A stretch of 64,000 nucleotides of DNA, taken from the IMG/VR virus record IMGVR_UViG_3300037467_000561. One strand, 5' to 3'. Each line of letters begins with the position of its first letter. Position 1 is the first letter of the stretch. The notes beneath the pieces are model-generated. The model saw only the letters and a list, made by a program, of their open reading frames with translations. It did no database searches and was not told the origin of the DNA. The stretch comes from a virus. Positions 1 to 64,000 of the stretch are shown here, one piece after another. The position numbers were made by a program, and so were the translations under genes.

Positions 1-52
1 CGTCAGCCGCAAGAGCAGCAGCCGAATTGTCTTTTGGCTTTTTAGCTGCCAT
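1..52 (-). CDS. hypothetical protein, first 17 codons only (gene runs off left edge)
   Basis: ATG at 52-50 (minus) 5 nt after AAGGAG (rc of 58-63). Reads MAAKKPKDNSAAALAAD and is open to the window edge. Sits directly downstream of the terminase large subunit, so it could be the portal gene; this is not verifiable here. Confidence 0.3.
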   Translation of the reverse strand, partial: MAAKKPKDNSAAALAAD

Positions 53-139
53 TTGTGCTCCTTTTTATTTACTAAAACGAATAGTAACATGTGACAACAA
101 TCTTGTCAAATATTGTGCTACTATTCGGATTTTGTGGTA

Positions 140-1621
140 TTATAGGGAGGGGATAGGGGAGGGTTGAGTGAAAACTGCCATGGAGAATACCGGCATCACC
201 GTCTGCCTAGCAAGATTGTTGAAGGCGGAACTGGTTGCGTCTACTTGGTCGTCAACATTTTTACGCTCCCCCGAGAAAAAACAAACCTCGTCAAACCAAG
301 CCCTATTCCAGTCGCCTTTTACAATCTTAACGCACTTGTTATTAGCAACACTAGCAAAAGGGTTGAACCTTGTTACTTTATTGCTGTGAGGGTTTACACC
401 TTCTGTGCGAACATTGATTCCGTGAGATGCTAAAAACGTAACATAAAATTTATTGGCAACTTTACCTGCTTGCCCAGGATCGCAAGGAATGATTTGTGTC
501 ACATCTAACCCATCGTGAAGTGCTGTTTCCTTAATCCCTTTTAGCACACCGTCGATCTGTTTTTGAAACCTCACAACATCTTCTATGTAGAAGTTGCCAA
601 AAGCATCCTTAGACATAAGAACACCAGCAGTCCAGTCACATTTAAAACTGTTCGCCTCGTTTGGCACAGAGCTTGCTAAGTCCCATGCCCTAAATTTACC
701 CACAGGATTGATTGGAGGATGGTCTACAATTTCAAAAAGGTCTTCTGTGACCATGGAGCTTCCTAGAACCTCAGCATCCCAAGAGCCATAAAGTAGACGC
801 AACTGGTTTACGCGAGGTTGTGAAAGAAGACGACCAACATATCCAGGGTCGGTCTTTAGAAGCGCAGGGTTGTCGTAACAAGTCATCGGGCAAAATTTAA
901 ACTTCAAAGCTACGAACTCTTTTCCCCTTTCCAGCCCTTGTCCATAATTCTCATACAACTCTTCTTCGGAATCGGCCCACTTAAAATGCGAATTCTGCAC
1001 GACAAAATACCGAACTCTGTGCTCAGTCCCCGGAAGAGGTACACCTTCAGAGTCGAGGGAGTAATCCACCACTGCACGGAGCCATGACGCCTTTGACGGG
1101 TTACAACTCATCATAAGGCTTTTCTTACCAGTGTATGTTGCGCTACGAAGACGAGATAATACTGCCAAAACTTGATCTTGCTGCCATTCCGCAGCTTCGT
1201 CAATAATAAAATGAGTGCGTTCCCAACCTTGAACCTCATACAAATCTTTGGGCATCGCTTTAAAGTCAATTTCTGCGCCATTGGGAAAAACCCAAGTCCT
1301 TGCTTGCGCTTTCCACACACCTCCAAAATGCGGGTAGATTTGCTTTGACGAGCTAATAAGGTCTTTCAACATTGGATAAGTGAGACGAAGGATCATCACT
1401 TTGGCATGTTTGTCTTGAACAAACTTGGCCGCTTTCACCAACGAAAGAAAACTCTTTCCAGACCCCGCCCCGCCCCCTGTGAGGAAAAGGTCTACCTCTT
1501 CTTCCTTTAAAACCAGCCTTTGCTTTTCACTACAAGGCTGGAACGTGGGCTTTTTATCTTTTTTTACACTAGGCACTCTAACATCTCCACTAAGTCTTCT
1601 GGCCTCAAACCAAGAAAACAC
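140..1621 (-). CDS. terL: terminase large subunit
   Basis: 493 aa. Walker A FLTGGGAGSGKSF, Walker B-like HFIIDEA, C-terminal nuclease-like region. Size and motif order are typical of TerL. The start overlaps the upstream endonuclease gene by 58 nt. Confidence 0.88.
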   Translation of the reverse strand: MFSWFEARRLSGDVRVPSVKKDKKPTFQPCSEKQRLVLKEEEVDLFLTGGGAGSGKSFLSLVKAAKFVQDKHAKVMILRLTYPMLKDLISSSKQIYPHFGGVWKAQARTWVFPNGAEIDFKAMPKDLYEVQGWERTHFIIDEAAEWQQDQVLAVLSRLRSATYTGKKSLMMSCNPSKASWLRAVVDYSLDSEGVPLPGTEHRVRYFVVQNSHFKWADSEEELYENYGQGLERGKEFVALKFKFCPMTCYDNPALLKTDPGYVGRLLSQPRVNQLRLLYGSWDAEVLGSSMVTEDLFEIVDHPPINPVGKFRAWDLASSVPNEANSFKCDWTAGVLMSKDAFGNFYIEDVVRFQKQIDGVLKGIKETALHDGLDVTQIIPCDPGQAGKVANKFYVTFLASHGINVRTEGVNPHSNKVTRFNPFASVANNKCVKIVKGDWNRAWFDEVCFFSGERKNVDDQVDATSSAFNNLARQTVMPVFSMAVFTQPSPIPSL

Positions 1622-2805
1622 TCGGAGTAACCGTCAAACTTAGTCGGTGGCCTTTCATAATTCTTTCTAAGGTAAGTTAGCACAGCGCGTTCAAGCCTTG
1701 CGCACATCTCACCGCCCATTTTAAACTCTCGTACGACACTGAAAGTATCACCGTAAGACGTGCTAATATCTTTAGCTCTGGCTTTTGCAGTCTTATTGGT
1801 AATACCGACTTTCACAATATCCTCACATGAGAGTACATATACAACTCCGGTTTTAGTCTGGTCAAACCCTGTTTTAGCACAAGATGGACAGCCCCTACCT
1901 CCGAGATGCTTTTCTGGAGACTGTTTAAAAGTCTTATTGCACGCATTGCAGGTAATGTTAATCTTACGTTCCCTTGTTGTATAATCACACAAGTGATAAG
2001 TGTATTTCTCTCCATTTACCTGTTTAGCTTCTTCCACAAAAAGTGAAGCCGCCAATGTTCTGGATTTTGACCTTTCTTCGACTGCGCATTTTTTGCAACC
2101 TGATGGAGGGCGTCCATTGGAAGAATGCATGTGGTTATCAGGAGAAATTTCAAACACCCCATGCTTATGGCAACGCACTTTCACTTTAGTTTTAACACCT
2201 TTAAACTCTACAAGAGCATAGTCGTAGCGCTCGCCGTGAACTTTTTTCATAGCCTCAATAATCTCTTCTTGACTATAGTTCCAAGTGCCTTTAAGAAATT
2301 TACCAGTTTTAAGGGCCGTAAGATTAACATTCTTAACTGTACCGTCTTCAAATTCAATCTCAAAACGTGATCCTGCAATCACGGATTTTACTGTTACGGT
2401 GTGGCCTTCATGGTTCTTAAAGATGTCCCCAACAGCTACCCTTTCACATTCTTCTTGGTCCGATGCTGTGCCAACTTTAAGTTGGGAGGAGTTTGTCCAT
2501 TTGAGTTTTCCAGATTCTAGGAATTTTACTTTAATCTTCTTGGCGTGTAAGTAGTCCACCACAACACAAGGCCCACAATGGTTAGAATCAAATATATCGC
2601 CAATTTGAACACCATACAATCGAACAGAGTTATCCTTTAACTTTCCGTTCTTGATCTGTGCTGAGTTAGTTTTCTTAATAAAGCCAGTGTTCAAGAATTT
2701 TACTGTTATATCAGTGCTGTTGATATACTCTAAAACTTCTACGTTCCCGTAATTTTCTGTAGGTAGAACATCTCCCACATGAATGGATGGTGCGTTATTT
2801 CCCAT
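1564..2805 (-). CDS. free-standing homing endonuclease, T5orf172 / GIY-YIG-like C-terminal domain
   Basis: Start moved to ATG 2805 (RBS AGAGGAAAG; MGNNAPS...). Three ~33-aa N-terminal repeats (VGDVLPTENYGNVEVLEYINSTDITVKFLNTG etc.). Two Zn-ribbon modules (HKHGVFEISPDNH..GCKKC; ..GGRGCPSCAKTGF). C-terminus VVYVLSCEDIVKVGITNK...R...Y is typical of T5orf172. Confidence 0.8.
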   Translation of the reverse strand: MGNNAPSIHVGDVLPTENYGNVEVLEYINSTDITVKFLNTGFIKKTNSAQIKNGKLKDNSVRLYGVQIGDIFDSNHCGPCVVVDYLHAKKIKVKFLESGKLKWTNSSQLKVGTASDQEECERVAVGDIFKNHEGHTVTVKSVIAGSRFEIEFEDGTVKNVNLTALKTGKFLKGTWNYSQEEIIEAMKKVHGERYDYALVEFKGVKTKVKVRCHKHGVFEISPDNHMHSSNGRPPSGCKKCAVEERSKSRTLAASLFVEEAKQVNGEKYTYHLCDYTTRERKINITCNACNKTFKQSPEKHLGGRGCPSCAKTGFDQTKTGVVYVLSCEDIVKVGITNKTAKARAKDISTSYGDTFSVVREFKMGGEMCARLERAVLTYLRKNYERPPTKFDGYSECFLGLRPEDLVEMLECLV

Positions 2806-3094
2806 TTCTTTCCTCTGTACTAGGTTAATAAATGTGGCTATCTTAGGAGTACAGCCTAAGAAATGGGAGCTACCCTGTTCGCCACAAAACTGAAACAACA
2901 AAAAGCCACACAGCATCCCTGCCGTGCAGCCTCCTTTAGAATTCGGTGAGTGGGCGCCACGCTACCTTGCCCCACTTCTCTAGCGTCCATGCTGACGCCC
3001 TCAGCCTCTTGCCCGCTCTCGCGGTTATGCCCAATCGGAGCAAAGTCCCTCTAGGCAAATTTGTTACGAGAATTAGTTGGTTTCCCAACCGATG

Positions 3095-3286
3095 TCAGCC
3101 CTCGTCGGCTTTGGAAACATCGTTGACGACCTCGACTTCAGTGTTGCAACCAGCTTCTTCTTTCACCGACTCATCTTTCTTGCCGAAGATTGCATCGAAA
3201 TTGCTATAATACTTATCCCAACCAGTTCCACGTGGGCGTGATCCCTTTCCGGCGTCCGCATAGAATGTCTTAGTATCATCACTCAT
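3095..3286 (-). CDS. hypothetical protein (63 aa)
   Basis: ATG 3286 preceded by AAGGAGAAG. MSDDTKTFYADAGKGSRPRGTGWDKYY... The longer track ORF (to 3343) has no RBS. Confidence 0.5.
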   Translation of the reverse strand: MSDDTKTFYADAGKGSRPRGTGWDKYYSNFDAIFGKKDESVKEEAGCNTEVEVVNDVSKADEG

Positions 3287-3552
3287 ATCTTCTCCTTGTG
3301 TTCGTGCCGTCTTTCCGGCTGTCATCAATGAAGGGACACTCATTTATTCCCCGGCTGGGAGTGATCCACGGAACCGTAAGGTTTCTGCACTAGCTTCATC
3401 AGCCGTGGTGTTGTAAATGCCGGGCCAGATGCCCACCGCTCCACTGAATTTGTGGGCCAGCGGTCGTTATGGAAGGGAATTCCGCCCTTCTCTTAGCTCT
3501 TTCGCAGAGCCTCGTCAACCGTAAGGCTAACAATCCGCAGGTAGCAGGATTC

Positions 3553-3628
3553 TGGAGCGGAATGCCGGAAATCGAACCGGCTACTGCAACTTGGAAGGAT
3601 GCTATGTTGCCACTTACACCAATTCCGC
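3553..3628 (-). tRNA. tRNA-Gly (anticodon UCC)
   Basis: Hand-folded cloverleaf: acceptor GCGGAAU/AUUCCGC, D stem GUGU/ACAU with a GG loop, anticodon loop CUUCCAA, T stem GCCGG/CCGGC, encoded CCA. The T-loop appears to be 8 nt (UUCGAUUU), which is atypical. Confidence 0.75.
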
Positions 3629-3634
3629 TATGTG

Positions 3635-3710
3635 TGGTGCCGAATAGAGAAATCGAATCCCTGACCTTCACATTACAAGTGTGCTGCTCTACCTGCTGAG
3701 CTAATTCGGC
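3635..3710 (-). tRNA. tRNA-Thr (anticodon UGU)
   Basis: Canonical cloverleaf: acceptor GCCGAAU/AUUCGGC, D arm GCUC-AGCAGGUA-GAGC, anticodon loop CUUGUAA, T arm AGGGA-UUCGAUU-UCUCU, encoded CCA. Confidence 0.88.
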
Positions 3711-3716
3711 AAAATA

Positions 3717-3790
3717 TGGTGTGACGTTGGGTTTCGATCCCTTCCTACGAGTTTCACAGACTCGTGTGCTCCCATTACACTACCGTCACC
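3717..3790 (-). tRNA. tRNA-His-like (anticodon GUG, extra 5' G-1)
   Basis: Acceptor GUGACG(G)/(A)CGUCAC with an extra 5' G, as in tRNA-His. D arm GUGU-AAUGGGA-GCAC, anticodon arm CGAGU-CUGUGAA-ACUCG, encoded CCA. The T stem is only GGG/CCC plus A-A mismatches, so function is uncertain. Confidence 0.55.
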
Positions 3791-4028
3791 ATTGTTTTCA
3801 GGACGCCTCAACTGCCACAAAGCTGATGAGGAGGGGCACCTACCCTGTAGAGGAAGCGTCTTGAAAACGGCCTCTTATGGAAGCCGAATGCCAATTCTGA
3901 AAGAGCTAAAGGCATGCTCTATAAGCTGTTCCTTCACTAGCATGCAGAAAGCTTCTAGGAGAGGGTCTTGGCTAATTGGTGCACCTGATGTAGCCGTATT
4001 GTCAGTGCGTTCAATCTCAACAAAACCA

Positions 4029-4057
4029 ATTATACACACCTTACCGCTTCTTGTCAA
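4029..4057 (-). promoter_or_regulatory. perfect sigma70 promoter TTGACA-17-TATAAT upstream of the tRNA cluster
   Basis: rc of 4029-4057 is TTGACAagaagcggtaaggtgtgTATAAT. The -35 contains the TGA stop of the upstream ORF. Confidence 0.75.
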
Positions 4058-4425
4058 ATCTTATTAACGTTACCCATGTCAACAACAGGCACATCCCTAA
4101 ATTCTGGCGAAATGTTGTCAAAATCCAACGCTGGAGCGTCGTCATCCTCTTGCGCTGTACTACCAGCCCCTACCATGCCCCGCAACTTCACCTCTAGCAG
4201 AAGACGCTTCAACTCGTCTTCATTGACATCCTTAGCCGAGTCGGTGTAGAACTTCAGCAGCTTTTCAGCAGCAATCATACGCACACGCTCATCTTGACTA
4301 TCAAGACCCCTCTCAAGCACTTCGATAGCCTTCTTACTGATCTTCTTAAGATCACGAACAAGTTTGGCAAGCTCATGTGTCTTCTTGAACACAGCTTGCT
4401 CTTTAGTTGGTACAAGTTCACCCAT
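4054..4425 (-). CDS. hypothetical protein (123 aa), helical, acidic C-terminus
   Basis: ATG 4425 with AAGGAGG 8 nt upstream. First gene of this minus operon, upstream of terL, so small terminase is possible by position only. Confidence 0.55.
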   Translation of the reverse strand: MGELVPTKEQAVFKKTHELAKLVRDLKKISKKAIEVLERGLDSQDERVRMIAAEKLLKFYTDSAKDVNEDELKRLLLEVKLRGMVGAGSTAQEDDDAPALDFDNISPEFRDVPVVDMGNVNKI

Positions 4426-4458
4426 GTGAACACCCTCCTTAAAATTCTTAACGAGCAA

Positions 4459-4487
4459 ATCATAGCATTTGTCGCCATTCTTGTCAA
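4459..4487 (-). promoter_or_regulatory. sigma70-type promoter TTGACA-17-TATGAT
   Basis: rc reads TTGACAagaatggcgacaaatgcTATGAT. Divergent from the promoter at 4498. Confidence 0.6.
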
Positions 4488-4497
4488 TTTTAGGGGC

Positions 4498-4526
4498 TTG
4501 ACAGACAGAATTGTTGGGTGTACTAT
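4498..4526 (+). promoter_or_regulatory. sigma70-type promoter TTGACA-17-TACTAT
   Basis: TTGACAgacagaattgttgggtgTACTAT, 45 nt upstream of ATG 4571. Confidence 0.6.
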
Positions 4527-4570
4527 CCACATCACTTGCCTGTCGCAAGCAACCAAACAGGAGGATAACA

Positions 4571-4729
4571 ATGCTAAACGATGTTAAAGTGTACTTTCAC
4601 GAAGATGGTAAACTTGTTAAATACAATGTAGATAGGGTAGATTCTTACAGCGAAGCCATCTCGGTAATTCGCACACAAGTTTATGGCGTACCGCTCACAC
4701 GCGCAGTGATGGCTCTGGTGAACAAATGA
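4571..4729 (+). CDS. hypothetical protein (52 aa)
   Basis: ATG 4571 after CAGGAGGA. The track ORF's upstream extension lacks an RBS. Confidence 0.5.
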   Translation: MLNDVKVYFHEDGKLVKYNVDRVDSYSEAISVIRTQVYGVPLTRAVMALVNK

Positions 4730-4896
4730 ACGATCTTGACCACATCCTGTACGAAGTAGAGCAACAAGAGCGCAACTTTGCAGACTTTGAAGACCTACGC
4801 TTTGCAGAAATCTTCCTGACCGACAAGGAAGCAAAAAGTAAGAAAATTGCGCTCCATGTAGGGCGTACCCGTAACAAATCTAAACAACAATCTTAA
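4726..4896 (+). CDS. hypothetical protein (56 aa), below the ORF-track cutoff
   Basis: ATGA start/stop overlap with the previous gene. MNDLDHILYEVEQQERNF... ends 10 nt before the next RBS. Confidence 0.45.
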   Translation: MNDLDHILYEVEQQERNFADFEDLRFAEIFLTDKEAKSKKIALHVGRTRNKSKQQS

Positions 4897-4905
4897 GGAG
4901 AAACA

Positions 4906-5232
4906 ATGAGCGACATCATCTCAACCGAAGTTAAAGAAGGTGCTACCGAGTACAAAACTATCGTCACCCCTAATTTCTACGAAATCGTAAACGAAGTGGT
5001 GAGCCACAAAGGGTACGGCTGGGACATCGATCCTGAGCGCCCTCCGTTTTTCAGCTTCATCATGTATGAAGTGTATCTTATCCGCAATGCTAATACGATT
5101 GCTAAAGCTAAGCAGCAACTTGAGTCTGCTGAGAGTGGGCGTGATGTGATGACTAAAGAGAAACGTCAAGAAATCATGGCTAAGGCTCGTGCTGCTAAGA
5201 AGATTAACAAGGATGTGCAAGATGAAAGTTAA
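4906..5232 (+). CDS. hypothetical protein (108 aa)
   Basis: AAGGAG RBS, compact packing. Confidence 0.6.
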   Translation: MSDIISTEVKEGATEYKTIVTPNFYEIVNEVVSHKGYGWDIDPERPPFFSFIMYEVYLIRNANTIAKAKQQLESAESGRDVMTKEKRQEIMAKARAAKKINKDVQDES

Positions 5233-5443
5233 GTTTGCTAACGCTGAGGTGGATGTATGGAAGTTGCGCAAAGGCACTACGTTGATGCTTAGTGGAAGTG
5301 GAGATATTGTTCACTTGAAATCTATGGATGCCAACGTTTGTAAAAATGGGCTGAAAGTGTACGGCATTGTTTCTTCACATTACGATGGAGATGACAGGGA
5401 ATTTTCTTCTGAGTATTATGTCTGGCTCGAACCCCATGATTGA
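5222..5443 (+). CDS. hypothetical protein (73 aa)
   Basis: ATG 5222 overlaps the end of the previous gene. MKVKFANAEVDVW... Confidence 0.5.
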   Translation: MKVKFANAEVDVWKLRKGTTLMLSGSGDIVHLKSMDANVCKNGLKVYGIVSSHYDGDDREFSSEYYVWLEPHD

Positions 5444-5468
5444 CAGAAAGAAAGCCTAGTGCTATATT
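5440..5468 (+). promoter_or_regulatory. sigma70-type promoter TTGACA-17-TATATT
   Basis: TTGACAgaaagaaagcctagtgcTATATT. The TGA stop of the previous ORF lies inside the -35. Confidence 0.6.
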
Positions 5469-5526
5469 GGAGTGTCTAACATCGCTGTTGGGCATTCCTA
5501 TTAACATTTTTACAAGAGGATAATTA

Positions 5527-6306
5527 ATGTCCAACAATGCTAAGCGTTTTACACGAAAGCAAAAGACGGGTGAAAAGCCTGTAGTTGAGGTAGTTGCAGG
5601 TGAGGTTGTTGTCCCTGTTCAACAAAATCAACTTACTGTCAAACATGCGAATCCTCGACAGGAAAAACTACTTCAATATTTGCGAGAAGGTCGTCAAGTG
5701 GTGTTTGCCATTGGCAGTGCAGGTACTGGCAAATCATTTCTTGCTGCATACCACGGCTCGGAACTTCTGCGAGCCAAGAAGATTGATAAGATTTTTCTTG
5801 TTCGTGCTAACGTTTCTACAGGCAAGAGCAACGGGGCATTGCCGGGGACTCTAGAAGAAAAACTGCTCCCGTTCTTCAAACAGACGCTTGAGCATCTTGG
5901 CAAGTTTATGGGTAAAGGGTTCCTCGGCTACTGCCTGACGAGCAAGAAAGTGGAGATGCTGAGCGTTGAGCACATCCGTGGCATGAGCATCGAGAACGCG
6001 CTTGTCATTGTCGAGGAGAGTCAGAATCTTACGAAGGAAGAACTTGAAGCCATTCTTACTCGTATTGGTGATGGATGTCAGCTTGTACTGACGGGCGACC
6101 AGAAACAGAACGACTTGAAGGGTAAGAGCGGGCTGATGGAAACGATTGGGCTAATTGACAAGGCGCTTGGTGATGAGCCTGATTACTTGAGCGACGAAGA
6201 CCTTCACTGCATGACGAAGAATATTGGCGTTGTTACATTTACACCCGAGGACGTTGTTCGCTCGGGCCTGTGCCGAGCATTCGTCAAGATGTATTACCAC
6301 AACTAA
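5527..6306 (+). CDS. phoH: PhoH-like ATPase
   Basis: 259 aa. Walker A GSAGTGKSFLA, Walker B-like LVIVEESQN, then LTGDxxQ. This is the typical PhoH family pattern. Confidence 0.85.
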   Translation: MSNNAKRFTRKQKTGEKPVVEVVAGEVVVPVQQNQLTVKHANPRQEKLLQYLREGRQVVFAIGSAGTGKSFLAAYHGSELLRAKKIDKIFLVRANVSTGKSNGALPGTLEEKLLPFFKQTLEHLGKFMGKGFLGYCLTSKKVEMLSVEHIRGMSIENALVIVEESQNLTKEELEAILTRIGDGCQLVLTGDQKQNDLKGKSGLMETIGLIDKALGDEPDYLSDEDLHCMTKNIGVVTFTPEDVVRSGLCRAFVKMYYHN

Positions 6307-6315
6307 GGAGTTGAC

Positions 6316-6603
6316 ATGTGCAAGGTTGTCAACAAATACAAGGAGCCATACGACGTTTATATAGGGCGAGGAAGTATTTGGGGAAATCCATTTGCAATAA
6401 ATGAAGCTGTTGGGGATACACGAGAAGTTGTTATTGAGAAATTCAGAACACACTTGTTCCAGCAACTTAAACGAGGGAATATAAAAATCCAGCAGTTGCA
6501 AGAGCTTAATGGAAAAACTCTTGGCTGCTTCTGCAAACCAAAAGCCTGCCACGGCGACGTTATTGTCGCTGCCGTCCAGTGGGCTATGAAAGCTAAGGAG
6601 TAA
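6316..6603 (+). CDS. DUF4326-like protein
   Basis: 95 aa. YIGRGSIWGNPF ... LGCFCKPKACHGDV matches the DUF4326 signature as I recall it. Confidence 0.6.
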   Translation: MCKVVNKYKEPYDVYIGRGSIWGNPFAINEAVGDTREVVIEKFRTHLFQQLKRGNIKIQQLQELNGKTLGCFCKPKACHGDVIVAAVQWAMKAKE

Positions 6604-6606
6604 CAC

Positions 6607-7257
6607 ATGTCAGACCTGATGAAGCTGCTCAAACGAGAGATTGAGCCATTTGAAGTGAAAGCTGTGCCCATCAACCAGTGCTACCAGTGTACTATCGATG
6701 ACGGCTTTGAAGATGTTGGGCAGTTTGCACCTCTTGTGGACTATCTGAACAGCGCTGTAGAGGGAGATGTCGCCTACATTAAGATTTCTACTCCTGGTGG
6801 TGCCCTGCACTCCATCATTCCTCTCATCGAGGCTATGAACAACACTGAAGCACACATTGCTATGCATGTAGAGAGCGACACTGCCTCTGCTGGCACAATT
6901 CTTATGATGCTTGCTGACGAAGTGTATATCAATCCATACACCACGATTATGATTCACACTGCATCTTATGGATTCTATGGTCATAGCGGCAACATGGAAT
7001 CGCATGTGGCACACAACACAAAGGGGATTGAAAAGCTTGTGAATGACATCTACAAGGACTTCCTCACCAAAGATGAGATTGCTCGTGTTCTAGATGGTCG
7101 TGAAATCTATCTTACGGCAGAGGACTGCGGTATGCGCTTTAAATATCGCCAAGACGTTCGTACTGGCAATGTCCCTGTACCGAAGAAGGTTCGTAAGACT
7201 CGTAAGAAACCTGTAGAACAAGCTGTTATCGTCACTCGCGGTGTAGAAGAAGTGTAG
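6607..7257 (+). CDS. ClpP / S14-S49 family serine protease-like protein
   Basis: 216 aa. IKISTPGGALHS...TASAGTILMMLADEVYINPYTTIMIHTAS resembles the ClpP/SppA fold core. Confidence 0.65.
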   Translation: MSDLMKLLKREIEPFEVKAVPINQCYQCTIDDGFEDVGQFAPLVDYLNSAVEGDVAYIKISTPGGALHSIIPLIEAMNNTEAHIAMHVESDTASAGTILMMLADEVYINPYTTIMIHTASYGFYGHSGNMESHVAHNTKGIEKLVNDIYKDFLTKDEIARVLDGREIYLTAEDCGMRFKYRQDVRTGNVPVPKKVRKTRKKPVEQAVIVTRGVEEV

Positions 7258-7264
7258 TAATTTA

Positions 7265-7294
7265 GCCTCGCCTTGTGCGGGGCATTTTTATTTG
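7265..7294 (+). terminator. intrinsic terminator
   Basis: GCCTCGCC-ttgt-GCGGGGC followed by ATTTTTATTT. Confidence 0.65.
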
Positions 7295-7304
7295 TACAAA
7301 GGGC

Positions 7305-7333
7305 TTGCATTCTTATGAAAGATGGGCTACCAT
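7305..7333 (+). promoter_or_regulatory. sigma70-type promoter TTGCAT-17-TACCAT
   Basis: TTGCATtcttatgaaagatgggcTACCAT, 29 nt before ATG 7362. Confidence 0.5.
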
Positions 7334-7361
7334 AGATTCGTAAACAAATTTAGGAGGAAGT

Positions 7362-7559
7362 ATGTCGTACGCACCACCAGAGATAGTTTGGGAAAAACCT
7401 GATCTGCACAACGACAAATGGCGGTGGGCTATTTGTCAACCTGATGCTCACTGGGGAGAATGGAAAAGCGGAAGTCACTGGAACAAAGAACAAGCTATGA
7501 AAGATGCCACAGCGGCGTTGGCTGAGATTGATTACAAGCTATCTAGAGGTCTAATTTGA
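7362..7559 (+). CDS. hypothetical protein (65 aa)
   Basis: AGGAGGAAG RBS. Confidence 0.55.
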   Translation: MSYAPPEIVWEKPDLHNDKWRWAICQPDAHWGEWKSGSHWNKEQAMKDATAALAEIDYKLSRGLI

Positions 7560-8077
7560 ACTCCACATCCATCAGCCTTCTTAACGGAGGGTATTTCGAC
7601 TACGAAGCCCCTGAGCGTAGCCGATATAGCATCGAAGACATTGCTCGTGGCTTATCCCACACAGCGCGCTTCTCAGGGCAGACACAGCGTGTTTACACTG
7701 TTGCGCAGCATAGCGTCATTGTCAGCAAAGTAGTTCCAGAAGAACACGCCTTGGCGGGGTTGCTTCACGATGCTACTGAGGCATTCATGGCTGACATCCC
7801 CAGCCCACTTAAAAAGCTTCTTCCTGGGTATGTAGAGCTAGAAAAGCGGGCAGAGGCAGACCTGTGCAGACGTTTCAATGTAAAGTTCCCCTTTCACCCT
7901 TGTATTAAAGAGGCGGATATCAGTGTGTTTGTAGCTGAGCGCAGGGAGATGCAACCTTGTGTACCTATTGGGGAAGAGTATAAGAATGTTGTCCCGTACA
8001 ACAAAAATATAATTGCATGGGACAGCCACATGAGCTATATTTACTTTATGCGTCGTTTTAAGGAGCTTACGAAATGA
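7556..8077 (+). CDS. HD-domain phosphohydrolase
   Basis: 173 aa. AQHS...LLHDATEAFMADIPSPLK gives the H...HD...D metal-binding pattern. TTG start overlapping the upstream TGA. Confidence 0.75.
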   Translation: MNSTSISLLNGGYFDYEAPERSRYSIEDIARGLSHTARFSGQTQRVYTVAQHSVIVSKVVPEEHALAGLLHDATEAFMADIPSPLKKLLPGYVELEKRAEADLCRRFNVKFPFHPCIKEADISVFVAERREMQPCVPIGEEYKNVVPYNKNIIAWDSHMSYIYFMRRFKELTK

Positions 8078-8193
8078 ACAATTTTAAGGGAACTCGCAAA
8101 ATGAAACTGGACGATATTATCTATACAATCATCATTGTTATTATTGCCCTGCTCGTCGGCATCGGCCTTCTTCCTGATATGGTGGATGTATGA
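8074..8193 (+). CDS. small membrane protein (39 aa)
   Basis: ATGA overlap with the HD gene. Hydrophobic core IIYTIIIVIIALLVGIGLL. Confidence 0.35.
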   Translation: MNNFKGTRKMKLDDIIYTIIIVIIALLVGIGLLPDMVDV

Positions 8194-8269
8194 ACTTCTA
8201 TGTAATGTGGTTTATATGCGGGTATATGATTGGGCAGGTGCTGATTGATTATTATTGCTGAGGAGTCCT

Positions 8270-8572
8270 ATGGAATATCACGATGAAGTATTTAAGCTGA
8301 TTGTGCTAAAGCGTATTGGCTGTGAACAACCTGTGCCAGAGCATTTGCAAGAGGAGTTTGACAGACGCTGGGCTGAGAGGGAGGAACAGAGAAAGGCTGA
8401 GAAGCTTAAAAATGACCCTCTTAGTATCAAGCGATATGATCCAGAAATCGCCAGCAACTTTGACGATCCATATGCTTGTATGGATCAAAGCGAGATTGGG
8501 GATTATGTAAAGTATGAAGACTATGTCAAAGTTGTAGAGCATCTTAAGCAAAAGATTTCTCAGGCCTACTAG
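8270..8572 (+). CDS. hypothetical protein (100 aa), paralog family with 8832 and 9047
   Basis: ATG 8270 after GAGGAG. Contains YVKYEDYVKVVEHLKQKISQAY. Confidence 0.55.
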   Translation: MEYHDEVFKLIVLKRIGCEQPVPEHLQEEFDRRWAEREEQRKAEKLKNDPLSIKRYDPEIASNFDDPYACMDQSEIGDYVKYEDYVKVVEHLKQKISQAY

Positions 8573-8616
8573 AGTGGATATAGTTCTGGTGGAGATACGT
8601 ATTCTTGGAGGTTGTG

Positions 8617-8835
8617 ATGGCTATTATTGGATTTATTGTTCTTATTCTGTTGGGGTTGTTTTTCTTGTTCGCAGCAATCACAGTGTTTATTGTAGGCAGT
8701 GCTTTTGGTAGCGGAGGTGAAGCCATTGTTCCAGCAATCTTGGTAGGAATTGTCCTGTGGGCTGCTGTGCATTGGGCGCCGTTTACGATTGCGTTTACAA
8801 GCCCGCCCACACATAATGTTGAGGTGGTGCGATGA
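8617..8835 (+). CDS. membrane protein (72 aa, two TM segments)
   Basis: ATG 8617 after GGAGG. AIIGFIVLILLGLFFLFAAITVFIV and AILVGIVLWAAV. Confidence 0.5.
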   Translation: MAIIGFIVLILLGLFFLFAAITVFIVGSAFGSGGEAIVPAILVGIVLWAAVHWAPFTIAFTSPPTHNVEVVR

Positions 8836-9050
8836 CTAACGACATCACCCGCTACGAGGTGAATCAACACGGGGAGATTCCTCTTTCTTACGGCAGGTAT
8901 GTTCGGTGGGAGGATTATGAGGATGTTGTGCGGGAGTTGCTGGAGAGGATTGAGAAGTTGGATGCCGAAGTGTTGGATTCAAGAAACTACTACTCGGAAG
9001 GATTTGAAGATGGCTGGGAAGCTGCCAAGGAAGAAGAGAGGTGGAAATGA
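8832..9050 (+). CDS. hypothetical protein (72 aa)
   Basis: ATGA overlap. YVRWEDYEDVVRELLERIEKL. Confidence 0.55.
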   Translation: MTNDITRYEVNQHGEIPLSYGRYVRWEDYEDVVRELLERIEKLDAEVLDSRNYYSEGFEDGWEAAKEEERWK

Positions 9051-9292
9051 TTAAGCGATACGACATCGACATTCCTAACAGTGGCTATATCACAGAGTGT
9101 GAGGACGGCGAGTTTGTAAGTGCATATGACCATGATAGAGTTGTTGAGAAGTTGAAGGCTGAGATTGCAGAGGCTTACAACAAAGGATATGACGAGGGCA
9201 GGTGGGTAGGATATCACGAACTGAGTCAGGATTTCGGGGTGACAGAAAAATTGGAACAAGTGCCTTACGAGCAATACTATGGGAAAGAATGA
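9047..9292 (+). CDS. hypothetical protein (81 aa)
   Basis: ATGA overlap at 9047. FVSAYDHDRVVEKLKAEIAEAY. Confidence 0.55.
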   Translation: MIKRYDIDIPNSGYITECEDGEFVSAYDHDRVVEKLKAEIAEAYNKGYDEGRWVGYHELSQDFGVTEKLEQVPYEQYYGKE

Positions 9293-9356
9293 GTGACACA
9301 GGCTCGCTGACAGGAATGTTGGCGGGCTTTTGTTTGTGTTTAAGTTCAAAAACATG

Positions 9357-9385
9357 TTGACAACCCGAGCCATACTTTATAAACT
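9357..9385 (+). promoter_or_regulatory. sigma70-type promoter TTGACA-17-TAAACT
   Basis: TTGACAacccgagccatactttaTAAACT, upstream of the recombinase gene. Preceded by a weak hairpin/T-tract at about 9301-9340. Confidence 0.5.
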
Positions 9386-9415
9386 ACCGTTGTTCACTCA
9401 TATAAGGAGGTAGTC

Positions 9416-10105
9416 ATGGGAAATAAAGTTATTTGCTACGCAAGGTGCAGTACGTCCGAACAATTTAAGAGTTCTCTCGGTATTGAGGCACAGATTGAAG
9501 ATATGCGGAGGTTTGCGCATCGTAACGGACTTGAGATCGTAGATATTCGCAGAGAGGTTGTGAGCGGTAAGCACGACTTAGACCGCAGGCCAGTGCTGAA
9601 ACAAGCTTTTGAAGACGCTGCAAAGATTAAAGGTTGCTCTGTACTAACGTCGAAAATCGATAGGTTATCGAGGTCGCAACTTTTCATCAATAAGTTAGTA
9701 GCTACTAATGTGAATTTCATCACCGCTGAAACAGGACTTGACTGCTCCCCGTTGGAAATTTCTCTACGCGCCGCATTTGCAGAGGAGGAAAGAAGGAAGA
9801 TCGGTGATAGGACGAAAGCAGCATTTGCCGCAAAGAAGGTTCGCGGTGAGCCTATGGGCATGCACTTGGATAAGGTTGCGGAAGCTAGGGCGAAAGCAAT
9901 CGAGCACAGTGTGATGGTAAACAAGAAAGAAGCTGACGCTTTCGCCGAGTTCATGCGAGAGAAAATCACAGACTTCGTAGACCTGAACCTCTCACTGACG
10001 CAAATGGCGGCTAGGTTGAATAAATATAAAACCCCCACACAACGCGGAGGTAAGTGGTACCCCACTACAGTCAAGAACCTAATTGATCGTCTGCAACTAA
10101 TTTGA
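9416..10105 (+). CDS. small serine recombinase (resolvase/invertase family)
   Basis: 229 aa. N-terminal VICYARCSTSEQ (catalytic Ser motif YxRxSTxxQ), ...SKIDRLSRS, C-terminal HTH-like LSLTQMAARLNKYKTPTQRGGKWYPTTVKNL. Confidence 0.85.
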   Translation: MGNKVICYARCSTSEQFKSSLGIEAQIEDMRRFAHRNGLEIVDIRREVVSGKHDLDRRPVLKQAFEDAAKIKGCSVLTSKIDRLSRSQLFINKLVATNVNFITAETGLDCSPLEISLRAAFAEEERRKIGDRTKAAFAAKKVRGEPMGMHLDKVAEARAKAIEHSVMVNKKEADAFAEFMREKITDFVDLNLSLTQMAARLNKYKTPTQRGGKWYPTTVKNLIDRLQLI

Positions 10106-10130
10106 CAGAATGTTGTTTCCGTAGTATAAT
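10102..10130 (+). promoter_or_regulatory. perfect sigma70 promoter TTGACA-17-TATAAT
   Basis: TTGACAgaatgttgtttccgtagTATAAT. The recombinase TGA stop lies inside the -35. Confidence 0.75.
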
Positions 10131-10159
10131 ACTCTCATAACCAATAATGAGAGGTGATT

Positions 10160-10378
10160 ATGGCAAACAAACAAAAATTTAGTGTCGAAGAGGCTATCCA
10201 GCTTCGTAGGCAAGGACACTCGCACCAAAGTATCGCGGATATGATGGGGTGCAGTGTCCATTGGTGTTTGAAGAACCTGAAAGGTGTGGAGAAGGGTGCA
10301 GGCGTAGAAAACGATGCTACGAAGCGCATGGCTATCGCTATTCTTGAAGAAGCTCTTGAGAAAGTGAGGGCACTGTGA
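10160..10378 (+). CDS. small HTH protein (72 aa)
   Basis: ATG 10160 after GAGAGGTG. FSVEEAIQLRRQGHSHQSIADMMGCSVHWCLKNL looks like a resolvase-type HTH. Confidence 0.6.
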   Translation: MANKQKFSVEEAIQLRRQGHSHQSIADMMGCSVHWCLKNLKGVEKGAGVENDATKRMAIAILEEALEKVRAL

Positions 10379-11514
10379 CTGATATTTATGTAGGATATCT
10401 AGCGACGAGCAACAACTTCGGCAGGTACAAAATCGGGAAGATGGATGGTGATCATGCCTGGATAGTCTTTGAAGATACAGGTAACGTAGAGCACCCTTCA
10501 ATCAAGACAATCATAGCAAATGGAGTTGTAGATTACAAAAGTCCGAAGTACTCCCTAAAGTTGAATGGTCTATACAACACGAATAACTACGGGCAAGTTA
10601 AAGTAATAAAGATCACAAACTCCAAAGAGGTTACTGTCGAATTTGTAAACACAGGTAATCGTGTTGTTGTTCAAAAGAGTGCAATCCTTGCAGGTTATAT
10701 AACTGATAAACTTGCTATAGCCATGCAGGAGCAGAAAAATTCTGAACTGCGTGCAGAAGAAAAACGTATTATAGCTGAGACAAGACGGGCAGAGAAAGCT
10801 GCCATTGAGGAATCTAATAGGCTTGTGAAAGAGGCAGCAAAGGCGGAACGAGAAGCAGCTAGAGCCGCAATCAAGTCTGTGCAAAGAACTCTTGATTCAA
10901 AAGGTGAGGTGTTCATCGGAACAGTTCACAAAGACTTGCTTGACATGGAATTTAAGGTTGTTGACAGAGTAGATGGAACAAGTCAATGGGTTGTCAAGTA
11001 TCTTGAATCTGGAAACGAATACAACTATTCAGAAAATTTAATTAGAAAGAAATCCGTGGGTGATAAGAAACGGGAGGACTACTTCGTTCTTAAAGCAAAG
11101 TATGATAAAGCTAGAGCAGCAAAGTGGTATCAAGAGAATCGAGAACATGCAATTAAGCGCGCGTGTGAATATCAAAAGTTAAATTTAGATAGGGCAAGAG
11201 TTAACAATCAGAACCGTCGTGCTCGGCGCAATGGAGCAGAAGGAAATCATACTCTTGAGGAAACAAACAGATTATTAGATGAACAAGGACATAAATGTAA
11301 TTGTTGCGGCATCGCCTTGACAGCATCCAATAAACATCTCGATCATATCTACCCTCTGGCTCTTGGCGGTACTAACTACATCTGGAATCTTCAATGGTTG
11401 TGTCAGTTTTGCAATAATAGTAAATCCGCCACTCACCCTGATGAATGGGAAATCTATAGTAAATCAGAGCAATTCCAGAGTGTCTTGAAGGCTCATGGAC
11501 AGCAGCTTCAATAG
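10375..11514 (+). CDS. HNH homing endonuclease
   Basis: 379 aa, GTG start overlapping TGA. Two N-terminal repeats (NTNNYGQVKVIKITNSKEVTVEFVNTGN) homologous to those of 1564-2805. Lys/Glu/Ala coiled coil. C-terminal HNH: CNCCG...HLDHIYPLALGGTNYIWNLQWLCQFCNNSK. Confidence 0.85.
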   Translation: MTDIYVGYLATSNNFGRYKIGKMDGDHAWIVFEDTGNVEHPSIKTIIANGVVDYKSPKYSLKLNGLYNTNNYGQVKVIKITNSKEVTVEFVNTGNRVVVQKSAILAGYITDKLAIAMQEQKNSELRAEEKRIIAETRRAEKAAIEESNRLVKEAAKAEREAARAAIKSVQRTLDSKGEVFIGTVHKDLLDMEFKVVDRVDGTSQWVVKYLESGNEYNYSENLIRKKSVGDKKREDYFVLKAKYDKARAAKWYQENREHAIKRACEYQKLNLDRARVNNQNRRARRNGAEGNHTLEETNRLLDEQGHKCNCCGIALTASNKHLDHIYPLALGGTNYIWNLQWLCQFCNNSKSATHPDEWEIYSKSEQFQSVLKAHGQQLQ

Positions 11515-11533
11515 ACATATTGTGCTTCGTATG

Positions 11534-11585
11534 TAGGCGACTTTGCAAGAGAATTTTCTAAAATTTTAAAATTTGAAGTCGCCTA
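11534..11585. repeat. 10-bp perfect inverted repeat with AT-only tandem repeat in the loop
   Basis: TAGGCGACTT (11534-43) and AAGTCGCCTA (11576-85). The 32-nt loop contains TAAAATTT twice in tandem (11559-74). Confidence 0.8.
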
Positions 11586-11871
11586 TCAGTCACACACTCC
11601 CATCTACTTGTTGTAAATATATCAACAATATCTCTTTTGACCGATTTTAATTTTTCGGTAGGTTTCTTAATAGGTCAACCCTTCCCTCTTAAATCGAGAC
11701 ACCCTTGTCTCCGTGGTCTAACAGTGCCCGCTGGAGGGTCGCTGGGCGGGGTCTACTACCAGAAATATGGCGAAACAGGGGCTCTAAAAAGCCATTGTTC
11801 AAGAGTCGTTTATAAGATGCCCTCTTTTCGGGCCGATTAGGGTACACCGGAAGTCACAATTCAGGCGCACC

Positions 11872-12095
11872 GATCACGTCTCTCTAGACCAGTCCCCATC
11901 CCCACGTCGCACAATAGCCCTCCCAGGCGCTACACAGACCCTCTGCGCCACGTTCTAGCCACCTCTGTTGCGCACCATAGGCGCGCGGTAGCCTCGTCCC
12001 ATCTCGCCACAACCCACCCTCTGTAGCCGCTGTCCTGCTGCTGACAGATGACATCTCACGCCCCTAGCACGTCGATCTGTGCATGGCTGCTGCAA
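11872..12095 (+). repeat. C-rich element, copy 1 (ORF-free, G-poor on + strand)
   Basis: Collinear blocks shared with rc of 27154-27316: GATCA..TCTAG..TCCCCA (11872-11900), CACGTTCTA (11949-57), CCCACCCTCT (12013-22), CCTGCTGC (12034-41), GGCTGC(TGC)AA (12085-95). Confidence 0.6.
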
Positions 12096-12236
12096 CGAAT
12101 GAACATTTGAATACTTGTTCACATGTTGAATAAATGTTATGTCAGGCTACCTGATAGGCCTCATTGATGACCAAGGGTCAGAGAATTTGGCTCGTGAACG
12201 AGTTTTTGTTAGGCACAGGAGACATTAACAATAGCC

Positions 12237-12301
12237 TGTGGATAACAATGTGGATAACTTGGGGGATAAGTAGGCTGCTGTAAGAGCCTTGCTGTGGATA
12301 A
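12237..12301 (-). promoter_or_regulatory. cluster of DnaA boxes (three perfect TTATCCACA plus one TTATCCCCC)
   Basis: TGTGGATAA at 12237-45, 12249-57 and 12293-301. GGGGGATAA at 12261-69. All in the same orientation, with an AT-rich stretch at 12100-12145 to the left. Confidence 0.7.
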
Positions 12302-12316
12302 CTTTATAGCGTCTCA

Positions 12317-12344
12317 CAAAAGAAAAAGCCCTCCGAAGAGGGCC
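12317..12344 (-). terminator. intrinsic terminator of the minus-strand early operon
   Basis: rc reads GGCCCTC-ttcg-GAGGGC then TTTTTCTTTTG, 22 nt after the stop of 12366-12605. Confidence 0.75.
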
Positions 12345-12365
12345 ATTCTGTGCTGCTTTCTAGTC

Positions 12366-12605
12366 TTACTTTGCCAGTTCATCCAACACCGACTGCTTGA
12401 TCGACTCTGCTGCACGCTTCTTGTTGTGGTCTACCACGTACGCTTTACCTACCAGCTTCCACACACCGTCAATCATAGCTTCCTTACGGATGATGTTGCC
12501 TTTGGATTCCACTGCACGAACTTTGGTACCTTCGTTGTAGGTGATTTCATAGGCCATTTCGCCGTTGGTGGAGTACTTAGCAACGTTGGTGATGGTGACG
12601 GTCAT
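12366..12605 (-). CDS. hypothetical protein (79 aa)
   Basis: AGGAG RBS. Last gene before the terminator. Confidence 0.6.
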   Translation of the reverse strand: MTVTITNVAKYSTNGEMAYEITYNEGTKVRAVESKGNIIRKEAMIDGVWKLVGKAYVVDHNKKRAAESIKQSVLDELAK

Positions 12606-12714
12606 GTTAGGCTCCTAGTGTGTGGGTTTTGTGCTGCTGATGTGTTTATAATAGCACAGCCACTAAGAAACACAAGCCCAATAAGCACATTATTTAGAGC
12701 CTTCCCTCTAATCC

Positions 12715-13002
12715 CTACACCAACCCGTTCTCCACACAACACGCTTTCCATGCATCTTCTTGTGTTTCAAACAATCCGTCACATTGCTTACGATCAGCAC
12801 TTATCCACAACCATTTTCTAATGTTTGTAGGAGTTCTTTGATACATGATGTCAAACCCAGCTTCCCGAGCAATGGTTTCATAAGATGAAACAGTTGCTTC
12901 ATAGCTCTTAACAGCATGTGCCGGAGCCTTCTCGTACCAGTCAATTACGTCTCTATCGCATTGAGCGCAACAGATGTTTGATTCTCCGTGTTTGCAAGTC
13001 AT
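12715..13002 (-). CDS. hypothetical Cys-rich protein (95 aa)
   Basis: ATG 13002 after GGAGGAG. MTCKHGESNICCAQC... Confidence 0.55.
   Translation of the reverse strand: MTCKHGESNICCAQCDRDVIDWYEKAPAHAVKSYEATVSSYETIAREAGFDIMYQRTPTNIRKWLWISADRKQCDGLFETQEDAWKACCVENGLV
12801..12809 (+). promoter_or_regulatory. perfect DnaA box TTATCCACA (opposite orientation to the 12237 cluster)
   Basis: Exact 9-mer, inside the coding sequence of 12715-13002. Confidence 0.45.
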
Positions 13003-13004
13003 AA

Positions 13005-13187
13005 TCACTCCTCCTTAACAAGCCCCTCAACACACCCCTTAAGCCTCTCCCAAGCATCCGTCTCGCATTTCTTCATAGCACTAGACACATGCCCTGTATT
13101 CTCGAAAGCCACTTCATTGATAGCATGCCATGAAGCGTAGCTGTTAGCAAGCAAGAGGATTTCTTTAGATTGTTCTTTTGTTAGCAT
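13005..13187 (-). CDS. hypothetical protein (60 aa)
   Basis: ATG 13187 (MLTKEQSKE...) after GAAGGAA. The track start at 13205 is TTG and overlaps the upstream gene. Confidence 0.5.
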   Translation of the reverse strand: MLTKEQSKEILLLANSYASWHAINEVAFENTGHVSSAMKKCETDAWERLKGCVEGLVKEE

Positions 13188-13189
13188 TA

Positions 13190-13468
13190 TTATTCCTTCA
13201 GCCAAGAACGAATGATTTTACACAACTTTGACCACTCCCCCGGTGTAATGTCGCCCTCTTCAAAATGATAGTCAATCTCAGCTAAAGCTGCCTCGAAGTA
13301 AAGCTTAGGAGTTGTCTTAAACTCCATGTTGGCATACTTCTTTTCTAGTTTTTGTGCTTTACTCTCAACAGCACAACCATCATACACAGACTTTGCTTTA
13401 GCTTCTACTGTAACAGCTTCCAATTCTCCTACTTTAAATCCTTTGCTAATGTCATTGTGTTTCATCAT
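13190..13468 (-). CDS. hypothetical protein (92 aa)
   Basis: AAGGTGGA RBS, tight packing. Confidence 0.55.
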   Translation of the reverse strand: MMKHNDISKGFKVGELEAVTVEAKAKSVYDGCAVESKAQKLEKKYANMEFKTTPKLYFEAALAEIDYHFEEGDITPGEWSKLCKIIRSWLKE

Positions 13469-13752
13469 TCCACCTTAGTAAGCCAATAGTTAGTCAAGTC
13501 TTCCCTGTACGTATTCCCATCGTCGCACAAGAAGATGCGCTCATAGCTCCGCCTATAATACCCTGTAAGCTTGCAATTATTCATCTTGATTGTTCGCTCT
13601 AAAGCCTCTTTCTGTGCATCCTTGACACGTTCCTCTGTCTGCACTCCTTTAAAGCACATGATGACAAAAGCTACCAGAAGTGCTACACCAATTCCTGAGA
13701 AAACAACTGCAAGGGCCGCAGTAGCAACATCACCCTTAGACTCTTCTGCCAT
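13465..13752 (-). CDS. membrane protein (95 aa, one TM)
   Basis: AALAVVFSGIGVALLVAFVIMCF. ATGA coupling to the next gene. Confidence 0.55.
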   Translation of the reverse strand: MAEESKGDVATAALAVVFSGIGVALLVAFVIMCFKGVQTEERVKDAQKEALERTIKMNNCKLTGYYRRSYERIFLCDDGNTYREDLTNYWLTKVE

Positions 13753-13753
13753 A

Positions 13754-13918
13754 TCAATACCTCAATCTAATCACTGGCTCAGCGTCATCAATATAATCGT
13801 AGTTACTTTTCTCGATGCAACTCACGCTCATATCCCCTAGCTTGCTGTCATCCAACACAACAGCAATGTCAGGCATTTCTAATAGCTTCTTTGCAAGTTC
13901 ATGTGATGTCATGATCAT
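13754..13918 (-). CDS. hypothetical protein (54 aa)
   Basis: ATGA overlap at 13918. MIMTSHELAKKLLEMPDIAV resembles the N-terminus of 23784-24017 (MNSHELAYVLLSLPNLPVA). Confidence 0.45.
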   Translation of the reverse strand: MIMTSHELAKKLLEMPDIAVVLDDSKLGDMSVSCIEKSNYDYIDDAEPVIRLRY

Positions 13919-14181
13919 TCCCTCTCTTCCGGCAACAAACAGAAATGTGTAGGCATGAATGGATGAGGCCAACGAATGAACTCTTCAGGCCGCATGTATT
14001 CGTCTACTTCGTTCACCCAAACACAATAAGGATCGGTTGTGTACGTATAGTTTGGATTGAAAGGATAAGGAACATTCATTGCTATAACAACAAACACAGT
14101 CGGAGACTGGCAGGATGACTTGTCAGACTGCATTTCCCGTCCCTTGACATGCTCATGCAATTTATCAATAGTGAGCCACAT
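13915..14181 (-). CDS. hypothetical protein (88 aa)
   Basis: ORF packed in the operon. Confidence 0.5.
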   Translation of the reverse strand: MWLTIDKLHEHVKGREMQSDKSSCQSPTVFVVIAMNVPYPFNPNYTYTTDPYCVWVNEVDEYMRPEEFIRWPHPFMPTHFCLLPEERE

Positions 14182-14183
14182 GA

Positions 14184-14378
14184 CTATTCCTCCGCCAACA
14201 CAAACCGATCTCGTTCATATTGCCAAAGTCTACCGTTGGCACGCTTTACCCAAATCCAATCAGACAGAGGGAATCGTTCCAAAACAACAATCTCATCTAA
14301 TTGCAAGTTACCATCGCAGGGCTCGCCATCATCGTCTACCACTCTAACAGCCTTGAGCTTATCGCCAATTTTCCACAT
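14184..14378 (-). CDS. hypothetical protein (64 aa)
   Basis: ORF packed in the operon. Confidence 0.5.
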   Translation of the reverse strand: MWKIGDKLKAVRVVDDDGEPCDGNLQLDEIVVLERFPLSDWIWVKRANGRLWQYERDRFVLAEE

Positions 14379-14380
14379 GA

Positions 14381-14773
14381 CTATTGCTCCTTCCCAAACA
14401 CCATATAAAGTTTACCCTTCCCATCTTGCCACACAGTTGCATTCCCTTTCGATCCTACCGTGTCATCATGGAATACAAGCTTAAGCCCGTCTCTGGACAC
14501 AAGCTGTGTGTATTCGTAGCTATCCTTATAAATGTTCATCCTAGCAACAAGCTTCTTTACAATGTCCTTCTTAACTCCCACTTTACCATTGCCATGCCCC
14601 ACTTTGCAACCAACATCTTGTATCGGCTGTCCCTCATAACGTTGCATGTCGATGCAATACATCATCTTAAGCTGTAAGCCGTCCATGGGATGAGCCTGTG
14701 CATAAGATTGACTAGCCCACACACAGCCGGACATAAGAACGATGCACAAGAGGCAAAGAGAGAGGATGCGCAT
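14381..14773 (-). CDS. lipoprotein (130 aa)
   Basis: Signal peptide with lipobox MRILSLCLLCIVLMSGC. Confidence 0.65.
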   Translation of the reverse strand: MRILSLCLLCIVLMSGCVWASQSYAQAHPMDGLQLKMMYCIDMQRYEGQPIQDVGCKVGHGNGKVGVKKDIVKKLVARMNIYKDSYEYTQLVSRDGLKLVFHDDTVGSKGNATVWQDGKGKLYMVFGKEQ

Positions 14774-14801
14774 GATTATGTCTTCCTTACGTCAGCCAGG
14801 G

Positions 14802-14990
14802 TTATGCCCCGTTGTTTGCATAGTTGTTAATTTGTGCTTTAGCCTCTGCCCAATTCGTAGCATCCACAACACACTTGTTAAAGCCTTTTATGTTGACATA
14901 GCCAATAATGCCAGGATTACCACGAGTGGGCACAATCAATGTAATTTTCATAATCTCGGCTGCAAGCATTACATATTGTTTGTCGGTCAT
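14802..14990 (-). CDS. hypothetical protein (62 aa)
   Basis: ATG 14990 after GGAG (MTDKQYVML...). Confidence 0.45.
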   Translation of the reverse strand: MTDKQYVMLAAEIMKITLIVPTRGNPGIIGYVNIKGFNKCVVDATNWAEAKAQINNYANNGA

Positions 14991-15029
14991 GTCAGTACTC
15001 CGAAAGTTAGAGAGGAGCCTAGGCAACGC

Positions 15030-15125
15030 CTAGTATTTCTTAAAGAACACAAGATAAATAAGCCACACAACAATTGTAGCACAGGCTGCTATGCCTAGCA
15101 CAAGGAGAATTGATTCGATTGTCAT
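15030..15125 (-). CDS. tiny membrane peptide (31 aa)
   Basis: MTIESILLVLGIAACATIVVWLIYLVFFKKY. The start is 1 nt after the upstream stop. Confidence 0.3.
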   Translation of the reverse strand: MTIESILLVLGIAACATIVVWLIYLVFFKKY

Positions 15126-15126
15126 G

Positions 15127-15474
15127 TTAGCCTTTCTTGTGTTGCTTGTTGCTCAAGTCTTCTTGCAGACAAGAAATCATGTAGTCAATCCATTGCAGCC
15201 TGTATTTCTTAACACTTTCCTTATCTTGAGCAAGGCTTTTTCTATTCTCTTCTAACCACTCATCAAAGTAGGCGCACTTACCAAGTTGTCTGGATATATA
15301 CGAGGACAACTTGTCAACAGCACAACTTCTTTCATAACTCCAACCTAAATCCCATTTGACCGCATCAAGAGCAAAGCAAATAAAACTAGCTCGGCCCTGC
15401 TCGATAATAGTTTTTGCACACGCCAACACTTCAATCTTTGCCTCAAGCATCTTAACACTGTCTTTCTTAGCCAT
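15127..15474 (-). CDS. hypothetical protein (115 aa)
   Basis: AGGAGAAAT RBS. Confidence 0.55.
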   Translation of the reverse strand: MAKKDSVKMLEAKIEVLACAKTIIEQGRASFICFALDAVKWDLGWSYERSCAVDKLSSYISRQLGKCAYFDEWLEENRKSLAQDKESVKKYRLQWIDYMISCLQEDLSNKQHKKG

Positions 15475-15476
15475 GA

Positions 15477-15665
15477 TTATTTCTCCTGAACAACCACACT
15501 AACAACCCTATATTCATCCTTACATTCGTTGTACACGCTGCTAGTTCTCCAAGCTTCGCAATTTTCAAAGGCTCTATCAAACGTATGATAAATCTCAAGC
15601 TGACCCTTTGTACTGCACAAAAGCCAGCTGTTTGTGTAGCTGTCATACCATTGAACTGCATACAT
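15477..15665 (-). CDS. hypothetical protein (62 aa)
   Basis: GGGGAAAT RBS. Confidence 0.5.
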   Translation of the reverse strand: MYAVQWYDSYTNSWLLCSTKGQLEIYHTFDRAFENCEAWRTSSVYNECKDEYRVVSVVVQEK

Positions 15666-15666
15666 A

Positions 15667-15816
15667 TTATTTCCCCTTTCTCATCTTATCCTCACAATGT
15701 TTCCACCCCTCTTGCCAATCTGTGTAGCAGAATGTCCCTTTAAGATATGGACAGTCTTTCAGACTAGCATAGCCATACAGACGTGCATTGTATCCTACAT
15801 TGTATGCGAGTGACAT
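15667..15816 (-). CDS. ribosome modulation factor (Rmf)-like small protein (49 aa), below the track cutoff
   Basis: AGGAG RBS. GYNARLYGYASLKDCPYLKGTFCYTDWQEGW matches the Rmf pattern GYxAGxxG....CPY.......WxxGW. Confidence 0.5.
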   Translation of the reverse strand: MSLAYNVGYNARLYGYASLKDCPYLKGTFCYTDWQEGWKHCEDKMRKGK

Positions 15817-15845
15817 AATAGGCTCCTAGAATTGTTATGCAACTC

Positions 15846-15959
15846 TCAGAACAAGTCAATATGGAACACAACTTTAACAACTACCCTACCGTATGCCAGA
15901 GAACAAACCATTAAAGCAATTGCCATCGGGTCTGCAAGGAAAGTTTTGATCTTAGTCAT
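15846..15959 (-). CDS. small membrane protein (37 aa)
   Basis: ATG 15959 after GGAG. PMAIALMVCSLAYGRVVV. Confidence 0.35.
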   Translation of the reverse strand: MTKIKTFLADPMAIALMVCSLAYGRVVVKVVFHIDLF

Positions 15960-15996
15960 GTTAGGCTCCGTGGGGTTTGTTGATTCGATGTAGTAC

Positions 15997-16025
15997 AGTG
16001 TACACAAGCCAGATAAGCACGTCAA
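15997..16025 (-). promoter_or_regulatory. sigma70-type promoter TTGACG-17-TACACT
   Basis: rc reads TTGACGtgcttatctggcttgtgTACACT. Start of the 15959-to-12366 operon. Confidence 0.55.
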
Positions 16026-16190
16026 CAAGAATCTGTAAGAATTTTAGTGTATGTTGTAAATAAGTCATAATCTTGCTTCTTTTCTTGTATCTTTAGTTGT
16101 TTATTGTTTGTGTGCTAGGTGTTAGTGGTTGTTTGTGCCACCTAACCGCGTTAGCTAGGTTAGTTATGCTCTTTATCTCTTAAAGTTATG

Positions 16191-16219
16191 TTGACACAAA
16201 GCATGTCTCAGTGTACTAT
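16191..16219 (+). promoter_or_regulatory. sigma70-type promoter TTGACA-17-TACTAT
   Basis: TTGACAcaaagcatgtctcagtgTACTAT. Drives the 16250-17647 cassette. Confidence 0.6.
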
Positions 16220-16249
16220 ACAAGAGTAACCAATCACTGAGGAACTTTT

Positions 16250-16432
16250 ATGAAGCGTAAGAATTTTAACTACCGTACCGCAACTGTAGCACAGATTGTG
16301 GATCAGTTCAACAAGTCTAGTCCTCAAGCCATCTATGCTGTTCGGAAGACTTGGGAAGATGACGAGGAGATGTCGGCCAAGGTCGAGACAGCTTACCGTG
16401 AGTACAAGATTGCTAAGTTGTTTGATGAGTGA
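16250..16432 (+). CDS. small HTH-like protein (60 aa), related to 18751 and 21224
   Basis: NFNYRTATVAQIVDQFNKSSPQAIYAVRK aligns with SFDYQTASVDAIAVRLNQVQEQSYYRL. Confidence 0.55.
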   Translation: MKRKNFNYRTATVAQIVDQFNKSSPQAIYAVRKTWEDDEEMSAKVETAYREYKIAKLFDE

Positions 16433-16471
16433 ATTTGGAATGCTTTTATATAAGACACTTTTTGCCAAACC

Positions 16472-16480
16472 TGTGGATAA
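16472..16480 (-). promoter_or_regulatory. perfect DnaA box (TGTGGATAA on + strand)
   Basis: Exact 9-mer with the same flanks (cTGTGGATAAc) as the boxes at 12237 and 12293. Ends 3 nt before ATG 16484. Confidence 0.4.
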
Positions 16481-16483
16481 CTC

Positions 16484-17068
16484 ATGACTAAACGCAAGCC
16501 TAGCAAGTTCATTCGTACAGTGATGCGCCTAGAAGACGGACAGTACGTGACAGCACGCATACACAAAGAGACAGGGGAGATTAAGCCGTTCACGTACAGG
16601 ACCAAGCCTAAGCCACCTGTGCCGACGTTTAAAGAGACTCCTACGGGCCTTCCACCGTTTTGGGTAGGCATGCCTATAGCTGGTGAAGGGCAGGGGCGTA
16701 CAGGCACAATTGAGTCGTCTAAAGCCATTGAGAACCCATTCTTTGGGATGCTCGATCCCTACGACGTTTACGAGATTCGTAACGGTGGGGTAGGCCGCAT
16801 GGTTAGTGCAGATGACGAACTAGACGAAGATGGGCTTGACGATGCAATCGCCACACTTGCAGACAACATGCCGTTCCTTGATAACTATTTCTTCGGTATT
16901 GCCAATCTTGGGGAAAGCAACCCACTGAGCAAGAATGTTATGTTTCACCTGTTGCGATCCTTGCCAGAAATTAGCAGCAACACAATCTATCAGGCTACAA
17001 GCTACAGCCCGAACTATTGCCAAAGGTTGGCGACAGCTTTGCGCGTGTTTATTAAACTTACTACATGA
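16484..17068 (+). CDS. hypothetical protein (194 aa)
   Basis: Long ORF, no obvious SD, no recognisable motif. Confidence 0.5.
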   Translation: MTKRKPSKFIRTVMRLEDGQYVTARIHKETGEIKPFTYRTKPKPPVPTFKETPTGLPPFWVGMPIAGEGQGRTGTIESSKAIENPFFGMLDPYDVYEIRNGGVGRMVSADDELDEDGLDDAIATLADNMPFLDNYFFGIANLGESNPLSKNVMFHLLRSLPEISSNTIYQATSYSPNYCQRLATALRVFIKLTT

Positions 17069-17080
17069 AAGAATACTACA

Positions 17081-17647
17081 ATGATTAGATCGCTAGGACG
17101 TAATGGATTGTACTGTTGCGAAGAGTTGGATGATGTTTTGTTGACCAAACTACGGAGTGAAGATTGCCCCGTAGTGTATTTCTTCTACGGTAAGGCCGAT
17201 ACTCTGCTGTACATCGGCAAGACAGATAATTTCCAGTCACGCTGGCAACAACACAATCGTTCTGAAAAGAGTATGGAAGATGTAGAGAGGGTTGCACTGC
17301 ACTTGTTTGACAGTACACCCGAGATGGTATTCTACGAGGCACAACAGATTATCCTGCAACGGCCAGCATGGAATAAACGAGGAGTTGATGACATACCGTC
17401 TAAGTTTGATATAACCCCTCTTGCTACTGTGTGGTTTGATCGGCAGTTGAGATACGATGAACACGAGCTAGACGGTATATTAGAATCAATGTCTGTCTAT
17501 TACTCTGATGAATGGTTTGCAAGGCATACGGATGAAGAAATAGAAGAGGAATTCTACAAGATTGTCAGATTAAAAAGAGGATTTGAGAAAAGGGAACGTT
17601 CTTTGGTGTTCCCTCCTTTAGATAATCTTGGGTTGCCGCAGATTTAA
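17081..17647 (+). CDS. GIY-YIG homing endonuclease
   Basis: VVYFFYGKADTLLYIGKTDNFQSRWQQHNR ... YEAQQIIL...WNK gives the GIY..YIG..R..E..N order. Confidence 0.75.
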   Translation: MIRSLGRNGLYCCEELDDVLLTKLRSEDCPVVYFFYGKADTLLYIGKTDNFQSRWQQHNRSEKSMEDVERVALHLFDSTPEMVFYEAQQIILQRPAWNKRGVDDIPSKFDITPLATVWFDRQLRYDEHELDGILESMSVYYSDEWFARHTDEEIEEEFYKIVRLKRGFEKRERSLVFPPLDNLGLPQI

Positions 17648-17823
17648 TCACCCCTCGTCCTATCCTCCGGCTCAATCTCTTGCCAAAACCCCGTATTGCT
17701 AACAGGATCATCTACCCGCATATCCCACACCTCGCACCCATCATACCCAAAATCTAGGCACACGTGATGTTTCTTGCAAAGGGCTCTAAGCTCTGCAATA
17801 AAGTTGTCGTATTTGGTTGTCAT
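17644..17823 (-). CDS. hypothetical protein (59 aa)
   Basis: ATG 17823 after GGAGG. ATGA overlap with the upstream gene. Converges on the GIY-YIG gene with a 4-nt overlap. Confidence 0.5.
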   Translation of the reverse strand: MTTKYDNFIAELRALCKKHHVCLDFGYDGCEVWDMRVDDPVSNTGFWQEIEPEDRTRGD

Positions 17824-18035
17824 TTGTCCTCCATTTGCCAATTAGTTGCCTCAAAAGAACACAAGATTGCATCAGGATATTCTTTTTCAATCTTGTCATA
17901 CCATATTTTAGCCGACTTCTTAACCATGAAAAATTTAGCATTAGAGATAGCCCGAACAATGCACGGAGTTTCGTAATCGTGCTCTCCTAAGTATCTATCT
18001 CCGTCAATCTCATAGTAGTACAATCGCAATTCCAT
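17820..18035 (-). CDS. hypothetical protein (71 aa)
   Basis: ATG 18035 after GGGGAGGGA (MELRLYYYEIDGDRY...). The longer track ORF has no RBS. Confidence 0.5.
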   Translation of the reverse strand: MELRLYYYEIDGDRYLGEHDYETPCIVRAISNAKFFMVKKSAKIWYDKIEKEYPDAILCSFEATNWQMEDK

Positions 18036-18274
18036 ATCCCTCCCCATTCCGGCCTCGCCCTCTGCGCTGCCCATGTGATGTATAGTAGAACACAAAAAGG
18101 AAAGCTTGTCAAGCGCCATATCATTCTTATTTCCGTTACGCGTCACACAAAACAAAAAGGCCACACTCCCCATTGCTGGAAAGCATGGCCCTGTGCCGCA
18201 CGTTAGGCAAAGTGTTAGAAAGTGAGAAACACACATACGGCACATGGATATGGTAGACGATGCGTGAGGGGATG

Positions 18275-18430
18275 TCAAGCGTGCTCGTCAAACTCTTCCC
18301 ACCACTCTTTAGCAGACAAGAAACCAGAAATCCACAGATCGAAATTTTCATAGCCGTCTGAGTAAGGGTTGTTGTCGATTTCCCCGCCAGTTGCACCGGC
18401 AATAAATCCCAGCAGAAATGCTTTCTTCAT
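18275..18430 (-). CDS. Rmf-like small protein (51 aa), below the track cutoff
   Basis: AAGGAGGA RBS. GFIAGATGGEIDNNPYSDGYENFDLWISGF. The stop lies inside a TTGACA -35 (TTGACAtcccctcacgcatcgtcTACCAT). Confidence 0.45.
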   Translation of the reverse strand: MKKAFLLGFIAGATGGEIDNNPYSDGYENFDLWISGFLSAKEWWEEFDEHA

Positions 18431-18627
18431 TTGTTATCCTCCTTAAACACAATCTCCTCACTCTTCCGCATCCCCTTCAAGCTAAGCGCTCGATACGTCC
18501 TATAATATTTCTTCCACACCATCTTTTCACGCTCCCATTTCTTTCCGCTATTACGTGGCACTAACACCATGGCATACATGGCTTGTTTGCCGCCATAGTG
18601 GCCTTCACGTTGATTGCGAGAGTTCAT
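18427..18627 (-). CDS. hypothetical basic protein (66 aa)
   Basis: GGGGGAA RBS. ATGA coupling to the next gene. Confidence 0.5.
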   Translation of the reverse strand: MNSRNQREGHYGGKQAMYAMVLVPRNSGKKWEREKMVWKKYYRTYRALSLKGMRKSEEIVFKEDNK

Positions 18628-18652
18628 TTGATGTTCCCCCTACAGTTGAAAA

Positions 18653-18681
18653 TTGACAATATTTAGTCATCATTGTATAAT
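18653..18681 (+). promoter_or_regulatory. perfect sigma70 promoter TTGACA-17-TATAAT
   Basis: TTGACAatatttagtcatcattgTATAAT. Confidence 0.75.
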
Positions 18682-18692
18682 AATGTTATCCG

Positions 18693-18709
18693 CGTAGTGC
18701 AATGCTACG
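18693..18709 (+). promoter_or_regulatory. conserved leader hairpin (copy 1)
   Basis: CGTAG-tgcaatg-CTACG followed by TTTT. The block TGTTATCyGCGTAGTGCAATGCTACGTTTT is identical, except at one C/T position (y), to 21155-21184. Confidence 0.6.
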
Positions 18710-18750
18710 TTTTATTCTGTACACATCCCCCACAATTACAAGGAACACCT

Positions 18751-18960
18751 ATGTCACGCTCGTTTGACTATCAAACCGCGTCTGTTGACGCTATTGCTGT
18801 GCGCCTGAATCAAGTTCAAGAGCAAAGCTATTACCGACTGATTACATACTACACCAAAAAGAATGATAGTGCAATGCTTTCTAAACTGGCGCAAGCGAAA
18901 AAGCTATCTAAGATTTTCAAATTGCAGGCTGAATATATCCTAGAGTACGAGGTGAAGTAA
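18751..18960 (+). CDS. small HTH-like protein (69 aa), paralog of 21224-21433
   Basis: ATG 18751 after AAGGAA. MSRSFDYQTASVDAIAVRLNQVQEQSYYRLITYY... is about 80% identical by eye to the 21224 product. Confidence 0.65.
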   Translation: MSRSFDYQTASVDAIAVRLNQVQEQSYYRLITYYTKKNDSAMLSKLAQAKKLSKIFKLQAEYILEYEVK

Positions 18961-19412
18961 TGCGTAACAAAAACAGAGAAATACTCCTGCGAACCTACGG
19001 TAAACTCTACAGCCGTTTAGAAAACTGTAGCTTAGATGAATGCTGGTATTGCAACGATATACGACAAGCGCTAGACCATTGCCCTCCTCTAAAACATATT
19101 GATGGACTTAACATCGATAAATTTGTTAAGGGCGGAGGTAAACTCCATCTTATTCCGTCTTGCATGGAGTGTAATGGCATCCTGGGCGATAAGCCTATAT
19201 TCTACCCTGAAGAACGTCTAGCATATTTGTATGAAAAGTACATGTCCAAGGTTGATAAATTCTTTAGCGACTGGAGCGAAGAGGAAATAGCAGAACTTGG
19301 ACCACTACTTAGGCGCAGCGTGTTAGCGAAACAGAAACAAGTTAACATGTGGGTTGAAAAAGCAAGGAATATTGAGACAAACATACTTAAGTTAGACTCT
19401 GAAAACCTTTAA
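18960..19412 (+). CDS. HNH-like Zn-finger endonuclease (150 aa)
   Basis: TAATG coupling. CWYCNDIRQALDHCPPLKH ... CMECNGILGDK (CxxC...H...CxxC). Confidence 0.6.
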   Translation: MRNKNREILLRTYGKLYSRLENCSLDECWYCNDIRQALDHCPPLKHIDGLNIDKFVKGGGKLHLIPSCMECNGILGDKPIFYPEERLAYLYEKYMSKVDKFFSDWSEEEIAELGPLLRRSVLAKQKQVNMWVEKARNIETNILKLDSENL

Positions 19413-19451
19413 CTCGCAACGTCTTTGCTACGATCGCCGCTTGTAGACCCG

Positions 19452-19667
19452 TTAAACCGCTTTTAAATGGGGTTTACGAGGCACATACGAATATCCGTCA
19501 TCAAACATTGGCTCCGATTCCCAATAGTTGCCCATTCCGTCCATCCACAGGTATTCCACATCCCCTGTACGCTTATGAACTCGCACCGTATGTGCATCAT
19601 TGTAAGTGTAGTTGCTTTCAAACAAGCGAGCAAGAAACTTGAAAAGAGCCTTTGTAGTGGTTTTCAT
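19452..19667 (-). CDS. hypothetical protein (71 aa)
   Basis: GGAGAA RBS. Confidence 0.5.
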   Translation of the reverse strand: MKTTTKALFKFLARLFESNYTYNDAHTVRVHKRTGDVEYLWMDGMGNYWESEPMFDDGYSYVPRKPHLKAV

Positions 19668-19718
19668 TTCGATTTCTCCGTTGTGTGTCTGTGCTATTGC
19701 ACAGTGTTCAGTAAGTGT

Positions 19719-19747
19719 AGATTAGCACATCAGTATTGTGTTTACAA
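19719..19747 (-). promoter_or_regulatory. possible promoter TTGTAA-17-TAATCT
   Basis: rc reads TTGTAAacacaatactgatgtgcTAATCT. Followed by the CTGTGC-tatt-GCACAG hairpin in the leader. Confidence 0.35.
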
Positions 19748-19766
19748 GTGTTTTGTTGCGAGCTAG

Positions 19767-19961
19767 TTAGCATTCAATCTCCGGTAAAGTTTCCCATTGC
19801 CAAGCCTCCATCAAACTCTTGATATACAACATAGCGGCATATCCGTCTAACTGATATAGCTGCTGCGAGCGTACGTCAAAGCCTTTCCAATAACAATTCA
19901 CAAACCATTGCCCTAGCCGTAGCTCTTTAGGCTTTCGTGCAATGAACTCTGTAAGCGTCAT
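19767..19961 (-). CDS. hypothetical protein (64 aa)
   Basis: ATGA coupling. Confidence 0.5.
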   Translation of the reverse strand: MTLTEFIARKPKELRLGQWFVNCYWKGFDVRSQQLYQLDGYAAMLYIKSLMEAWQWETLPEIEC

Positions 19962-20263
19962 TCTTCATTCTCCTTAATGTAACGTTTTACGGCTTCATCT
20001 GCTGCCAGTCGTGCAATGATTGTCTGATACCCTTGCTTATCACCTGTTTCCTCTTGTAGCTTATGGGCGGCGTTCACGATCCGGCACAGATCATTGTAAT
20101 CAAGAGTACTCTTCGGATATTCCTTTTCTGGCTTGATGCGGTATTCATCGCAGCCATTCCAAGTTGGCTCAATATCAATCCAGTATCCGCAAGAGTAAAC
20201 TTGAATCTCTGCCCCATCGGCCCAGGCGTGAATTAATGCTGAGTGGCGGTGTGGTTTCATCAT
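19958..20263 (-). CDS. hypothetical protein (101 aa)
   Basis: HAWADGAEIQ...EYRIKP motif, which I recall from small proteins of other phages. Confidence 0.55.
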   Translation of the reverse strand: MMKPHRHSALIHAWADGAEIQVYSCGYWIDIEPTWNGCDEYRIKPEKEYPKSTLDYNDLCRIVNAAHKLQEETGDKQGYQTIIARLAADEAVKRYIKENEE

Positions 20264-20442
20264 TCCTCCGTTACAAGTGAGTCAATCATTGCATACAGTT
20301 CGTTGCGCACCCTATCACGTTCCGCTAGTGCCACTTCCAATTGTGATTCTGTCCCTTTCCCTTGATAGAATTGTATCATTGCTGTCACTTCGGCGAATTG
20401 GGCCATCTTGAGTTTCAATTCGTGGGCTTGTTGGCGTGTCAT
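20260..20442 (-). CDS. hypothetical protein (60 aa)
   Basis: ATGA coupled on both sides. Confidence 0.5.
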   Translation of the reverse strand: MTRQQAHELKLKMAQFAEVTAMIQFYQGKGTESQLEVALAERDRVRNELYAMIDSLVTEE

Positions 20443-20504
20443 TTGAAATGGATGTAATACATACCGTGTATTGGGTGATCAAAATGTCCGATAACTTGTG
20501 TCAT
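20439..20504 (-). CDS. tiny ORF (21 aa)
   Basis: AGGGGAAAT RBS. Its stop overlaps ATG 20442, and that downstream gene has no SD of its own. Confidence 0.3.
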   Translation of the reverse strand: MTQVIGHFDHPIHGMYYIHFK

Positions 20505-20574
20505 AGTATTTCCCCTAACGTTTGTTTCTCACATAATCACATCTTACGTAAGCACTATAAGCATGTCAAGCTTT

Positions 20575-20763
20575 TTATTCGTCTTGTCGCTTCCAAGAGA
20601 TGATAACGCGGCCGCCAAAAATCACCTCGACACTCTGTACGGCTGGCTCTAACACCTTTAATCTGTAAAGTTGCCCAATCTGAGCGGCATCTGCCGAGTG
20701 AAATTCGTAGTCTTGACCGCTGCTGTAGCACCATCGCAAGGTTACATCGTGTTTGTTGTGCAT
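20575..20763 (-). CDS. hypothetical protein (62 aa)
   Basis: ATG 20763, 1 nt after the upstream stop. Confidence 0.5.
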   Translation of the reverse strand: MHNKHDVTLRWCYSSGQDYEFHSADAAQIGQLYRLKVLEPAVQSVEVIFGGRVIISWKRQDE

Positions 20764-20764
20764 G

Positions 20765-21007
20765 TCATTTCCTCTGTACAATCTGCTGAATGATTTCAAC
20801 AGGAACATTGTTTTCTAGTAAGCTGCTCACAAGCTCTAGCCGCTCGGTGCATTTGGGCCACTTGCGCAGGAATGCAAGGGGTTTGCTATGCTCACTGTAG
20901 ACACGTGCTACCACCGAGCCATCATCGCGTCTTACTGTGACGTTTGCCAACTGGCGCGCACTACTGTTACTGCTAAAAATCAGGTAATTGCTAATTTTCT
21001 CAGGCAT
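20765..21007 (-). CDS. hypothetical protein (80 aa)
   Basis: ATG 21007 after AGGAGGA. Confidence 0.55.
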   Translation of the reverse strand: MPEKISNYLIFSSNSSARQLANVTVRRDDGSVVARVYSEHSKPLAFLRKWPKCTERLELVSSLLENNVPVEIIQQIVQRK

Positions 21008-21039
21008 ATATCCTCCTATGTTTGTCCACCTTTGCAACG

Positions 21040-21068
21040 ATCTTAATTCATCTACGTAAGATATTCAA
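21040..21068 (-). promoter_or_regulatory. sigma70-type promoter TTGAAT-17-TAAGAT
   Basis: rc reads TTGAATatcttacgtagatgaatTAAGAT. Confidence 0.5.
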
Positions 21069-21123
21069 GCACTTGAAGCAGAAATTTTAGAGCATTCACT
21101 CTAAATAAACGCTTGACTTTCTA

Positions 21124-21152
21124 TTGACAATCTGTGCAATAAGATGTATAAT
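21124..21152 (+). promoter_or_regulatory. perfect sigma70 promoter TTGACA-17-TATAAT
   Basis: TTGACAatctgtgcaataagatgTATAAT. Confidence 0.75.
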
Positions 21153-21163
21153 TGTGTTATCTG

Positions 21164-21180
21164 CGTAGTGCAATGCTACG
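21164..21180 (+). promoter_or_regulatory. conserved leader hairpin (copy 2)
   Basis: CGTAG-tgcaatg-CTACG then TTTT, at the same distance from the -10 as copy 1. Confidence 0.6.
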
Positions 21181-21223
21181 TTTTGTAAATCTGCTGTCAA
21201 AAATCCCACCTAAAGGAATAAAA

Positions 21224-21433
21224 ATGTCTCGTTCGTTCGACTACCAGTCGGCGTCCGTCGATGCTATCGCCGTTCGCCTCAACACCGTGCAAGAGCAAGC
21301 GTACTATCGTCTTGTCACATATTACAACAAGAAAAACGACGAATCAATGCTTGCAAAACTGGCGCAAGCTAAGAAGCTTTCTAAAATTTTTAAGTTGCAA
21401 GCTGAGTATGCAAGGGAATACTGTGATGCGTGA
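21224..21433 (+). CDS. small HTH-like protein (69 aa), paralog of 18751-18960
   Basis: ATG 21224. MSRSFDYQSASVDAIAVRLNTVQEQAYYRLVTYY... Confidence 0.65.
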   Translation: MSRSFDYQSASVDAIAVRLNTVQEQAYYRLVTYYNKKNDESMLAKLAQAKKLSKIFKLQAEYAREYCDA

Positions 21434-22436
21434 GCTAAAAATAACAAGAGAGGAAGTAGAAGAAAGGATAAACAACAAAGAACCGCTGAAGTTCATACAA
21501 TGGGAAGGCGAATACTCAGGAACAAGGAAGTCAGTGGCAAAAGTAGTCTGCACGCGACACAACACCGAATTTCTATTGCGCGTAACTATGTTAACTGGAC
21601 GCACTAAGGATTTCTGCCCAGCATGTAAGAGGGATAAATTGGGCTCTAACAGTAGAATGCCTGATAGTGAGATTACATCAAAGTTCGCCGCTACTGGAGG
21701 GTTTGCCGAAGGTACTTTATTTACGAGGAGTGCGAGAGTAACACGAGGAAAGCGGCTACATTGGAACGTGTTTTGCCCAAAATGTGCTACTGACGAGTAC
21801 GCCAATGCCGGACTTTGTACGGGGTGGTTTGAGGCAGAGGTGCAATCTTTGAGGGACGGAAACCCGCCGTGCCGGTGCAGTAGCACAGCTATCAACCTAA
21901 GTCCCGCACAGTGGGATTACCGCGTGACGAAGCATCTAGAAAACAGAGAAACGGGCCTTTCTTTTGTGAGGATTGAAAAAGGCCGAACATGGACAAGAAG
22001 CAAGTTAATCGTATCTTGTAAAGAGCATGGTACTTTCGATACAAAAGTGTTCAGCGTCCTATTTATGGGGCAAGGCTGTCCATCCTGTGCAAAAACGGGG
22101 TTTGACCGAAATAAGGCGTCGCACATCTACGTACTAAAAATTGAAGGTATCCATAAGTCATTTACAGGGTATGGAATATCAAATAACCTGAAGCAAAGAA
22201 TGGCGCACCATAGAAGAACCTTAAATAAGCTGGGTCTAACGATAACAGATAGTTTCGCGCTGGCTACGAGTGGAGATGCGGCATACTTAGCGGAGTGTCA
22301 ACTAAAAGAGAAATTCCCCGTAGTTAATCAGGGAATTTCTGGATTTATGAAGGAAGCCACACTGTTTGAAAACTTCCCTATTGCTGTTGAATTTGTTAAA
22401 TCATTCTCCGAAGTAGAACTGTCGGCAGTAGGTTAA
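21426..22436 (+). CDS. free-standing homing endonuclease, T5orf172 / GIY-YIG-like
   Basis: ATG 21426 overlaps the stop of the small ORF. Zn-ribbons (CPACK, CPKC, GQGCPSCAKTGFD). C-terminus SHIYVLKIEG..FTGYGISNNLKQRMAHH is related to 1564-2805. Confidence 0.75.
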   Translation: MRELKITREEVEERINNKEPLKFIQWEGEYSGTRKSVAKVVCTRHNTEFLLRVTMLTGRTKDFCPACKRDKLGSNSRMPDSEITSKFAATGGFAEGTLFTRSARVTRGKRLHWNVFCPKCATDEYANAGLCTGWFEAEVQSLRDGNPPCRCSSTAINLSPAQWDYRVTKHLENRETGLSFVRIEKGRTWTRSKLIVSCKEHGTFDTKVFSVLFMGQGCPSCAKTGFDRNKASHIYVLKIEGIHKSFTGYGISNNLKQRMAHHRRTLNKLGLTITDSFALATSGDAAYLAECQLKEKFPVVNQGISGFMKEATLFENFPIAVEFVKSFSEVELSAVG

Positions 22437-22892
22437 AAGGGTTTCTTGATCTATAATACCTGAGCAGTGAAACCAAGGCGTACCCCAATCCTGAGCCTCT
22501 ATCCACGCGCGGGAAGGTTCGCAAAAATCATTCAGTTCGCCCATGATGCGGACAGCCGGACCGCCAGTGCAGAGGAGAATCTGGAATTCGCTAGGCGTAT
22601 CGTCTCCTCCGATGGAGTGCCAGCCGCTACGCACTTGCACGTCCAATGCATCCTCTTGGATACGCTCGCGTGCATCGTCTTCGGATTCGTTACCGTTTGC
22701 AGCTTCGTCAAGCTCTTGCAATTCCTCAGAGTATTCACTATCCCATGCTGCCAACTCTTCGATTGTGCCTTCATTCTGGATAGTGTGACGCTCATTTTTC
22801 AACTCTTCCAGCCGGTCATAATCGGCATTTAGTGCAGCCACCATTGCAGCGATGCTGTTAGCTTGTGCGACGGCTTGATTGTATGCGTTGTT
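22401..22892 (-). CDS. hypothetical acidic protein (163 aa)
   Basis: ATG 22892 after AAGGAGAAG (MSNNNAYNQAV...). The track extension to 23294 crosses a promoter, a terminator and a repeat and is rejected. The 3' end overlaps the convergent endonuclease gene by 36 nt. Confidence 0.6.
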   Translation of the reverse strand, partial: NNAYNQAVAQANSIAAMVAALNADYDRLEELKNERHTIQNEGTIEELAAWDSEYSEELQELDEAANGNESEDDARERIQEDALDVQVRSGWHSIGGDDTPSEFQILLCTGGPAVRIMGELNDFCEPSRAWIEAQDWGTPWFHCSGIIDQETLLTYCRQFYFGE

Positions 22893-22950
22893 GTTAGACA
22901 TTTTAGCTTCTCCTTGTTTGTTAGCGCCCTGTGCGCCTTCCATGTAGAGC

Positions 22951-22979
22951 ATCTTAGACCAGCACACGAAGCCCGTCAA
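22951..22979 (-). promoter_or_regulatory. sigma70-type promoter TTGACG-17-TAAGAT
   Basis: rc reads TTGACGggcttcgtgtgctggtcTAAGAT. Confidence 0.55.
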
Positions 22980-23149
22980 GCACTTTTTGAAAAAATTTTT
23001 AGAGGGTGTGTCTGACGACCTAGTAAGCAAAAGAAGCAAATTTCTGTACCAGTCTGCACCCTCTATATAGAGTGGTCTAAAGGGCGTGCCTATAGAGCGG
23101 CAGATGGCAGGCAAGGAACCGCCCCATAGCTCTACATAAGCGCTCCACC

Positions 23150-23180
23150 ACAAAACAAAAAGCCCGCACAAAGGCGAGCT
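23150..23180 (-). terminator. intrinsic terminator
   Basis: rc reads GCTCGCC-tttgt-GCGGGC then TTTTTGTTTTG. The sequence is closely related to the terminator at 7265. Confidence 0.6.
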
Positions 23181-23206
23181 AATAAGAATTTCCCAAAACG
23201 TATATA

Positions 23207-23224
23207 CCCCTCGTTGATCCCAAG
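23207..23224 (-). repeat. 18-bp exact direct repeat, copy 1 (CCCCTCGTTGATCCCAAG)
   Basis: Identical 18-mer at 27299-27316, which is the 5' end of C-rich element copy 2 as read on the minus strand. Confidence 0.85.
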
Positions 23225-23290
23225 CCCTTGGCATTCCTGGCTCAGCAACGAATTTCTCCTCATAATCGTTTGCGAGATTCCAAAACAAAA

Positions 23291-23494
23291 TCATCCCTCC
23301 GTTTTCACCCTCCTAGCCGCCATCCCTTGGAATTCCCAATAGAAAGGATCAATCACCATGTGAGTGTTTAGCATCCTAACACGCCCTCTTGAACCATAAT
23401 TCTTGAGGACAACATATTCATCCTCGCAGAACTCGATGATGTCTGATGGTTTGAAACGTTCCTCTTTATTTGTTGTGCCTAACACTTTCCTCAT
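23291..23494 (-). CDS. hypothetical protein (67 aa)
   Basis: GGAGAAGGGAAT RBS. Confidence 0.5.
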   Translation of the reverse strand: MRKVLGTTNKEERFKPSDIIEFCEDEYVVLKNYGSRGRVRMLNTHMVIDPFYWEFQGMAARRVKTEG

Positions 23495-23508
23495 ATTCCC
23501 TTCTCCAT

Positions 23509-23718
23509 TTATGGCATAATAAGAAGATAACGAGCAGCTTGTACGAATGTTCGCATTTCAACTGGCAAGTCCCACTTGCCATCAAACTGGTAGCGCAAGT
23601 TAAGATGCTCCATCTGTTGAGGCCAATCCTTTCCGGCAGATGCTTGGTTGATGTAGGCGTAAAGTTCGTCGCCCTGTACGCTTAGGATTGTAATTTCATC
23701 TTTCGATAGTTCGGCCAT
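23509..23718 (-). CDS. hypothetical protein (69 aa)
   Basis: AGGAGAG RBS. Confidence 0.5.
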   Translation of the reverse strand: MAELSKDEITILSVQGDELYAYINQASAGKDWPQQMEHLNLRYQFDGKWDLPVEMRTFVQAARYLLIMP

Positions 23719-23783
23719 CCCACTCTCCTGTGATTTTGTTTAGTATGCACATGGTAGAATGGGAATGGTGTGTTAGTCAAGTG

Positions 23784-24017
23784 TTATTTGTCAGGGTACA
23801 GCATTTGTGACACATACCAGTTCGGCGAGTTGAGGTCCACTTTATTTACGTTGCCTATTACTATATGCTGCCCAACATATGTTTCCAACAGGCAGACCTT
23901 TAGACAGCCGTGTGTAATAGTATCTATTTTACTCATGTACGTGTGGTTGTCGGCATGTGTTGCAACTGGAAGGTTTGGCAAGCTCAATAGCACATAGGCC
24001 AGTTCGTGAGAATTCAT
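23784..24017 (-). CDS. hypothetical protein (77 aa)
   Basis: ORF packed after the Lar-like gene. Confidence 0.45.
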   Translation of the reverse strand: MNSHELAYVLLSLPNLPVATHADNHTYMSKIDTITHGCLKVCLLETYVGQHIVIGNVNKVDLNSPNWYVSQMLYPDK

Positions 24018-24019
24018 TT

Positions 24020-24595
24020 TTAGGTTTCTTCACTTTTCCGAGGTGTAGGGGCGGCAGCGATCATGGCATCCCATTCCTCGCCAGTTCTGAAAACCTCACC
24101 AATTGCTTCTGCTGCATCGATCATGTCCTGAGTAGGATCGACCGGTACGAGCTTCCAGCCATCCGGCACTACTCCAGCGGTGCGACCGTCGATGTAGGCG
24201 ATGATCGCCTGCTTAACTCTTGCTACTGAGCCATCGTCGCCGAAGTGGGAATCGCAAGCCGCTTCGGCGGCAAATTCATAGAGCAGCGATTCAAATTCGT
24301 CCGTGTCGATACCCGGCAGGTTGATATCTGCGATATCTTCCCCAATAGGGGAGGAAACAGGAGCAACTGACGTGTCTGCTGTGCGGCGGTTCCATTTCTC
24401 GATTGCGCGCTTCTCCGTTGACGAGTTATCGGCGTAGCCCGGTTTGCTGGTGTCACCTACAGCACTTCTAGAGCATCCACACGACGAGCACTGAACGGTA
24501 ACTTCGTTCGCATAAGCGAATCGCTCGTCCAACTCTTTCTTGTGAATTTTTGGCTTTCCTCCGCAGAACGGGCAAGGTTTCAGTTCGTCGCTCAT
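24020..24595 (-). CDS. Lar-family (restriction alleviation) Zn-ribbon domain protein with long C-terminal extension (191 aa)
   Basis: ATGA-coupled start at 24595. MSDELKPCPFCGGKPKI...VQCSSCGC...EKRAIEKWNRR matches the Lar motif pattern, followed by about 120 aa of unknown function. Confidence 0.6.
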   Translation of the reverse strand: MSDELKPCPFCGGKPKIHKKELDERFAYANEVTVQCSSCGCSRSAVGDTSKPGYADNSSTEKRAIEKWNRRTADTSVAPVSSPIGEDIADINLPGIDTDEFESLLYEFAAEAACDSHFGDDGSVARVKQAIIAYIDGRTAGVVPDGWKLVPVDPTQDMIDAAEAIGEVFRTGEEWDAMIAAAPTPRKSEET

Positions 24596-25482
24596 TTCGC
24601 CTCCTGTTCCGCGCTGGAGGCGATTGCTGCACGAGCGCCGAGTAGTACAGCGGCAACACGCATCTGTTCGTATGGGCCAAGCTCCTCCCCATCCTCTCGG
24701 TGAAGGCACAACAGTTCCATTGCCCATTCTTTGTTCAGCGCAGCTTCCCGGCTGGGTGCTTGGGCGCTATTTGTCTCGGATGCGAACATACCTTGCTTCC
24801 ATTTGGGCCACGTCTCGACAAGGTCCGATGCCCGCTGCAAGTGAGCAAGGAATTCGGATTTACTGTCCCCGCTCGCGCTTGCCGTGGTAGTGTCTTCTTG
24901 CGAATCCACTGTTGTATCCGCTGGCGCGTCTACTGTGGCCGCCGGGGTGGCGCGAAAATCGATCAGGAAGCATTCGATCTCTTCCATTGCCGCATCCAGC
25001 GCCGGCTCGTTCTCGTTGTTCCATGCGCGCGCGGCGTCCTGCAGAAGCTTCATCATTTCGACAACCGCCCCGTCCTTCTGGCTGACTGCGGGCGATTGCA
25101 TCCGTTCCGTCTGCGATTGAACTACTCCTGCGTCGTATTTCGATGCGAGGGCGGCGCCCCATTCGCGCCATTCCTTCATTTCCTGCTCGATCAGATAATC
25201 GGAGTGCGGCTGTTCGTGCTTCGGATAGTCATCGCGGCGATCCTGCCAACGTTTCGGCATCGGAGGCAGCGCCCGCTCATCTGCCGAAACGCTCGGCTCT
25301 ACATCATCCTTAAAATGCTCACGCACAGCATCCACAGCAGCGTGTCTCGCTTCTTTATGGCCTCCCTTGTACGCGTAGTACTCCCTGGCTGTGCCAAAAT
25401 ACACATGCGATTGGCTGCACGGAATATTCATGATTGCCGTGTTCAGCTTGTCAATATCGTACGGTGTACGTGTGTCTGTCAT
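24592..25482 (-). CDS. hypothetical protein (296 aa), G+C-rich
   Basis: Longest frame in a region where all six frames are open. Consistent coupling at both ends. Confidence 0.55.
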   Translation of the reverse strand: MTDTRTPYDIDKLNTAIMNIPCSQSHVYFGTAREYYAYKGGHKEARHAAVDAVREHFKDDVEPSVSADERALPPMPKRWQDRRDDYPKHEQPHSDYLIEQEMKEWREWGAALASKYDAGVVQSQTERMQSPAVSQKDGAVVEMMKLLQDAARAWNNENEPALDAAMEEIECFLIDFRATPAATVDAPADTTVDSQEDTTTASASGDSKSEFLAHLQRASDLVETWPKWKQGMFASETNSAQAPSREAALNKEWAMELLCLHREDGEELGPYEQMRVAAVLLGARAAIASSAEQEAK

Positions 25483-25483
25483 A

Positions 25484-25723
25484 TCATTCCTCCTTGTTCT
25501 TCATTGCACGGATTTTAGCCGCAGCCTCGTGGCAGTTCTCCACCTGCATATCACCGGGCTCTACATAGGTTTCATCACAAACACTCGCAGCACGTTCCAA
25601 CACAGCATCCTCAATAGCATCCTCAATAGCACGAGCAAAGGCAATGTCATCAGGAGTGCAACTATCATCTGCAAAGCGTTCGGCAATGATCTGCCGGATA
25701 TCGTCGTCGGTAAGTTTGGTCAT
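25484..25723 (-). CDS. hypothetical acidic protein (79 aa)
   Basis: ATG 25723 (MTKLTDDDIRQ...). The track extension to 25852 merely translates the T-tract (FFFFFFF) and is rejected. Confidence 0.5.
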   Translation of the reverse strand: MTKLTDDDIRQIIAERFADDSCTPDDIAFARAIEDAIEDAVLERAASVCDETYVEPGDMQVENCHEAAAKIRAMKNKEE

Positions 25724-25756
25724 TTTGTTCCGTCGTATGTTTGTTAAGACAGGATC

Positions 25757-25785
25757 AGTGTAGCCTAAGATTCTTATGAATGCAA
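25757..25785 (-). promoter_or_regulatory. sigma70-type promoter TTGCAT-17-TACACT directly downstream of the T23 tract
   Basis: rc reads TTGCATtcataagaatcttaggcTACACT. The T-tract sits in the UP-element position. Confidence 0.5.
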
Positions 25786-25797
25786 GAGGGGGAGAGC

Positions 25798-25844
25798 AAA
25801 AAAAAAAAAAAAAAAAAAAATCCCCTAGTGGGAGGGCTAGGGGA
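25798..25844 (-). terminator. intrinsic terminator with a 23-nt T-tract
   Basis: rc reads tCCCCTAG-ccctccca-CTAGGGGa followed by T23 (A23 on + at 25798-25820). 29 nt after the stop of 25874-26575. Confidence 0.75.
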
Positions 25845-25873
25845 CAAGGCACAACAACGAGGGAGGGGATGCT

Positions 25874-26575
25874 TTACATTACACCCTTCAAAAGTTTCGC
25901 CAACTTCAGAGCAAACTGAAACTCTGCGTCCGAAACATCTTGGGCCGACACTCCGGGGCCAGGGACAACAGGTTCCATAATGCTTGGGTTGTCGGCAACA
26001 TGCTGGCTGATTTCCTTTACGTAGCGTTCGTATGCAGCCTTTGAACGTGCAGACCGTTCCTTGTCCTTCTTCTGATAGGCCCGCTTCTTCTCACCTTGCG
26101 AACGCTTCACAACGGCACCTTCCGGTTTCTCAGCGGAGGCCTTCTGTTCTTCCTGAGTAGCTTCCGGCTTCACGTCATCTTTGCGCTTGTTGTGAGCATC
26201 CACCATCGCTTGTGCGAGTGCTGTGAGATTGTTGCCATCCACAGGCTCTTTATCACTCTTCACAAGCGTGAGGTTGGTTGCCTCGACATCGTTGGTCTTT
26301 CGTGCCTTGCGAGGTTGCACATTGGTCTTTGGGAGACGAACTCGCACCTTCACTTCCGTTTCTGGGATGTTATTTTGTTGCGCATAGCTGTGGACAATCT
26401 TCTCGGCGGTGGCGATATCCACAGAGCCAGAAGCCATGTACGTATCCATGCCAATCTCGATTTCTTTGCCAGCTACGATAGCAAGCAGGCGCCCGTTGTC
26501 ACGGCTAGTGGCGTCCACAATCATTGCCTCGTGGGTCAGGGGTGCAGTGCGGACTACAAATTGACGAAGTGCCAT
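25874..26575 (-). CDS. hypothetical protein (233 aa) with Lys/Glu-rich central region
   Basis: AGGAGC RBS. Has its own promoter (26702-26730) and terminator. Confidence 0.6.
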   Translation of the reverse strand: MALRQFVVRTAPLTHEAMIVDATSRDNGRLLAIVAGKEIEIGMDTYMASGSVDIATAEKIVHSYAQQNNIPETEVKVRVRLPKTNVQPRKARKTNDVEATNLTLVKSDKEPVDGNNLTALAQAMVDAHNKRKDDVKPEATQEEQKASAEKPEGAVVKRSQGEKKRAYQKKDKERSARSKAAYERYVKEISQHVADNPSIMEPVVPGPGVSAQDVSDAEFQFALKLAKLLKGVM

Positions 26576-26701
26576 GATGTTGCTCCTATATAGTGTTTGC
26601 GTGTATTTAGTTAAGTAGCACTACTTACGTAGCGCATGTCATTTGTGCTTTGTCAGTCTCGACAGTCTTGTTGCCGTTCTGTCTTGTCCGTCGATAGATG
26701 C

Positions 26702-26730
26702 ATAATAACGCTATGGATTGTGCATGTCAA
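26702..26730 (-). promoter_or_regulatory. sigma70-type promoter TTGACA-17-TATTAT
   Basis: rc reads TTGACAtgcacaatccatagcgtTATTAT. Leader of about 120 nt to ATG 26575. Confidence 0.6.
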
Positions 26731-26791
26731 CAGAAATTTTCATATACCCCTAGATTTACGTTCAAAATCGTGGTAGCGATAGATTCTCACA

Positions 26792-27091
26792 TCACCTTGT
26801 GGCAACGCTGTATGCATAAACAGCACTCTTGTAGGCCATGTCTGACGCAAGTTTCGACTTTTTCGGCTTCAGTGTGAGAATCTTTGAGAATTTCACACGA
26901 AAAGTCTTTACATCAACGGTTTTGCGGAGTAACTTGATTGTAATTCTTGCGCTATCTATCTTCTGTACGGTGTTTAACGCTTCCGCATAAGAAGCATCCC
27001 TATCAGAATTGATAGGGTGTGCCCTGTAGGGTGAGAGTAGGATGAACACTAGAGATAGTTTTTGAACCGTGTAACGCACGGGTAGGGCCAT
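26792..27091 (-). CDS. doubtful ORF (99 aa), no RBS
   Basis: The only ORF of 60 aa or more in the 776-nt gap. No SD, basic composition. The region may be non-coding. Confidence 0.2.
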   Translation of the reverse strand: MALPVRYTVQKLSLVFILLSPYRAHPINSDRDASYAEALNTVQKIDSARITIKLLRKTVDVKTFRVKFSKILTLKPKKSKLASDMAYKSAVYAYSVATR

Positions 27092-27153
27092 CTATCGTCT
27101 TTTGAAAAGTAACCGCTAAGGATTAGTGGGAAGGGCACTCTTACGCCCAAAAT

Positions 27154-27316
27154 TTGCAGCCCTGGAGGCAGCAGGGGCGAGGTGCATCTAGAGGGTGGGT
27201 GGAAATGTATAGAAGGGCACGTTTCTTAGAACGTGTTTTGCGGAGGAAGACGGGTAGGAAACGGAAGAGAGTGCCTAAGATTGGGGAACCCTAGACACCC
27301 CCTCGTTGATCCCAAG
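27154..27316 (-). repeat. C-rich element, copy 2 (C-rich on minus strand), including 18-bp repeat copy 2
   Basis: Minus-strand order: CTTGGGATCAACGAGGGG (27316-27299), TCTAG..TTCCCCA, CACGTTCTA (27235-27), CCCACCCTCT (27199-90), CCTGCTGC (27175-68), GGCTGCAA (27161-54). Same order as in copy 1. Confidence 0.6.
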
Positions 27317-27351
27317 GGTGCATGATGGCTGGACCAACACCCAATTTATCG

Positions 27352-27969
27352 TTATGAAATCGGCTTAAATTCCAAATTCATTTTTGCCCCGTTCCATTCC
27401 TCGTGCATCTCCACAGCACGCTTTGCACTAGCAAGAATGTCGTCCAAATCTTCCTTCAAATCCTTATGCCCACGTTGACCGCTGGCAAGTGCCTTCTTGA
27501 GCAGATGTTGCAGGCAAGGGTCTTCCACTTTCCATGCTCGGATAACATCGTAAACATCAACCCACACGCCGGGCTTCACTTCGCGCATGTATTTGTTGCG
27601 TACAGGTCCTTCGTGATGAGTTGTGTCTTCATCGTCTACAATTTCAAAGCGAGACTTCTTAAAAGACATCCTTCTGCCATCAACATCGACAAACCAATCT
27701 ATCCCATGATTCTCACCAACTACGTCATACACCCTCCCAAGCTCTAACTCATTCTCCCAAGTGTTGTTGTTAATGCAACGTACCTTGAACGGGAATTTTG
27801 GCTTCTCTTCAATAATTTCGCAATGTTCAGGGCCGATGCCAATGTTTGCATCGTCAACAAGAGGGTAATAATCTCGTCCATCACGATGTCGCGTCTTACT
27901 TTCTACATCATACTCTTCACCAACCTTGTACCAATTGTCAACTGTGGCACGAACCACTTTAACTTTCAT
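27352..27969 (-). CDS. DUF3310-like protein (205 aa)
   Basis: ATG 27969 after GGAGGA. C-terminus VDVYDVIRAWKVEDPCLQHLLKKALASGQRGHKDLKEDLDDILASAKRAV resembles the DUF3310 pattern. Confidence 0.55.
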   Translation of the reverse strand: MKVKVVRATVDNWYKVGEEYDVESKTRHRDGRDYYPLVDDANIGIGPEHCEIIEEKPKFPFKVRCINNNTWENELELGRVYDVVGENHGIDWFVDVDGRRMSFKKSRFEIVDDEDTTHHEGPVRNKYMREVKPGVWVDVYDVIRAWKVEDPCLQHLLKKALASGQRGHKDLKEDLDDILASAKRAVEMHEEWNGAKMNLEFKPIS

Positions 27970-28073
27970 ACATCCTCCTAAAATTGTTGTGACGGCTGCT
28001 ATGATGACGCACTTCGTACGACATGTCAAGCCCCTCCGCGTAAGATTTCTAACAGCACGTCGTAAAATTGTTG

Positions 28074-28102
28074 TTGACATGTGCTTCGTTGCAGCCTACA
28101 AT
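28074..28102 (+). promoter_or_regulatory. sigma70-type promoter TTGACA-17-TACAAT
   Basis: TTGACAtgtgcttcgttgcagccTACAAT. Start of the long + strand replication operon. Confidence 0.65.
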
Positions 28103-28129
28103 GAGCGGACATTTTGACAAGGAGGATGT

Positions 28130-28438
28130 ATGAAGGAGTATCCTGTAGGTAGTGTATGTGTGATTGTGCAGGGTGACGGGCTTGTTTATGAGGACTACGT
28201 GGGCAAAGAGTGCACCATCATTAGCGGGCTAGCGGACAGGTTAGCTTTGCATCGAAGTCTGGACATGGTGAATATACACGGATACGTCGTGTCAAATCAT
28301 ATGGCAGGGTTTCGCGGGGTGATTGACCACATTAATCCACGCCTCAAAAAGCTTCCACCAGACGAAGCATTTGATAAGTTTCTTAACAAAGTTACTGAGC
28401 CTGTGATTAGTGATAAACCTGCGGAGGAACCATCATGA
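28130..28438 (+). CDS. hypothetical protein (102 aa)
   Basis: AAGGAGGA RBS. Confidence 0.55.
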   Translation: MKEYPVGSVCVIVQGDGLVYEDYVGKECTIISGLADRLALHRSLDMVNIHGYVVSNHMAGFRGVIDHINPRLKKLPPDEAFDKFLNKVTEPVISDKPAEEPS

Positions 28439-28665
28439 CCAAAACTGAACTGATGCACTACTGCTGGGACAGAGACTTTAGTTACACAGAGGTTCTTAAC
28501 ATTGCGTGCCGTTCAAACAGCACAGACATTCCTACACGAGAGGAGTACGCTAAATATTCACAAGAGTGTGTAGCAAGGTGGATAGATTGGCAGTATGAAG
28601 ACAGCCGTACTCCAGAACAGCGCGCGAAAGAGGAACTTGGCTTTGGAAATGATAGGGAGCGATGA
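28435..28665 (+). CDS. hypothetical protein (76 aa)
   Basis: ATGA coupling. Confidence 0.5.
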   Translation: MTKTELMHYCWDRDFSYTEVLNIACRSNSTDIPTREEYAKYSQECVARWIDWQYEDSRTPEQRAKEELGFGNDRER

Positions 28666-28904
28666 TGAGCTACACTGTGTGCGAAGACGATAAGCCAGCT
28701 ACGATGGCACCTAACACGTTCAAATGTTGGGAGATTGCTACGTTCGATACAAAGCGAGAGGCAGAAATTTATGCTTATTTGTGGTGCTATCCAGTGACCC
28801 GCGACGTTGCTGAGAAAGAAGCCCCTCAAATGAAAATTGGGGTGGCGTATGACTATGGTATGTTTGAAGTACCTGTTTGGATGAAGATTGTGGAGGAGGA
28901 ATGA
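28662..28904 (+). CDS. hypothetical protein (80 aa)
   Basis: ATGA coupling. Confidence 0.5.
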   Translation: MMSYTVCEDDKPATMAPNTFKCWEIATFDTKREAEIYAYLWCYPVTRDVAEKEAPQMKIGVAYDYGMFEVPVWMKIVEEE

Positions 28905-29789
28905 ATGAATTTTAAGCCAATGCTCGCATTTACTTGCGAAGATACGTCTACGTTGAAATACCCGTTGTACGCCAGCGTTAAACTTGACGGCATCCGTGTA
29001 ATTATTTTGGACGGCATAGTGTACAGCCGCTCCATGAAGCCTATCCGAAGCAAGATCGTTCAAGAGTTGTTCGGCAAGCCGGAGTTTAACGGGCTTGACG
29101 CAGAAGTTTTGTATGGCGATTGGGCTGCGCCTAACGTATTCAATCTGACAACCCAAGTGGTGATGAGCACAGAACTCAAAGATGAGTTCGATGAAGACAG
29201 AATTAGGCTGGCTGTGTTCGACGATATTTCTGTGGACGATGTGTATCATGTGCGGCTAAGTTCTGCCGCAGAACGATGCGATGGCAGTAAAGTTGCTCTA
29301 GCCGCACAACGTCTTATCAATTGTGAGAAACAACTTCTTGAGTTTGAGCAACAGTGTCTGGATGCAGGCTACGAAGGCGTCATGGTTAGGTCGATTGACG
29401 GTAAGTACAAACAAGGCCGATCTACCGCTAAAGAGGGCATCATTGGCAAGATTAAGCGATTCTCTGACGCAGAAGCTGTCGTGATTGGCTTCGAGGAGAA
29501 AATGCACAATACGAACGAAGCCAAGACAAATGAGTTGGGACGTACACAGCGTAGTCAGGCACAAGAAGGTATGGTTGGTGCGAGAACATTGGGCGCGCTA
29601 ATTTGCGAGTGCAACGGTATTCGTTTCACTATGGGCAGTGGTTTTGATGACGCTGGTCGGGCTGATGTGTGGGCCAATCGCGATAAGTATCTTGGCAAGC
29701 TTGCTAAATTTAAGTATTTTGCTGTGGGCATGAAAGACTCTTATCGCTTCCCAATCTTTCTAGGATGGCGAGATGAGGACGATCTTTGA
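28905..29789 (+). CDS. ATP-dependent DNA ligase
   Basis: 294 aa. Adenylation motif I SVKLDGIRV, later EGVMVRS and KFK-type motifs in the usual order for small phage ligases. Confidence 0.8.
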   Translation: MNFKPMLAFTCEDTSTLKYPLYASVKLDGIRVIILDGIVYSRSMKPIRSKIVQELFGKPEFNGLDAEVLYGDWAAPNVFNLTTQVVMSTELKDEFDEDRIRLAVFDDISVDDVYHVRLSSAAERCDGSKVALAAQRLINCEKQLLEFEQQCLDAGYEGVMVRSIDGKYKQGRSTAKEGIIGKIKRFSDAEAVVIGFEEKMHNTNEAKTNELGRTQRSQAQEGMVGARTLGALICECNGIRFTMGSGFDDAGRADVWANRDKYLGKLAKFKYFAVGMKDSYRFPIFLGWRDEDDL

Positions 29790-30199
29790 GCAGTGGCGGT
29801 GCCCTTCTCCTCGCCCTGATGCTTGCCCACGGGGCCCACGCCAAAGCGGCTGATGATCGCTGCTTGGCCTACACAGCACAGCGCGAAGCCGAGAACCAAA
29901 ACTTGCGAGCAGTGCGTGGCGTTGTGGAAGTGGTACAACACAGGATGAAGAAGGCTCACAAGAGTTGCAAGGCTGTTGTGTCGCAGAGAGGGCAATTTTC
30001 TTGGTGGCGTAAAAGTGTTACGATGAAAAACACGCCAGAGTGGTTGACACGGTACAATGAATCGCGTAAGATGCGTCCTGTGTTGCCCCGATGCGCTGAC
30101 CACTTTCATTCGACAGATGTGCAGCCGTCTTGGGCTAGGAAGATGAAAAGAGTTGCTAAGTTTGGTAAGATTGTTTACTATTGTGATGTACAAAATTGA
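29786..30199 (+). CDS. SleB-like cell wall hydrolase with signal peptide
   Basis: TTG start overlapping TGA. GGALLLALMLAHGAHA signal. AQREAENQNLRAVRGVVEVVQHR...QRGQFSWW matches the Hydrolase_2/SleB pattern. Confidence 0.65.
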   Translation: MSSGGALLLALMLAHGAHAKAADDRCLAYTAQREAENQNLRAVRGVVEVVQHRMKKAHKSCKAVVSQRGQFSWWRKSVTMKNTPEWLTRYNESRKMRPVLPRCADHFHSTDVQPSWARKMKRVAKFGKIVYYCDVQN

Positions 30200-30208
30200 G
30201 GAGGGGTT

Positions 30209-30529
30209 ATGAGTATTGACTACGACGCATTCTTGGGTATTGGTAAACGTTTTAGCTCTAAGGACGAAGCTATTGAATTTGTAGCTTCTGAGCTGAGTTT
30301 GACCGATGAACAAGTTGAAGAGTTTGAGGAGTACGAAGAGATTGGCGATGTTGCGGTCATGATTAAGTGCCTCGACTGCTATGCTGGCGATGATTTCTTT
30401 GTAGGATTTGAGGTTGGGGGTAGTGATGCAGATGATCTTAAAGATAGCGTAATCGATGCTGATAAAGCGTGGAAGGAACATTTTCCACATATTCAAGGTA
30501 GAGTTGTACATGCTGTGGTGGTTAGTTAA
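30209..30529 (+). CDS. hypothetical acidic protein (106 aa)
   Basis: GAGGAGGGG RBS. Confidence 0.55.
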   Translation: MSIDYDAFLGIGKRFSSKDEAIEFVASELSLTDEQVEEFEEYEEIGDVAVMIKCLDCYAGDDFFVGFEVGGSDADDLKDSVIDADKAWKEHFPHIQGRVVHAVVVS

Positions 30530-30551
30530 TTTATTAATTTAAGGAGAAGAA

Positions 30552-30707
30552 ATGAGTGCAGAAACTATCACGATTACCGTTGCAGAGTACGAAGAACTTC
30601 TGGATGCCCAACTGAAGCTCACTCATCTTGAAGGTGCAGGAGTGGACAACTGGGATGGCTACGATTATGCGATGGAAGCATATTGGGAAGAGAAGGGTGA
30701 GGAATAA
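30552..30707 (+). CDS. hypothetical protein (51 aa), below the track cutoff
   Basis: AAGGAG RBS. TAATG coupling to the next gene. Confidence 0.45.
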   Translation: MSAETITITVAEYEELLDAQLKLTHLEGAGVDNWDGYDYAMEAYWEEKGEE

Positions 30708-30919
30708 TGAAAACTTACGTGGAAGTGGCTGTAACTATTTATAAGAACGTACTTGTTGAAGTTGAACATGAAGAGGGATTGCACCAAGACGAAGTTGTTG
30801 ATAAGGCTATCGACGCTATTGACGCACCAGCCGATTCAGTTTTTGAAGTGATGGATGTATTTGATAAGAAGCCTAGCAAGAACAATATGGCTTTGTATGA
30901 TGAGTTCGAGGAGGTGTGA
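30707..30919 (+). CDS. hypothetical protein (70 aa)
   Basis: Coupled ORF. Confidence 0.5.
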   Translation: MKTYVEVAVTIYKNVLVEVEHEEGLHQDEVVDKAIDAIDAPADSVFEVMDVFDKKPSKNNMALYDEFEEV

Positions 30920-31233
30920 TGAAAAAGTCAATTATCGTACGTACTGAAAAGCATTACGAAATAGATATCGTTGATAGTGCACTCACTCAAGAATTTATCA
31001 ACGAGTTTGAAAAATATATGTGGCAACTAGAGGGCTACACTTTAGAAGAGAAACGTAACGATCTGTTTGCTCATGCGGCACGTCAACTGGCTCAGGGTGA
31101 AGAGTATTTTATTGAGGGTATCGGCAAGACAGCAAGTTTGCGCACACTCCCGTTCAAGCAAAAGCAAGGCGAGAAGATTGATGTTGTGTGGGTGGATACT
31201 TATGAGGATGTTGAGACGGAGGTGGCGGGGTGA
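30916..31233 (+). CDS. hypothetical protein (105 aa)
   Basis: Coupled ORF. Confidence 0.5.
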   Translation: MMKKSIIVRTEKHYEIDIVDSALTQEFINEFEKYMWQLEGYTLEEKRNDLFAHAARQLAQGEEYFIEGIGKTASLRTLPFKQKQGEKIDVVWVDTYEDVETEVAG

Positions 31234-32231
31234 TTGAAGTAATTGGTAAAGCCAACATTGTTGCACGTATCCTCGCGGACAGCATTAACGAGCAGGGCAA
31301 TCGTCTTACTACTTGGGAAGTGGAATACGCAAGAGTAGTTCACGCCGATTTGATGACTCATCGGATGTTCTCTCGTAACGCAGCAAGTAGCCGCGCAATT
31401 CCGTTCAACAAAATGGTTGAGCAGTTGCGGGGAATGCCTGTGCGGTTTGGTGCAAATCAAAGTGGCATGCAGGACAGGGGCGAAGGTCATGATGGTCTTA
31501 TTGATCTTTGGACGGAACCATCAGGGATCGGTGAGAGCGGGTACTACTCTTGCTATGAGCCAGAAGAGGCATGGGAAGCGGCGCGTATTTCGGCTACAGG
31601 GTTTGCGCGCGCATTCCAAGAAGCGGGCTACCACAAACAAGTTTTCAATCGACTAGTCGAGCCATTCCAGATGATGAAGACAATCATCTCTGCAACAGAA
31701 ACTGCAAATTTCTTCTGGCTTCGTGATGACAAGGCTGCTGATCCTACGATTGCAGAACTTGCACGAGTGATGAAAGAGGCTCAAGAGCGGAGCGTCCCGG
31801 AACTTCTGAAGGCGGGTGAGTATCATTTGCCTTATATCGACATCATGCGTGGTAACGGCAAGCGTGGTTACTCTATCCGTGTTGGTAATACGGATATGGC
31901 ACAAGTCCTCACGGCTGAACAAGCCATCAAAGTTTCTTGCGCTCGCTGTGCAGCCGTCTCCTACCGCAATGAAGGGTATGGGTTGGAGAAGAGTTTAGAA
32001 GTGTATGAGAGGCTGCTTGGCAGCGATAAAAAGCATGCTTCTGCGTTTGAACATGTCGCTACTCCTATGAAAACTCCGCATTTCTACAATGGGACCAATA
32101 TGGCTTGTTTGCCGGGAACGTGGGAGAATGGTGTCAGCCACATGGATCGTGATGGCAATCTGTGGAGCGGCAACTTCTGCGGCTGGATTCAGTATCGTAA
32201 GACGATTGATGGCGAAAATTATTCTGCTTGA
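31230..32231 (+). CDS. thyX: FAD-dependent thymidylate synthase ThyX
   Basis: 333 aa. ThyX signature THRMFSRNAASSRA (RHRxxSxxxxSxR). GTG start overlapping TGA. Confidence 0.85.
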   Translation: MIEVIGKANIVARILADSINEQGNRLTTWEVEYARVVHADLMTHRMFSRNAASSRAIPFNKMVEQLRGMPVRFGANQSGMQDRGEGHDGLIDLWTEPSGIGESGYYSCYEPEEAWEAARISATGFARAFQEAGYHKQVFNRLVEPFQMMKTIISATETANFFWLRDDKAADPTIAELARVMKEAQERSVPELLKAGEYHLPYIDIMRGNGKRGYSIRVGNTDMAQVLTAEQAIKVSCARCAAVSYRNEGYGLEKSLEVYERLLGSDKKHASAFEHVATPMKTPHFYNGTNMACLPGTWENGVSHMDRDGNLWSGNFCGWIQYRKTIDGENYSA

Positions 32232-32256
32232 CATCCCCTCATCAATTCTGTATCCT
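32228..32256 (+). promoter_or_regulatory. sigma70-type promoter TTGACA-17-TATCCT
   Basis: TTGACAtcccctcatcaattctgTATCCT. The thyX TGA lies inside the -35. The first 14 nt are identical to the promoter at 18250-18278 (-). Confidence 0.45.
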
Positions 32257-32308
32257 GTGTCTTGCGCTGAAACACAGCGCTCTTACAACCCTTAAGAAAG
32301 GCAATAAT

Positions 32309-32665
32309 ATGAAGAAAATTACTGTAGCAAAGGCTACCATCACCGCCGCATTCCTGGCTCTTTACGGTGCTGTCGCATTTGCACAAGGTCTGCCTGTCTC
32401 GGCATCTTACGAAGCCCCTGTTTCAGCATCTGCTGTCGCTGATGATGTATCCTCGCCGAGCGTGTCCGCAACGGCAACTGCACAGGATGTCAGCGCACCG
32501 TACATCGGCGCTATGGATTGCTGCACGGTGTCCAATCCTGTCTCGTCCCCACGAATGGCTGCACAGGATGATGGTAGTGATTCTCTCGCAATGGCTGGCT
32601 TGGGCTTCGGACTGTTTGGTCTGGTGGGCGTGACTAAATGGTCGCGTCGGAAGAAGCAGAAGTAA
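32309..32665 (+). CDS. exported Ser/Ala/Val-rich protein with C-terminal TM plus basic tail (sorting-signal-like)
   Basis: ATG 32309. Signal peptide KATITAAFLALYGAVAFA. Repeats PVSAS/SSPSVSAT. C-terminus SLAMAGLGFGLFGLVGVTKWSRRKKQK. Confidence 0.6.
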   Translation: MKKITVAKATITAAFLALYGAVAFAQGLPVSASYEAPVSASAVADDVSSPSVSATATAQDVSAPYIGAMDCCTVSNPVSSPRMAAQDDGSDSLAMAGLGFGLFGLVGVTKWSRRKKQK

Positions 32666-32696
32666 TGCTCTTACGAGCATGTAATCTGTAGAGGGA

Positions 32697-32720
32697 GGGG
32701 CGAAAGCCCCTTTCATTTTA
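32697..32720 (+). terminator. intrinsic terminator
   Basis: GGGGC-gaaa-GCCCC followed by TTTCATTTT. Confidence 0.75.
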
Positions 32721-32734
32721 ACTAAGGAGAAACC

Positions 32735-32971
32735 ATGAAGAAAATCATTCTGTGCGCAGCTATCGCGATCCTTGCAACGGGCTGTTCCAGCTACGATCAC
32801 AAGCTTTGCCGTGACAGTGTAGTACGCGAAGTGGGAACTCAGGAAGTGTTTGAGGTCACTCCATATCGATTTGTCGCTCGCGATTCCAAAGGCAATGTGT
32901 GGTATTACGAGACTATGAATCAGTTGGATGCTCAAGTCAGTAAGAAGCAACCCGTGTTTGGTGTGCAATGA
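32735..32971 (+). CDS. lipoprotein (78 aa)
   Basis: AAGGAG RBS. Lipobox MKKIILCAAIAILATGC. Confidence 0.7.
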   Translation: MKKIILCAAIAILATGCSSYDHKLCRDSVVREVGTQEVFEVTPYRFVARDSKGNVWYYETMNQLDAQVSKKQPVFGVQ

Positions 32972-33141
32972 CCTTCCGCCCCACACACCGTGTCATCGTT
33001 GAGAATGACGAGCACGAATATGCACTAGGTACTCTTGTGAAGCGAACGTTTTCTTTTGGAGAGTCTGTCGCTTATGCTTGGTATGTTGATGAGGAAGGTA
33101 TGTGTCAGATTATGAATATTACGGAATTGGAGGGTGTATGA
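32968..33141 (+). CDS. hypothetical protein (57 aa), below the track cutoff
   Basis: ATGA coupled at both ends. Confidence 0.4.
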   Translation: MTFRPTHRVIVENDEHEYALGTLVKRTFSFGESVAYAWYVDEEGMCQIMNITELEGV

Positions 33142-33359
33142 TTTTGTTATGTGTTCTTGTATTAGCTGTTATTTGGTTTGTTGTTGCTAGCGGCCGCCTG
33201 CTGCTTGTCAGCAAATATGTAAATCAACGCATTGAAGAAGTTTATTCTTCTCCTAATTGGTACAAGTTTGACGTTGATATCAATAAAGCGTATGACAGGG
33301 ATATCTGGGACTTGCGCAAATGGAAGTATCGCAGTTTCTTCCCGGAGGTGGTGAAATGA
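33138..33359 (+). CDS. membrane protein (73 aa)
   Basis: ATG 33138 after GGAGGG. MILLCVLVLAVIWFVVA. Confidence 0.5.
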   Translation: MILLCVLVLAVIWFVVASGRLLLVSKYVNQRIEEVYSSPNWYKFDVDINKAYDRDIWDLRKWKYRSFFPEVVK

Positions 33360-33541
33360 AATCAGTACTGTTAGCTGCTTTGGGTGCATTGTTGGGGTTC
33401 TTGATGGGCGCCTTCTATAATGCAGGCTTCGACATTGCATTGTGGTCTGACTCAAGCCGATTTGCAACATTGCTAGTAATGTCCATGCTTTCAATTCTTT
33501 TTGTGGCTGTCGATCAAATCATGAAAATAGGGGCGCCATGA
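33356..33541 (+). CDS. membrane protein (61 aa)
   Basis: ATGA coupling. Two hydrophobic segments. Confidence 0.5.
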   Translation: MKSVLLAALGALLGFLMGAFYNAGFDIALWSDSSRFATLLVMSMLSILFVAVDQIMKIGAP

Positions 33542-33693
33542 AACAAGTCTTTGAAGACCTAATTTTGTTCCTCAAGCTACAGCAGGATAATTTCTATTAC
33601 GACACTGTAGAGGGAACTGAAGAGTTTGATCCGAGTGCGCTTTGGAGTGAGATAAGGAGCTTCGCGTTGGAACTAGAGAAGCAAATTCATTAG
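33538..33693 (+). CDS. hypothetical protein (51 aa), below the track cutoff
   Basis: ATGA coupling. The stop overlaps the RBS of the primase gene. Confidence 0.4.
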   Translation: MKQVFEDLILFLKLQQDNFYYDTVEGTEEFDPSALWSEIRSFALELEKQIH

Positions 33694-33705
33694 GAGGGTT
33701 GATGA

Positions 33706-35478
33706 TTGTCTGAAATTGCTGAGAAGTATGGTATTGATCTGACTCGCGACCATAAGACTGGCTGTCCCAGGTGCATCCGCGAAGGGCGAGATAGCAGCCG
33801 TAACAATCTACATGTTTATGGAAATACAGAGTCAGCGTTTTGTTTTGCGTGCTCTTGGACGATCCCAAGTAAAGAGCACCGCGAAGCTATGGGATGGGTT
33901 GAAACAGAAGAGGAGGAAGAATTGAGCACTAAGGAAAAGCTCACGCAGGCTGAGATTGATCTTTTTAAAAGTTACACAGGAGAGTCCGGCAAGGGTGCAC
34001 GGGGTATTAGTGACAACACGTACAAGCACTATGCTGTGCGTACAAAGTATGACACTGAGACAGGTGAACCTGACACGCAATACTATCCTTATTTTGAGGA
34101 CGGCTCTCTGGCAGGTCTGAAGTTGCGGAAGCTCCCGAAGTCATTCAGTGTACAAGGGCGGGTTAATGCTAATTCTGAGTTGTTCGGGTATTTCCGGTAT
34201 AAGAATAGCAATTCCAAGATTATCTGCCTCTGCGCCGGGGAGATCGATACTATGTCTCTCAGGGATGCATTGGTCAACTATGCCAAGAATAAAGGTAGCG
34301 ATTGGGAGGAAACGCCAGTTGTGGGGTTAGGGCTTGGCGAAAGCGGTAGCAACAAAATGGTCGCCGCTCATTATGATTGGTTCGACCGTGCAGATAAAAT
34401 TATTTACTTTGCAGACCAAGATGAACCCGGTCAAGATGCTATTCCTGGCATCGTCAAAGCTCTGCCACATGGCAAAGTCTTTATTGCTAAGTTCAATGCT
34501 AAGGATGTTAATGAGCTTTTGATGAAAGGTCGCGAGAAGGAAATCATCAATGCCTTCTTCTCTGCATCTAAATACGTCCCTCCTGGCCTCGTTGGCAGCA
34601 GTCAGATGTACGACAAGATTGTTGAGGCCGCGAAGGCTCCGAAAGTACCATTCCCACCATTTATGCGGGAATTGAACGACATGACAGGTGGTGGCATGGA
34701 CCTGAAGACGGCTGTGGCAATCTCTGCATCTACTGGCTTGGCGAAAAGTACGCTGATTAATGCCGCTGTTTATTTCTGGCTTTTCAACAGCACCTATAAG
34801 ATTGGTGCCATTTCTATGGAGCAGTCTGCTGCACAGTATGGTGAGCTTATGCTTTCAACTCACTGTGGCCGTAAGATCGGTAAGATGCTACCAGAAGAGA
34901 AGCTGGAGTACCTGATGAGTGAGTATGTTCAGACGAAGCAGCGAGAGCTATTCTACAACGAGGATGGTTCCGACCGTTGGGTTGTTCTCGATGAGCGCGA
35001 CAACTCTTTGGAAGCTATGAAGGCTAAAATTCTTGAGCTTATTGTGGCTTGTGGTTGTCAGATTTTGGTGCTGGATACACTGTCGGACATGTTGGACGCA
35101 ACCACCGTGGAAGAACAACAGGACTTCACCAAGTGGATGAAGCAGATTCTCAACAAGTACGACGTGTTGATCCTGTTGATTTGCCATCAGCGCAAGGCAG
35201 CGAGTGGGCAGAAAGACGGCAGTAAAGGTGCGATGGGGTCTGAATCGGATATTCAAGGTTCCTCGACAATCGTAAAAAGTGTGGCGCTAAATCTTATGCT
35301 GTCCCGCGATAAGCTTGCTGAAGATGTGCTGACACGCAATACCACGATTGTCGCTTTGACCAAGAACCGCACAGGTTCGGAAACTTCCAACGAAGCTTGC
35401 AAAATTTACTACGACGCTGAGACTCACAGTTTACATTCACTGCAAGATTGGTTGGAGAAGAACCCTAACCAGTTCTAA
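33706..35478 (+). CDS. bifunctional DNA primase / DnaB-family helicase (T7 gp4-like)
   Basis: 590 aa, TTG start 8 nt after GGAGG. Zn finger CPRC...CFAC. TOPRIM-like CAGEIDTMS...FADQDEPGQDA. Helicase Walker A SASTGLAKST and Walker B ILVLDTLSD. Confidence 0.85.
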   Translation: MSEIAEKYGIDLTRDHKTGCPRCIREGRDSSRNNLHVYGNTESAFCFACSWTIPSKEHREAMGWVETEEEEELSTKEKLTQAEIDLFKSYTGESGKGARGISDNTYKHYAVRTKYDTETGEPDTQYYPYFEDGSLAGLKLRKLPKSFSVQGRVNANSELFGYFRYKNSNSKIICLCAGEIDTMSLRDALVNYAKNKGSDWEETPVVGLGLGESGSNKMVAAHYDWFDRADKIIYFADQDEPGQDAIPGIVKALPHGKVFIAKFNAKDVNELLMKGREKEIINAFFSASKYVPPGLVGSSQMYDKIVEAAKAPKVPFPPFMRELNDMTGGGMDLKTAVAISASTGLAKSTLINAAVYFWLFNSTYKIGAISMEQSAAQYGELMLSTHCGRKIGKMLPEEKLEYLMSEYVQTKQRELFYNEDGSDRWVVLDERDNSLEAMKAKILELIVACGCQILVLDTLSDMLDATTVEEQQDFTKWMKQILNKYDVLILLICHQRKAASGQKDGSKGAMGSESDIQGSSTIVKSVALNLMLSRDKLAEDVLTRNTTIVALTKNRTGSETSNEACKIYYDAETHSLHSLQDWLEKNPNQF

Positions 35479-35481
35479 GAT

Positions 35482-35510
35482 TTGACAAGAAGGTGGTCTT
35501 ACTGTATAAT
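35482..35510 (+). promoter_or_regulatory. perfect sigma70 promoter TTGACA-17-TATAAT
   Basis: TTGACAagaaggtggtcttactgTATAAT, 4 nt after the primase-helicase stop. Confidence 0.75.
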
Positions 35511-35540
35511 AGGTTTTTAAACAGAGAGAATAACAATATT

Positions 35541-36818
35541 ATGCAGAAGCCACCTAGCGTGAAAGTAGGAGATAAGTTTACCAACAAATCTGGTGACGTA
35601 GTAACAATTGTAGAATACGTCACCTCGAAAAAGATCACAATCGAGTACGAGGACGGTGTAAGGGTAGTGGCAAGACAAGGCAACTTGAACAGAGGGGCGT
35701 TCAAACATCCGACGAAGGGTAAGATTTTTGTGGGTGACAAATTTCCATCTGTTGACGGGGATATTGTAGAAGTTTTGGAGTATAACTCTTGCACAAATGT
35801 CTTAGTACGTTGGCCTGACGGGGAGGTATCAAAAACATACGCTGATATCCTCAAAGAAGGTAAATTGAAGCACCCCACTCGCGGTAAGATTTTTGTTGGT
35901 GATGTGTTCAAAACTAACAACGGGCATACTGTTACGGTAAAAGAATACATTGATGCCTGGAATGTTCGTGTCGTGTTTGAAGATGGTGAAGAAACTACGG
36001 TTCAGGCATCGAATCTTCGCAAGGGTGTAGTTGGACATCCTAAGTCTACGCTGCAAGTAGGTGAGAGGTTCGTCACGAAAAGTGGCTGGCCGTACACTGT
36101 TGTTGAGTACCGTAATGCGTGGGACGTTACGGTAGAATTTGAAGACGGATCGAGGCAGACAGCCTCCGCGCATGCTGCAAGGAATGGCGCCATCAAGCCA
36201 CAGAATCAGCCTAGCGTAGAGGGTATTGGTTATCTTGGCATCGGTCGATTTACTAGTGGCCTTCGTGAAAGTGGTGAAAAAGCAGATGAGTGCATTTATG
36301 GTTTCTGGATTAGGATGTTTAGTCGCTGCTACAATCCATACGAGTTGAACAAGCCACGTAACGCGCGTTACCGTGACATTCATATCGCAAAGGAGTGGCA
36401 CAACTTTCAAAACTTTGCCGAATGGGCATATCAACAGCCTTACGCATTTGCTGACGATGCTGAGCTTGATAAGGACTTGTTAAGCAACGGTGTAAAAATG
36501 TACTCGCCGGAAACTTGCACAATCGTACCACAAGAAATTAATCTTTTCTTGCTAGAACAAGACCGAGGAGAGTATTATCGTGGCGTGAATGTTATCAAGC
36601 CTAAGTGCCCAAACGCAAAGGTTGGATATGTTGCTAGAACTTGCACTGACAAGGGACGAGAATATCTTGGGTACTATAATACGCCAGAAGAGGCATTCTA
36701 CGCATACAAAGCCCGCAAGGAGCAATACGCCAAAGATCTTGCAGAAAAGTGGCGGGATAAGATTGACCCCCCCGCTTACGAAGCATTGATGAACTACACA
36801 GTAGAAATTACCGATTGA
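35541..36818 (+). CDS. free-standing homing endonuclease-like protein (4 N-terminal repeats, degenerate HNH_3-like core, AP2-like C-terminus)
   Basis: ATG 35541, downstream of the promoter. Four repeats VGD(K/V)F..(S/N)G..V(T/E)(I/V).EY......V.(F/Y)EDG. ELDKDLL...NLFL sits where HNH_3 has DH...N. YRGVN...GYVAR...REYLGYYNTPEEAFYAYKARKE is AP2-like. Confidence 0.65.
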   Translation: MQKPPSVKVGDKFTNKSGDVVTIVEYVTSKKITIEYEDGVRVVARQGNLNRGAFKHPTKGKIFVGDKFPSVDGDIVEVLEYNSCTNVLVRWPDGEVSKTYADILKEGKLKHPTRGKIFVGDVFKTNNGHTVTVKEYIDAWNVRVVFEDGEETTVQASNLRKGVVGHPKSTLQVGERFVTKSGWPYTVVEYRNAWDVTVEFEDGSRQTASAHAARNGAIKPQNQPSVEGIGYLGIGRFTSGLRESGEKADECIYGFWIRMFSRCYNPYELNKPRNARYRDIHIAKEWHNFQNFAEWAYQQPYAFADDAELDKDLLSNGVKMYSPETCTIVPQEINLFLLEQDRGEYYRGVNVIKPKCPNAKVGYVARTCTDKGREYLGYYNTPEEAFYAYKARKEQYAKDLAEKWRDKIDPPAYEALMNYTVEITD

Positions 36819-36844
36819 CACAGGCAGACTGACCATAGTACAAT
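36815..36844 (+). promoter_or_regulatory. sigma70-type promoter TTGACA-18-TACAAT
   Basis: TTGACAcaggcagactgaccatagTACAAT. The upstream TGA stop lies inside the -35. The ATG at 36843 lies inside the -10 and so is probably not a start codon. Confidence 0.5.
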
Positions 36845-36881
36845 GTCTGCTAACATTCTTAAGGAGAGAACTTTGATAGCA

Positions 36882-37451
36882 ATGAAATTTCGGGTGAACA
36901 GCCCAGAGCATTCTGAGCAGATTCAGAAAAAGTTGTTTGAGATGGGATATAAGTGGGCAGGGAATGCTAGCCTTCAGCACACTGACAAGCCTGCAATTTT
37001 CGCAGGGTTTTGGGGAAAGAAAGAAATGACATACGCATCTGACTTTCATGGTTTTGAAGACGAAGGAAAATATAATTGTCAAGAGTACATCCTAACTCCA
37101 CAAAACACTTTTGTGAAACGCTCCGAGTATTACAAGCAGCCTGAGACTCCTTGCAAGTGTGTTGTGTGCGAAGATCAACTACAAAACGCCGAACTTTATG
37201 CTGATCATGACTCAGACGTGGAAAACGAAGCACTCATCGAAAAGAAAAAAGGGTCTTGGAAGGATATTGTGTTCGGTCCTGAACTTACCTCCAAAGAAGA
37301 ACATCAACGTCTTCGTAAGATGGACATTCTTCGTGCAATGTTGAAGAAGCTTGAGCAGAAGGAAAATGTGCCGGATGAGTGGCATGAGGAGCTGAATCAG
37401 TTGATGTGGGAGCGGCAGAATAGTCTACAATTTATCAAGGAGAAGAACTAA
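36882..37451 (+). CDS. hypothetical protein (189 aa)
   Basis: ATG 36882. An alternative in-frame TTG at 36873 lies 6 nt after AAGGAG. MKFRVNSPEHSEQIQKK... Confidence 0.55.
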   Translation: MKFRVNSPEHSEQIQKKLFEMGYKWAGNASLQHTDKPAIFAGFWGKKEMTYASDFHGFEDEGKYNCQEYILTPQNTFVKRSEYYKQPETPCKCVVCEDQLQNAELYADHDSDVENEALIEKKKGSWKDIVFGPELTSKEEHQRLRKMDILRAMLKKLEQKENVPDEWHEELNQLMWERQNSLQFIKEKN

Positions 37452-38056
37452 TGAACGAGGGCGTATTGTCGACTTTTCTTGCAACAGACGCACAAATCAT
37501 CGAAAAGCAGAAAGCTGTCGCAGACAAAGTTCTTGGCAAACTTTTCGCTATCGATCCTTTTGCAATCTGCGCTGGTGGTGCACCTCGTGATTGGCACTTT
37601 GGTAAGCCTGCTACGGACTTGGACATTTTCTTTCACACAGGTGTTGAGCAGCTTACCATTGTTGCGGAGATGCTTCGCCATGTTGGCATCGACATTGATA
37701 GCGGAAAAGCTGGCGAGAACCTGCCAGAGTGGTACAAGCTGAACCCTGACCTCAACTGTGTGTATTCTGCTGCTGTAGACGGTGTGAATGTGCAGCTTAT
37801 GTTCATGCGGTACAAGACACAGGATACTGTCGTGCCACAGTTTCCATTCAGCATTTGCAAGGCGTGGTACAAGCATGGTACGATTACACTTGATCGAGAG
37901 TTTAAGGTGTGCGAGAAACACAAGATTATTGTGAAGACTGGTACGCTGTACAGTGACGAGCACAAGTATGTGCAGAAGATCAAGGCAAAGTTCCCTGACT
38001 GGCATTTCTGCAATACGTGGGAAGAAGCTTATAAGCATGCTTTTTATAAGGGGTGA
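37451..38056 (+). CDS. minimal pol-beta-type nucleotidyltransferase (CCA-adding/poly(A) polymerase head motif)
   Basis: 201 aa. CAGGAPRDWHFGKPATDLDIFF fits GGAxRDxxxGxxxxDxD of class II tRNA nucleotidyltransferases. No body or tail domains. Confidence 0.65.
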   Translation: MNEGVLSTFLATDAQIIEKQKAVADKVLGKLFAIDPFAICAGGAPRDWHFGKPATDLDIFFHTGVEQLTIVAEMLRHVGIDIDSGKAGENLPEWYKLNPDLNCVYSAAVDGVNVQLMFMRYKTQDTVVPQFPFSICKAWYKHGTITLDREFKVCEKHKIIVKTGTLYSDEHKYVQKIKAKFPDWHFCNTWEEAYKHAFYKG

Positions 38057-38218
38057 ATGATGGTTGATGTTAAAGAGCTTGTACGTGAGTACTACAACAT
38101 GGGCTTTGGAGTACAAGAGGTTGTGGCAGTTTTGAACATTAGCTTCAACAGCAACTACACCTGGGATCAAGTAGCAGACATGTACATGGAAATTGAATGC
38201 GAGGAGGAAGGCAAATGA
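38057..38218 (+). CDS. hypothetical protein (53 aa), below the track cutoff
   Basis: ATG 1 nt after the upstream stop. ATGA coupling downstream. Confidence 0.4.
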   Translation: MMVDVKELVREYYNMGFGVQEVVAVLNISFNSNYTWDQVADMYMEIECEEEGK

Positions 38219-38646
38219 AAGCAGCATTGTTGCAGCGACAACTGAAAATCAATGCAGATGTTCTGACAGGTTTGTACGAGGAGATTGCCAAGCTTCGTGC
38301 AGCGCGTAAGGCGTATAATGAGCGTGCTGATGAATTTGCTGAAATGAGCTTTTCTTTCGACCAAACTCTACAGCCTGAAAAATCTCGCGAGCACAGTGAG
38401 AAATCTGTAGCTTGTCGGGAACAAGCTGCTGTCTACACACCATACATTCGCAAGTTCAAGAAGAAGATCGCTGCTGTGGAGGAGGTTCAGCGGGAACTCA
38501 AACAGAAGTTGAAAGCTGAGCAATCGGTAGAAGCTTGGATGGCTGAGGAGAGCTACGAGTGGGACATTACCAAGTTTGCTAAAAAGCAGCTTTACCAGTT
38601 CAATGGTTATATGGATAGCGACGGTAACGTTGTTTGGGAGGAGTGA
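38215..38646 (+). CDS. hypothetical coiled-coil protein (143 aa)
   Basis: ATG 38215 after GAGGAGGAAG. Confidence 0.55.
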   Translation: MKAALLQRQLKINADVLTGLYEEIAKLRAARKAYNERADEFAEMSFSFDQTLQPEKSREHSEKSVACREQAAVYTPYIRKFKKKIAAVEEVQRELKQKLKAEQSVEAWMAEESYEWDITKFAKKQLYQFNGYMDSDGNVVWEE

Positions 38647-38870
38647 TGGACATCGAACTATTCACCAAAATCACTTTAGGCGTGACTGTTATATTCATTG
38701 TAGGGTTTCTCTATATTATTTTTGAGAGTGCTACGTCCCCAACCTTCAGCCTTGTAAAAAGCGAGTGGCAATGTACTGCGTCGCACACTCATCTTAGGCC
38801 ACAACCTACTGGTAAAACTGTAATGATTGTGCAAGAAAATGTTTGCGACAAATACGAAAGGGTAAAATAA
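38646..38870 (+). CDS. membrane protein (74 aa)
   Basis: ATG 38646 after GGAGGAG. ITLGVTVIFIVGFLYIIF. Confidence 0.5.
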   Translation: MDIELFTKITLGVTVIFIVGFLYIIFESATSPTFSLVKSEWQCTASHTHLRPQPTGKTVMIVQENVCDKYERVK

Positions 38871-39211
38871 TGGACAACCTACATTTCTTCATGTTCTCTT
38901 CTGGCGAGTATAGCGACTACTGCGTTGGCGGCATGTACGTTTGCGATCATATTGTTAATGCGGAGGGGTGGCGGCAGTTTGCCAAAGATAAGCAGGAGCA
39001 ACGGCAGAAAGTTCGCAATGATAGCATTCTTAAATATCGCGCTCGTACAGGAGAAGGCAGTACACTATATTATGGTGTGCATGAGGGCTGGTACGCGAGT
39101 GAGGAGTGCGAAGAATTCCGAAAATACTGCGATGAAAATTGTCCGAAAGACTTGTTCATCAAGGCGCATGGGATGCGGAAAGTTGAGTACACGGAACTTT
39201 GGGAATATTGA
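38870..39211 (+). CDS. hypothetical protein (113 aa)
   Basis: TAATG coupling. Confidence 0.55.
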   Translation: MDNLHFFMFSSGEYSDYCVGGMYVCDHIVNAEGWRQFAKDKQEQRQKVRNDSILKYRARTGEGSTLYYGVHEGWYASEECEEFRKYCDENCPKDLFIKAHGMRKVEYTELWEY

Positions 39212-39224
39212 TTAGGGAGGTTGT

Positions 39225-41165
39225 GTGGGGATTTATGCAGCAGATATAGAAACTACTGGATTGCTGGAGCAAATGCAGAAGCAGGCCAACCCGAAGCTGC
39301 ACAACTTCTGTGCTATTGATATCGATACGCCCCACACGATTCTTTTTGAGGGGCATCAGCGTAGTGATTTGCAGGAATTTCTGAATCAAGGCCACACCCT
39401 TGTTATGCATAATGGCAAGTTGTTCGACATGGAAGCTCTTAAGCTTCTTGGTTATGATGTGTCTCGTGTGAATCTTATCGACACTCTTGCGCTAAGCTGG
39501 TATCTTGAGCCGAACAGGATGAAGCACGGCTTGGCAGAGTATGGCGAAGAGTTTGGCGTACCTAAACCTGCTATCGAGGATTGGGAGAATCAAACACAAG
39601 AGGAATACAATCATCGCGTGCAGGAAGATTGCAAGATTCAGAAGAAGTTGTGGCAGAGGCAAGTCGCAAAGCTAAATGTGTTGTACGGCACTGGACCTGA
39701 TGCACATAAGAAGATTATTGCGTATCTGATGCAGAAGATGGAAGAGTTTCGCCAGCAACAGCAAAATCGCTGGAAGCTTGATGTAGAAGGTGCGATTGCA
39801 CTTCAAGCAGAGCTTGAGAAGGCCATTGAGGAGAAGACTGAGGCATTGCGTCAAGTTATGCCGAAGGTGCCGGAGTATGTTGTGCGCAAGCGACCGTCAG
39901 CACCGTTTAAAAAGAACGGCGATTTGTCCGAGGCTGGTAAGCGTTGGAAGGAAGTGACTGAAGAAGCAGGTCTTCCGTTTGAGCACACAGGCGACATTAA
40001 AGTGGTGAAGGAGTGGAAAGAGGGGAACCCGGCGTCGCATATTCAGATAAAAGCGTGGCTCGACAGTCTAAACTGGATTCCCGAAACCTTCAAGTTTGTC
40101 CGTGGTGAAAATGGTGAGCCAGATCGCAATATCCCGCAGATTAATCTGAAGGGTGGCGACATCTGCCAGTCAGTGAAGGATTTGATTCCAAAGTGTGAAG
40201 GTATTGAGCACATTGCAGGGTTGGGAATCCTCAATCACAGGTTGGGTGTTGTGAAAGGATTCTTGCGGGATCACATAGATGGGGAGCTTACGGCCCGTAT
40301 GCAAGGTTTCACCAACACTTTGCGCTGCCAACACCGTGAAATCGTGAATTTGCCGAGTTTACGAGTAAAGTATGGTGAACAACTTCGCGGGTTGTTGATG
40401 GCGCGGCCGGGTATGAAACTGCTTGGCTCGGATGAATCGTCGCTGGAGGACCGCCTCAAACACCATTTCCAATGGAAGCTTGATCCTGAGTACGTCAAGT
40501 CTCAGATGACGAAAGGTTTTGACCCACACAACACCATTGCAGTGATTGCAGGGCTGATGACGCAAGCTGATGCTGATTGGTACTCGCAGTACAAAGCGTT
40601 GCCAAAGGCCGAGCATACGGAAGATGGCGATAAGAAGTTTGAGAGGATTGATGCCATTCGTGCTGTTGGTAAAAGTACTAACTATGCGTGTCAGTACGGG
40701 GCAGGAGTTGCGACAATTGCTCGTACAGCTAAGGTGAGCACAGCAGTGGCGAAGAAGTTGCACGCCGCATACCACAAAATGAACTGGTCAATCGCTAAGA
40801 TCGCTAGTATGATGGTTGTCAAGAAAACTGATTTTGGAGACTGGCAGCTTAACCCCATCAACAAAATGTGGTACTCGCTCCGTTCGGACAAGGACAGATT
40901 TTCTACACTGATTCAAGGTACAGGGGCTTATACACTTGATCTGTGGCTTTATCATTGCGAGCGTCTTGCAAAACAAAGGGGATTGCGTTGGAAGCTGTTG
41001 GGTCAAATGCACGACGAACTGATAGCAGAGGTGCCAGAAGGTGAGGAAGAAGTTTATCGCCAACTTGTTTCTGATGCCATGAGAAAACTGAACGATCAAC
41101 TTAAGCTTAATAGAGAGCTTGCGTGCGATATTAATTTTGGAGATAGGTATAGTGACATCCACTGA
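39225..41165 (+). CDS. family A DNA polymerase with 3'-5' exonuclease domain
   Basis: 646 aa, GTG start after GGGAGG. Exo I ADIETTG. Motif A LLGSDESSLEDRL, motif B RAVGKSTNYACQYGAG, motif C QMHDELI. Confidence 0.9.
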   Translation: MGIYAADIETTGLLEQMQKQANPKLHNFCAIDIDTPHTILFEGHQRSDLQEFLNQGHTLVMHNGKLFDMEALKLLGYDVSRVNLIDTLALSWYLEPNRMKHGLAEYGEEFGVPKPAIEDWENQTQEEYNHRVQEDCKIQKKLWQRQVAKLNVLYGTGPDAHKKIIAYLMQKMEEFRQQQQNRWKLDVEGAIALQAELEKAIEEKTEALRQVMPKVPEYVVRKRPSAPFKKNGDLSEAGKRWKEVTEEAGLPFEHTGDIKVVKEWKEGNPASHIQIKAWLDSLNWIPETFKFVRGENGEPDRNIPQINLKGGDICQSVKDLIPKCEGIEHIAGLGILNHRLGVVKGFLRDHIDGELTARMQGFTNTLRCQHREIVNLPSLRVKYGEQLRGLLMARPGMKLLGSDESSLEDRLKHHFQWKLDPEYVKSQMTKGFDPHNTIAVIAGLMTQADADWYSQYKALPKAEHTEDGDKKFERIDAIRAVGKSTNYACQYGAGVATIARTAKVSTAVAKKLHAAYHKMNWSIAKIASMMVVKKTDFGDWQLNPINKMWYSLRSDKDRFSTLIQGTGAYTLDLWLYHCERLAKQRGLRWKLLGQMHDELIAEVPEGEEEVYRQLVSDAMRKLNDQLKLNRELACDINFGDRYSDIH

Positions 41166-41733
41166 CAAGATTGATTGGAATGAATGGTTCTATTATGATG
41201 AAACAAGTCCTAGTTGTTTGAGATGGAAGATTGCAGTAATGTCTGGAATGCACAGGAAAATAGCGCGCAGGTGCGCTGGAGAAATGGCAGGAGGGTTTTG
41301 CAAAACAACAGGAAGGTACTTCGTCAGGCTTAAGAGAAAATCGTACCTTGTTCACAGGATTATCTACGAAATGCATATGGGCAGTATTGCAGACGGATTA
41401 GTCATCGACCACATAGACGGGAATCCGTCTAATAACACTGTGAAAAATCTTAGGGTTGTCACAGGGGCTGTCAACACCAGAAATGCTAAAAGGCCATCCA
41501 CTAATAGATCTTCTGCTATGGGTGTTTCGTACCAAATCCAGCGCAGGCGGGGCAGGACTTATGAAAACTTTGTGGCGACTTGGTGCTCTTGTGGAGTACA
41601 ACATAAAAAATCATTCGCTGTCAAAAAGTATGGCTATGATGAAGCTTTCCGCCTAGCATGCGAGCATCGTGCTAAAATGATCGAAGAACTTAACCGGCAA
41701 GGGGCCGGGTACACTGAGCGTCACGGAACTTAA
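41152..41733 (+). CDS. HNH_3 + AP2 homing endonuclease
   Basis: GTG 41152 proposed (GGAGATAGG upstream). Overlaps the pol stop. LVHRIIYEMHMG...LVIDHIDGNPSNNTVKNLRVVT..NTRN, then AP2-like GVSY...FVATW...KSFAVKKYGYDEAFRLACEHR. Confidence 0.8.
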   Translation: MTSTDKIDWNEWFYYDETSPSCLRWKIAVMSGMHRKIARRCAGEMAGGFCKTTGRYFVRLKRKSYLVHRIIYEMHMGSIADGLVIDHIDGNPSNNTVKNLRVVTGAVNTRNAKRPSTNRSSAMGVSYQIQRRRGRTYENFVATWCSCGVQHKKSFAVKKYGYDEAFRLACEHRAKMIEELNRQGAGYTERHGT

Positions 41734-41749
41734 CAAGGACAACACAGAA

Positions 41750-41938
41750 ATGCGTTTTAAATCGTACTACGAAGGGCAAGCGGCGTATGCAAAAGGTAAA
41801 ACCATCAACCCATACGAAGAGGGCACAGATGAGCATGAATACTGGCAAGACGGCTTCGACCACGCCCATCAGGCAGACATCGACAAAGAATACATCACAA
41901 ACGTACGGAGCAGGAATGCGCAACAATTTTACGAATAG
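41750..41938 (+). CDS. Rmf-like small protein (62 aa)
   Basis: SYYEGQAAYAKGKTINPYEEGTDEHEYWQDGFDHA fits the same pattern as 15667 and 18275. Confidence 0.45.
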   Translation: MRFKSYYEGQAAYAKGKTINPYEEGTDEHEYWQDGFDHAHQADIDKEYITNVRSRNAQQFYE

Positions 41939-42001
41939 TCGTGATGTTGCTTGGAATGGTTCGACTTGGCAGTATGTGCCCAACAGATTTTACACGGAGG
42001 A

Positions 42002-42211
42002 ATGATGGAATCCGAACAACAGCTTGAAGAAAGCTTCGAACGTTATGCAAAGAAGCGTATCAGTCTAGTCAAGCTTTGCAAGAAGTTCGTTGACGACAAC
42101 AAAATCACCTGCGAGGAATGCATCTCTCAAACCGACCGCGTGATTGAAAACGCTTACGAATTTATCGCGAATATTTGTGACATTGTTGGGTATTATAAGG
42201 ACAACCAATGA
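42002..42211 (+). CDS. hypothetical protein (69 aa)
   Basis: ATG 42002 after GGAGGA. Confidence 0.5.
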   Translation: MMESEQQLEESFERYAKKRISLVKLCKKFVDDNKITCEECISQTDRVIENAYEFIANICDIVGYYKDNQ

Positions 42212-42360
42212 ACCTAACCTTTCGAGTACAAATTGACAACGTCCCTGAGCTATATCTTTCAGAAGATGTCTCTGCCATCACTATGCTTTGGGTGAAGCAG
42301 AAGCTGCAAGAAATTGCAGAGGGACTTGAGGGCAACTTACATGATGTGGAGATGGGATGA
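42208..42360 (+). CDS. hypothetical protein (50 aa), below the track cutoff
   Basis: ATGA coupled at both ends. Confidence 0.4.
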   Translation: MNLTFRVQIDNVPELYLSEDVSAITMLWVKQKLQEIAEGLEGNLHDVEMG

Positions 42361-42764
42361 GTAAGAAATTTACGTTTGATGCTATAGGGCGTGACCCTTA
42401 TCCAGAAGAGATTGAATGGGCTGAAGAGTTTCGTCAGAAGTATTGTACTGAGAAACAATCTGTGTATGTAAACCTACCATACGAACTTTTCAATGTTGAA
42501 AAAGACCTTACAGGAAGGATTGCACAAGTAACATCTTGGTTCCGTCCGATTACGTACGAGACACCACAGTTTCGTGTAAAACTTACAAATAAGCAATGGG
42601 CGGATTTTGTTTCTTCTGCTGAAATGAAAACTTTGTACACTTTTTATGTTAAAGCCTCTGTAGAGAAGATTAAACCTTCTGACGGAGGCACTTACGAAAA
42701 CTGGATGCAACTCGCTAACGTTTTGTTTTATGTTGAACATGGCACCCCGACACAAACCATCTAA
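42357..42764 (+). CDS. hypothetical protein (135 aa)
   Basis: Coupled ORF. Confidence 0.55.
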   Translation: MSKKFTFDAIGRDPYPEEIEWAEEFRQKYCTEKQSVYVNLPYELFNVEKDLTGRIAQVTSWFRPITYETPQFRVKLTNKQWADFVSSAEMKTLYTFYVKASVEKIKPSDGGTYENWMQLANVLFYVEHGTPTQTI

Positions 42765-43131
42765 CCAGCTTCGTGCCACAACGAGGGAAGCATCTGACGA
42801 GGACTATGCGAAGCTTGCTGCTGTCGTTGTCTCGGCAATTGTGAATAAATGCCGAGATGTTGTGCTGAAGATGCCTTACTTTGTAGAGCTAGACCCCACG
42901 TTCCCAAAAGGGGTACTTTACAAGAAGGATAAGATGTACAACTATTATCGCGCCAAGGCGTTTAAGCTGATGGATTGGCTCTACAAAAATGGTCACGCAA
43001 CACAAGATGCTAAAGGTGTGGTAAAAAGCTTACGCACGGTAAACAATCTTGTAGGCGAGATCGATAGAATGCTTGTGTCGCCGGAGAAAATGGTGTACAA
43101 TGACGTTTTAGTGGATAAGGAGGATGTGTGA
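42730..43131 (+). CDS. hypothetical protein (133 aa)
   Basis: The start is uncertain (ATG 42730 or 42739). Both overlap the upstream gene. Confidence 0.5.
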   Translation: MLNMAPRHKPSNQLRATTREASDEDYAKLAAVVVSAIVNKCRDVVLKMPYFVELDPTFPKGVLYKKDKMYNYYRAKAFKLMDWLYKNGHATQDAKGVVKSLRTVNNLVGEIDRMLVSPEKMVYNDVLVDKEDV

Positions 43132-43271
43132 CTAAGGAAGAAATTGAACTTCACCTAGAATATCTAGCATCTCGTAAGGACAAGCTAATGAACCAGTTGG
43201 CAATTGTTCTGTCTGAACAGAAACGCTACGAGTCGATGCTAAACAAAATGCACGAGCTAGAAAATGAGTGA
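43128..43271 (+). CDS. small coiled-coil protein (47 aa)
   Basis: GTG after AGGAGGA, overlapping the upstream TGA. Confidence 0.35.
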   Translation: MTKEEIELHLEYLASRKDKLMNQLAIVLSEQKRYESMLNKMHELENE

Positions 43272-43330
43272 GCTACAATACAGACTCATGCTCGTAAAAA
43301 TCGGCTTGTTGTTAATTTGGGAGGACATTC

Positions 43331-43582
43331 TTGATTTATTCAGAATCAAATAAACAATTCTTCACCCGTAAAATTGAACTCAGGGGAGTTCAGCTAGATG
43401 TCGAATTCAGGTTCTACCAAGCAATCCCTGCAACAGCCGATGAGCCAGAATCGCCAGAGGAGGTGATTGTAGAGGCTGTGTTCATTGACGGTATTGAGAT
43501 TAGCAACTTGTTGGGCGAGAAGGCTTGGCAGGAAATCGAACAAGCTATATTGAAACTTTGGGATGATAAGGAGGGTGCGTGA
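43331..43582 (+). CDS. hypothetical protein (83 aa)
   Basis: TTG start 6 nt after GGGAGG. Confidence 0.5.
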   Translation: MIYSESNKQFFTRKIELRGVQLDVEFRFYQAIPATADEPESPEEVIVEAVFIDGIEISNLLGEKAWQEIEQAILKLWDDKEGA

Positions 43583-43779
43583 ATAAGCTGTACATTACAA
43601 AAGAGCAGTTCGATACTCTCGTGAATCTGCCCGCTGTGAAAGAGCGGTACACTTTTTACAAGCAGCAATTCACGGATATTGTAGAAGGTTCGGAAATCGC
43701 AAGCTGTCATAAGCAGTGGATTAAATTCGCGGGCGTGGACTTTATTGCCGTATCGGACGAGACAAAGGGAACGGAATGA
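43579..43779 (+). CDS. hypothetical protein (66 aa)
   Basis: GTG start overlapping TGA. Confidence 0.5.
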   Translation: MNKLYITKEQFDTLVNLPAVKERYTFYKQQFTDIVEGSEIASCHKQWIKFAGVDFIAVSDETKGTE

Positions 43780-43982
43780 CAATCTTCTATATCGTGTGCT
43801 GCCTGCTCTGCATGGCGCTTATTCTGTGCAACATCTACTTCGCAGATGACAAGCTTACTACTGGTCAATTAATAACTGCTGTGGTGTGGGGATTACTGCC
43901 ATTTTTCAACACAGTTTTTCTTGTGATGCTTGTAATGGTGGCTTGGAAGCAGGCTGCTAAGGAGGCTAATAAGGATATGTAG
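43776..43982 (+). CDS. membrane protein (68 aa, two TM)
   Basis: ATGA coupling. IFYIVCCLLCMALILCNIYF and VVWGLLPFFNTVFLVMLVMVAW. Confidence 0.55.
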   Translation: MTIFYIVCCLLCMALILCNIYFADDKLTTGQLITAVVWGLLPFFNTVFLVMLVMVAWKQAAKEANKDM

Positions 43983-44072
43983 CCTCTGCATTCTCAGGGG
44001 CGCGAAGGAGGAATCGTCAAGTGGCATTCCGCAAGTGCTGTAAATTTATAACTCAAGTGAAAAGGAAACAAA

Positions 44073-44714
44073 ATGGCTGATAAAAATCAATACGGTGTTC
44101 TGAACAATGTTGTGCTGGCATACGCTAAGATCGCTGAACCGGTTAAGAAGTATCAATCTGAAGACCTCGTGTACGAAGTTGACTGCATCGTTGATAAAGC
44201 AACTGCTAAAGCTTGGAACAAGCAATTCTCCAAGCAGAAAGCTAAAGAGCTTGATGCAGAAGAGTTTACCGAGAAATTCAAGATGGACCCTCCGTTCGGT
44301 GGCGAAGAAGTGTTTGTCATCAAAATGCGCAAGCCTGCATCGAAAGATGGCGAGATGTACGACGAGAAGTATCGCCCGAAAGTTCTGCTGGACACGGCAG
44401 ATGGTGAGCGTGTGGACATCACGCAATCGCGCCTGATTAGCAATGGCTCGAAAGCTAAAGTGTCGTATCGTATAACCGAAAACTCGTTCGGTACGTTCGG
44501 TCAACTGAATAACATTCTTATGGATGAAGAAGGTTTTATCGAGTACAAGTCGTCGGGCGGCGGTGCAGCGGGAAGTGAGTTTGGCGATGTCAAGCCCGTG
44601 AAGGTTGAGGAAGCTAAAGAGTCTGCTACGAAGGCTCGTGCCAACAAAGCTAAACAGCAAACCAAAGAGTACGACGAGCCAACACAAGAGGAACTTGACT
44701 CGGCGCCTTTTTGA
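44073..44714 (+). CDS. ssDNA-binding protein, T7 gp2.5-like
   Basis: 213 aa. OB-fold-like N-terminus, Gly-rich linker, acidic C-terminal tail ending in Phe (EEELDSAPF) as in gp2.5-type SSBs. Confidence 0.7.
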   Translation: MADKNQYGVLNNVVLAYAKIAEPVKKYQSEDLVYEVDCIVDKATAKAWNKQFSKQKAKELDAEEFTEKFKMDPPFGGEEVFVIKMRKPASKDGEMYDEKYRPKVLLDTADGERVDITQSRLISNGSKAKVSYRITENSFGTFGQLNNILMDEEGFIEYKSSGGGAAGSEFGDVKPVKVEEAKESATKARANKAKQQTKEYDEPTQEELDSAPF

Positions 44715-44740
44715 GATGACAACATTGTAGAGTAACATCT

Positions 44741-44777
44741 GCCCCTGCACTCGAAAGGGTGTTGGGGCTTTATTGTT
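44741..44777 (+). terminator. intrinsic terminator
   Basis: GCCCC...GGGGC stem followed by TTTATTGTT. Confidence 0.55.
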
Positions 44778-44786
44778 AGGAGGCTT

Positions 44787-45743
44787 ATGAGAAAGTATGA
44801 CCTATATTGCGACTTCGACACAGCCCTTGTCTCTGCCGCCGCTGCACAACAAAAGAACACAATCTTTGCTAGGCACATTGCTTCCGGAAGAAAGAAAGAG
44901 TACGATAACCGTACAGCATTTAAGAATTGGCTGAAAGAGAATCCTAAGTGGAAAGCTGAGCAGTTTGAAATTGAAGACAACGTAACGATTGTAGGAAGTG
45001 TCAACAATGCTGTTGAGGGTTTGTTGGGTCGAATGAATGACATCAACGAGAGTAACCCTGTCAAGAGTGTTAAGTTTATTGTAGGCGGACCTCACGGAAA
45101 CTTCCGAGATAAGATTGCTAGGATTCAGCCGTACAAGGGGCAACGTGCTGCAAAGCCATTGCTGTTCAACGACATTAAGGCCAAGCTGCTAAGACGCATT
45201 CCTGAGTACATTGTGCAACCCGAAACCAATATTGAGAGCGACGACATTTGTAGCATCTGGCTTGCTGAACATCGTGAACACGGCGAAGACTCTGACAGGG
45301 CGATCAGCAGCCCCGATAAGGACTTGAAGATGTGTGTTGGTTGGCATACCGATGCTACGAGATGGGATGATGCTGCAACCTACGTCGAGGATTTTGAAGG
45401 GTTCTACCAGCTTGCCTATCAAAGTTTGCGAGGAGATAGCATCGATAATATTATGGGAATTCCGCACGCTGTAGATTCTGTGCGAGAGAAGTTTGGCATT
45501 CGCAAGGGTAAAGGGTTTGGGGAAGTTGCTGCTACTAAATGCCTTGTAGGGTGCGAGACAAAAGAAGAACTTGCTAAGCGGGTTGCTTGGGTTTATCAGG
45601 AAACTTTTAAGGACGGGTATCAGTTGGCTGACGGTACGACCTTATCTTGGGTGGAAGTGATGGATGAAAATGTTATGCTTCTTAAGATGCTTGACTATGT
45701 TGGTCAGCAATATAAATTTAGTGAGGAGTGGGCTCTGGTATGA
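44787..45743 (+). CDS. 5'-3' exonuclease / flap endonuclease (T7 gp6 / FEN-like)
   Basis: 318 aa. NIESDDICSIW, ISSPDKDLKM and SLRGDSIDNIMGIP match FEN-family acidic clusters and the GDxxDNIxG motif. Confidence 0.7.
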   Translation: MRKYDLYCDFDTALVSAAAAQQKNTIFARHIASGRKKEYDNRTAFKNWLKENPKWKAEQFEIEDNVTIVGSVNNAVEGLLGRMNDINESNPVKSVKFIVGGPHGNFRDKIARIQPYKGQRAAKPLLFNDIKAKLLRRIPEYIVQPETNIESDDICSIWLAEHREHGEDSDRAISSPDKDLKMCVGWHTDATRWDDAATYVEDFEGFYQLAYQSLRGDSIDNIMGIPHAVDSVREKFGIRKGKGFGEVAATKCLVGCETKEELAKRVAWVYQETFKDGYQLADGTTLSWVEVMDENVMLLKMLDYVGQQYKFSEEWALV

Positions 45744-45955
45744 ACAAGAAAATCACTTTCGTAACAAACGAGGACGACTGGGAAGGGCTGTATATTGATG
45801 GTGAGCTTGAGGTGGAAGCCCACAGGCTTAGCGTAGAAGATGTGCTGGCCGTACTCGGCATTTACGCAGAGTATATTACTTGCGACCAAGATTGGCTTTT
45901 CGACCGAGGATATCTGCCTAGCGACCTCAAAGACGTGGTGGTGAGCGATGACTAA
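45740..45955 (+). CDS. hypothetical protein (71 aa)
   Basis: ATGA coupling at 45740. Confidence 0.5.
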   Translation: MNKKITFVTNEDDWEGLYIDGELEVEAHRLSVEDVLAVLGIYAEYITCDQDWLFDRGYLPSDLKDVVVSDD

Positions 45956-46145
45956 ACAATCCTGCCCCGTACGCTACATGCCAGTAGAAACTTGGTATGG
46001 CTGGAAAGTAGTTGACACACTAACTTACGAAGAACGTGTTGTGAAGCGTTTCATTGGTTGGGATATTAGCGGCCTTAAGATTCTTAACGTGTACCACTAT
46101 GTCCGCAACAAGAACGAAGCGGAGGGATATGTCTACAAGCCGTAA
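45948..46145 (+). CDS. hypothetical protein (65 aa)
   Basis: Overlapping start. Confidence 0.5.
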   Translation: MTKQSCPVRYMPVETWYGWKVVDTLTYEERVVKRFIGWDISGLKILNVYHYVRNKNEAEGYVYKP

Positions 46146-46689
46146 AGATGCTAAGCCGTGGGAGGAAGAAGGCAACCCTTGGGGAAGTGAGTCAAAGTTC
46201 ATCACATGGGTGCGAGGCGTATTGCGAAAAGGTTGGTCAAAGTATCCGTTGAAGCACTTGTACAAACAGTCTAAGCGGCGCAAGATTCCTAACCCCAAGG
46301 AGAAGTTCTCCAAAAATCATGCAGAGATTTGGGGTATTGACTGTGAAGTGTGCGGCTTACCTCACGTCCAGGGTGACATTGAAATTGACCACATCGGTGA
46401 CAGCGGAACCCTGAAAAGTATGAGTGATGTAGAGGGATATGCTAGACATCTCTTCATGCTGACGTATAAGGACATGCGATGCGTATGCAAGACTTGCCAC
46501 GACGTAATTTCGCATCAACAGAAGAACCCTGGCATGTCCTTTGAAGACGCCAAGATTGATAAGGAAGTTATCGCGCTTATGAAAGACAAGAAAAAAGTTC
46601 TTGCACTGCTTCAACAACAAGGGTATAATTGTAAGAACGATTTGCAAAGAAGGGAAGCTTTGACAGAGATTCTTAAGGGGAAGAAGTAA
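46129..46689 (+). CDS. HNH endonuclease
   Basis: ATG 46129 proposed. CEVCGL...IEIDHIGDSG...CKTCHDVISH (CxxC...DH...CxxCH). Confidence 0.7.
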   Translation: MSTSRKDAKPWEEEGNPWGSESKFITWVRGVLRKGWSKYPLKHLYKQSKRRKIPNPKEKFSKNHAEIWGIDCEVCGLPHVQGDIEIDHIGDSGTLKSMSDVEGYARHLFMLTYKDMRCVCKTCHDVISHQQKNPGMSFEDAKIDKEVIALMKDKKKVLALLQQQGYNCKNDLQRREALTEILKGKK

Positions 46690-46889
46690 TGCAACAATTT
46701 TTATTTGAAGATGACGACGGGTCGCAAGGGGTTGTTTCCGCGCACTTCTACGGGCGAAACACAAGCTTAGTTGTTGTACACGATGCTGACAGAGATGCCG
46801 TACAATTCTACGAGGAGGACATTCCAAAGCTTATTAGAGCGTTGCAGCAGGCCCATGACTACATTCAACAGCAAAAGGAGAAGAAATGA
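46689..46889 (+). CDS. hypothetical protein (66 aa)
   Basis: TAATG coupling. Confidence 0.5.
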   Translation: MQQFLFEDDDGSQGVVSAHFYGRNTSLVVVHDADRDAVQFYEEDIPKLIRALQQAHDYIQQQKEKK

Positions 46890-47530
46890 AACTGCCAGAT
46901 AAGTTTCAAATGCGTGTTAGCCGCATCCCCGGTTTCACACACACTGTCACTAAAAACACTCACGGAGACTACGAAGTGAATTGGGCACGAGGGTATCCCA
47001 ACAAGATTGGTTCTTTGCCACGCAAGACGTTTGATGAGGGGTATGTCGATCAGACAGTCGAAAGTGGTGAATGGATTGTTGTAGAGGACACGCCGAAGCA
47101 AGACGATATGAAGCTGCCGGATGAGTTTTACTACCGCCACAGATACGGGCACGTCAGCGGTTTTGCGAAGCGGGTTGCAAACGGCTTTGACATAATTTGG
47201 GCTGATTGTGACGGCTGTATCTTTTTTGCGGAAAGCTTGGTGAATTATTTTGTAGACAACGGGTTGTGGAAAATCCTCGACAAGCGCCCACTCACAGCCG
47301 AACAACAACGAACTCTGAAAAACTTCCAAGAACAAGTGGCACAACTCGACAGCAGCATCAAGCTTAACGAACAAACAATTGAGCATCACACGCGACTCAT
47401 CGCCAATTATAAATCTCGACAAGATGATCTCCGAGACAAGATTGCTGAGATTATGGGCGAGGAACTTCCTAGCGTTACGAAGGCGAAAGCGCTGAAGGCT
47501 GAATTGGGTAAACTGAAGGGGAATGTGTAA
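46886..47530 (+). CDS. hypothetical protein (214 aa) with internal duplication
   Basis: MKLPDKFQMR... and ...MKLPDEFYYRHR. C-terminal coiled coil. Confidence 0.55.
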   Translation: MKLPDKFQMRVSRIPGFTHTVTKNTHGDYEVNWARGYPNKIGSLPRKTFDEGYVDQTVESGEWIVVEDTPKQDDMKLPDEFYYRHRYGHVSGFAKRVANGFDIIWADCDGCIFFAESLVNYFVDNGLWKILDKRPLTAEQQRTLKNFQEQVAQLDSSIKLNEQTIEHHTRLIANYKSRQDDLRDKIAEIMGEELPSVTKAKALKAELGKLKGNV

Positions 47531-47757
47531 TGGCAAAAGCTTGGGACTATCGCGTTGCAGTTAATGTGGATGATGACTGCTATGATGTCGTTGAAGTTTA
47601 TTATGATAACTCGGGGAAGATTGAAGGTTGGTGCGCAGCGTCAGTGAACGGTTGGGAGCAAATGGAAGATATCCAAAACACGCTGGAGCGAATGCTTAAG
47701 GCTTTCAATAAGAAACCTGTCAAACTTGAAGACGAAGTGGTGAGGGAATACGAATGA
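47530..47757 (+). CDS. hypothetical protein (75 aa)
   Basis: TAATG coupling. Confidence 0.5.
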   Translation: MAKAWDYRVAVNVDDDCYDVVEVYYDNSGKIEGWCAASVNGWEQMEDIQNTLERMLKAFNKKPVKLEDEVVREYE

Positions 47758-47933
47758 GCCATATTGCAACTGTAGAAACTAATAAGCTTCTTGAGGAAGT
47801 GTTGTACGAGCTTCGGGAAATTCGCAAAGCACTTGAGGTCAGCGTTGAAGTACAAAATAAGATTTCCGCTACCTGTTCAGATTCGGCGAATATTGATTTT
47901 TATGAAATCCTCAAGCATAAGGAAATTCGATGA
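47754..47933 (+). CDS. hypothetical protein (59 aa), below the track cutoff
   Basis: ATGA coupled at both ends. Confidence 0.45.
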   Translation: MSHIATVETNKLLEEVLYELREIRKALEVSVEVQNKISATCSDSANIDFYEILKHKEIR

Positions 47934-48880
47934 ATATTGCTGATAAAGACTGGTGCGTTGAAGCTGTCAAGATGGCTAACGAAAATCCTGAAATGTCGTG
48001 GCGTGAAATCTCTCGCCGGATTGGTGTTGCGAAGTCCACCGTGTCCGACAACCTCCGCAAATACTTCAAGTTCCGTGAAACTGAAGTGGAAGCTGTAGAA
48101 GGAACTGTACCTAAAGGTGCTAAGATTCTTCTGCTGGATATCGAATGCGCTCCCACCACTGCGTACGTATGGGGTCGTTGGGATAACAATGTTAGCCAGA
48201 AGCAAGTGGTGCACGAGGGTTATCTGCTGACGTATTCTGCAAAGTGGCTTGGAGAACCTACCATTGTGTCGAATCGAATCTACGAAGCGCGGAACGATGA
48301 AGTGTTGGTGCGAGAGCTTGCAGACCTGATGAGCCAAGCGGACCTGTGTGTGGCTCATAACGCTCAAAAGTTCGACATTCCACTTATCAAGACTCGCATG
48401 GTTGCTCTTGGCATGACCCCACCGGCACCTAGCAAGATTGTGGATACGCTTCGGATTGCAAAGGCTGAGTTCCGCTTCCCGAGCAACAGTCTTGACAGCA
48501 TTGCGGCGTACTTGGGATTGCAACGTAAAGCAAGCCACAGCGGCTTTGAACTGTGGACTCGCTGCATGGCGATGGATGACGAAGCATTCGAGGAGATGCT
48601 TGAATACAACATTCAGGACGTTGTGGTGCTGGAAGAAGTGTATATGCGGCTGCGCCATTGGAGCAAGACACACCCCAACGTTGCTTTGTACGAGCCTGCT
48701 GGCAAGCTTCGTTGTGTATGCTGTGGCAGTGAGAAGCTGGCTGATATTGACAAGAAATATTACACTGCAACGTCGGAGTTTATGCTGTATAATTGCCTTT
48801 CTTGTGGGAAGCAGAATCGGGGACGTAAGAATGTCTCTGAGCACAAGATTGATAACAGTCTTGCGAATGTGGGGAAATAA
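47930..48880 (+). CDS. HTH + DEDD-type 3'-5' exonuclease (RNase H fold) + C-terminal Zn-ribbon protein
   Basis: GVAKSTVSDNLRKY. ILLLDIECAP (Exo I), VAHNAQKFDIPLI, YNIQDVVVLEEVY. CVCCG...CLSCG. Confidence 0.65.
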   Translation: MNIADKDWCVEAVKMANENPEMSWREISRRIGVAKSTVSDNLRKYFKFRETEVEAVEGTVPKGAKILLLDIECAPTTAYVWGRWDNNVSQKQVVHEGYLLTYSAKWLGEPTIVSNRIYEARNDEVLVRELADLMSQADLCVAHNAQKFDIPLIKTRMVALGMTPPAPSKIVDTLRIAKAEFRFPSNSLDSIAAYLGLQRKASHSGFELWTRCMAMDDEAFEEMLEYNIQDVVVLEEVYMRLRHWSKTHPNVALYEPAGKLRCVCCGSEKLADIDKKYYTATSEFMLYNCLSCGKQNRGRKNVSEHKIDNSLANVGK

Positions 48881-49347
48881 TGCAAATTGATGACCATTAC
48901 TGGAACGTTTATGCTTTCAATAACATCGCTGGCAACCTCAGCAATGTTGATGCGAACAGCCTAGAAGCACAAATTAAAGTGGTTGTAGAGGAAGTAAAAG
49001 AGCTTGAGAAAGCGTATGCTGACAAGGACGCTGTAGGGCTTCTTGACGGAGTGTGCGATGCGTTTGTCACAGTTGTTGGGCTGATGCAGAAGATGCAATC
49101 GGCGGGCTTCGATGTGGACAAAGCTATTGAACGTGTGTGCATCAACAATCTGGAAAAATATCCTACGCAGATGCTAAGTAGTGATTTAGATAAGTACTAT
49201 CAGAAAGGTTGGGACGTGCTTTACAACAACGAGTATGATTGTTATGCGCTGAAGGATAAGAACGGGAAAGTTCGCAAACCTGATGGTTTTGTGCCAGTAG
49301 AAATCTCCGATCTAGTGCCTGTTAATTTCTTCGGAGGTGAAGCGTGA
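48880..49347 (+). CDS. MazG-like nucleotide pyrophosphohydrolase
   Basis: 155 aa. EEVKELEKAY...LLDGVCDAFVTVVG gives the helical MazG EExxE...D pattern. Confidence 0.6.
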   Translation: MQIDDHYWNVYAFNNIAGNLSNVDANSLEAQIKVVVEEVKELEKAYADKDAVGLLDGVCDAFVTVVGLMQKMQSAGFDVDKAIERVCINNLEKYPTQMLSSDLDKYYQKGWDVLYNNEYDCYALKDKNGKVRKPDGFVPVEISDLVPVNFFGGEA

Positions 49348-49925
49348 AAACTATCAGCGTTACTGATCTTAAACTTATTGACGGCCTGAGCCATCTCAAC
49401 TACATGGAAATGGTACATCCTTCCAACGACCAGCTTGTTGGCAAATACCTTGACATGATTGGCATCGACATCACTAAACCGTTGGAGTATCGAGCATACC
49501 AGCACCGTAATTTGCAAGGGCAAGTTGTTGTTAACTTTCTTATCGCAGGCGACTTGAAGCTTGACCGTAAGAGTCTTACAAGTCAGTTTAGCACGTACGA
49601 AGATCGACTTATTGCTTCGTCTATTTACGACCGCTCCTTGTTTGAGCAACTTCACGAGCTTGGCAACACATCGCCAACTTACGGCGGAAATGCATTGGAT
49701 GACAATATCCCTGTCAAGGAAGCTGAGGAATACAAAGAGGAAGAACTAAAGATTGCGAATGAGATTGCACAACTAGAAGAAATCTTGTACCATATCCGAG
49801 GGAGCCAAGTTAACCCGGACGGCAGCTTTAAAAGTATGGAAGACTATGTTAATCCCAAACCTGCTGAGAAACGTAGGAAGAAACATAAAAGCCGTAAGAA
49901 TGTAGAAGGAAATATTGATGAGTAA
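49344..49925 (+). CDS. hypothetical protein (193 aa), basic C-terminus
   Basis: Coupled ORF. Confidence 0.55.
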   Translation: MKTISVTDLKLIDGLSHLNYMEMVHPSNDQLVGKYLDMIGIDITKPLEYRAYQHRNLQGQVVVNFLIAGDLKLDRKSLTSQFSTYEDRLIASSIYDRSLFEQLHELGNTSPTYGGNALDDNIPVKEAEEYKEEELKIANEIAQLEEILYHIRGSQVNPDGSFKSMEDYVNPKPAEKRRKKHKSRKNVEGNIDE

Positions 49926-50916
49926 AAAAGAACCTCGCATCAAAACACACACTAACAGTTATGTAACGTATTACCCGCAGTTTGTAGAGTTCGCCAACAC
50001 GCAACTTGAGAAATGCTTCTGGACAGCGAATGAAATCGCTATGGAAAAAGACAAGCAGGATATGCTAGTCAACATGACAGACGCTGAGCGGCATGCTGTT
50101 ACCACTGCATTGAAGCTTTTTGTCAAGTATGAGATTTTTGTTGGCACTGAATACTGGATGACTCGGGTGATGAACAAATACCCGCGACCGGAGATTCAAC
50201 GCATGGCATCGGTGTTTGGCATGATGGAGTTGGCAGTGCATGCCCCGTTCTACAACAAGTTGAATGAAGTCCTTGGCCTCAATACTGACGAGTTCTACAC
50301 AAGCTACATTGATGACCCTGTGCTAAATGAGCGTGTTGAATTTCTTGACAAGGCTGTGGATGGGCAAGATGATTTGCTGAGTCTCGCAACGTTTAGCATG
50401 CTTGAAGGTGCTGTTCTCTTCAGCAGCTTTGCAATGTTTAAGAATTTCCAGAGCAACGGCAACAATCTTATCAGCAATACGGTGCGAGGTATCAACCAAA
50501 GTCTGATTGATGAAGGTTTGCACCAACAAGCGGGGGCGGCACTCTTCAAGCAAGTTGTTAAAGAGACGAAGCTTAAAAAGGAAGAGTTAGACAGCCTGCA
50601 TGAAGAGATTAAGCTTGTTGCAGGAGTCCTGCTGGAGCATGAAGAACGTATTGTTGATATGCTGTTTGAGAAAGGTCCGCTGCGTGGCATCACGGCTGAA
50701 CAGATGAAATCTTTTGTAGCTCACCGTGTCAACGTATGTCTAGACTCACTAGGTGTTGATCCGTGTTTTGAAGTGGTTGACCACACCATTGAAGGGTGGT
50801 TCTACACGTCGGCACAAGGATACCAACAAGTTGACTTCTTTACAGGCGTGGGGCGTGAGTACCAGCGCGGATGGAATGAAAAAGCTTTTGAATGGAATGT
50901 GAAGGAAGATGAATGA
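49918..50916 (+). CDS. nrdB: ribonucleotide reductase small subunit (class I beta)
   Basis: ATG 49918 after AAGGAA. Ferritin-like motifs ...FWTANEI..., MELAVHAPFY, LEGAVLFSSFAM. Confidence 0.85.
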   Translation: MSKKEPRIKTHTNSYVTYYPQFVEFANTQLEKCFWTANEIAMEKDKQDMLVNMTDAERHAVTTALKLFVKYEIFVGTEYWMTRVMNKYPRPEIQRMASVFGMMELAVHAPFYNKLNEVLGLNTDEFYTSYIDDPVLNERVEFLDKAVDGQDDLLSLATFSMLEGAVLFSSFAMFKNFQSNGNNLISNTVRGINQSLIDEGLHQQAGAALFKQVVKETKLKKEELDSLHEEIKLVAGVLLEHEERIVDMLFEKGPLRGITAEQMKSFVAHRVNVCLDSLGVDPCFEVVDHTIEGWFYTSAQGYQQVDFFTGVGREYQRGWNEKAFEWNVKEDE

Positions 50917-53642
50917 CTGAAAACCTCTACGAGAAATTTAGCCAAGAACGAAAAGAAGGGCAAGAGAAGGGAACTGTGCCACCGTGGATGAGCACAGCAG
51001 GGTATCAGATGTTTGTGCAGAAGTATTTGCATCAAGCGGAGCATCCTAAAGAGCAGTTCTTGCGAATTGCGAGCACGGCTGCTAAGCATGCCCCCAAACG
51101 AAAAATTTACGACGAGCATTACAAAGAGTGGTACAATCTACTGACGCCGGAAGACTATTGGCAGCAAAAGTTCTTTGAAGTGTTGTGGCAGGGCTGGGTG
51201 TGCTGCTCTACCCCTGTACTAGCAAACATGGGTACAAATCGCGGTTGTCCAGTTAGTTGTGCAGGAAGTGTGGTGGATGACAGTATCGAAGGCTTCTACG
51301 ACGCTTATCGTGAGATTGCAATCCTGACTAAGCAAGGGTTCGGCACTGCGTCTGATCTGTCCAACATCCGTCCTCGCGGAAGCAAGATCAGTGTTGGCGG
51401 CAAGGCAAGTGGCGTGCTTCCAGTTATCAAGCACTTTGTGCAAGACATGCGAGATGTGGCACAAGGAACGGCGCGTCGAGGTGCATGGGCAGCTTACCTT
51501 GACATTGAGCACGGAGATTTTTGGGAAGTTGTGCAATACCTTGAAGAACAACCTGACGATCTGAACATCGGTTGGATTATTACTGACAAGTTCATTGCCA
51601 AGTTGAAGAAAGGTGGCAAAGAGGCTACCAAGCGATACCAACGGGCTTTGAAAGCGAAGATGATCTTCGGTAAGGGGTATTTCTTCTTTGTCGATAAAGT
51701 CAATCGTCAGCGACCGCAGATGTACAAGGACTTGGGTTTGATGGTGAAAGCAAGCCAGCTTTGTGTAGCCCCAGAAACGCAGATTCTCACGGACGTCGGA
51801 TATCAGACTATTTCTGACATTGAGAATGAGAGCGTGAATGTTTGGAACGGGAAACAGTGGAGCGAGGTTGTGGTTCGTAAAACTGGAGAAAACCAGAGGC
51901 TTATTAAAGTTGTAACTGACTGCGGGCAGACTCTTGAGTGCACCCCTTACCACAAATTCTATGTTAAACGTGGATTCCAACGTAATGGTAAAGTAATCGA
52001 GAAACATGCTTGCGAATTGGTAAAAGGGGATAAGCTAGTCAAGCTTTCAACACCATTTATCGAAGGCGATCAAACTCTTGAGTTGGCGTATCAAAACGGC
52101 TTTTACAGTGGGGACGGTTGTTTCGAGAATGGCAATAGTCGAGTGTATTTGTACGGAGAAAAGCGCAAACTTTCTTGGTTGTTCAAAGACGTGAGTACGA
52201 ATTGGTCTGTTCAAGATAAGCACGACCGGGAATACTTCAATGTTAACGGATTGCAGTTAAAATTCTTCGTCCCTGATGCATCTTACACTATAGACAGCCG
52301 TCTTAAATGGTTTGCCGGCCTATTGGATTCCGATGGGTGCGTGTCCCGTTGTGGAGATTCACAGTGTCTACAAATTGTTTCTACTCAACCAGGGTTTTTG
52401 GAGGCAGTACAATTGATGCTCCAAACTCTAGGAGTGCAGTCAAAGGTTAAACATGCCCGCGATGCAGGGGAATACAAGCTTCCTGCAAATGACGGCACAG
52501 GCGATCTGAAAATGTATGACTGTAAGGCTGTTAAGAGACTGTTAATCTCAGGGGTGGGTATTGTTACTTTGAAGAGTTTAGGTCTAGAAACACACAGGGT
52601 TCAAATTTCTGACCATGTTCCGAACCGAAATGCAGAAAACTTCGTAAAAGTGCTGGAAGTTGTTGATGAAGGTCGTGTAGATAATACATACTGTTTTAAT
52701 GAGCCTCTTCTTCACATGGGAGTTTTTAATGGAATCTTGACAGGGAATTGCTCCGAAATTATGCTGCACAGCAGTCTTGATTACACTTACACTTGTGTGC
52801 TGTCGTGGATGAATCTGGCCCGCTATGATGAGTGGAAAGATACGGATGCCGTGTTTGTTGGCACTGTGTTCTTGGACTGCGTTATCTCCGAGTTCATTGA
52901 GCAAGCATCTAAGATTCGGGGCATGGAAAAGGCAGTTGCATCCACTGTGAAAGGTCGCGCGATTGGCCTAGGTGCAGGTGGATTCCACACGTACTTGCAA
53001 GAGCACATGATGGAGTTTGGAAGCGTTGATGCACACATGTTCAACGCCCGTGTCTTCAAACAGATTGATGAGCAATCTTTGGAGGCATCTAAGTGGTTGG
53101 CTAAAGAATTGGGAGAGCCCGAGTGGTGCAAAGGATACGGCGTACGATTCACTCACCGTATGGCTGTGGCGCCTACCAAGAGTACTGCACTGATCTACGG
53201 AGGTATTAGTGAGGGCATCAATCCCGACGTAGCTATGAGTTTTACGCAGCTTACGGCGGCTGGGGAAATGGATCGTGTCAATCCTACACTGCTAAAGTTG
53301 ATTAAGGACAAAGGTTTGGACGTTGAGGCGTGCATTCGTGACACGGTTAAGAGTCAAGGCAGTGTGCAGCACGTCGATTGGCTTACCGACGATGAGAAGC
53401 GTGTGTTCAAAACAGCATTTGAGATTAACCAGAAAGACATTATTCGTCTTGCTGCAACTCGACAGAAATACATTGACCAGGGACAGAGCACAAATTTGTT
53501 CTTTGCGGGTAACGCTGACGAGAAGTTGATTTCGGAGATTCACCAAGAGGCGTTTGAGAATGAGAACATTCTTAGCTTGTACTATGTGTACTCGTCTCGT
53601 GGTGTTGTAAGTAGCAGTGGTGAATGTGTTGCGTGTCAGTAA
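50913..53642 (+). CDS. nrdA: ribonucleotide reductase large subunit (class I alpha), intein-containing precursor
   Basis: 909 aa. Exteins join as KASQL|CSEIML (compare the SNLCxEI active-site loop). C-terminal CxxC (ECVACQ). No ATP-cone. About 580 aa after splicing. Confidence 0.88.
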   Translation: MTENLYEKFSQERKEGQEKGTVPPWMSTAGYQMFVQKYLHQAEHPKEQFLRIASTAAKHAPKRKIYDEHYKEWYNLLTPEDYWQQKFFEVLWQGWVCCSTPVLANMGTNRGCPVSCAGSVVDDSIEGFYDAYREIAILTKQGFGTASDLSNIRPRGSKISVGGKASGVLPVIKHFVQDMRDVAQGTARRGAWAAYLDIEHGDFWEVVQYLEEQPDDLNIGWIITDKFIAKLKKGGKEATKRYQRALKAKMIFGKGYFFFVDKVNRQRPQMYKDLGLMVKASQLCVAPETQILTDVGYQTISDIENESVNVWNGKQWSEVVVRKTGENQRLIKVVTDCGQTLECTPYHKFYVKRGFQRNGKVIEKHACELVKGDKLVKLSTPFIEGDQTLELAYQNGFYSGDGCFENGNSRVYLYGEKRKLSWLFKDVSTNWSVQDKHDREYFNVNGLQLKFFVPDASYTIDSRLKWFAGLLDSDGCVSRCGDSQCLQIVSTQPGFLEAVQLMLQTLGVQSKVKHARDAGEYKLPANDGTGDLKMYDCKAVKRLLISGVGIVTLKSLGLETHRVQISDHVPNRNAENFVKVLEVVDEGRVDNTYCFNEPLLHMGVFNGILTGNCSEIMLHSSLDYTYTCVLSWMNLARYDEWKDTDAVFVGTVFLDCVISEFIEQASKIRGMEKAVASTVKGRAIGLGAGGFHTYLQEHMMEFGSVDAHMFNARVFKQIDEQSLEASKWLAKELGEPEWCKGYGVRFTHRMAVAPTKSTALIYGGISEGINPDVAMSFTQLTAAGEMDRVNPTLLKLIKDKGLDVEACIRDTVKSQGSVQHVDWLTDDEKRVFKTAFEINQKDIIRLAATRQKYIDQGQSTNLFFAGNADEKLISEIHQEAFENENILSLYYVYSSRGVVSSSGECVACQ
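51762..52748 (+). mobile_element. intein with LAGLIDADG homing endonuclease domain (329 aa)
   Basis: Begins CVAPETQILT, ends ...FNGILTGN followed by Cys. Two LAGLIDADG motifs (LAYQNGFYSGDGC; LKWFAGLLDSDGCV). Inserted immediately before the conserved active-site Cys codon. Confidence 0.85.
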
Positions 53643-53651
53643 AGGGAAATT

Positions 53652-53900
53652 ATGATTATTGTATATTCTATGGAAGGTTGCGCTCAATGCGTTCAAGCTG
53701 CAAAACTCCTTGAACGAAAAGGTGTGCCATTTAAAGTTATCAAGATTGATGAGGACTTTGAAGCTTACGAATTTCTTAAGCGTGAAGGTCATCGCAGCAT
53801 GCCTCAAATTTACCGAGACGATAAGCTTTTTATTCAAGGTGGATATTCCGGCCTTACCAAGCTTACAGACGAACAGTTTGAAGCGCTGAAACAATCTTAA
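53652..53900 (+). CDS. glutaredoxin / NrdH-like redoxin
   Basis: 82 aa. IIVYSMEGCAQCVQAKKLL-type CxxC (CAQC). ...MPQIY..D..IGG pattern. Confidence 0.8.
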   Translation: MIIVYSMEGCAQCVQAAKLLERKGVPFKVIKIDEDFEAYEFLKREGHRSMPQIYRDDKLFIQGGYSGLTKLTDEQFEALKQS

Positions 53901-53908
53901 AAATCTTG

Positions 53909-53947
53909 TTGACAAGAGCCTTGCTCATCAGTAGAATGGCTCTTGTC
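53909..53947 (+). promoter_or_regulatory. sigma70-type promoter TTGACA-17-TAGAAT embedded in a 10-bp inverted repeat
   Basis: TTGACAagagccttgctcatcagTAGAAT. Arms GACAAGAGCC (53911-20) and GGCTCTTGTC (53938-47). Confidence 0.6.
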
Positions 53948-53979
53948 GATTTAGACGAACAATCTTAAGGAGAATCTGA

Positions 53980-54150
53980 ATGAACATTGTGACAGTGGAG
54001 TTTAACCTAGACGAAAAAGGTACACAGAAGTACTTCGATATCGTGTCTGTAGATCATACCGATGAAAAGTACTTGAAGCTTGTGCGAGCCACGAGTGTTG
54101 TTATGATTCGCCACAGCTTTGTTTTGAGCGTAACTGTAGAGTCGTACTGA
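53980..54150 (+). CDS. hypothetical protein (56 aa), below the track cutoff
   Basis: AAGGAG RBS. The stop overlaps the next ATG. Confidence 0.45.
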   Translation: MNIVTVEFNLDEKGTQKYFDIVSVDHTDEKYLKLVRATSVVMIRHSFVLSVTVESY

Positions 54151-54434
54151 TGAACATCGCACTCGACTACGACGACACATACACTCGACACCCTTACGTG
54201 TGGGATAAAGTGATTGAAGCTTTCCGCAAGGGCGGCCACAAGGTGTATGTAGTAACTTGGCGTTTTAAAGAAGAGATGCAACAGGTTTACGAAGCATTGG
54301 ACGGGAAAGTTCATGGCTTCTACCCGGCAGGGCGTAAAGCAAAAGAACAGTTTATGTTCGACCAAGGCATTAACATTGATGTTTGGATTGATGACAACCC
54401 AAGAGCAATCTTGGTTTCTATGCAGGGATATTAA
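54150..54434 (+). CDS. small HAD-superfamily phosphatase-like protein (possible nucleotidase)
   Basis: 94 aa. LDYDDT (DxDxT motif I) and VWIDDNP (motif IV-like). Confidence 0.5.
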   Translation: MNIALDYDDTYTRHPYVWDKVIEAFRKGGHKVYVVTWRFKEEMQQVYEALDGKVHGFYPAGRKAKEQFMFDQGINIDVWIDDNPRAILVSMQGY

Positions 54435-54446
54435 GGAGAAATAACA

Positions 54447-54713
54447 ATGGTAAAGAAAGCAATCACCCTCGACATCGGCACTGTGGACGTACAAAAACTC
54501 ACGGGCTACCTTCAACGCGGCATCTCTGTTCTGGCTGAACAGGACTCTTATAAAGAGGACTTCAAAGCTCTGATGGAAGAAGCTACTGACGAACTTAAAG
54601 TGGACAAGAAGTTGCTGACGGCCTTCATCAAGGCTCGCTACAAAGCGAACACTAAAGATATCGTAGCTCAAGCTGAAGCGTTGGATGCGCTGAGCAAGGC
54701 TGTTGACGAGTAA
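54447..54713 (+). CDS. hypothetical helical protein (88 aa)
   Basis: AAGGAG RBS. Confidence 0.55.
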   Translation: MVKKAITLDIGTVDVQKLTGYLQRGISVLAEQDSYKEDFKALMEEATDELKVDKKLLTAFIKARYKANTKDIVAQAEALDALSKAVDE

Positions 54714-54973
54714 ACAATGCCTCGATGCATGTCAAGTGTGACAATGTTGCATATTTCAGTAAACACAATTATACGTTGGAGAAATACAACGCAATAAATC
54801 ACACATATTGCTTGCGTCCAATATACGTGTAGGCATACACTTACATCTAAGCTGATTCGGAACAAGGCGCAACCCTCAGAATCAGACAGAACAAGAGTCG
54901 AACGACCGTGCAGCAAAACTAACAATTCTCTACCAAGAACGCCTGTATAGGCATAACCAAAGGAAAGCTAGAC

Positions 54974-55246
54974 ATGAACATCCTCTCGACCGCAAACGTC
55001 ATCCTGACCCTCCTGCCGATCATCACCGACACTGTGAAGAATGTCGAAGCGGCTGTTGGCTCCGGCAACGGCGCTCAGAAGAAAGACCTCGCAATCGGCA
55101 TCATCAAGTCGATCTACGAAGCATCCAACCCGCCAGTTGCTTTTGACGCCATTGTCAGCCATATCACGGAAGTGATTGCAGCAGTTGTAACGTTCTACAA
55201 CAGCATTAAGGCATTCCCGAAAGCTGTTCAGCAAGCAGCAGCATAA
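54974..55246 (+). CDS. hypothetical protein (90 aa), hydrophobic N-terminus
   Basis: AAAGGAAAG RBS. Preceded by a 260-nt ORF-free leader. Confidence 0.5.
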   Translation: MNILSTANVILTLLPIITDTVKNVEAAVGSGNGAQKKDLAIGIIKSIYEASNPPVAFDAIVSHITEVIAAVVTFYNSIKAFPKAVQQAAA

Positions 55247-55250
55247 GCTG

Positions 55251-55288
55251 CAAATAAAAATGCCCCGACACCACTAAGGTGAAGGGGC
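55251..55288 (-). terminator. intrinsic terminator of the late (lysis/tail) operon
   Basis: rc reads GCCCC...GGGGC then ATTTTTATTTG. Confidence 0.65.
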
Positions 55289-55404
55289 GAAGGTAAGCGA
55301 CTCTACCAAGTCTGCTTCAAGGAAAGCGAGAGGGCCGAGCTAAGGATTCCTCTCGCCATTATTATATTCGACATTTCAAAGTGACGTCAACACCTTTGAT
55401 GCTG

Positions 55405-55866
55405 TCAAGCGTCTGAGTGAAGTCCGTTGTCAACAGAGACAATAGGCTTGCTGTGTTCTCTTGCCCATGCGATAGCGCGCTGTCTTGTATCATCGTCAAT
55501 AGATGATTGTCGAACCTCGGAATCGCTGACAGGCGACACTTCGGCGGGCTTTTCTTCGGCAGGTTGCTCAACACTTGGCACAGACGATTCGGCCTCTCGT
55601 ACGGCTCCCGCTGGCAAGCCGATGTGTTTGGTTGTCGCAACGGTGAGGCCAACGTTAACGAGGGCAAGTACGCCAATTGCAATATCAGCACAAGTCTGCA
55701 TATCGATGCCAAAGTCATATCCAAAGGCCTTTGCTAGTTGAACCAACGCGAACAAAAACGCAGCCACCATATTTGCCGACACTTGGTGAGCCTTCCACGC
55801 CTTCGGGTTGTCCACCGACTCCCCTGCTTGCATTACAGCCCACAGCGCTTTCAATTTATCCAACAT
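55405..55866 (-). CDS. membrane protein of the lysis cassette (153 aa)
   Basis: Two TM segments (MVAAFLFALVQLA; IAIGVLALVNVGLTVA). Directly downstream of the endolysin gene. Exact role (holin, antiholin or spanin-like) is unresolved. Confidence 0.55.
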   Translation of the reverse strand: MLDKLKALWAVMQAGESVDNPKAWKAHQVSANMVAAFLFALVQLAKAFGYDFGIDMQTCADIAIGVLALVNVGLTVATTKHIGLPAGAVREAESSVPSVEQPAEEKPAEVSPVSDSEVRQSSIDDDTRQRAIAWAREHSKPIVSVDNGLHSDA

Positions 55867-56272
55867 GATGTTTCCTTAACTCTTCTAGGGTGTGCCCTGC
55901 TTCTTGTAGATGTGCCATCTCTTTGAAGCTGACCCAGCGACCAGCCCACTCCAGTCCAAGCGACTCGCCAATCTCGCCACACTTAGTGAACGTCTTGATG
56001 TCACTCCACTGGCATTTCCCGTTGACAATAGGGCAAAAATCAAATGCTACGCGGAAATTGTGGAATGACTGTCCCGCTTTCGCATTCGTCACAATCGGAC
56101 CCTTCGTAGTACGCCCCTGCGCGTACAGTGCGTCTTGCGATTCCGCATCCCTATACGTCGATGTGATAATGACATCGATTCCCGCCTCTTTACACTTCTC
56201 GATAAACTGCTGACACTTGACCTTCATAGCGGGTGTCAAGTCGTCTAGTGATCTGCTGTTAATCATAATCAC
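55856..56272 (-). CDS. endolysin, peptidase M15 (VanY / L-Ala-D-Glu peptidase type)
   Basis: 138 aa. ITSTYRDAESQDALYAQGR, SFHNFRVAFD (Hx6D), final His in EMAHLQ. Confidence 0.85.
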   Translation of the reverse strand: MIMINSRSLDDLTPAMKVKCQQFIEKCKEAGIDVIITSTYRDAESQDALYAQGRTTKGPIVTNAKAGQSFHNFRVAFDFCPIVNGKCQWSDIKTFTKCGEIGESLGLEWAGRWVSFKEMAHLQEAGHTLEELRKHHVG

Positions 56273-56550
56273 TCCCTCTGTTCAATCATCTTATTCAGAC
56301 GCTCATCAATCCGGTCCAGGCGGGCGTCGAGCTTCGTGCCGTAGGCCTCAAAAGCCTTGTTGATGTCTCTCAGGGCGTCTTTTAGTTCTGCACTGGAAGC
56401 ATAAGTTTCTGCTACGTGCACCTTGTACACTGCCAAATCGTTTTCCACTTTGTCAGCCTTCTTCTTCGTCTCTGTCAACAAAAACCACAACACAACACAC
56501 AAAGCCCCCAACAGCGCCTGAATAGGTCCAACCAACATCGCATAGTCCAT
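56269..56550 (-). CDS. putative holin-like membrane protein (93 aa)
   Basis: ATG 56550. One N-terminal TM (LVGPIQALLGALCVVLWFLL) plus a coiled coil. Immediately upstream of the endolysin gene. Confidence 0.5.
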   Translation of the reverse strand: MDYAMLVGPIQALLGALCVVLWFLLTETKKKADKVENDLAVYKVHVAETYASSAELKDALRDINKAFEAYGTKLDARLDRIDERLNKMIEQRE

Positions 56551-56551
56551 A

Positions 56552-57061
56552 CTAATCTTTCGTAACAAATTTAAGAGGGTAGCCTAGCGATAATGCGCGT
56601 TGGACTACGGCGGCAGGAGTGGCTTTACTCCCAAGATCAAGCCCCGACAGCTTTCGCATGCAAATGGTTAGTTCAGCACACTCCCAGCGTTCAGAGCAGC
56701 CGATACGCAACAGGTCAAGCTGCCCTTCAATCGCCTCAAGCTTGCTGTACTCCTCTCCCACTTTAGAGAGGCCGTACTCTCGTTCTTGCTGTGTCATAGG
56801 CTTATCTGGCACTGCAATCCAAAAGAAACCATAGTCCAGATATTTCTCCAGCGGGTTCAAACCAACCGACGGAACAACTGCCTCTAAGACGTATGGAGAA
56901 TCCCTATCACTGCCAGCAACAACGCAAACGTGGCTGTACTCCGACTCAGTTACGATGCGAACAATGTGAGATTCAATGTCAGAGATAGATGCCCAAGGCT
57001 GATGGGAGCAAGCAATAAGATCACCACTCTTAATAAGAGATTTAGCTTCAGAAAATTTCAT
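56552..57061 (-). CDS. papain-like (NlpC/P60 or YiiX-type) cysteine peptidase-like protein
   Basis: ATG 57061 after GAGGAGG. GDLIACSH...YSHVCVV...LEAV pattern. Confidence 0.45.
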   Translation of the reverse strand: MKFSEAKSLIKSGDLIACSHQPWASISDIESHIVRIVTESEYSHVCVVAGSDRDSPYVLEAVVPSVGLNPLEKYLDYGFFWIAVPDKPMTQQEREYGLSKVGEEYSKLEAIEGQLDLLRIGCSERWECAELTICMRKLSGLDLGSKATPAAVVQRALSLGYPLKFVTKD

Positions 57062-57065
57062 GACG

Positions 57066-57890
57066 TCAAACCTCCTCGATTTCAATAGTGGCAGCTACAT
57101 ATGAAAAGTATGGAGTCGACATTGAAGGACTCGTAGCAAGCTTCCCATAAATCATGTGCACAGCTTCAAGGCTCGCATCAGAATTGTTCGGATACAGTGA
57201 TAAGAAGATGGGTTTGCTCATGCCATTGCCAAACAGAATATCCCACAGTTGCTTACGCGAAGCTGGCTCAATACTGGCAAGATTCAAAGCCTGTTTACGA
57301 TGTTTTGTGCCAACGTAAGTGTAAAGGTCGCCTGCATCTGTTCTTGTATGGGAACTTGTATCTGCCACTTGCAGTGTCGTACCTTGAGCCTCTACAACCG
57401 ACGGTGTCCAGCTATTGCCAATAACAAGTCGGCTGGCTTCAAAATACGCAGCAAGATTGTTCGTGTCAGTGATCGTGATAACCACCTTTTGTGCTGTCAC
57501 TTTGCTGCTGAGCCAAAGCCTCGCATACACGCCGCCGCCATACGCAAAGCTATTTACACCCTGCCCGGATGCCCATGATAGGGTAGATGCGGATGGGCAG
57601 CATGTTAGAGCACCTGTATCCAATGCGGGGTCAGTATCTGTGCTGACAGTGTAGAACTGCGCCTGCATCGTGGCTGTAGAGCTACCATTGGTGAATGCGA
57701 GAGCAATACCGTCAATAGTTTCGGCAGTAGACCACGTAGCAGTGATGGTGAGTGTTTTGTTAGTGCTGCGGCAAACTTTAGATTTAATATCACTTTTAAG
57801 ATTTGCAACAGGAAGGCCACTGGCCGTAGCAGAGGAGGAAAGTGTCGCCCTATCTGCCGCATTATCGTAAATTACTCGTAGATTAGACAA
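57066..57890 (-). CDS. tail-associated structural protein (274 aa)
   Basis: TTG start after AAGGAGAG. Position in the tail module. VANLKSDIKSKVCRS N-terminal motif. Confidence 0.45.
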   Translation of the reverse strand: MSNLRVIYDNAADRATLSSSATASGLPVANLKSDIKSKVCRSTNKTLTITATWSTAETIDGIALAFTNGSSTATMQAQFYTVSTDTDPALDTGALTCCPSASTLSWASGQGVNSFAYGGGVYARLWLSSKVTAQKVVITITDTNNLAAYFEASRLVIGNSWTPSVVEAQGTTLQVADTSSHTRTDAGDLYTYVGTKHRKQALNLASIEPASRKQLWDILFGNGMSKPIFLSLYPNNSDASLEAVHMIYGKLATSPSMSTPYFSYVAATIEIEEV

Positions 57891-57948
57891 TCAATCTCTC
57901 CTTTAACAATGTTATAGATTATAACACTCTTAATGCTTTAAGTCAAAA

Positions 57949-58560
57949 TTAGACAGCTTGAGAAAGCACGGCGAACAGATCGGACTTGGCAGTATTAACT
58001 CTGTCAGCAACGGCTTGTTCAGTGGCAGCATGCCTAACATCCTCTTTAGCAATCAACCTGATTTTCCTGATGGATTCTAGCAAGCCATACCAATTGTCCG
58101 CTGTGCTGATGATATTGTCGGCAGCTTGCTGTGCTGTCCAATTGTCCCTCCACTTAGCATCAACCCAACTTTGAACGCACGATGGGACGTTATCAGCAGG
58201 GTATCCAGCAGTCTTAAACTCACGTGCTTGTTGCTCCGCACGGAGATATTCAGCCGTGTTGGTCTGCTTGGAAAGCACTAACATTCTCACGTTATCTGCT
58301 GCATCATCAATTTGAGAAATGGCATGAGCTATAATGTCTTCAATAGAAACAACCCACACAGGCGCATCATGCCATTCCAGCACGGCATTAGGTGTAGGGC
58401 CATCGCTTAAGCGCAGATCGCCTTGCCAAGAGTAGTAAACAATATTATCCTCGTTCAGAGGTGGCGCGTTCATTGGCCCTTCCAGATCAGGGGCATCTGG
58501 CCTACCCACGCCAAACAGAACTTGGTTTGTGGTTTTATCGACAGCTATGAATTGAGTCAT
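57949..58560 (-). CDS. tail fiber assembly / chaperone-like protein (203 aa)
   Basis: ATGA-coupled to the fiber gene. The C-terminal helical region resembles DUF4376-type proteins (recalled, not verified). Confidence 0.4.
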   Translation of the reverse strand: MTQFIAVDKTTNQVLFGVGRPDAPDLEGPMNAPPLNEDNIVYYSWQGDLRLSDGPTPNAVLEWHDAPVWVVSIEDIIAHAISQIDDAADNVRMLVLSKQTNTAEYLRAEQQAREFKTAGYPADNVPSCVQSWVDAKWRDNWTAQQAADNIISTADNWYGLLESIRKIRLIAKEDVRHAATEQAVADRVNTAKSDLFAVLSQAV

Positions 58561-61445
58561 GAGAAGTAAATAGTCGTAAGATAAGTGACAGTTTTAGAGA
58601 CATTAGAAGATGTGTCAGTAACAACACAGGTCATATAAAAATCCTGCTCATCGCCGTTTAAACGACCATTCGATTCAATCGATAGCTGCGCTTGATAATT
58701 CGTAGACGACCCACCAACCCACCCACGAGAAATGCCGGACGTGCTAACGCTCCACGAATACGTATACGGCCCAGTGCCGTTGGTTGGGTTTGCGGTGTAT
58801 GTGCCACCAAAACCATTTGTAGCAGTGTGAGAGATTGTGTACGAATTAGAGCTGCTTGTAATAGTGGCACTAAATGGGGTTGCAATAATCGGGTTCTGAA
58901 TGGTGAGGGATGTGCCATCCCAGCGAATCCCTGTCCCATTTGCAACACCCAAGCTGAAAACAGCAGTGCTGCCGCTGTATCCGAGAAAGAATCCAGTGCC
59001 TGTATTATATGCGGTTTGACCTGATGCTACGTAGCCGCCTGATGCCACAGTAACGGCACCAAATGTGCCTGATGCAGATGCCAATGTTCCTGCGAACGTT
59101 GCGTTACCATTTGTTGCATCAAGGGTAAACGTAGCAACACCACTGCTGTTGTACGCCACGATGCCATTCCGGTTTATGCCAACGCCGCTGCCACTTGTAC
59201 GATTACCGGAGCCATCCCATGCGAGCGTGCCTGCCGATAAGCCTGCACCACCTGAGAGAACATTTTGTGCGTTGGATTTAAGCTTTTGGGCGAGACCATT
59301 TGTGCCGTCGTTGACGGCGTTGTAAGCTGAGTTGCCGTTGGCTGCATACGATGCCGCAAGTCCTGCTTCCATACCGCCGACGTATGTTCCTGATGGAGCG
59401 CCAACCGTTGCATTGTCGGCTGGCTTGCCGGTGCCGCCGACATCGGTCCACTGCTGCTGCTTGTTGTCGGTCGACGAATCGTAGAAGTCGAAAGCCAGGT
59501 TGTCGAAGATGCAGACCGAACCATTCGCCCAGTTACCACCCGGCATACCAGACCATGACGCCATCTGGTATATCGTCATGCCCCAAATAACTTGCCCGGC
59601 CCCCACACGTGCAATAAATGGCACGTGTTGCCAGCCCGTCACAGTTTTGTCGGGCACGATGACTTTATTGTCAACGAAACCGATGAATGACGAATCGGTG
59701 AACAAGCGGATCAGGTAGCCCGGCGAGCCACCACCATTGTTCGTGATGACGTTGATGTCGAACGAACCTTGCACGAATGTGCCCGCCGGCAAGGGTGTCG
59801 GGAAGTTGATCGCTGCAAATATACCCGTTTCCCCCGAAACCGTATATTTGACGGCATAGGGGCCGGTGCGATAGTTGGATGTCTCCTTTACCGGAGCGGT
59901 CCCCCATGCATTCCACCCGGCCGGATAGGTGCCGGTCCAGTTGGAGAACTGCGGATTGAATCCGAGCGCCGTGGCAGCGTCCGCAGCACTCACGGTTGCG
60001 TAATCGGCGGGCTTGCCGGTACCGCTCACATCCACCCACTGCTGCTGACTATTGAGCGTTCCCGGCGCAGCAGCCGAAACAGCAAGTTGCCCACCCGCAG
60101 AAAGAATAACGTTATTGCTAGAATCCCTCAGCGTCCACGATTTAGCCTCCATGTGCCCATTGCTATCAATAGACCAGTTGTTGGCAGAGTCCGAAATCGT
60201 GTCAGTGATATACAACCTGCCCATATTGCCAGTGATGGCAGAAAGATTACCCACTTTCAACGACGACCAATAAGGAATCGACCAAGTAACCTTATCCGTA
60301 GTCGGGTCATAAATACCGTCTGTTTGATAAAGATATTGTCCCGTTGACAGCGTAGGGACGGAAGCTGACCAAGTACCGGTAAGGCCGCCGCTATTCGTTG
60401 CAGGCAGGCTTGTCTTGCCAGTTGTTTGCGGAGGGGCTGTAGTGGTTGTCCCTGTTGTGGATGCGCAGTAGGCTGTGACATACGAAGCGCCAGATGCACC
60501 TGCTGCACCATTGGAGCCAGAGCCACCAACTGCAATAATTGCACTGTCAGTCCAGTTGAAACTTGTAGAGGTGTTTGTAGCAGAATCCGTAACACGAACT
60601 CGTGCAGCCCACAAGGTCATGCCCTGAGAAGGCGCCACGCCAGGATTAATTTGCCAACCCGACGGTGCAGTACCGAATGTGCCAGCATTTACACCTGTCC
60701 AGATATATGTGGCCGTTCCAGCAGGAGCAGAAGGTGCTGTGGAAGAGTCCCAACGATATACTTGAACCGTTGTAGATTGAACGCCATTCGCACCGTTGGT
60801 TCCATTATTGCCGTTTTGGGACCAAGTCATCACTGTGGCATTGGAATAGCTCACAACTGTAGAAGCAGTGCCTCCGGGCGCTGTAATCTGTACTGCTGCG
60901 GCATACAACTGGAAGCCGGATGTGCCAGGGTTAGTAGGGTTAATCTGCCACTGGTCTGTGCCAGTATACGTGCTGTTAACGCCAGTTGCCCAGGTGTAGC
61001 CCGTAGTCCCGTTAGGATTTGCAGGTTTACTTGTAGCCCACTGGTAAAGATAAACGGTGGCGTACTGATTACCTGTGGAGCCGTTAGAGCCAGTTGCACC
61101 GTCAGTCACTTTGGAGAGTGTTACGCTTGCAGTAAAAGCTTGACCGTTTACATTGATCGAAGTAGTGACAGTGCAAGACGTACCAGTCAAACTAGAATAC
61201 GCCAGAGTCGCAGTATTGTCGTGATTGTCTGTAACCGTTGCACCAGTTGCCGTAAAAGCCACTGTGCCAGCAATACCAATCAGAGCAGCCGTAATAGTGA
61301 TTGAAGAAGGCAATGCATTGCCATTAGAATCTACTTTAAATGCAGGCGCACTCGTTCCAAGAATAATCTTAGAGCCGAGTGGATTTAGCGCGCGCTGAGA
61401 ACTGCCTAACAGCAGAACGTCCCTGTCTCCAATTACTGTTGCCAT
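58557..61445 (-). CDS. tail fiber / host-specificity protein (962 aa)
   Basis: Gly/Thr/Ser/Ala-rich. Repeated modules (ATVYLYQWATS...WQINPTNPG; TTVQVYRWDSS...WQINPGVAP). Duplicated QQQW(V/T)DV(S/G)GTGKPAD(Y/N)ATV. Confidence 0.75.
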   Translation of the reverse strand: MATVIGDRDVLLLGSSQRALNPLGSKIILGTSAPAFKVDSNGNALPSSITITAALIGIAGTVAFTATGATVTDNHDNTATLAYSSLTGTSCTVTTSINVNGQAFTASVTLSKVTDGATGSNGSTGNQYATVYLYQWATSKPANPNGTTGYTWATGVNSTYTGTDQWQINPTNPGTSGFQLYAAAVQITAPGGTASTVVSYSNATVMTWSQNGNNGTNGANGVQSTTVQVYRWDSSTAPSAPAGTATYIWTGVNAGTFGTAPSGWQINPGVAPSQGMTLWAARVRVTDSATNTSTSFNWTDSAIIAVGGSGSNGAAGASGASYVTAYCASTTGTTTTAPPQTTGKTSLPATNSGGLTGTWSASVPTLSTGQYLYQTDGIYDPTTDKVTWSIPYWSSLKVGNLSAITGNMGRLYITDTISDSANNWSIDSNGHMEAKSWTLRDSSNNVILSAGGQLAVSAAAPGTLNSQQQWVDVSGTGKPADYATVSAADAATALGFNPQFSNWTGTYPAGWNAWGTAPVKETSNYRTGPYAVKYTVSGETGIFAAINFPTPLPAGTFVQGSFDINVITNNGGGSPGYLIRLFTDSSFIGFVDNKVIVPDKTVTGWQHVPFIARVGAGQVIWGMTIYQMASWSGMPGGNWANGSVCIFDNLAFDFYDSSTDNKQQQWTDVGGTGKPADNATVGAPSGTYVGGMEAGLAASYAANGNSAYNAVNDGTNGLAQKLKSNAQNVLSGGAGLSAGTLAWDGSGNRTSGSGVGINRNGIVAYNSSGVATFTLDATNGNATFAGTLASASGTFGAVTVASGGYVASGQTAYNTGTGFFLGYSGSTAVFSLGVANGTGIRWDGTSLTIQNPIIATPFSATITSSSNSYTISHTATNGFGGTYTANPTNGTGPYTYSWSVSTSGISRGWVGGSSTNYQAQLSIESNGRLNGDEQDFYMTCVVTDTSSNVSKTVTYLTTIYFS

Positions 61446-61454
61446 CTGATTCCT

Positions 61455-62936
61455 TTAAACTAAAATTTTTACTGTGATTGTGCCTTTAAACCAATCAGGA
61501 GAAAGGGAGACAATCGTTCCAGTTTTTCCGTTAGCCAAGCCAAAACGAGGATGAGTGATTGTTGCAGCACAACCAAGCGATAGCGAGCCAATCAAATCTG
61601 CTGTGCCTTCAAACTGAAACACTGTACGGGGAACACTCCACAAAGCTACACGGCGGTTCGCCTCAGTGTTTGCATCAGTTCGGCGCTTAAGCATTGTGTC
61701 GGTCTGCGGAGGTGCATCGTTCAGCTTATAATCAGCCTTAGTCTGCAAGTTGGTCGATGTGGCCGTAAGCCACTCTGTTGCGAACATCGTCTTGTGGGCA
61801 TCTGGAATACCTGTGAGAAGATTATTCTGAACAGTCCAATTCTTGTCGAACCCAAGCATCACAGATGCCTTAACAAATGGTCGTTCCGCAATAACCAGAG
61901 ACTTCTCAAGAATCTGTGCAGGGCCAATTGCCACAGGAGTGCCAGTGCCGGGAATGCTCACTTGAATAAGCTGCATAAGCCCTGCACGAGACATTACAAG
62001 ACGGGCATCAACACTTGCTGCAATGTCTTGGCAAAGTGTAAGCAGGTTAGTATTGCCATCTGCGTACACACCAATTGGCTGAGAACATTGCGTGTCAAAC
62101 TGTGCCAGATTGGTTGTATCGAGGTCAGCGCTCGTGAAGCGAGACAATGCGTTGCCATATCCTGTCACGAGTCGTTGAATAACTTTGGAGATTGTGTTAA
62201 CGTACGTAGGGTTCTTGTCACCCTGCACAGACGCCGTAATTTCTCCAGCCGAAGCCTGATTCAGCGTGAAAGTTCCTGCTGCGTTATTCACTGTAACGCT
62301 GACAGGTTGTCCGTTATCTCTGACCTCCAAGATACCTTCAATAGGTCCGTCATGTATTTGATATGTCAGAGTGTTGCCAGTGATGGGATCAACAGGTGCC
62401 AATTGCGGAGACACGTTATGGGCCTCACCAAACGTAAGGCTGACCACGTTATCCTTGTTAGTGCCTGTGCCACCAATCTTCTCATCCGTCACAGGCGAGT
62501 TGAGTTGCTGAAGCTTATCCCGGATTGTCAGCGTCAGAGTGTCCCTAGAACTGCTTGTAAGGGTTGCCACCACACCGTTGAAGATCAGTTGGAAATCACT
62601 TCGTGCCCAGCTAGGATCACCAATCCATGCTTTCACACTTCGGTTGTCCCAAACGTCATCCAACCAACTGTCTCGTTCTCCGTTGTAGTTGGCAACCTCA
62701 ATGTCACCTCCAGACATTCCACCTGTACCAGCAATATCCAGCACTTCTGTGTACTGAATACCACCAATCACGATTGGGTCGTAGTATTGATTAGCAGGGG
62801 TGTCTGTTGGAGAGGTGACGTATGGTCTAGTAGAAAGAAAACGGGTCGTTTCGGACCCGCCACTCTTTACACTAACTTCAACCAACACAATACGCGGGAC
62901 GGTAGGATTATTCAGCCATGCATCAAAATCTACCAT
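61455..62936 (-). CDS. tail tip / distal tail protein (493 aa)
   Basis: Sits between the tape measure and fiber genes. Size and position match a J-like N-terminal or hub protein. Confidence 0.55.
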   Translation of the reverse strand: MVDFDAWLNNPTVPRIVLVEVSVKSGGSETTRFLSTRPYVTSPTDTPANQYYDPIVIGGIQYTEVLDIAGTGGMSGGDIEVANYNGERDSWLDDVWDNRSVKAWIGDPSWARSDFQLIFNGVVATLTSSSRDTLTLTIRDKLQQLNSPVTDEKIGGTGTNKDNVVSLTFGEAHNVSPQLAPVDPITGNTLTYQIHDGPIEGILEVRDNGQPVSVTVNNAAGTFTLNQASAGEITASVQGDKNPTYVNTISKVIQRLVTGYGNALSRFTSADLDTTNLAQFDTQCSQPIGVYADGNTNLLTLCQDIAASVDARLVMSRAGLMQLIQVSIPGTGTPVAIGPAQILEKSLVIAERPFVKASVMLGFDKNWTVQNNLLTGIPDAHKTMFATEWLTATSTNLQTKADYKLNDAPPQTDTMLKRRTDANTEANRRVALWSVPRTVFQFEGTADLIGSLSLGCAATITHPRFGLANGKTGTIVSLSPDWFKGTITVKILV

Positions 62937-62939
62937 TTA

Positions 62940-64000
62940 TTACCTTTCTACTGTTTGGTATAGCTCGCCAGTTTTAGTCGTTGTGATAACAGCTTTAATG
63001 ACCTCGCCGATTGCCTTGCCAACAGAAGCTTGACTATCGTACGTAGCCGCAGCATTATTCTGCAATGCGTTGACGTTGTTAGCGTCACTCTGTTGAACAG
63101 TGCCTACCAAAGTTTTAAGCGTTTGCAGCAACTCGGCATTCGTAGCATTGCTGTTCGTAGCTGTGCTTGCAGGCGATGCACCATTCACCAAATTGTTCAA
63201 GCTGTTGAGAATGTCTGTGGCAGTGCCATTCAGTGTATTCAAACTTGTCAACTGATTGGTCATTGTGTCAAGCTGCTTTTGAGCGTCAGAAACACCACCA
63301 TCAGCGAAGTCCTGCACCTTAGCCAACTCGTCTTCAACCTTCTGGAAAATCGCCGTGTAAGAATCGCTACTCGCAAACATCGTACGTGCAGCGTCCAGAT
63401 AAGATTGAGCAATGTCCGTTACATGCCCTTGTGCATTCTCATCTCCAGCCATAGCCTTTTTGATTGTTGTTTCAAATTGGCTTGCTGCCGCTGCAAGTTG
63501 CTGCTGCGGAGTGAGAGGAGACGAAGCACTCAGGACAAGTCCATCGCGGAACTTGTGGATGTTGTCAGAGAATTGCTTCAGCTTGTCGATTACGCTTTGG
63601 ATAGAACTCTTTGTGGTATCATTAACTTTAGCAAGGCCGTCAATCGCAGAGCCAAACGTAGGAGCAAGAGTCATCAGTTTGTTGAACAGAGCAACACCAG
63701 AGTCAGAAGTGAGGTCAAGACTATCAACAACCAGCTTGAAGTCTTCCTTCGTTTTGACGCTAGACAGACCCATCGCTGCGAGAGAGTCCTGCACAGATTT
63801 AACCACAGGGGCAAGCTTTTCGTTGTCCGTGTAGATTGCATCTTGATAAGACTTAACAGCTTTCGTCAATGCATCCGAGCTACCAAAACTGTCCACCAGC
63901 TTTTCAGCTTGAGCAATACCGGCTGCTGCTTGTGGCATTGTCTTGCCCAACACTTTGAACACATCGTTCACTTGCATCAGATCATTGGCAACACGAGAGA
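62940..64000 (-). CDS. tape measure protein, C-terminal part (gene continues past the right edge)
   Basis: The frame stays open upstream of Met 63977 to the window end. Helical, Ala/Gln/Asp/Thr-rich low-complexity sequence in the position typical of a TMP. Confidence 0.65.
   Translation of the reverse strand, partial: SRVANDLMQVNDVFKVLGKTMPQAAAGIAQAEKLVDSFGSSDALTKAVKSYQDAIYTDNEKLAPVVKSVQDSLAAMGLSSVKTKEDFKLVVDSLDLTSDSGVALFNKLMTLAPTFGSAIDGLAKVNDTTKSSIQSVIDKLKQFSDNIHKFRDGLVLSASSPLTPQQQLAAAASQFETTIKKAMAGDENAQGHVTDIAQSYLDAARTMFASSDSYTAIFQKVEDELAKVQDFADGGVSDAQKQLDTMTNQLTSLNTLNGTATDILNSLNNLVNGASPASTATNSNATNAELLQTLKTLVGTVQQSDANNVNALQNNAAATYDSQASVGKAIGEVIKAVITTTKTGELYQTVER

Follow-up and report, generated by a model that had tools for sequence, protein, structure and literature searches.

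Three homing-type genes with a common repeat

The window, by which we mean the whole stretch of 64,000 nucleotides of viral DNA that was analyzed (IMG/VR record IMGVR_UViG_3300037467_000561), contains three genes, here named A, B, and C, whose products combine N-terminal repeat units with different nuclease-type cores (Table 1). Two of them, A and B, have a lower GC content (40.7 and 40.6%, respectively) than the window (46.2%).

Table 1. Genes A, B, and C and the features of their products, with positions in the window
Feature	Coordinates	Strand	Basis
Gene A, predicted T5orf172-type free-standing homing endonuclease, 413 aa	1564..2805	-	From the N terminus: three predicted barrel units, Zn-ribbon modules, and T5orf172
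A unit 1 (aa 7-58)	2632..2787	-	Database-derived HMM, E 1.1e-15
A unit 2 (aa 65-115)	2461..2613	-	Database-derived HMM, E 4.6e-11
A unit 3 (aa 122-173)	2287..2442	-	Database-derived HMM, E 1.1e-11
A CapR/DUF723/DUF4379-like treble-clef Zn-ribbon modules (CxxC pairs)	1849..2280	-	Subthreshold Pfam matches
A T5orf172 predicted catalytic domain (GIY-YIG clan)	1576..1848	-	PF10544, E 8.1e-6, 26.7 bits vs. cutoff 20
Gene B, predicted HNH homing-type endonuclease, 379 aa	10375..11514	+	HNH_5 and HNH matches
B candidate unit 1 (aa 3-56), not significant	10381..10542	+	hhalign E 0.22, in register; HMM score ~0
B unit 2 (aa 60-113), sole statistically supported B unit	10552..10713	+	Database-derived HMM, E 3.9e-9
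B candidate unit 3 (aa 177-230), not significant	10903..11064	+	hhalign E 0.06, in register; HMM score ~0
B HNH catalytic motif with CxxC...CxxC (aa 308-357)	11296..11445	+	HNH_5, E 1.2e-10; HNH, E 4.8e-7
Gene C, 425 aa	35541..36818	+	Four predicted barrel units, central beta-beta-alpha region, AP2-like tail
C unit 1 (aa 6-57)	35556..35711	+	Database-derived HMM, E 3.9e-16
C unit 2 (aa 61-112)	35721..35876	+	Database-derived HMM, E 3.7e-15
C unit 3 (aa 116-167)	35886..36041	+	Database-derived HMM, E 1.2e-18
C unit 4 (aa 170-221)	36048..36203	+	Database-derived HMM, E 8.7e-19
C central region, putative degenerate beta-beta-alpha-metal nuclease core	36204..36575	+	PHROG "HNH endonuclease" families 953, 374, 2081
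C AP2-like tail (three strands and a helix)	36576..36749	+	Family profile vs. WRI1 AP2, E 0.0025

In A, the first-pass annotation had seen three repeats and a T5orf172 core, and both were borne out: each unit is detected by HMM, and PF10544 is matched above threshold when residues 320-410 are scanned alone, the full-length scan having missed it. The Zn-ribbon modules contain CxxC pairs and remain under the Pfam cutoffs (CapR, 17.5 vs. 24.2; DUF723, 20.1 vs. 20.9; DUF4379, 18.6 vs. 24.5), but they share homology with the Zn part of the 21261-22436 product, which passes CapR (4.8e-16, 59 bits). The protein also matches phrog_681 (E 1e-46) and has two orthologs, P0035 and that of L010 (71% identity). 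Gene A lies between conserved genes and is present in some relatives and absent from others. Upstream of the terminase gene, two relatives (L010 and L016) have A-like genes with three units, four (L012, L013, L014, and L018) have genes that combine Zn ribbons and T5orf172 but contain no units, and two (L011 and L015) have no A-like gene. Since the same Zn-finger/T5orf172 core occurs at this locus with or without the array, the array behaves as a separable module.

Gene B had been described as two repeat copies fused to a classical HNH core. The core passes the HNH families tested (PF01844/PF14279), with 41.6 bits vs. 27.5 for HNH_5 and 30.3 vs. 21.4 for HNH, and its CxxC pairs are at residues 308 and 343; the second copy was not upheld, one unit being significant. 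In tblastn, similarity to HNH endonucleases encoded by Vibrio and Acinetobacter phages was confined to the stretch of B unit 2. The only relative of the whole gene that we found is a copy 97% identical in an IMG/VR contig (L006).

The four copies expected in C were all recovered at significant scores, and its AP2-like tail, also proposed earlier, gained support from the WRI1 AP2 match and from PF00847, which matches a homolog (P0264) and a 199-aa relative in L007, C itself having no Pfam match. The predicted tail (strands 349-352, 362-369, and 372-379; helix 382-403) has a topology that fits AP2. Assignment of the central region to HNH_3 (PF13392) was rejected: there is no Pfam match, comparison with the window's own HNH_3 protein gave an hhalign E of 0.33, and the His is replaced by an invariant K311. 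D312 and N334 are likewise invariant, and the model (strands 307-310 and 327-330; helix 331-337) retains a beta-beta-alpha topology. Gene C, which has more than 2,500 homologs, is located between primase/helicase and DNA polymerase genes. In L007, C is absent and these two genes abut, while an Edwardsiella phage has a two-unit relative at the same junction. The exact C protein is called as 425 aa on contigs of up to 89.5 kb, and the phage genome is roughly 90 kb.

The repeat is a unit of 54-58 residues

That the same repeat is common to the three proteins, as first noticed by eye, was confirmed by BLASTP (A vs. C, E 2e-14; A vs. B, E 1.7e-6), by leave-one-protein-out HMMs, in which each A unit was found from C and each C unit from A, and by an HMM whose 1,398 source units all came from database proteins outside the window. 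The latter gave 1e-15, 5e-11, and 1e-11 for A units 1-3, a quoted range of 4e-16 to 9e-19 for the four C units (unit 2 being listed at 3.7e-15), and 4e-9 for B unit 2 (aa 67-110). No further reading frame in the whole window matched the repeat HMM, the next best having an E of 0.09. The units of A, unit 2 of B, and the units of C are thus homologous. The initial estimate of ~33 residues proved wrong: the period is 54-58 residues with a core of 48, and the motif originally described corresponds to the conserved core only. Amino-acid identity between units of A, B, and C is 11-44%, and comparison at the DNA level revealed only chance matches of 14-20 nt. Averaged over 1,398 units, the net charge is +0.12, and the arrays have a pI of 8.4-9.0.

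We modeled gene C elements with AlphaFold using 63 homologs (mean pLDDT 89.4, pTM 0.66). The model shows four strands and a short helix per unit (in unit 1, strands 12-14, 20-28, 31-36, and 41-44 and helix 46-51), and single-sequence prediction already folds the repeat region (pLDDT 70-86). The conserved aromatics Y18, F28, and F41 of the unit fit a hydrophobic core. Top-probability Foldseek matches in the PDB (0.98-1.0) include the KOW arrays of Spt5 and the Tudor arrays of SETDB1, Spindlin1, BAHCC1, and 53BP1, with low TM-scores (0.1-0.3) and with beta-propeller proteins ranking among the same top matches. The unit is therefore predicted to be a small beta-barrel of ~55 residues, of the SH3/Tudor/KOW kind; as defined here (~50-60 residues, four to five antiparallel strands, a closed barrel, and often a short 3-10/alpha turn after it), an SH3-like barrel is seen in the predicted structure, the TM-scores being low. 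This SH3-like fold is a generic one.

Pfam and NCBIfam contain no model for the repeat unit. Subthreshold Pfam matches are to Tudor_3, YajC, SH3-C_UBE2O, and similar families. We rejected Tudor (Tudor_3 reaches 12-13 bits for the window proteins vs. a cutoff of 25.8), KOW (no KOW family in any Pfam scan run), NUMOD1/NUMOD3/NUMOD4 (absent from the matches listed for the three proteins and for 20 family members), and, for C, Phage_T4_Gp30_7 (PF06919; 15.9 bits vs. a 27-bit cutoff). Multiunit family members reach or exceed the PF06919 cutoff through summed weak matches, with no single stretch passing alone.

A large family with diverse fusion partners

Searching databases with the profile HMM revealed a large family, with 3,082 cluster representatives at E ≤ 1e-3 (1,080 at E ≤ 1e-10) and up to 13 matched stretches per protein. 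Its fusion partners are varied. Among the top 150 members, 65 have a Vsr/DUF559/MTES_1575-like core, 10 are C-type, 3 GIY-YIG, 3 A-type, and 2 T5orf172; 3 carry TniQ, 1 a ResIII helicase, and 1 HNH_3. Family-wide, the repeat is joined to at least six nuclease or targeting architectures. TniQ proteins are target selectors of Tn7-like transposons, and these fusions fit a DNA-targeting module. Another 51 of the 150, a third of the top matches, are repeat-only proteins, possibly fragments or a sign of a nuclease-independent role. Among the weak Pfam echoes of the family are eIF-1a and S1-like barrels. The four unit positions of the C family each have a conserved signature of their own.

The NUMOD concept reportedly goes back to Sitbon and Pietrokovski in 2003. 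As in the beads-on-a-string regions of I-TevI, I-HmuI, Seg/Mob, and NUMOD proteins, small, independently folded modules stand beside a catalytic domain, are common to several nuclease families, and belong to free-standing genes between conserved phage genes (PMC2988022). Those regions are made of helix-turn-helix units, minor-groove helices, and Zn fingers, whereas here the units are all-beta tandem barrels of ~55 residues that no NUMOD model matches. In 2023, Barth, Dunham, and Seed described, in the same lineages of Vibrio phages (Helene and 1.187), T5orf172 homing endonucleases with repeated CapR/DUF723/DUF4379 Zn-finger domains, a repetitive binding-domain architecture, domain swapping between homing endonuclease genes, and placement beside essential genes such as the terminase gene (PMC10448857). 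A itself carries such Zn modules. However, that system comprises Zn-finger modules and RepA_N only, while the barrel is another fold, precedes the Zn modules in A, and also has HNH, GIY-YIG, Vsr-like, and TniQ partners. The Tudor/KOW arrays (Spt5 KOW1-5, Spindlin1, SETDB1, 53BP1, and BAHCC1) resemble ours in their tandem small barrels, flexible linkers, and high-probability structural match, but they belong to eukaryotic chromatin/transcription proteins whose ligands are methylated peptides, RNA polymerase, or nucleic acid, with no significant sequence match and no evidence of an aromatic cage in the repeat. Also among the nearest systems are DUF5780, DUF6763, DUF2187, and T4 gp30.7 (PF06919), residues 25-56 of which match the unit core in register (hhalign E 7.7e-4); gp30.7 differs in being a single-copy 121-aa protein, and the window proteins are subthreshold for its family. 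The repeat family is large and so far unnamed, and is a new module of the known beads-on-a-string kind.

Possible roles of the barrel arrays

Taken together, these findings lead us to favor, with moderate confidence, a reading in which the barrel arrays are target-binding or anchoring beads-on-a-string of three independent homing endonucleases. A, B, and C would be unrelated free-standing genes with distinct cores (T5orf172 with Zn ribbons in A, classical HNH in B, and a degenerate beta-beta-alpha core with an AP2-like tail in C), each preceded by units of one barrel domain (three in A, at least one in B, and four in C). The tandem units would bind an extended DNA target, or anchor the enzyme beside it, and thereby position the catalytic domain; the nuclease would cut genomes lacking the gene, and repair would copy it in. 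The module probably helps nucleases hold their DNA targets. DNA binding by the units is inferred from architecture only, and cleavage by A, B, and C, like their preference for particular targets, is likewise presumed.

Several observations count against this reading. The units carry no basic charge, other parts of A and C (Zn ribbons and AP2, respectively) could plausibly bind DNA, and the putative catalytic core of C has neither the HNH histidine nor a match to any Pfam nuclease model. For barrels of the SH3/Tudor/KOW kind, proteins or peptides are the more frequent ligands. The repeat-only proteins, the low TM-scores, and the beta-propeller matches also weigh against it. The barrels might thus be protein-protein adaptors, oligomerization or solubility modules, or a source of nonspecific affinity that reads no sequence, with specificity coming from the Zn ribbons in A, the AP2 tail in C, and the HNH-proximal region in B. 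The Tudor and KOW matches, the charge-neutral units, and the array-free relatives at the A locus agree with this, as does Hpy99I, the only beta-beta-alpha-metal nuclease of solved structure to have an SH3 barrel at its N terminus: its ~53-residue barrel is required for activity/solubility yet lies far from, and does not touch, the recognized bases (PMC2699513), although it is single copy and has no detected sequence relationship to our repeat. Nevertheless, we consider such a role unlikely, since the recurrent partners, TniQ target selectors and nucleases with at least five unrelated folds, evidently have just one need in common, DNA targeting. Arrays of 5-13 units are also hard to explain as adaptors, and the position-specific signatures of the C family speak against such a role as well. 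Less probable still is that the units recognize single-stranded nucleic acid, RNA, DNA structure, or modified bases, directing nucleases to a class of substrate rather than a site. KOW, Tudor, and OB-like barrels do include single-stranded nucleic acid and RNA binders, and the eIF-1a and S1-like echoes and neutral surface would suit this, but specific support is lacking, and the genes are classical free-standing homing endonuclease genes beside essential genes, with a presence/absence polymorphism, which fits site-directed homing. A chance or compositional resemblance can be given negligible weight, and for A, C, and B unit 2 it is already refuted: the units, short and rich in beta structure, do follow a simple hydrophobic pattern, and B candidate units 1 and 3 are indeed not significant, but E-values fall to 1e-19 with an HMM from which the window was left out, every other frame of the window is at 0.09 or above, and 3,082 database families carry the repeat.

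The idea that the repeat had been shuffled within this single genome fared worse than its premise, the presence here of one homologous module on three unrelated nuclease architectures, which is supported. Three module-bearing genes within one 64-kb window, and the recombination between homing endonuclease genes known in related Vibrio phages (PMC10448857), might suggest recent copying of the array among A, B, and C. We regard this as very improbable, and it is already contradicted at the sequence level by the low identity between units and the lack of DNA similarity. Furthermore, each gene has orthologs elsewhere with the same architecture, and the combinations are therefore old and separately acquired. 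The module is combinatorial: in the course of evolution, domain recombination would have placed it on many nuclease cores, with A, B, and C acquiring it independently, while recent exchange inside this genome is not supported by the sequences compared. There is documented precedent among phage homing endonucleases both for modular binding regions of the beads-on-a-string type and for the swapping of domains (PMC2988022; PMC10448857).

Finally, we confirmed eight homing-type nucleases in the window, where at least nine had been counted. The load is high but comparable to that of T4, in which 15 homing endonuclease genes account for 11% of the coding potential (PMC2988022).

A shared repeat in three free-standing nucleases

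The first-pass annotation had proposed that three free-standing nucleases of the window, the products of genes A, B and C (see table), carry a common repeat of ~33 residues. By BLASTP with composition correction, A matches C at E 2e-14 and B at E 1.7e-6, and B matches C at E 0.003. An HMM built from the A units finds all C units, one built from the C units finds all A units, and an A+C HMM finds the second unit of B at E 3e-7 among 801 six-frame open reading frames (ORFs). The cleanest test was an HMM derived from 1,398 units of database proteins only, which detected the three units of A (E 1e-15, 5e-11, and 1e-11), the four units of C (E 4e-16 to 9e-19), and residues 67-110 of B (E 4e-9), while the next best frame over the window reached only E 0.09. 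These findings show that the repeat is real and its similarity significant by profile HMM, and that A, B, and C share a common module on different nuclease architectures, as had been claimed. The proposed length did not stand: the units recur every 54-58 residues, which makes the 33-residue motif no more than the conserved core of a unit whose family consensus is VGE.f..NNG..mTIIeYRn..DIDVQFEDGTIV...Y..FK.G.IKH, followed by P. Nor did the two copies announced for B, in which the second unit alone is significant. The extra candidate units of B (residues 3-56 and 177-230) are in register, yet non-significant both with the database-derived HMM and in hhalign. Between the supported unit and the remainder of B lies a stretch of ~60 residues rich in Ala, Glu, Lys, and Arg, which by eye resembles a coiled coil or an extended helix; some related genes in phages bear the annotation "coil containing protein."

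Predicted fold of the unit

From a single sequence, the repeat region is modeled at pLDDT 70-86, and a whole-protein prediction of C with 63 homologs reached a mean pLDDT of 89.4 and a pTM of 0.66. In this model, each unit has a short first strand, a long second one, two more after these, and a short closing helix. The PDB entries that Foldseek matched with the highest probability include the KOW arrays of Spt5 and Tudor domains, in tandem or triplicate, from SETDB1, Spindlin1, BAHCC1, and 53BP1; beta-propeller proteins were also returned, with low TM-scores. Together with weak Pfam echoes of Tudor_3, YajC, SH3-C_UBE2O, eIF-1a, and DUF2187, these predictions lead us to conclude that the unit probably is an SH3-like small barrel. 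Searching PDB sequences with the profile of the unit gave nothing significant (best match E 0.015).

Catalytic and accessory domains

Scanned by themselves, the final ~90 residues of A exceed the T5orf172 threshold of Pfam. Between these and the units lie CxxC zinc-ribbon modules, with sub-threshold matches to CapR, DUF723, and DUF4379, which are homologous to a CapR-positive gene of the window; the latter is a second, A-like endonuclease gene without barrel units. In B, the HNH motif is of the classical kind. PHROG families labeled HNH endonuclease match C, but no Pfam nuclease model does, and hhalign shows no similarity between the core of C and the window's own HNH_3-AP2 protein; the HNH_3 kinship previously assigned to this core is not supported. 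The predicted structure of C nevertheless keeps a beta-beta-alpha element (307-310, 327-330, and helix 331-337), and the family-invariant K311, D312, and N334 occupy the places expected for HNH residues; the central region is thus a possible degenerate beta-beta-alpha-metal core. The AP2-like tail noted earlier in C is supported by a profile match to the AP2 domain of WRI1 and by AP2 matches in its homologs.

A widespread module with diverse partners

Searched exhaustively with the profile, 1.84 billion representatives yielded 3,082 proteins at E<=1e-3 (1,080 at E<=1e-10), in which a single protein has up to 13 matched stretches. Homologs came from this search and from a full-length C query, those of C's type numbering more than 2,500; word-indexed searches with the unit alignment or the C array alone gave no matches. 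The module is abundant: more than 3,000 sequence clusters carry it, from marine phages and gut Bacillota. Among the best 150 of the 3,082 proteins, which our partner classification covers, 65 have a central nuclease of ~150 residues resembling Vsr/DUF559/DUF2726/MTES_1575 with units on both flanks, and 51 have no other segment of at least 70 residues. The others include C's type of C terminus (10), GIY-YIG (3), A's type of zinc ribbons plus T5orf172 (3), T5orf172 directly (2, including g165 of Yersinia jumbo phage fHe-Yen9-04), TniQ (3), ResIII helicase (1), and HNH_3 (1). TniQ is the target selector of Tn7-like transposons. The repeat has been combined with no fewer than five unrelated nuclease folds, as well as with the target selectors of transposons. 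The database proteins P0006, P0095, P0129, and P0121 show it fused to TniQ domains and, in a protein of 1,161 residues, to a ResIII helicase.

Among deposited phages, carriers of the module include Vibrio phages Helene 12B3 and 1.187.O, Edwardsiella phage ET-ABTNL-9, Psychrobacter phage D'Alembert, and Yersinia jumbo phages; the records label these genes "HNH endonuclease," "coil containing protein," or "hypothetical protein." In bacteria, a 10-unit alignment run against one genome per species located 37 loci, most of them in gut Bacillota and one in Holdemanella biformis DSM 3989 (L034), with arrays of up to 10 units. In the gut Bacillota loci (L021-L057), up to 10 units surround a Vsr-like nuclease, and often several repeat-bearing ORFs stand in a row (L025 and L023).

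Pfam and NCBIfam hold no model for the unit, and PADLOC has neither a unit model nor any defense-system membership for it. Literature searches on SH3/Tudor-type repeats in homing endonucleases and on gp30.7, DUF5780, DUF6763, and DUF2187 turned up no account of it either. The module thus appears to be undescribed so far in Pfam, NCBIfam, PHROG annotations, and the searchable literature. The PF06919 (T4 gp30.7) cut-off is reached by multi-unit proteins only through summed weak stretches. Residues 25-56 of T4 gp30.7 (gene 30.7, L020:9488-9853) line up in register with the core of the unit (hhalign E 7.7e-4, probability 25%), which hints that this orphan protein may contain one distant unit.

Gene mobility and age of the arrays

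The window DNA has no close match by near-identity search in 50,697 deposited phage records. The large terminase encoded there shares 39% identity with its counterparts in Pseudomonas phages of the phiPsa374/REC group, and the near relatives of the window are metagenomic viral contigs only, of 81-90 kb; a protein identical to the C product is called on contigs up to 89.5 kb. Upstream of the terminase gene, the related contig L010 (93% terminase identity) has a three-unit A ortholog (71%) and L016 a three-unit version of 479 residues, L012 (329 residues), L013 and L014 (259), and L018 (266) have zinc-ribbon plus T5orf172 genes without units, and L011 and L015 have no A-like gene. At the C locus of L007, the primase/helicase gene lies immediately next to the gene for DNA polymerase, whereas in the window the two are ~3.7 kb apart, with C first; after its polymerase gene, L007 has a repeat-less C-type/AP2 gene of 199 residues. 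The Edwardsiella phage carries a 2-unit relative at the same junction. Presence and absence, variants, and junction placement of A and C, together with a GC content of A and of B below that of the window, are hallmarks of free-standing homing-endonuclease genes (HEGs). The core is conserved, and the array is an optional add-on to it. Relative to L007, the window's insert comprises HEG C and five small genes and may be a HEG island with cargo. The listed terminase ORF overlaps the 3' end of A; because terminases of relatives have 472-478 residues, its true start is probably ~15 codons downstream. The serine recombinase, the helix-turn-helix gene, and B are kept as a trio in the 97% relative L006.

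The first-pass annotation had attributed the shared repeat to shuffling among nucleases inside one genome. Our data lead us to reject recent intragenomic exchange, since the units of A, B, and C are only 11-44% identical to one another and their DNA shows no similarity beyond short chance matches. Each architecture has orthologs elsewhere, and in the C family (63 sequences) each of the four unit positions keeps a conserved signature of its own, which argues that the arrays are old.

Role of the array

The target-binding regions of homing endonucleases are built from small modules that can be interchanged, and this module would be an addition to them. The best-supported reading, which we favor with some reserve, is that the array has a DNA-targeting or anchoring role, as a beads-on-a-string region that would target DNA or hold the enzyme on it. 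The strongest argument is that the fusion partners share nothing but DNA targeting. For the GIY-YIG and HNH endonucleases of phages, such a region is already generally accepted (PMC2988022). The zinc-finger repeats of T5orf172 enzymes are likewise beads on a string, and their domain swapping has been described in the same Vibrio phage lineages that carry the barrel module (PMC10448857). Against a targeting role count the neutrality of the units, on average uncharged, which makes electrostatics uninformative on DNA binding, and the other candidate binding domains of A and C. So does the fact that proteins are frequent ligands of the SH3-like fold class. In Hpy99I, moreover, the SH3 barrel makes no contact with the recognized bases (PMC2699513).

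A more specific proposal, which we consider unlikely, is that the array is a modular DNA reader, in which each unit would recognize a few base pairs by variable surface positions 4-9, 11-12, 19-22, and 32-40, and 3-13 units would spell long targets for the fused nuclease, TniQ, or helicase. Its logic would be comparable to that of zinc-finger and TALE arrays, and recombinable, with an SH3-like fold instead. If the arrays do bind DNA, they would represent a new class of tandem DNA-recognition domain, site finding by many "hypothetical" phage nucleases would be explained, and engineering would be possible. The present gain is in annotation, since a unit profile would allow thousands of proteins that now lack annotation to be marked as likely mobile nucleases.

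Homing-nuclease load

Instead of the at least nine homing-type nucleases counted previously, eight are confirmed in the window, including A, B, C, and the intein. They make up ~12% of it, as estimated from coordinates. The load is high, yet not without precedent, being similar to the 11% of T4 (PMC2988022).

Features of the window discussed in the text
Feature	Position	Strand	Remarks
Terminase ORF	140-1621	-	listed GTG start at 1621; 58-nt overlap with A
Gene A	1564-2805	-	413 aa; start MGNNAPS, as in its 413-aa orthologs
tRNA cluster	3553-3789	-	Gly(tcc), Thr(tgt), His(gtg); between A and upstream genes
Serine recombinase and helix-turn-helix genes	9416-10378	+	directly upstream of B; Resolvase (E 4e-23) and Recombinase; 74-aa helix-turn-helix protein
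Gene B	10375-11514	+	379 aa
Ala/Glu/Lys/Arg-rich stretch of B	10711-10899	+	aa 113-175
GIY-YIG gene	17081-17647		homing-type
CapR/phrog_681 gene	21261-22436	+	homing-type
Gene C	35541-36818	+	425 aa
Insert relative to L007	35541-39211		~3.7 kb
Gene with unreproduced Gad2 match	37451-38056		weak precomputed match, absent from Pfam scan
HNH_3-AP2 gene	41119-41733		homing-type
phrog_1985 HNH gene	46054-46689		homing-type
Ribonucleotide reductase large subunit	50913-53642	+	interrupted by a LAGLIDADG intein (LAGLIDADG_3 domain); homing-type

What the first reader, a model, noticed from the sequence alone, without database searches (positions are those of the whole stretch)
12100..12809. Cluster of perfect DnaA boxes next to an AT-rich stretch: candidate DnaA-dependent phage origin
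- The exact consensus 9-mer TTATCCACA occurs five times in the window. On the minus strand it is at 12237-45, 12249-57, 12293-301 and 16472-80; on the plus strand it is at 12801-09.
- A near-box, GGGGGATAA, lies at 12261-69.
- Roughly 0.5 occurrences of a given 9-mer are expected on both strands of 64 kb.
- Four of the five lie within 570 bp, in the only large convergent non-coding gap.
- That gap is flanked by an AT-rich segment with small inverted repeats (12100-12145, gaacatttgaatacttgttcacatgttgaataaatgtt).
- The phage encodes its own primase-helicase, polymerase and SSB, but no recognisable initiator is visible. Recruiting host DnaA is therefore a plausible initiation route.
Basis: partly seen in the sequence, partly recalled or inferred. 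Interest (0 to 1): 0.7.

Follow-up and report, generated by a model that had tools for sequence, protein, structure and literature searches.

The report
Host DnaA-box array, probably not origin
A virulent phage carries a real, far-beyond-chance cluster of perfect binding sites for the host replication initiator DnaA, but its close relatives lack the sites, so it is probably an optional DnaA-capturing element like the one known in T5-type phages, not the phage's replication origin.

Summary
TTATCCACA occurs five times (0.47 expected). Three perfect boxes and one near-box, all in one orientation and mostly in 12-bp phase, lie at 12237-12301 in the largest non-coding gap (11515-12365).

The origin reading is poorly supported:
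- Six related phages keep the gap, the neighbouring 79-aa gene and the AT-rich inverted-repeat element (12090-12140). None has the boxes, including one whose neighbouring proteins are 95-96% identical.
- No DNA-unwinding element adjoins the boxes, and there are no iterons, no IHF site and no initiator gene.
- The cumulative GC-skew minimum is near 27 kb. The cluster sits at a local maximum.
- The phage has a T7-type primase-helicase and polymerase.

By comparison with Pseudomonas phage K8, the gap occupies the position of the terminal repeat.

Pairs of DnaA boxes 3 bp apart in untranslated, end-proximal DNA are already described for T5-like phages, where they are not at the origin. I found the same arrangement in other virulent phages.

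Best reading: a recently gained, accessory array that captures host DnaA (sink or anchor). A DnaA-assisted origin remains a minority possibility (about 0.15). It is a new variant of a known kind, of moderate interest.

The parts
12237..12245 (-). Perfect DnaA box 1 (TGTGGATAA on the + strand, followed by CAA)
12249..12257 (-). Perfect DnaA box 2, 3 bp from box 1. The 12-mer TGTGGATAACTT is identical to the one at 12293.
12261..12269 (-). Near-box GGGGGATAA (2 mismatches), 3 bp from box 2 and in the same orientation
12293..12301 (-). Perfect DnaA box 4, same orientation, 44 bp start-to-start after box 2
12223..12234 (+). Run resembling DnaA-trios (read 3'->5' on the + strand: GAT AAC AAT TAC), 2 bp from box 1 on the side where oriC-type origins unwind
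   Evidence: Chance of any run of >=4 NAN trios is about 0.044, and about 0.001 with GAT first. Found post hoc; motif definition.
12317..12344 (-). Intrinsic terminator of the 79-aa gene (GGCCCTCTTCGGAGGGCT followed by a T-run). Relatives keep a terminator here with different stem sequences.
12189..12214 (+). Weak hairpin with a T-run on the + strand. It lies between the conserved element and the boxes and is poorly conserved as a hairpin in relatives.
12090..12140 (.). AT-rich inverted/direct-repeat element (GCAACGAATGAACATTTGAATACTTGTTCACATGTTGAATAAATGT). It is nearly invariant in four phages, three of which lack the boxes.
12157..12180 (.). Diverged copy of the motif CCCTCGTTGATGCCCAAGGTT, which is conserved in relatives' gaps and repeated at window 27300-27319
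11700..12100 (.). C-rich, high-GC (0.53-0.66) non-coding segment, partly conserved in relatives. No Rfam match and no excess RNA folding stability.
11552..11651 (.). Most AT-rich 100 bp of the whole window (GC 0.28), beside the hairpin 11534-11543/11576-11585
12366..12605 (-). 79-aa ORF that always borders the gap in relatives. Its Pakpunavirus K8 homologue is the second-last gene before the right terminal repeat.
12801..12809 (+). Perfect DnaA box in the opposite orientation, inside the ORF 12715-13008(-). With its flank it forms a 24-nt, 75% inverted repeat with 12222-12245.
16472..16480 (-). Perfect DnaA box (TGTGGATAACTC) 3 bp upstream of the ATG at 16484, about 270 bp downstream of a strong sigma70-like promoter

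Best explanation
The cluster is an accessory, recently gained array of high-affinity binding sites for the host initiator DnaA. It sits in a pocket at the end of the 79-aa gene's transcription unit, inside the terminus-proximal untranslated region of a virulent phage of about 90 kb.

Proposed mechanism:
- Host DnaA binds the two or three tandem boxes (3-bp spacers, one orientation) and the fourth box as a head-to-tail oligomer.
- The complex does not fire replication. It captures DnaA.
- One possibility is that it acts as a sink. As phage genomes amplify, the sites would outnumber the roughly 200 DnaA monomers per origin and starve the host oriC.
- The other possibility is that it acts as a cis-acting protein-DNA anchor at the genome end, as proposed for the DnaA-box pairs of the T5 injection-stop region.

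Status of each step:
- Shown: the sites, their phasing and orientation, their absence from relatives, and the existence of the same architecture in T5-like and other virulent phages.
- Inferred: that DnaA binds in vivo, that the gap holds the genome terminus, and what the phage gains.
For: 1. The enrichment is real and extends beyond the cluster. There are 5 perfect boxes against 0.47 expected. Nine of the 15 relaxed boxes lie in the 4.3 kb to the right of the gap. This argues for selection for DnaA binding in general, not for a single origin site.
2. All four cluster boxes share one orientation with 3-bp spacers. This is the head-to-tail geometry used by the oriC half-sites and by datA. Boxes of the R1-R4 type (TTAT with C at the fifth position) are the strongest binders.
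3. The boxes are absent from six relatives that keep the gap, the 79-aa gene, the terminator and the AT-rich element. One of these relatives has 95-96% identical PhoH and ClpP-like proteins. The array is therefore dispensable for replication in this phage family.
4. There is a precedent. [quoted passage not shown] Gostya9 shows CTGTGGATAACATTGTGGATAACTT, a 25/26 match to window 12235-12260.
5. The same pairs occur in 266 GenBank phage records. Most are T5-like terminal repeats. Others are T7-like Berlinvirus A7 at the record start, Vibrio phage River4 and Microbacterium phage Squash. They also occur in more than 120 IMG/VR contigs, where I estimate 1-2 by chance from the collection's size.
6. 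In the related Pakpunavirus K8, the 79-aa homologue is the second-last gene before the annotated 1189-bp terminal repeat, and genes converge on the repeat from both sides. The window's gap has the same topology.
7. Titration is quantitatively plausible. There are about 200 DnaA monomers per origin, and plasmids carrying DnaA boxes at about 10 copies already shift initiation.
8. An HD-domain deoxyribonucleoside 5'-monophosphate phosphatase lies 4 kb from the cluster. From my own knowledge, T5's equivalent gene (dmp) is a pre-early gene.
Against: - No binding data exist, and the host is unknown.
- The T5 role is itself only a hypothesis in a preprint.
- T5's arrangement differs. It has eight boxes in two inverted sets with 52-bp spacers, it is conserved in all T5-like phages, and it lies in a divergent gap 4-6 kb from the end.
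- The terminus position here is inferred only from a relative that shares 37% identity in a single protein. No terminal repeat could be shown.
- Four or five sites per genome is a small sink until the copy number is high.
- A run resembling DnaA-trios next to box 1 fits an unwinding module better than a sink.
- An element missing from close relatives may confer little or nothing.
Confidence: 0.45

Rival explanations
1. DnaA-dependent or DnaA-assisted replication origin. DnaA oligomerises on the tandem boxes and opens the DNA to their left, at the trio-like run or the AT-rich element at 12100-12140. The phage primase-helicase then loads on the single strand.
For: - The boxes share one orientation and point toward the AT-rich side. 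From memory, this matches E. coli R1 relative to its unwinding element.
- Two tandem boxes, a 2-bp GC spacer and four NAN trios starting with the consensus GAT match the formal definition of the basal unwinding system.
- The gap contains the most AT-rich 100 bp of the window and a conserved inverted-repeat element.
- No phage initiator was recognised near the gap.
Against: - The boxes are absent in all six relatives that keep the gap, so family replication does not need them.
- The 60 bp next to the trio-like run are not AT-rich and contain a hairpin. The AT-rich element is about 95 bp away and is conserved without boxes.
- There are no iterons, no IHF consensus and no GATC enrichment.
- The cumulative GC-skew minimum is at about 27 kb, and the cluster sits at a local maximum.
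- The replisome is T7-type. From my own knowledge, no such phage is known to use DnaA.
- Equivalent T5 boxes are not at the T5 origins.
- The trio-like run was found post hoc.
Confidence: 0.15
2. No selected function. One chance DnaA-like 12-mer was amplified by slippage or recombination in a fast-evolving non-coding segment, and the other boxes are coincidence.
For: - The 12-mers at 12249 and 12293 are identical, and the one at 12237 is 83% identical.
- The segment between the two hairpins is the most variable part of the gap in relatives.
- The array is missing from a very close relative.
- The exact 33-mer has no donor in 185,579 species genomes.
Against: - Two further perfect boxes with unrelated flanks lie at 12801 and 16472.
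- Relaxed boxes are also enriched in the same 4.3 kb.
- The fourth copy is separated by 23 bp of unrelated sequence, so this is not a simple tandem array. TRF does not call it.
- The same pair-plus-distal-box layout recurs in unrelated virulent phages.
Confidence: 0.15
3. A cis element of genome-end biology or transcription insulation. The repeats would belong to the terminal-repeat or packaging-recognition region, like the short repeat arrays beside T7-type terminal repeats. Alternatively, a DnaA roadblock would stop convergent read-through between the two transcription units.
For: - The gap has the topology of K8's terminal-repeat position.
- Berlinvirus A7 has about nine 12-bp box-like repeats within 150 bp of the record start.
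- The boxes lie exactly between the two convergent hairpins.
Against: - Relatives with the same terminase and the same gap lack the boxes, so packaging cannot depend on them.
- A strong intrinsic terminator is already present.
- No terminal repeat could be demonstrated here.
Confidence: 0.15
4. The sites are recognised by a phage-encoded protein that mimics DnaA's specificity, not by host DnaA.
For: A small HTH protein (10154-10378) lies nearby.
Against: - tblastn with E. coli DnaA domain IV (sequence written from memory) finds nothing in the window (best E 2.1).
- The relative L007/L002 has a homologue of the HTH protein but no boxes.
- The boxes match the host consensus exactly.
Confidence: 0.05

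Closest known systems
DnaA-box pairs in the untranslated injection-stop (iss) region of the terminal repeat of T5-like phages (Davison 2020, bioRxiv 10.1101/866236, which credits a 1987 study with the first report)
   Same: - Virulent phage with its own replisome.
- Consensus boxes in pairs separated by exactly 3 bp, in one orientation, with another box or pair about 45-60 bp further on.
- Located in the largest untranslated region.
- Near-identical pair sequence, 25/26 with Gostya9.
- A dNMP-phosphatase gene lies nearby.
- Not associated with the mapped origin in T5.
   Different: - T5-like phages have eight boxes in two inverted sets with fixed 52-bp spacers, conserved in all 25 genomes compared. 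Here there are four boxes in one orientation and none in relatives.
- T5's region is a divergent gap 4-6 kb inside the terminal repeat. This one is a convergent gap.
- There is no sequence homology outside the boxes.
- The function in T5 is itself unproven.
Bacterial oriC DnaA-oligomerisation region / basal unwinding system (tandem boxes, spacer, DnaA-trios, AT-rich DNA)
   Same: - Tandem consensus boxes no more than 3 bp apart, all in one orientation.
- A short GC spacer and four NAN trios beginning with GAT on the correct side.
   Different: - No AT-rich unwinding DNA directly follows.
- There is no GATC clustering and no IHF site.
- The array is not conserved among relatives.
- The skew extremum is of the wrong sign.
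E. coli datA (DnaA titration / DnaA-ATP hydrolysis locus)
   Same: A small non-coding cluster of boxes in one orientation that captures DnaA without initiating replication.
   Different: datA needs an IHF site between boxes 2 and 3, with tuned spacing. No IHF consensus is present here.
Plasmid and phage-plasmid origins that use DnaA boxes as accessories (P1 oriR, F, pSC101, RK2; from my own knowledge)
   Same: Consensus DnaA boxes lie beside AT-rich DNA on a mobile replicon.
   Different: Those origins have Rep initiator genes and iterons. None is found here, and the phage has a lytic, T7-type replication module.
Ori-Finder style 'origins' reported in phage genome papers (for example PseuGes_254 and phage G)
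   Same: A DnaA-box cluster plus AT-rich DNA in a non-coding region of a large virulent phage, interpreted as an origin.
   Different: Those are purely computational calls without comparative or experimental support. Here the comparative test was done and it fails.

Membership tests
oriC-type / BUS DnaA-dependent origin | Cluster of DnaA boxes in one orientation (head-to-tail) | tested here: met
   Four boxes, all TGTGGATAA-type on the + strand, starting at 12237, 12249, 12261 and 12293
oriC-type / BUS DnaA-dependent origin | At least 3 DnaA-trios (3'-NAN-5', ideally GAT) within 16 bp of a box | tested here: inconclusive
   GAT AAC AAT TAC lies 2 bp from box 1. The chance is 0.044 for any such run and 0.001 with GAT first, but it was found post hoc.
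oriC-type / BUS DnaA-dependent origin | AT-rich unwinding element directly beyond the trios | tested here: not met
   The next ~60 bp have ordinary GC and contain a hairpin (12189-12214). The nearest AT-rich DNA is about 95 bp away and is conserved without boxes.
oriC-type / BUS DnaA-dependent origin | Conserved in related replicons | tested here: not met
   No boxes in the gap of L001, L002, L006, L014, L017 or L018
oriC-type / BUS DnaA-dependent origin | Cumulative GC-skew minimum at the site | tested here: not met
   Local maximum at 11-12 kb and minimum at about 27 kb. In phages the skew largely follows transcription direction, so this is a weak test.
oriC-type / BUS DnaA-dependent origin | DnaA binding, unwinding, and autonomous or infection-dependent replication | not testable with these tools
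   Needs EMSA or footprinting, ChIP, 2D gels or marker frequency
Iteron/Rep origin with accessory DnaA boxes (P1 oriR type) | Adjacent Rep initiator gene and iterons | tested here: not met
   Neighbours are a resolvase, an HTH protein, an HNH endonuclease and small unknown ORFs. There is no tandem array other than a 19-bp, 1.9-copy repeat.
T5-like iss-region DnaA-box pairs | Boxes in pairs separated by 3 bp | tested here: met
   12237/12249, plus the near-box at 12261
T5-like iss-region DnaA-box pairs | Located in a large untranslated region of the terminal repeat | tested here: inconclusive
   It is the largest untranslated region. The terminus position is inferred only from K8 synteny and topology. 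No repeat was demonstrated, and there is no sequence similarity to K8's ends.
T5-like iss-region DnaA-box pairs | Eight boxes in two inverted-repeat sets with 52-bp spacers, conserved across the group | tested here: not met
   One set of four boxes, and only a single inverted box 555 bp away inside an ORF. Absent from relatives.
datA-type DnaA sink | Boxes in one orientation plus an essential IHF site | tested here: not met
   The orientation criterion is met. No WATCAANNNNTTR match with <=1 mismatch occurs in 11500-12400.
DARS-type DnaA reactivating sequence | Head-to-head boxes I and II | tested here: not met
   All cluster boxes are head-to-tail

The most novel reading that the evidence does not exclude
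Tandem DnaA-box pairs placed at or near genome ends may be a widespread, independently evolved device of virulent phages. Examples are T5-like phages, T7-like Berlinvirus, Vibrio Thalassavirus, Microbacterium Squashvirus and this distant relative of the Pakpunavirus/Otagovirus group. The phages would exploit host DnaA for something other than initiation, such as controlling or anchoring entering DNA, or shutting off host initiation. This phage would be a very recent gain. Box-free near-isogenic relatives (the L001 type) would then make the function directly testable.
Probability: 0.25. Interest if true: 0.7.

Novelty: new variant of a known kind. Interest (0 to 1): 0.4.

Why it matters
Several phage genome papers label a DnaA-box cluster beside AT-rich DNA as 'the origin' on computational grounds alone. 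Here the comparative test contradicts that label. The case instead adds an independent lineage to the little-studied DnaA-box pairs in untranslated, end-proximal DNA of virulent phages, known from T5 since 1987 and still unexplained. Close relatives lack the array, so a natural with/without comparison exists. It could show what a lytic phage with its own replisome gains from binding the host initiator.

Tried and rejected
- **Non-coding RNA in the gap.** Rfam gives nothing at gathering or E-value thresholds. Folding z-scores are -0.08 (+ strand) and -1.13 (- strand) for 11690-12215. Rejected.
- **Iterons.** A loose CCCTCTGNNGC motif recurs 3-4 times in the C-rich part here and in relatives, but with irregular spacing. 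TRF finds no array. Not convincing.
- **Bacterial donor of the cluster.** The exact 33-mer is absent from the species-level genome collection.
- **More relatives from metagenome contigs.** The pattern scan returned nothing. That collection evidently lacks the source samples.
- **DNA-level relatives in GenBank phages.** None found by megablast or blastn.
- **Phage-encoded DnaA-like DNA-binding domain.** Not found.
- **Function of the flanking 79-aa protein.** The AlphaFold model is confident (pLDDT 89.5): a five-stranded beta unit followed by a C-terminal helix. It has no significant PDB match (best E 0.23) and only a PHROG family of unknown function.
- **Sequence similarity between the gap and the K8 terminal region.** None.
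- **Using Logan contig ends to locate physical termini.** Four contigs break at 12695-12697, but a 33-bp stretch there is shared with L006, where the neighbouring gene differs. I read this as an assembly branch point and not a genome end.
- **Greedy ORF map for gaps.** Polluted by spurious antisense ORFs, so gaps were read manually.
- **DARS-like and datA-like readings.** Rejected on box orientation and on the absence of an IHF site.
Full report
**Observation**

The consensus DnaA box TTATCCACA occurs five times in the window: 12237-45(-), 12249-57(-), 12293-301(-), 12801-09(+) and 16472-80(-). The expectation is 0.47, and none of 100 dinucleotide-preserving shuffles reaches five. The near-box GGGGGATAA is at 12261-69. 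On the + strand the cluster reads:

CC-TGTGGATAA-caa-TGTGGATAA-ctt-GGGGGATAA-(23 bp)-TGTGGATAA-ctt

All four sites share one orientation. The first three are in exact 12-bp phase, with 3-bp spacers. The 12-mer TGTGGATAACTT occurs twice. Enrichment persists when the consensus is relaxed:
- With one mismatch there are 31 matches against 14.9 expected.
- With TTWTNCACA there are 15 against 7.5 expected, and 9 of the 15 lie in 12.2-16.5 kb.

**Setting**

The gap 11515-12365 lies between the end of an HNH endonuclease gene (10375-11514, +) and the end of a 79-aa ORF (12366-12605, -). It is convergent and is the largest non-coding stretch. A second non-coding stretch of about 780 bp exists at 26576-27351. 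Only three perfect boxes and the near-box are in the gap. The box at 12801 is inside the ORF 12715-13008(-), and the box at 16472 sits 3 bp before the ATG at 16484.

The cluster lies between two hairpins. One is a textbook minus-strand terminator (12344-12317). The other is a weak plus-strand hairpin with a T-run (12189-12214). From left to right the gap contains:
- the most AT-rich 100 bp of the window (11552-11651, GC 0.28);
- a C-rich segment of 53-66% GC (11700-12100);
- the boxes.

**The phage**

The window carries these genes:
- a T7-type primase-helicase (33706-35478);
- DNA polymerase A (39225-41165) and an exonuclease subunit (47930-48880);
- ligase, ribonucleotide reductase and thymidylate synthase;
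- a T4-type large terminase (140-1621, -);
- three tRNAs and several homing-endonuclease-like genes.

It has no DNA-level relative in GenBank phages. At the protein level its nearest cultured relatives are Pseudomonas myoviruses of about 90-100 kb. The primase-helicase is 41% identical to its homologue in the phiPsa374 group, and the 79-aa ORF is 37% identical to its Pakpunavirus homologue. The same phage was assembled at 100% identity in one JGI and four Logan samples.

**The comparative test**

Six related phages keep the 79-aa gene, at the following identities:

| Locus | Identity of the 79-aa gene |
|---|---|
| L001 | 82% |
| L014 | 74% |
| L002/L007 | 70% |
| L017 | 68% |
| L018 | 60% |
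| L006 | gene replaced |

- None of the six has a single consensus or relaxed DnaA box downstream of that gene.
- L001 is a close relative. Its PhoH and ClpP-like proteins are 95-96% identical to the window's.
- In L001, L002 and L006 the gap itself is alignable to the window's.
- In that alignment, element 12090-12140 and the motif at 12157-12180 are the best conserved parts. The terminator is conserved in position.
- The roughly 95 bp between the two hairpins, exactly where the boxes sit, is the most variable part.

The AT-rich element therefore functions independently of the boxes. The boxes are a recent, lineage-specific gain (or a loss elsewhere).

**Other origin criteria**

- The cumulative GC skew has a local maximum at 11-12 kb. 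Its minimum is at about 27 kb, where transcription diverges ahead of the replication genes. Skew in phages mostly tracks transcription, so this is weak evidence, but it does not favour the site.
- There are no iterons, no IHF consensus and no GATC excess.
- There is no Rep-like gene and no phage DnaA-like domain.
- In favour of an origin, the boxes point toward the AT-rich side. Two bp from box 1 lies a run of four NAN trinucleotides starting with the consensus 3'-GAT-5'. Together with the tandem boxes this formally matches the 'basal unwinding system' of bacterial origins.
- The chance of such a run is about 4%, or about 0.1% with GAT first, but I found it post hoc.
- The DNA beyond the run is not AT-rich and contains a hairpin.

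**What the gap may be**

In Pakpunavirus K8, the homologue of the 79-aa ORF is the second-last gene before the annotated 1189-bp right terminal repeat. Genes on the other side of the repeat also point toward it. In a circularised assembly this gives exactly the convergent topology seen here. The gap is therefore the likely position of the genome termini. This is an inference. There is no sequence similarity to K8's ends, and I could not demonstrate a repeat. A non-coding RNA in the gap is not supported.

**Precedent**

- Davison (bioRxiv 10.1101/866236) reports that all T5-like phages carry DnaA boxes 'always in pairs separated by 3 bp' in the large untranslated injection-stop region of the terminal repeat.
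- He notes that T5 origins are near the middle of the genome, so these boxes are unlikely to serve replication.
- He proposes, without experiment, that membrane-bound DnaA holds the entering DNA.
- A 40-nt query from the window's cluster hits 266 GenBank phage records. Most are T5-like, in features annotated as left terminal repeat or first-step-transfer DNA.
- Gostya9 has CTGTGGATAACATTGTGGATAACTT, a 25/26 match to the window. It has two same-orientation pairs 61 bp apart and an inverted set 1.8 kb away.

The same pairs occur in other virulent phages:
- T7-like Berlinvirus A7, with about nine 12-bp box-like repeats within 150 bp of the record start;
- Vibrio phage River4, with a pair plus a third box 60 bp further on, a layout very like the window's;
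- Microbacterium phage Squash, with a pair at 343-368, before gene 1;
- large Lactococcus and Streptomyces phages.

Of the 80 contigs inspected, half have three or more perfect boxes within 600 bp. The window also encodes an HD-type deoxyribonucleoside 5'-monophosphate phosphatase 4 kb from the cluster (7556-8077). From my own knowledge, the equivalent T5 gene (dmp) is a pre-early function.

**Interpretation**

The most economical reading is an accessory array of high-affinity DnaA sites that captures host DnaA without firing replication.
- Consensus boxes of the R1/R4 type are the strongest binders.
- Plasmids with a few boxes at about 10 copies measurably titrate DnaA and delay initiation.
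- There are only about 200 DnaA monomers per origin.
- A replicating phage genome with five perfect boxes would therefore become an effective sink.
- Alternatively, as proposed for T5, the complex acts in cis at the genome end.

I cannot separate these two variants, and neither is shown. I give this non-origin, DnaA-capture reading about 0.45. The rivals are:

| Rival | Confidence |
|---|---|
| DnaA-assisted origin | about 0.15 |
| Neutral by-product of duplication in a fast-evolving segment | about 0.15 |
| Terminus, packaging or roadblock role | about 0.15 |
| Binding by a phage protein | about 0.05 |

**Novelty and score**

DnaA-box clusters are a well-known kind of element, and 3-bp-spaced pairs in untranslated DNA of virulent phages are on record for T5-like phages. 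This is a new variant. It occurs in an unrelated lineage, with a simpler one-orientation layout, and it is not conserved among relatives. Interest is moderate (0.4). The claimed origin is unlikely. The case does sharpen an unresolved question, namely what virulent phages do with host DnaA, and it offers natural box-free relatives for testing.

Noticed in passing
window 12090-12140 (also L001 6455-6505, L006 3480-3530, L002 505-555, approximate): The roughly 50-bp element GCAAYGAATGAACATTTSAATA..TTCACATGTTGAWTAAATGT is nearly invariant in four phages whose surrounding gap is only about 68% identical. It holds TGAACA/TGTTCA and AACATTT/AAATGTT inverted repeats and two TTGAATA direct repeats. It may be a protein-binding, terminus or origin core site that does not depend on the DnaA boxes.
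   Followed up: partly
window 27296-27320 and 26576-27351: A second non-coding region (about 780 bp, G-rich, no Rfam hit) carries ACACCCCCTCGTTGATCCCAAGGGTG. The same motif is conserved in the relatives' gaps next to the AT-rich element, and a diverged copy lies at window 12157-12180. It looks like a repeated cis element of unknown role.
   Followed up: partly
window 7556-8077 (+): An HD-domain protein matches PHROG families annotated as deoxyribonucleoside 5'-monophosphate phosphatase (E 9e-54). From my own knowledge this is the function of T5's pre-early dmp gene, which would hint at T5-like disposal of host nucleotides.
   Followed up: no
window 10154-11514 (+) compared with L001 around 7040: The HTH gene and the HNH endonuclease gene next to the gap are absent in L001 and L006, where the serine recombinase gene directly borders the gap. 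They appear to be a mobile insertion. The recombinase is only 34% identical between the window and L001.
   Followed up: partly
window 18673-18960 and 21152-21433 (+): Two paralogous ORFs of about 95 aa (..SRSFDYQ[TS]ASVDAIAVRLN..KKLSKIFKLQAEY..). Each lies just upstream of, or overlapping, an endonuclease-like or zinc-finger ORF (18960-19412; the CapR-domain ORF 21261-22436). This may be a duplicated mobile cassette.
   Followed up: no
window 50913-53642 (+): The ribonucleotide reductase large subunit is 909 aa. It matches its families in two blocks (about 22-358 and 612-908), leaving about 250 aa unexplained. This could be an intein or an inserted domain.
   Followed up: no
window 16192-16220 (+) and 16472-16480: A near-consensus sigma70 promoter (TTGACA-17 bp-TACTAT) sits in the divergent region 16030-16250. 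The perfect DnaA box TGTGGATAACTC lies 3 bp before the ATG of ORF 16484-17068, overlapping its ribosome-binding region.
   Followed up: no
window 12222-12245 / 12801-12824: A 24-nt, 75% inverted repeat comprises a DnaA box plus the flank ACATTA..N9. The two arms bracket the 79-aa gene. It is reminiscent of the inverted box sets of T5-like phages but may be chance.
   Followed up: no
L140 (Shigella phage VB_Ship_A7, record 1-150); L141 (Vibrio phage River4, record about 590-670); L142 (Microbacterium phage Squash, record 343-368): Arrays or pairs of DnaA(-like) boxes with a 12-bp period lie at or near the record start of unrelated virulent phages, in unannotated DNA. I did not search the paper library for any description of these.
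   Followed up: partly
L003 4580-4760 = L005 4840-5030; L004 6480-6605: IMG/VR 'viral' contigs carry dense box arrays. One is a high-GC element with seven perfect boxes plus TGTGGAAAA repeats. The other has a degenerate box array followed by a (TA)n-rich stretch. Both look like plasmid or chromosomal-type origins.
   Followed up: no
window 12668-12700: A 33-bp stretch upstream of the 79-aa gene is 100% identical in L006, where the neighbouring gene is different. Four Logan contigs break at 12695-12697. It is probably a shared promoter or regulatory module and a recombination junction.
   Followed up: partly
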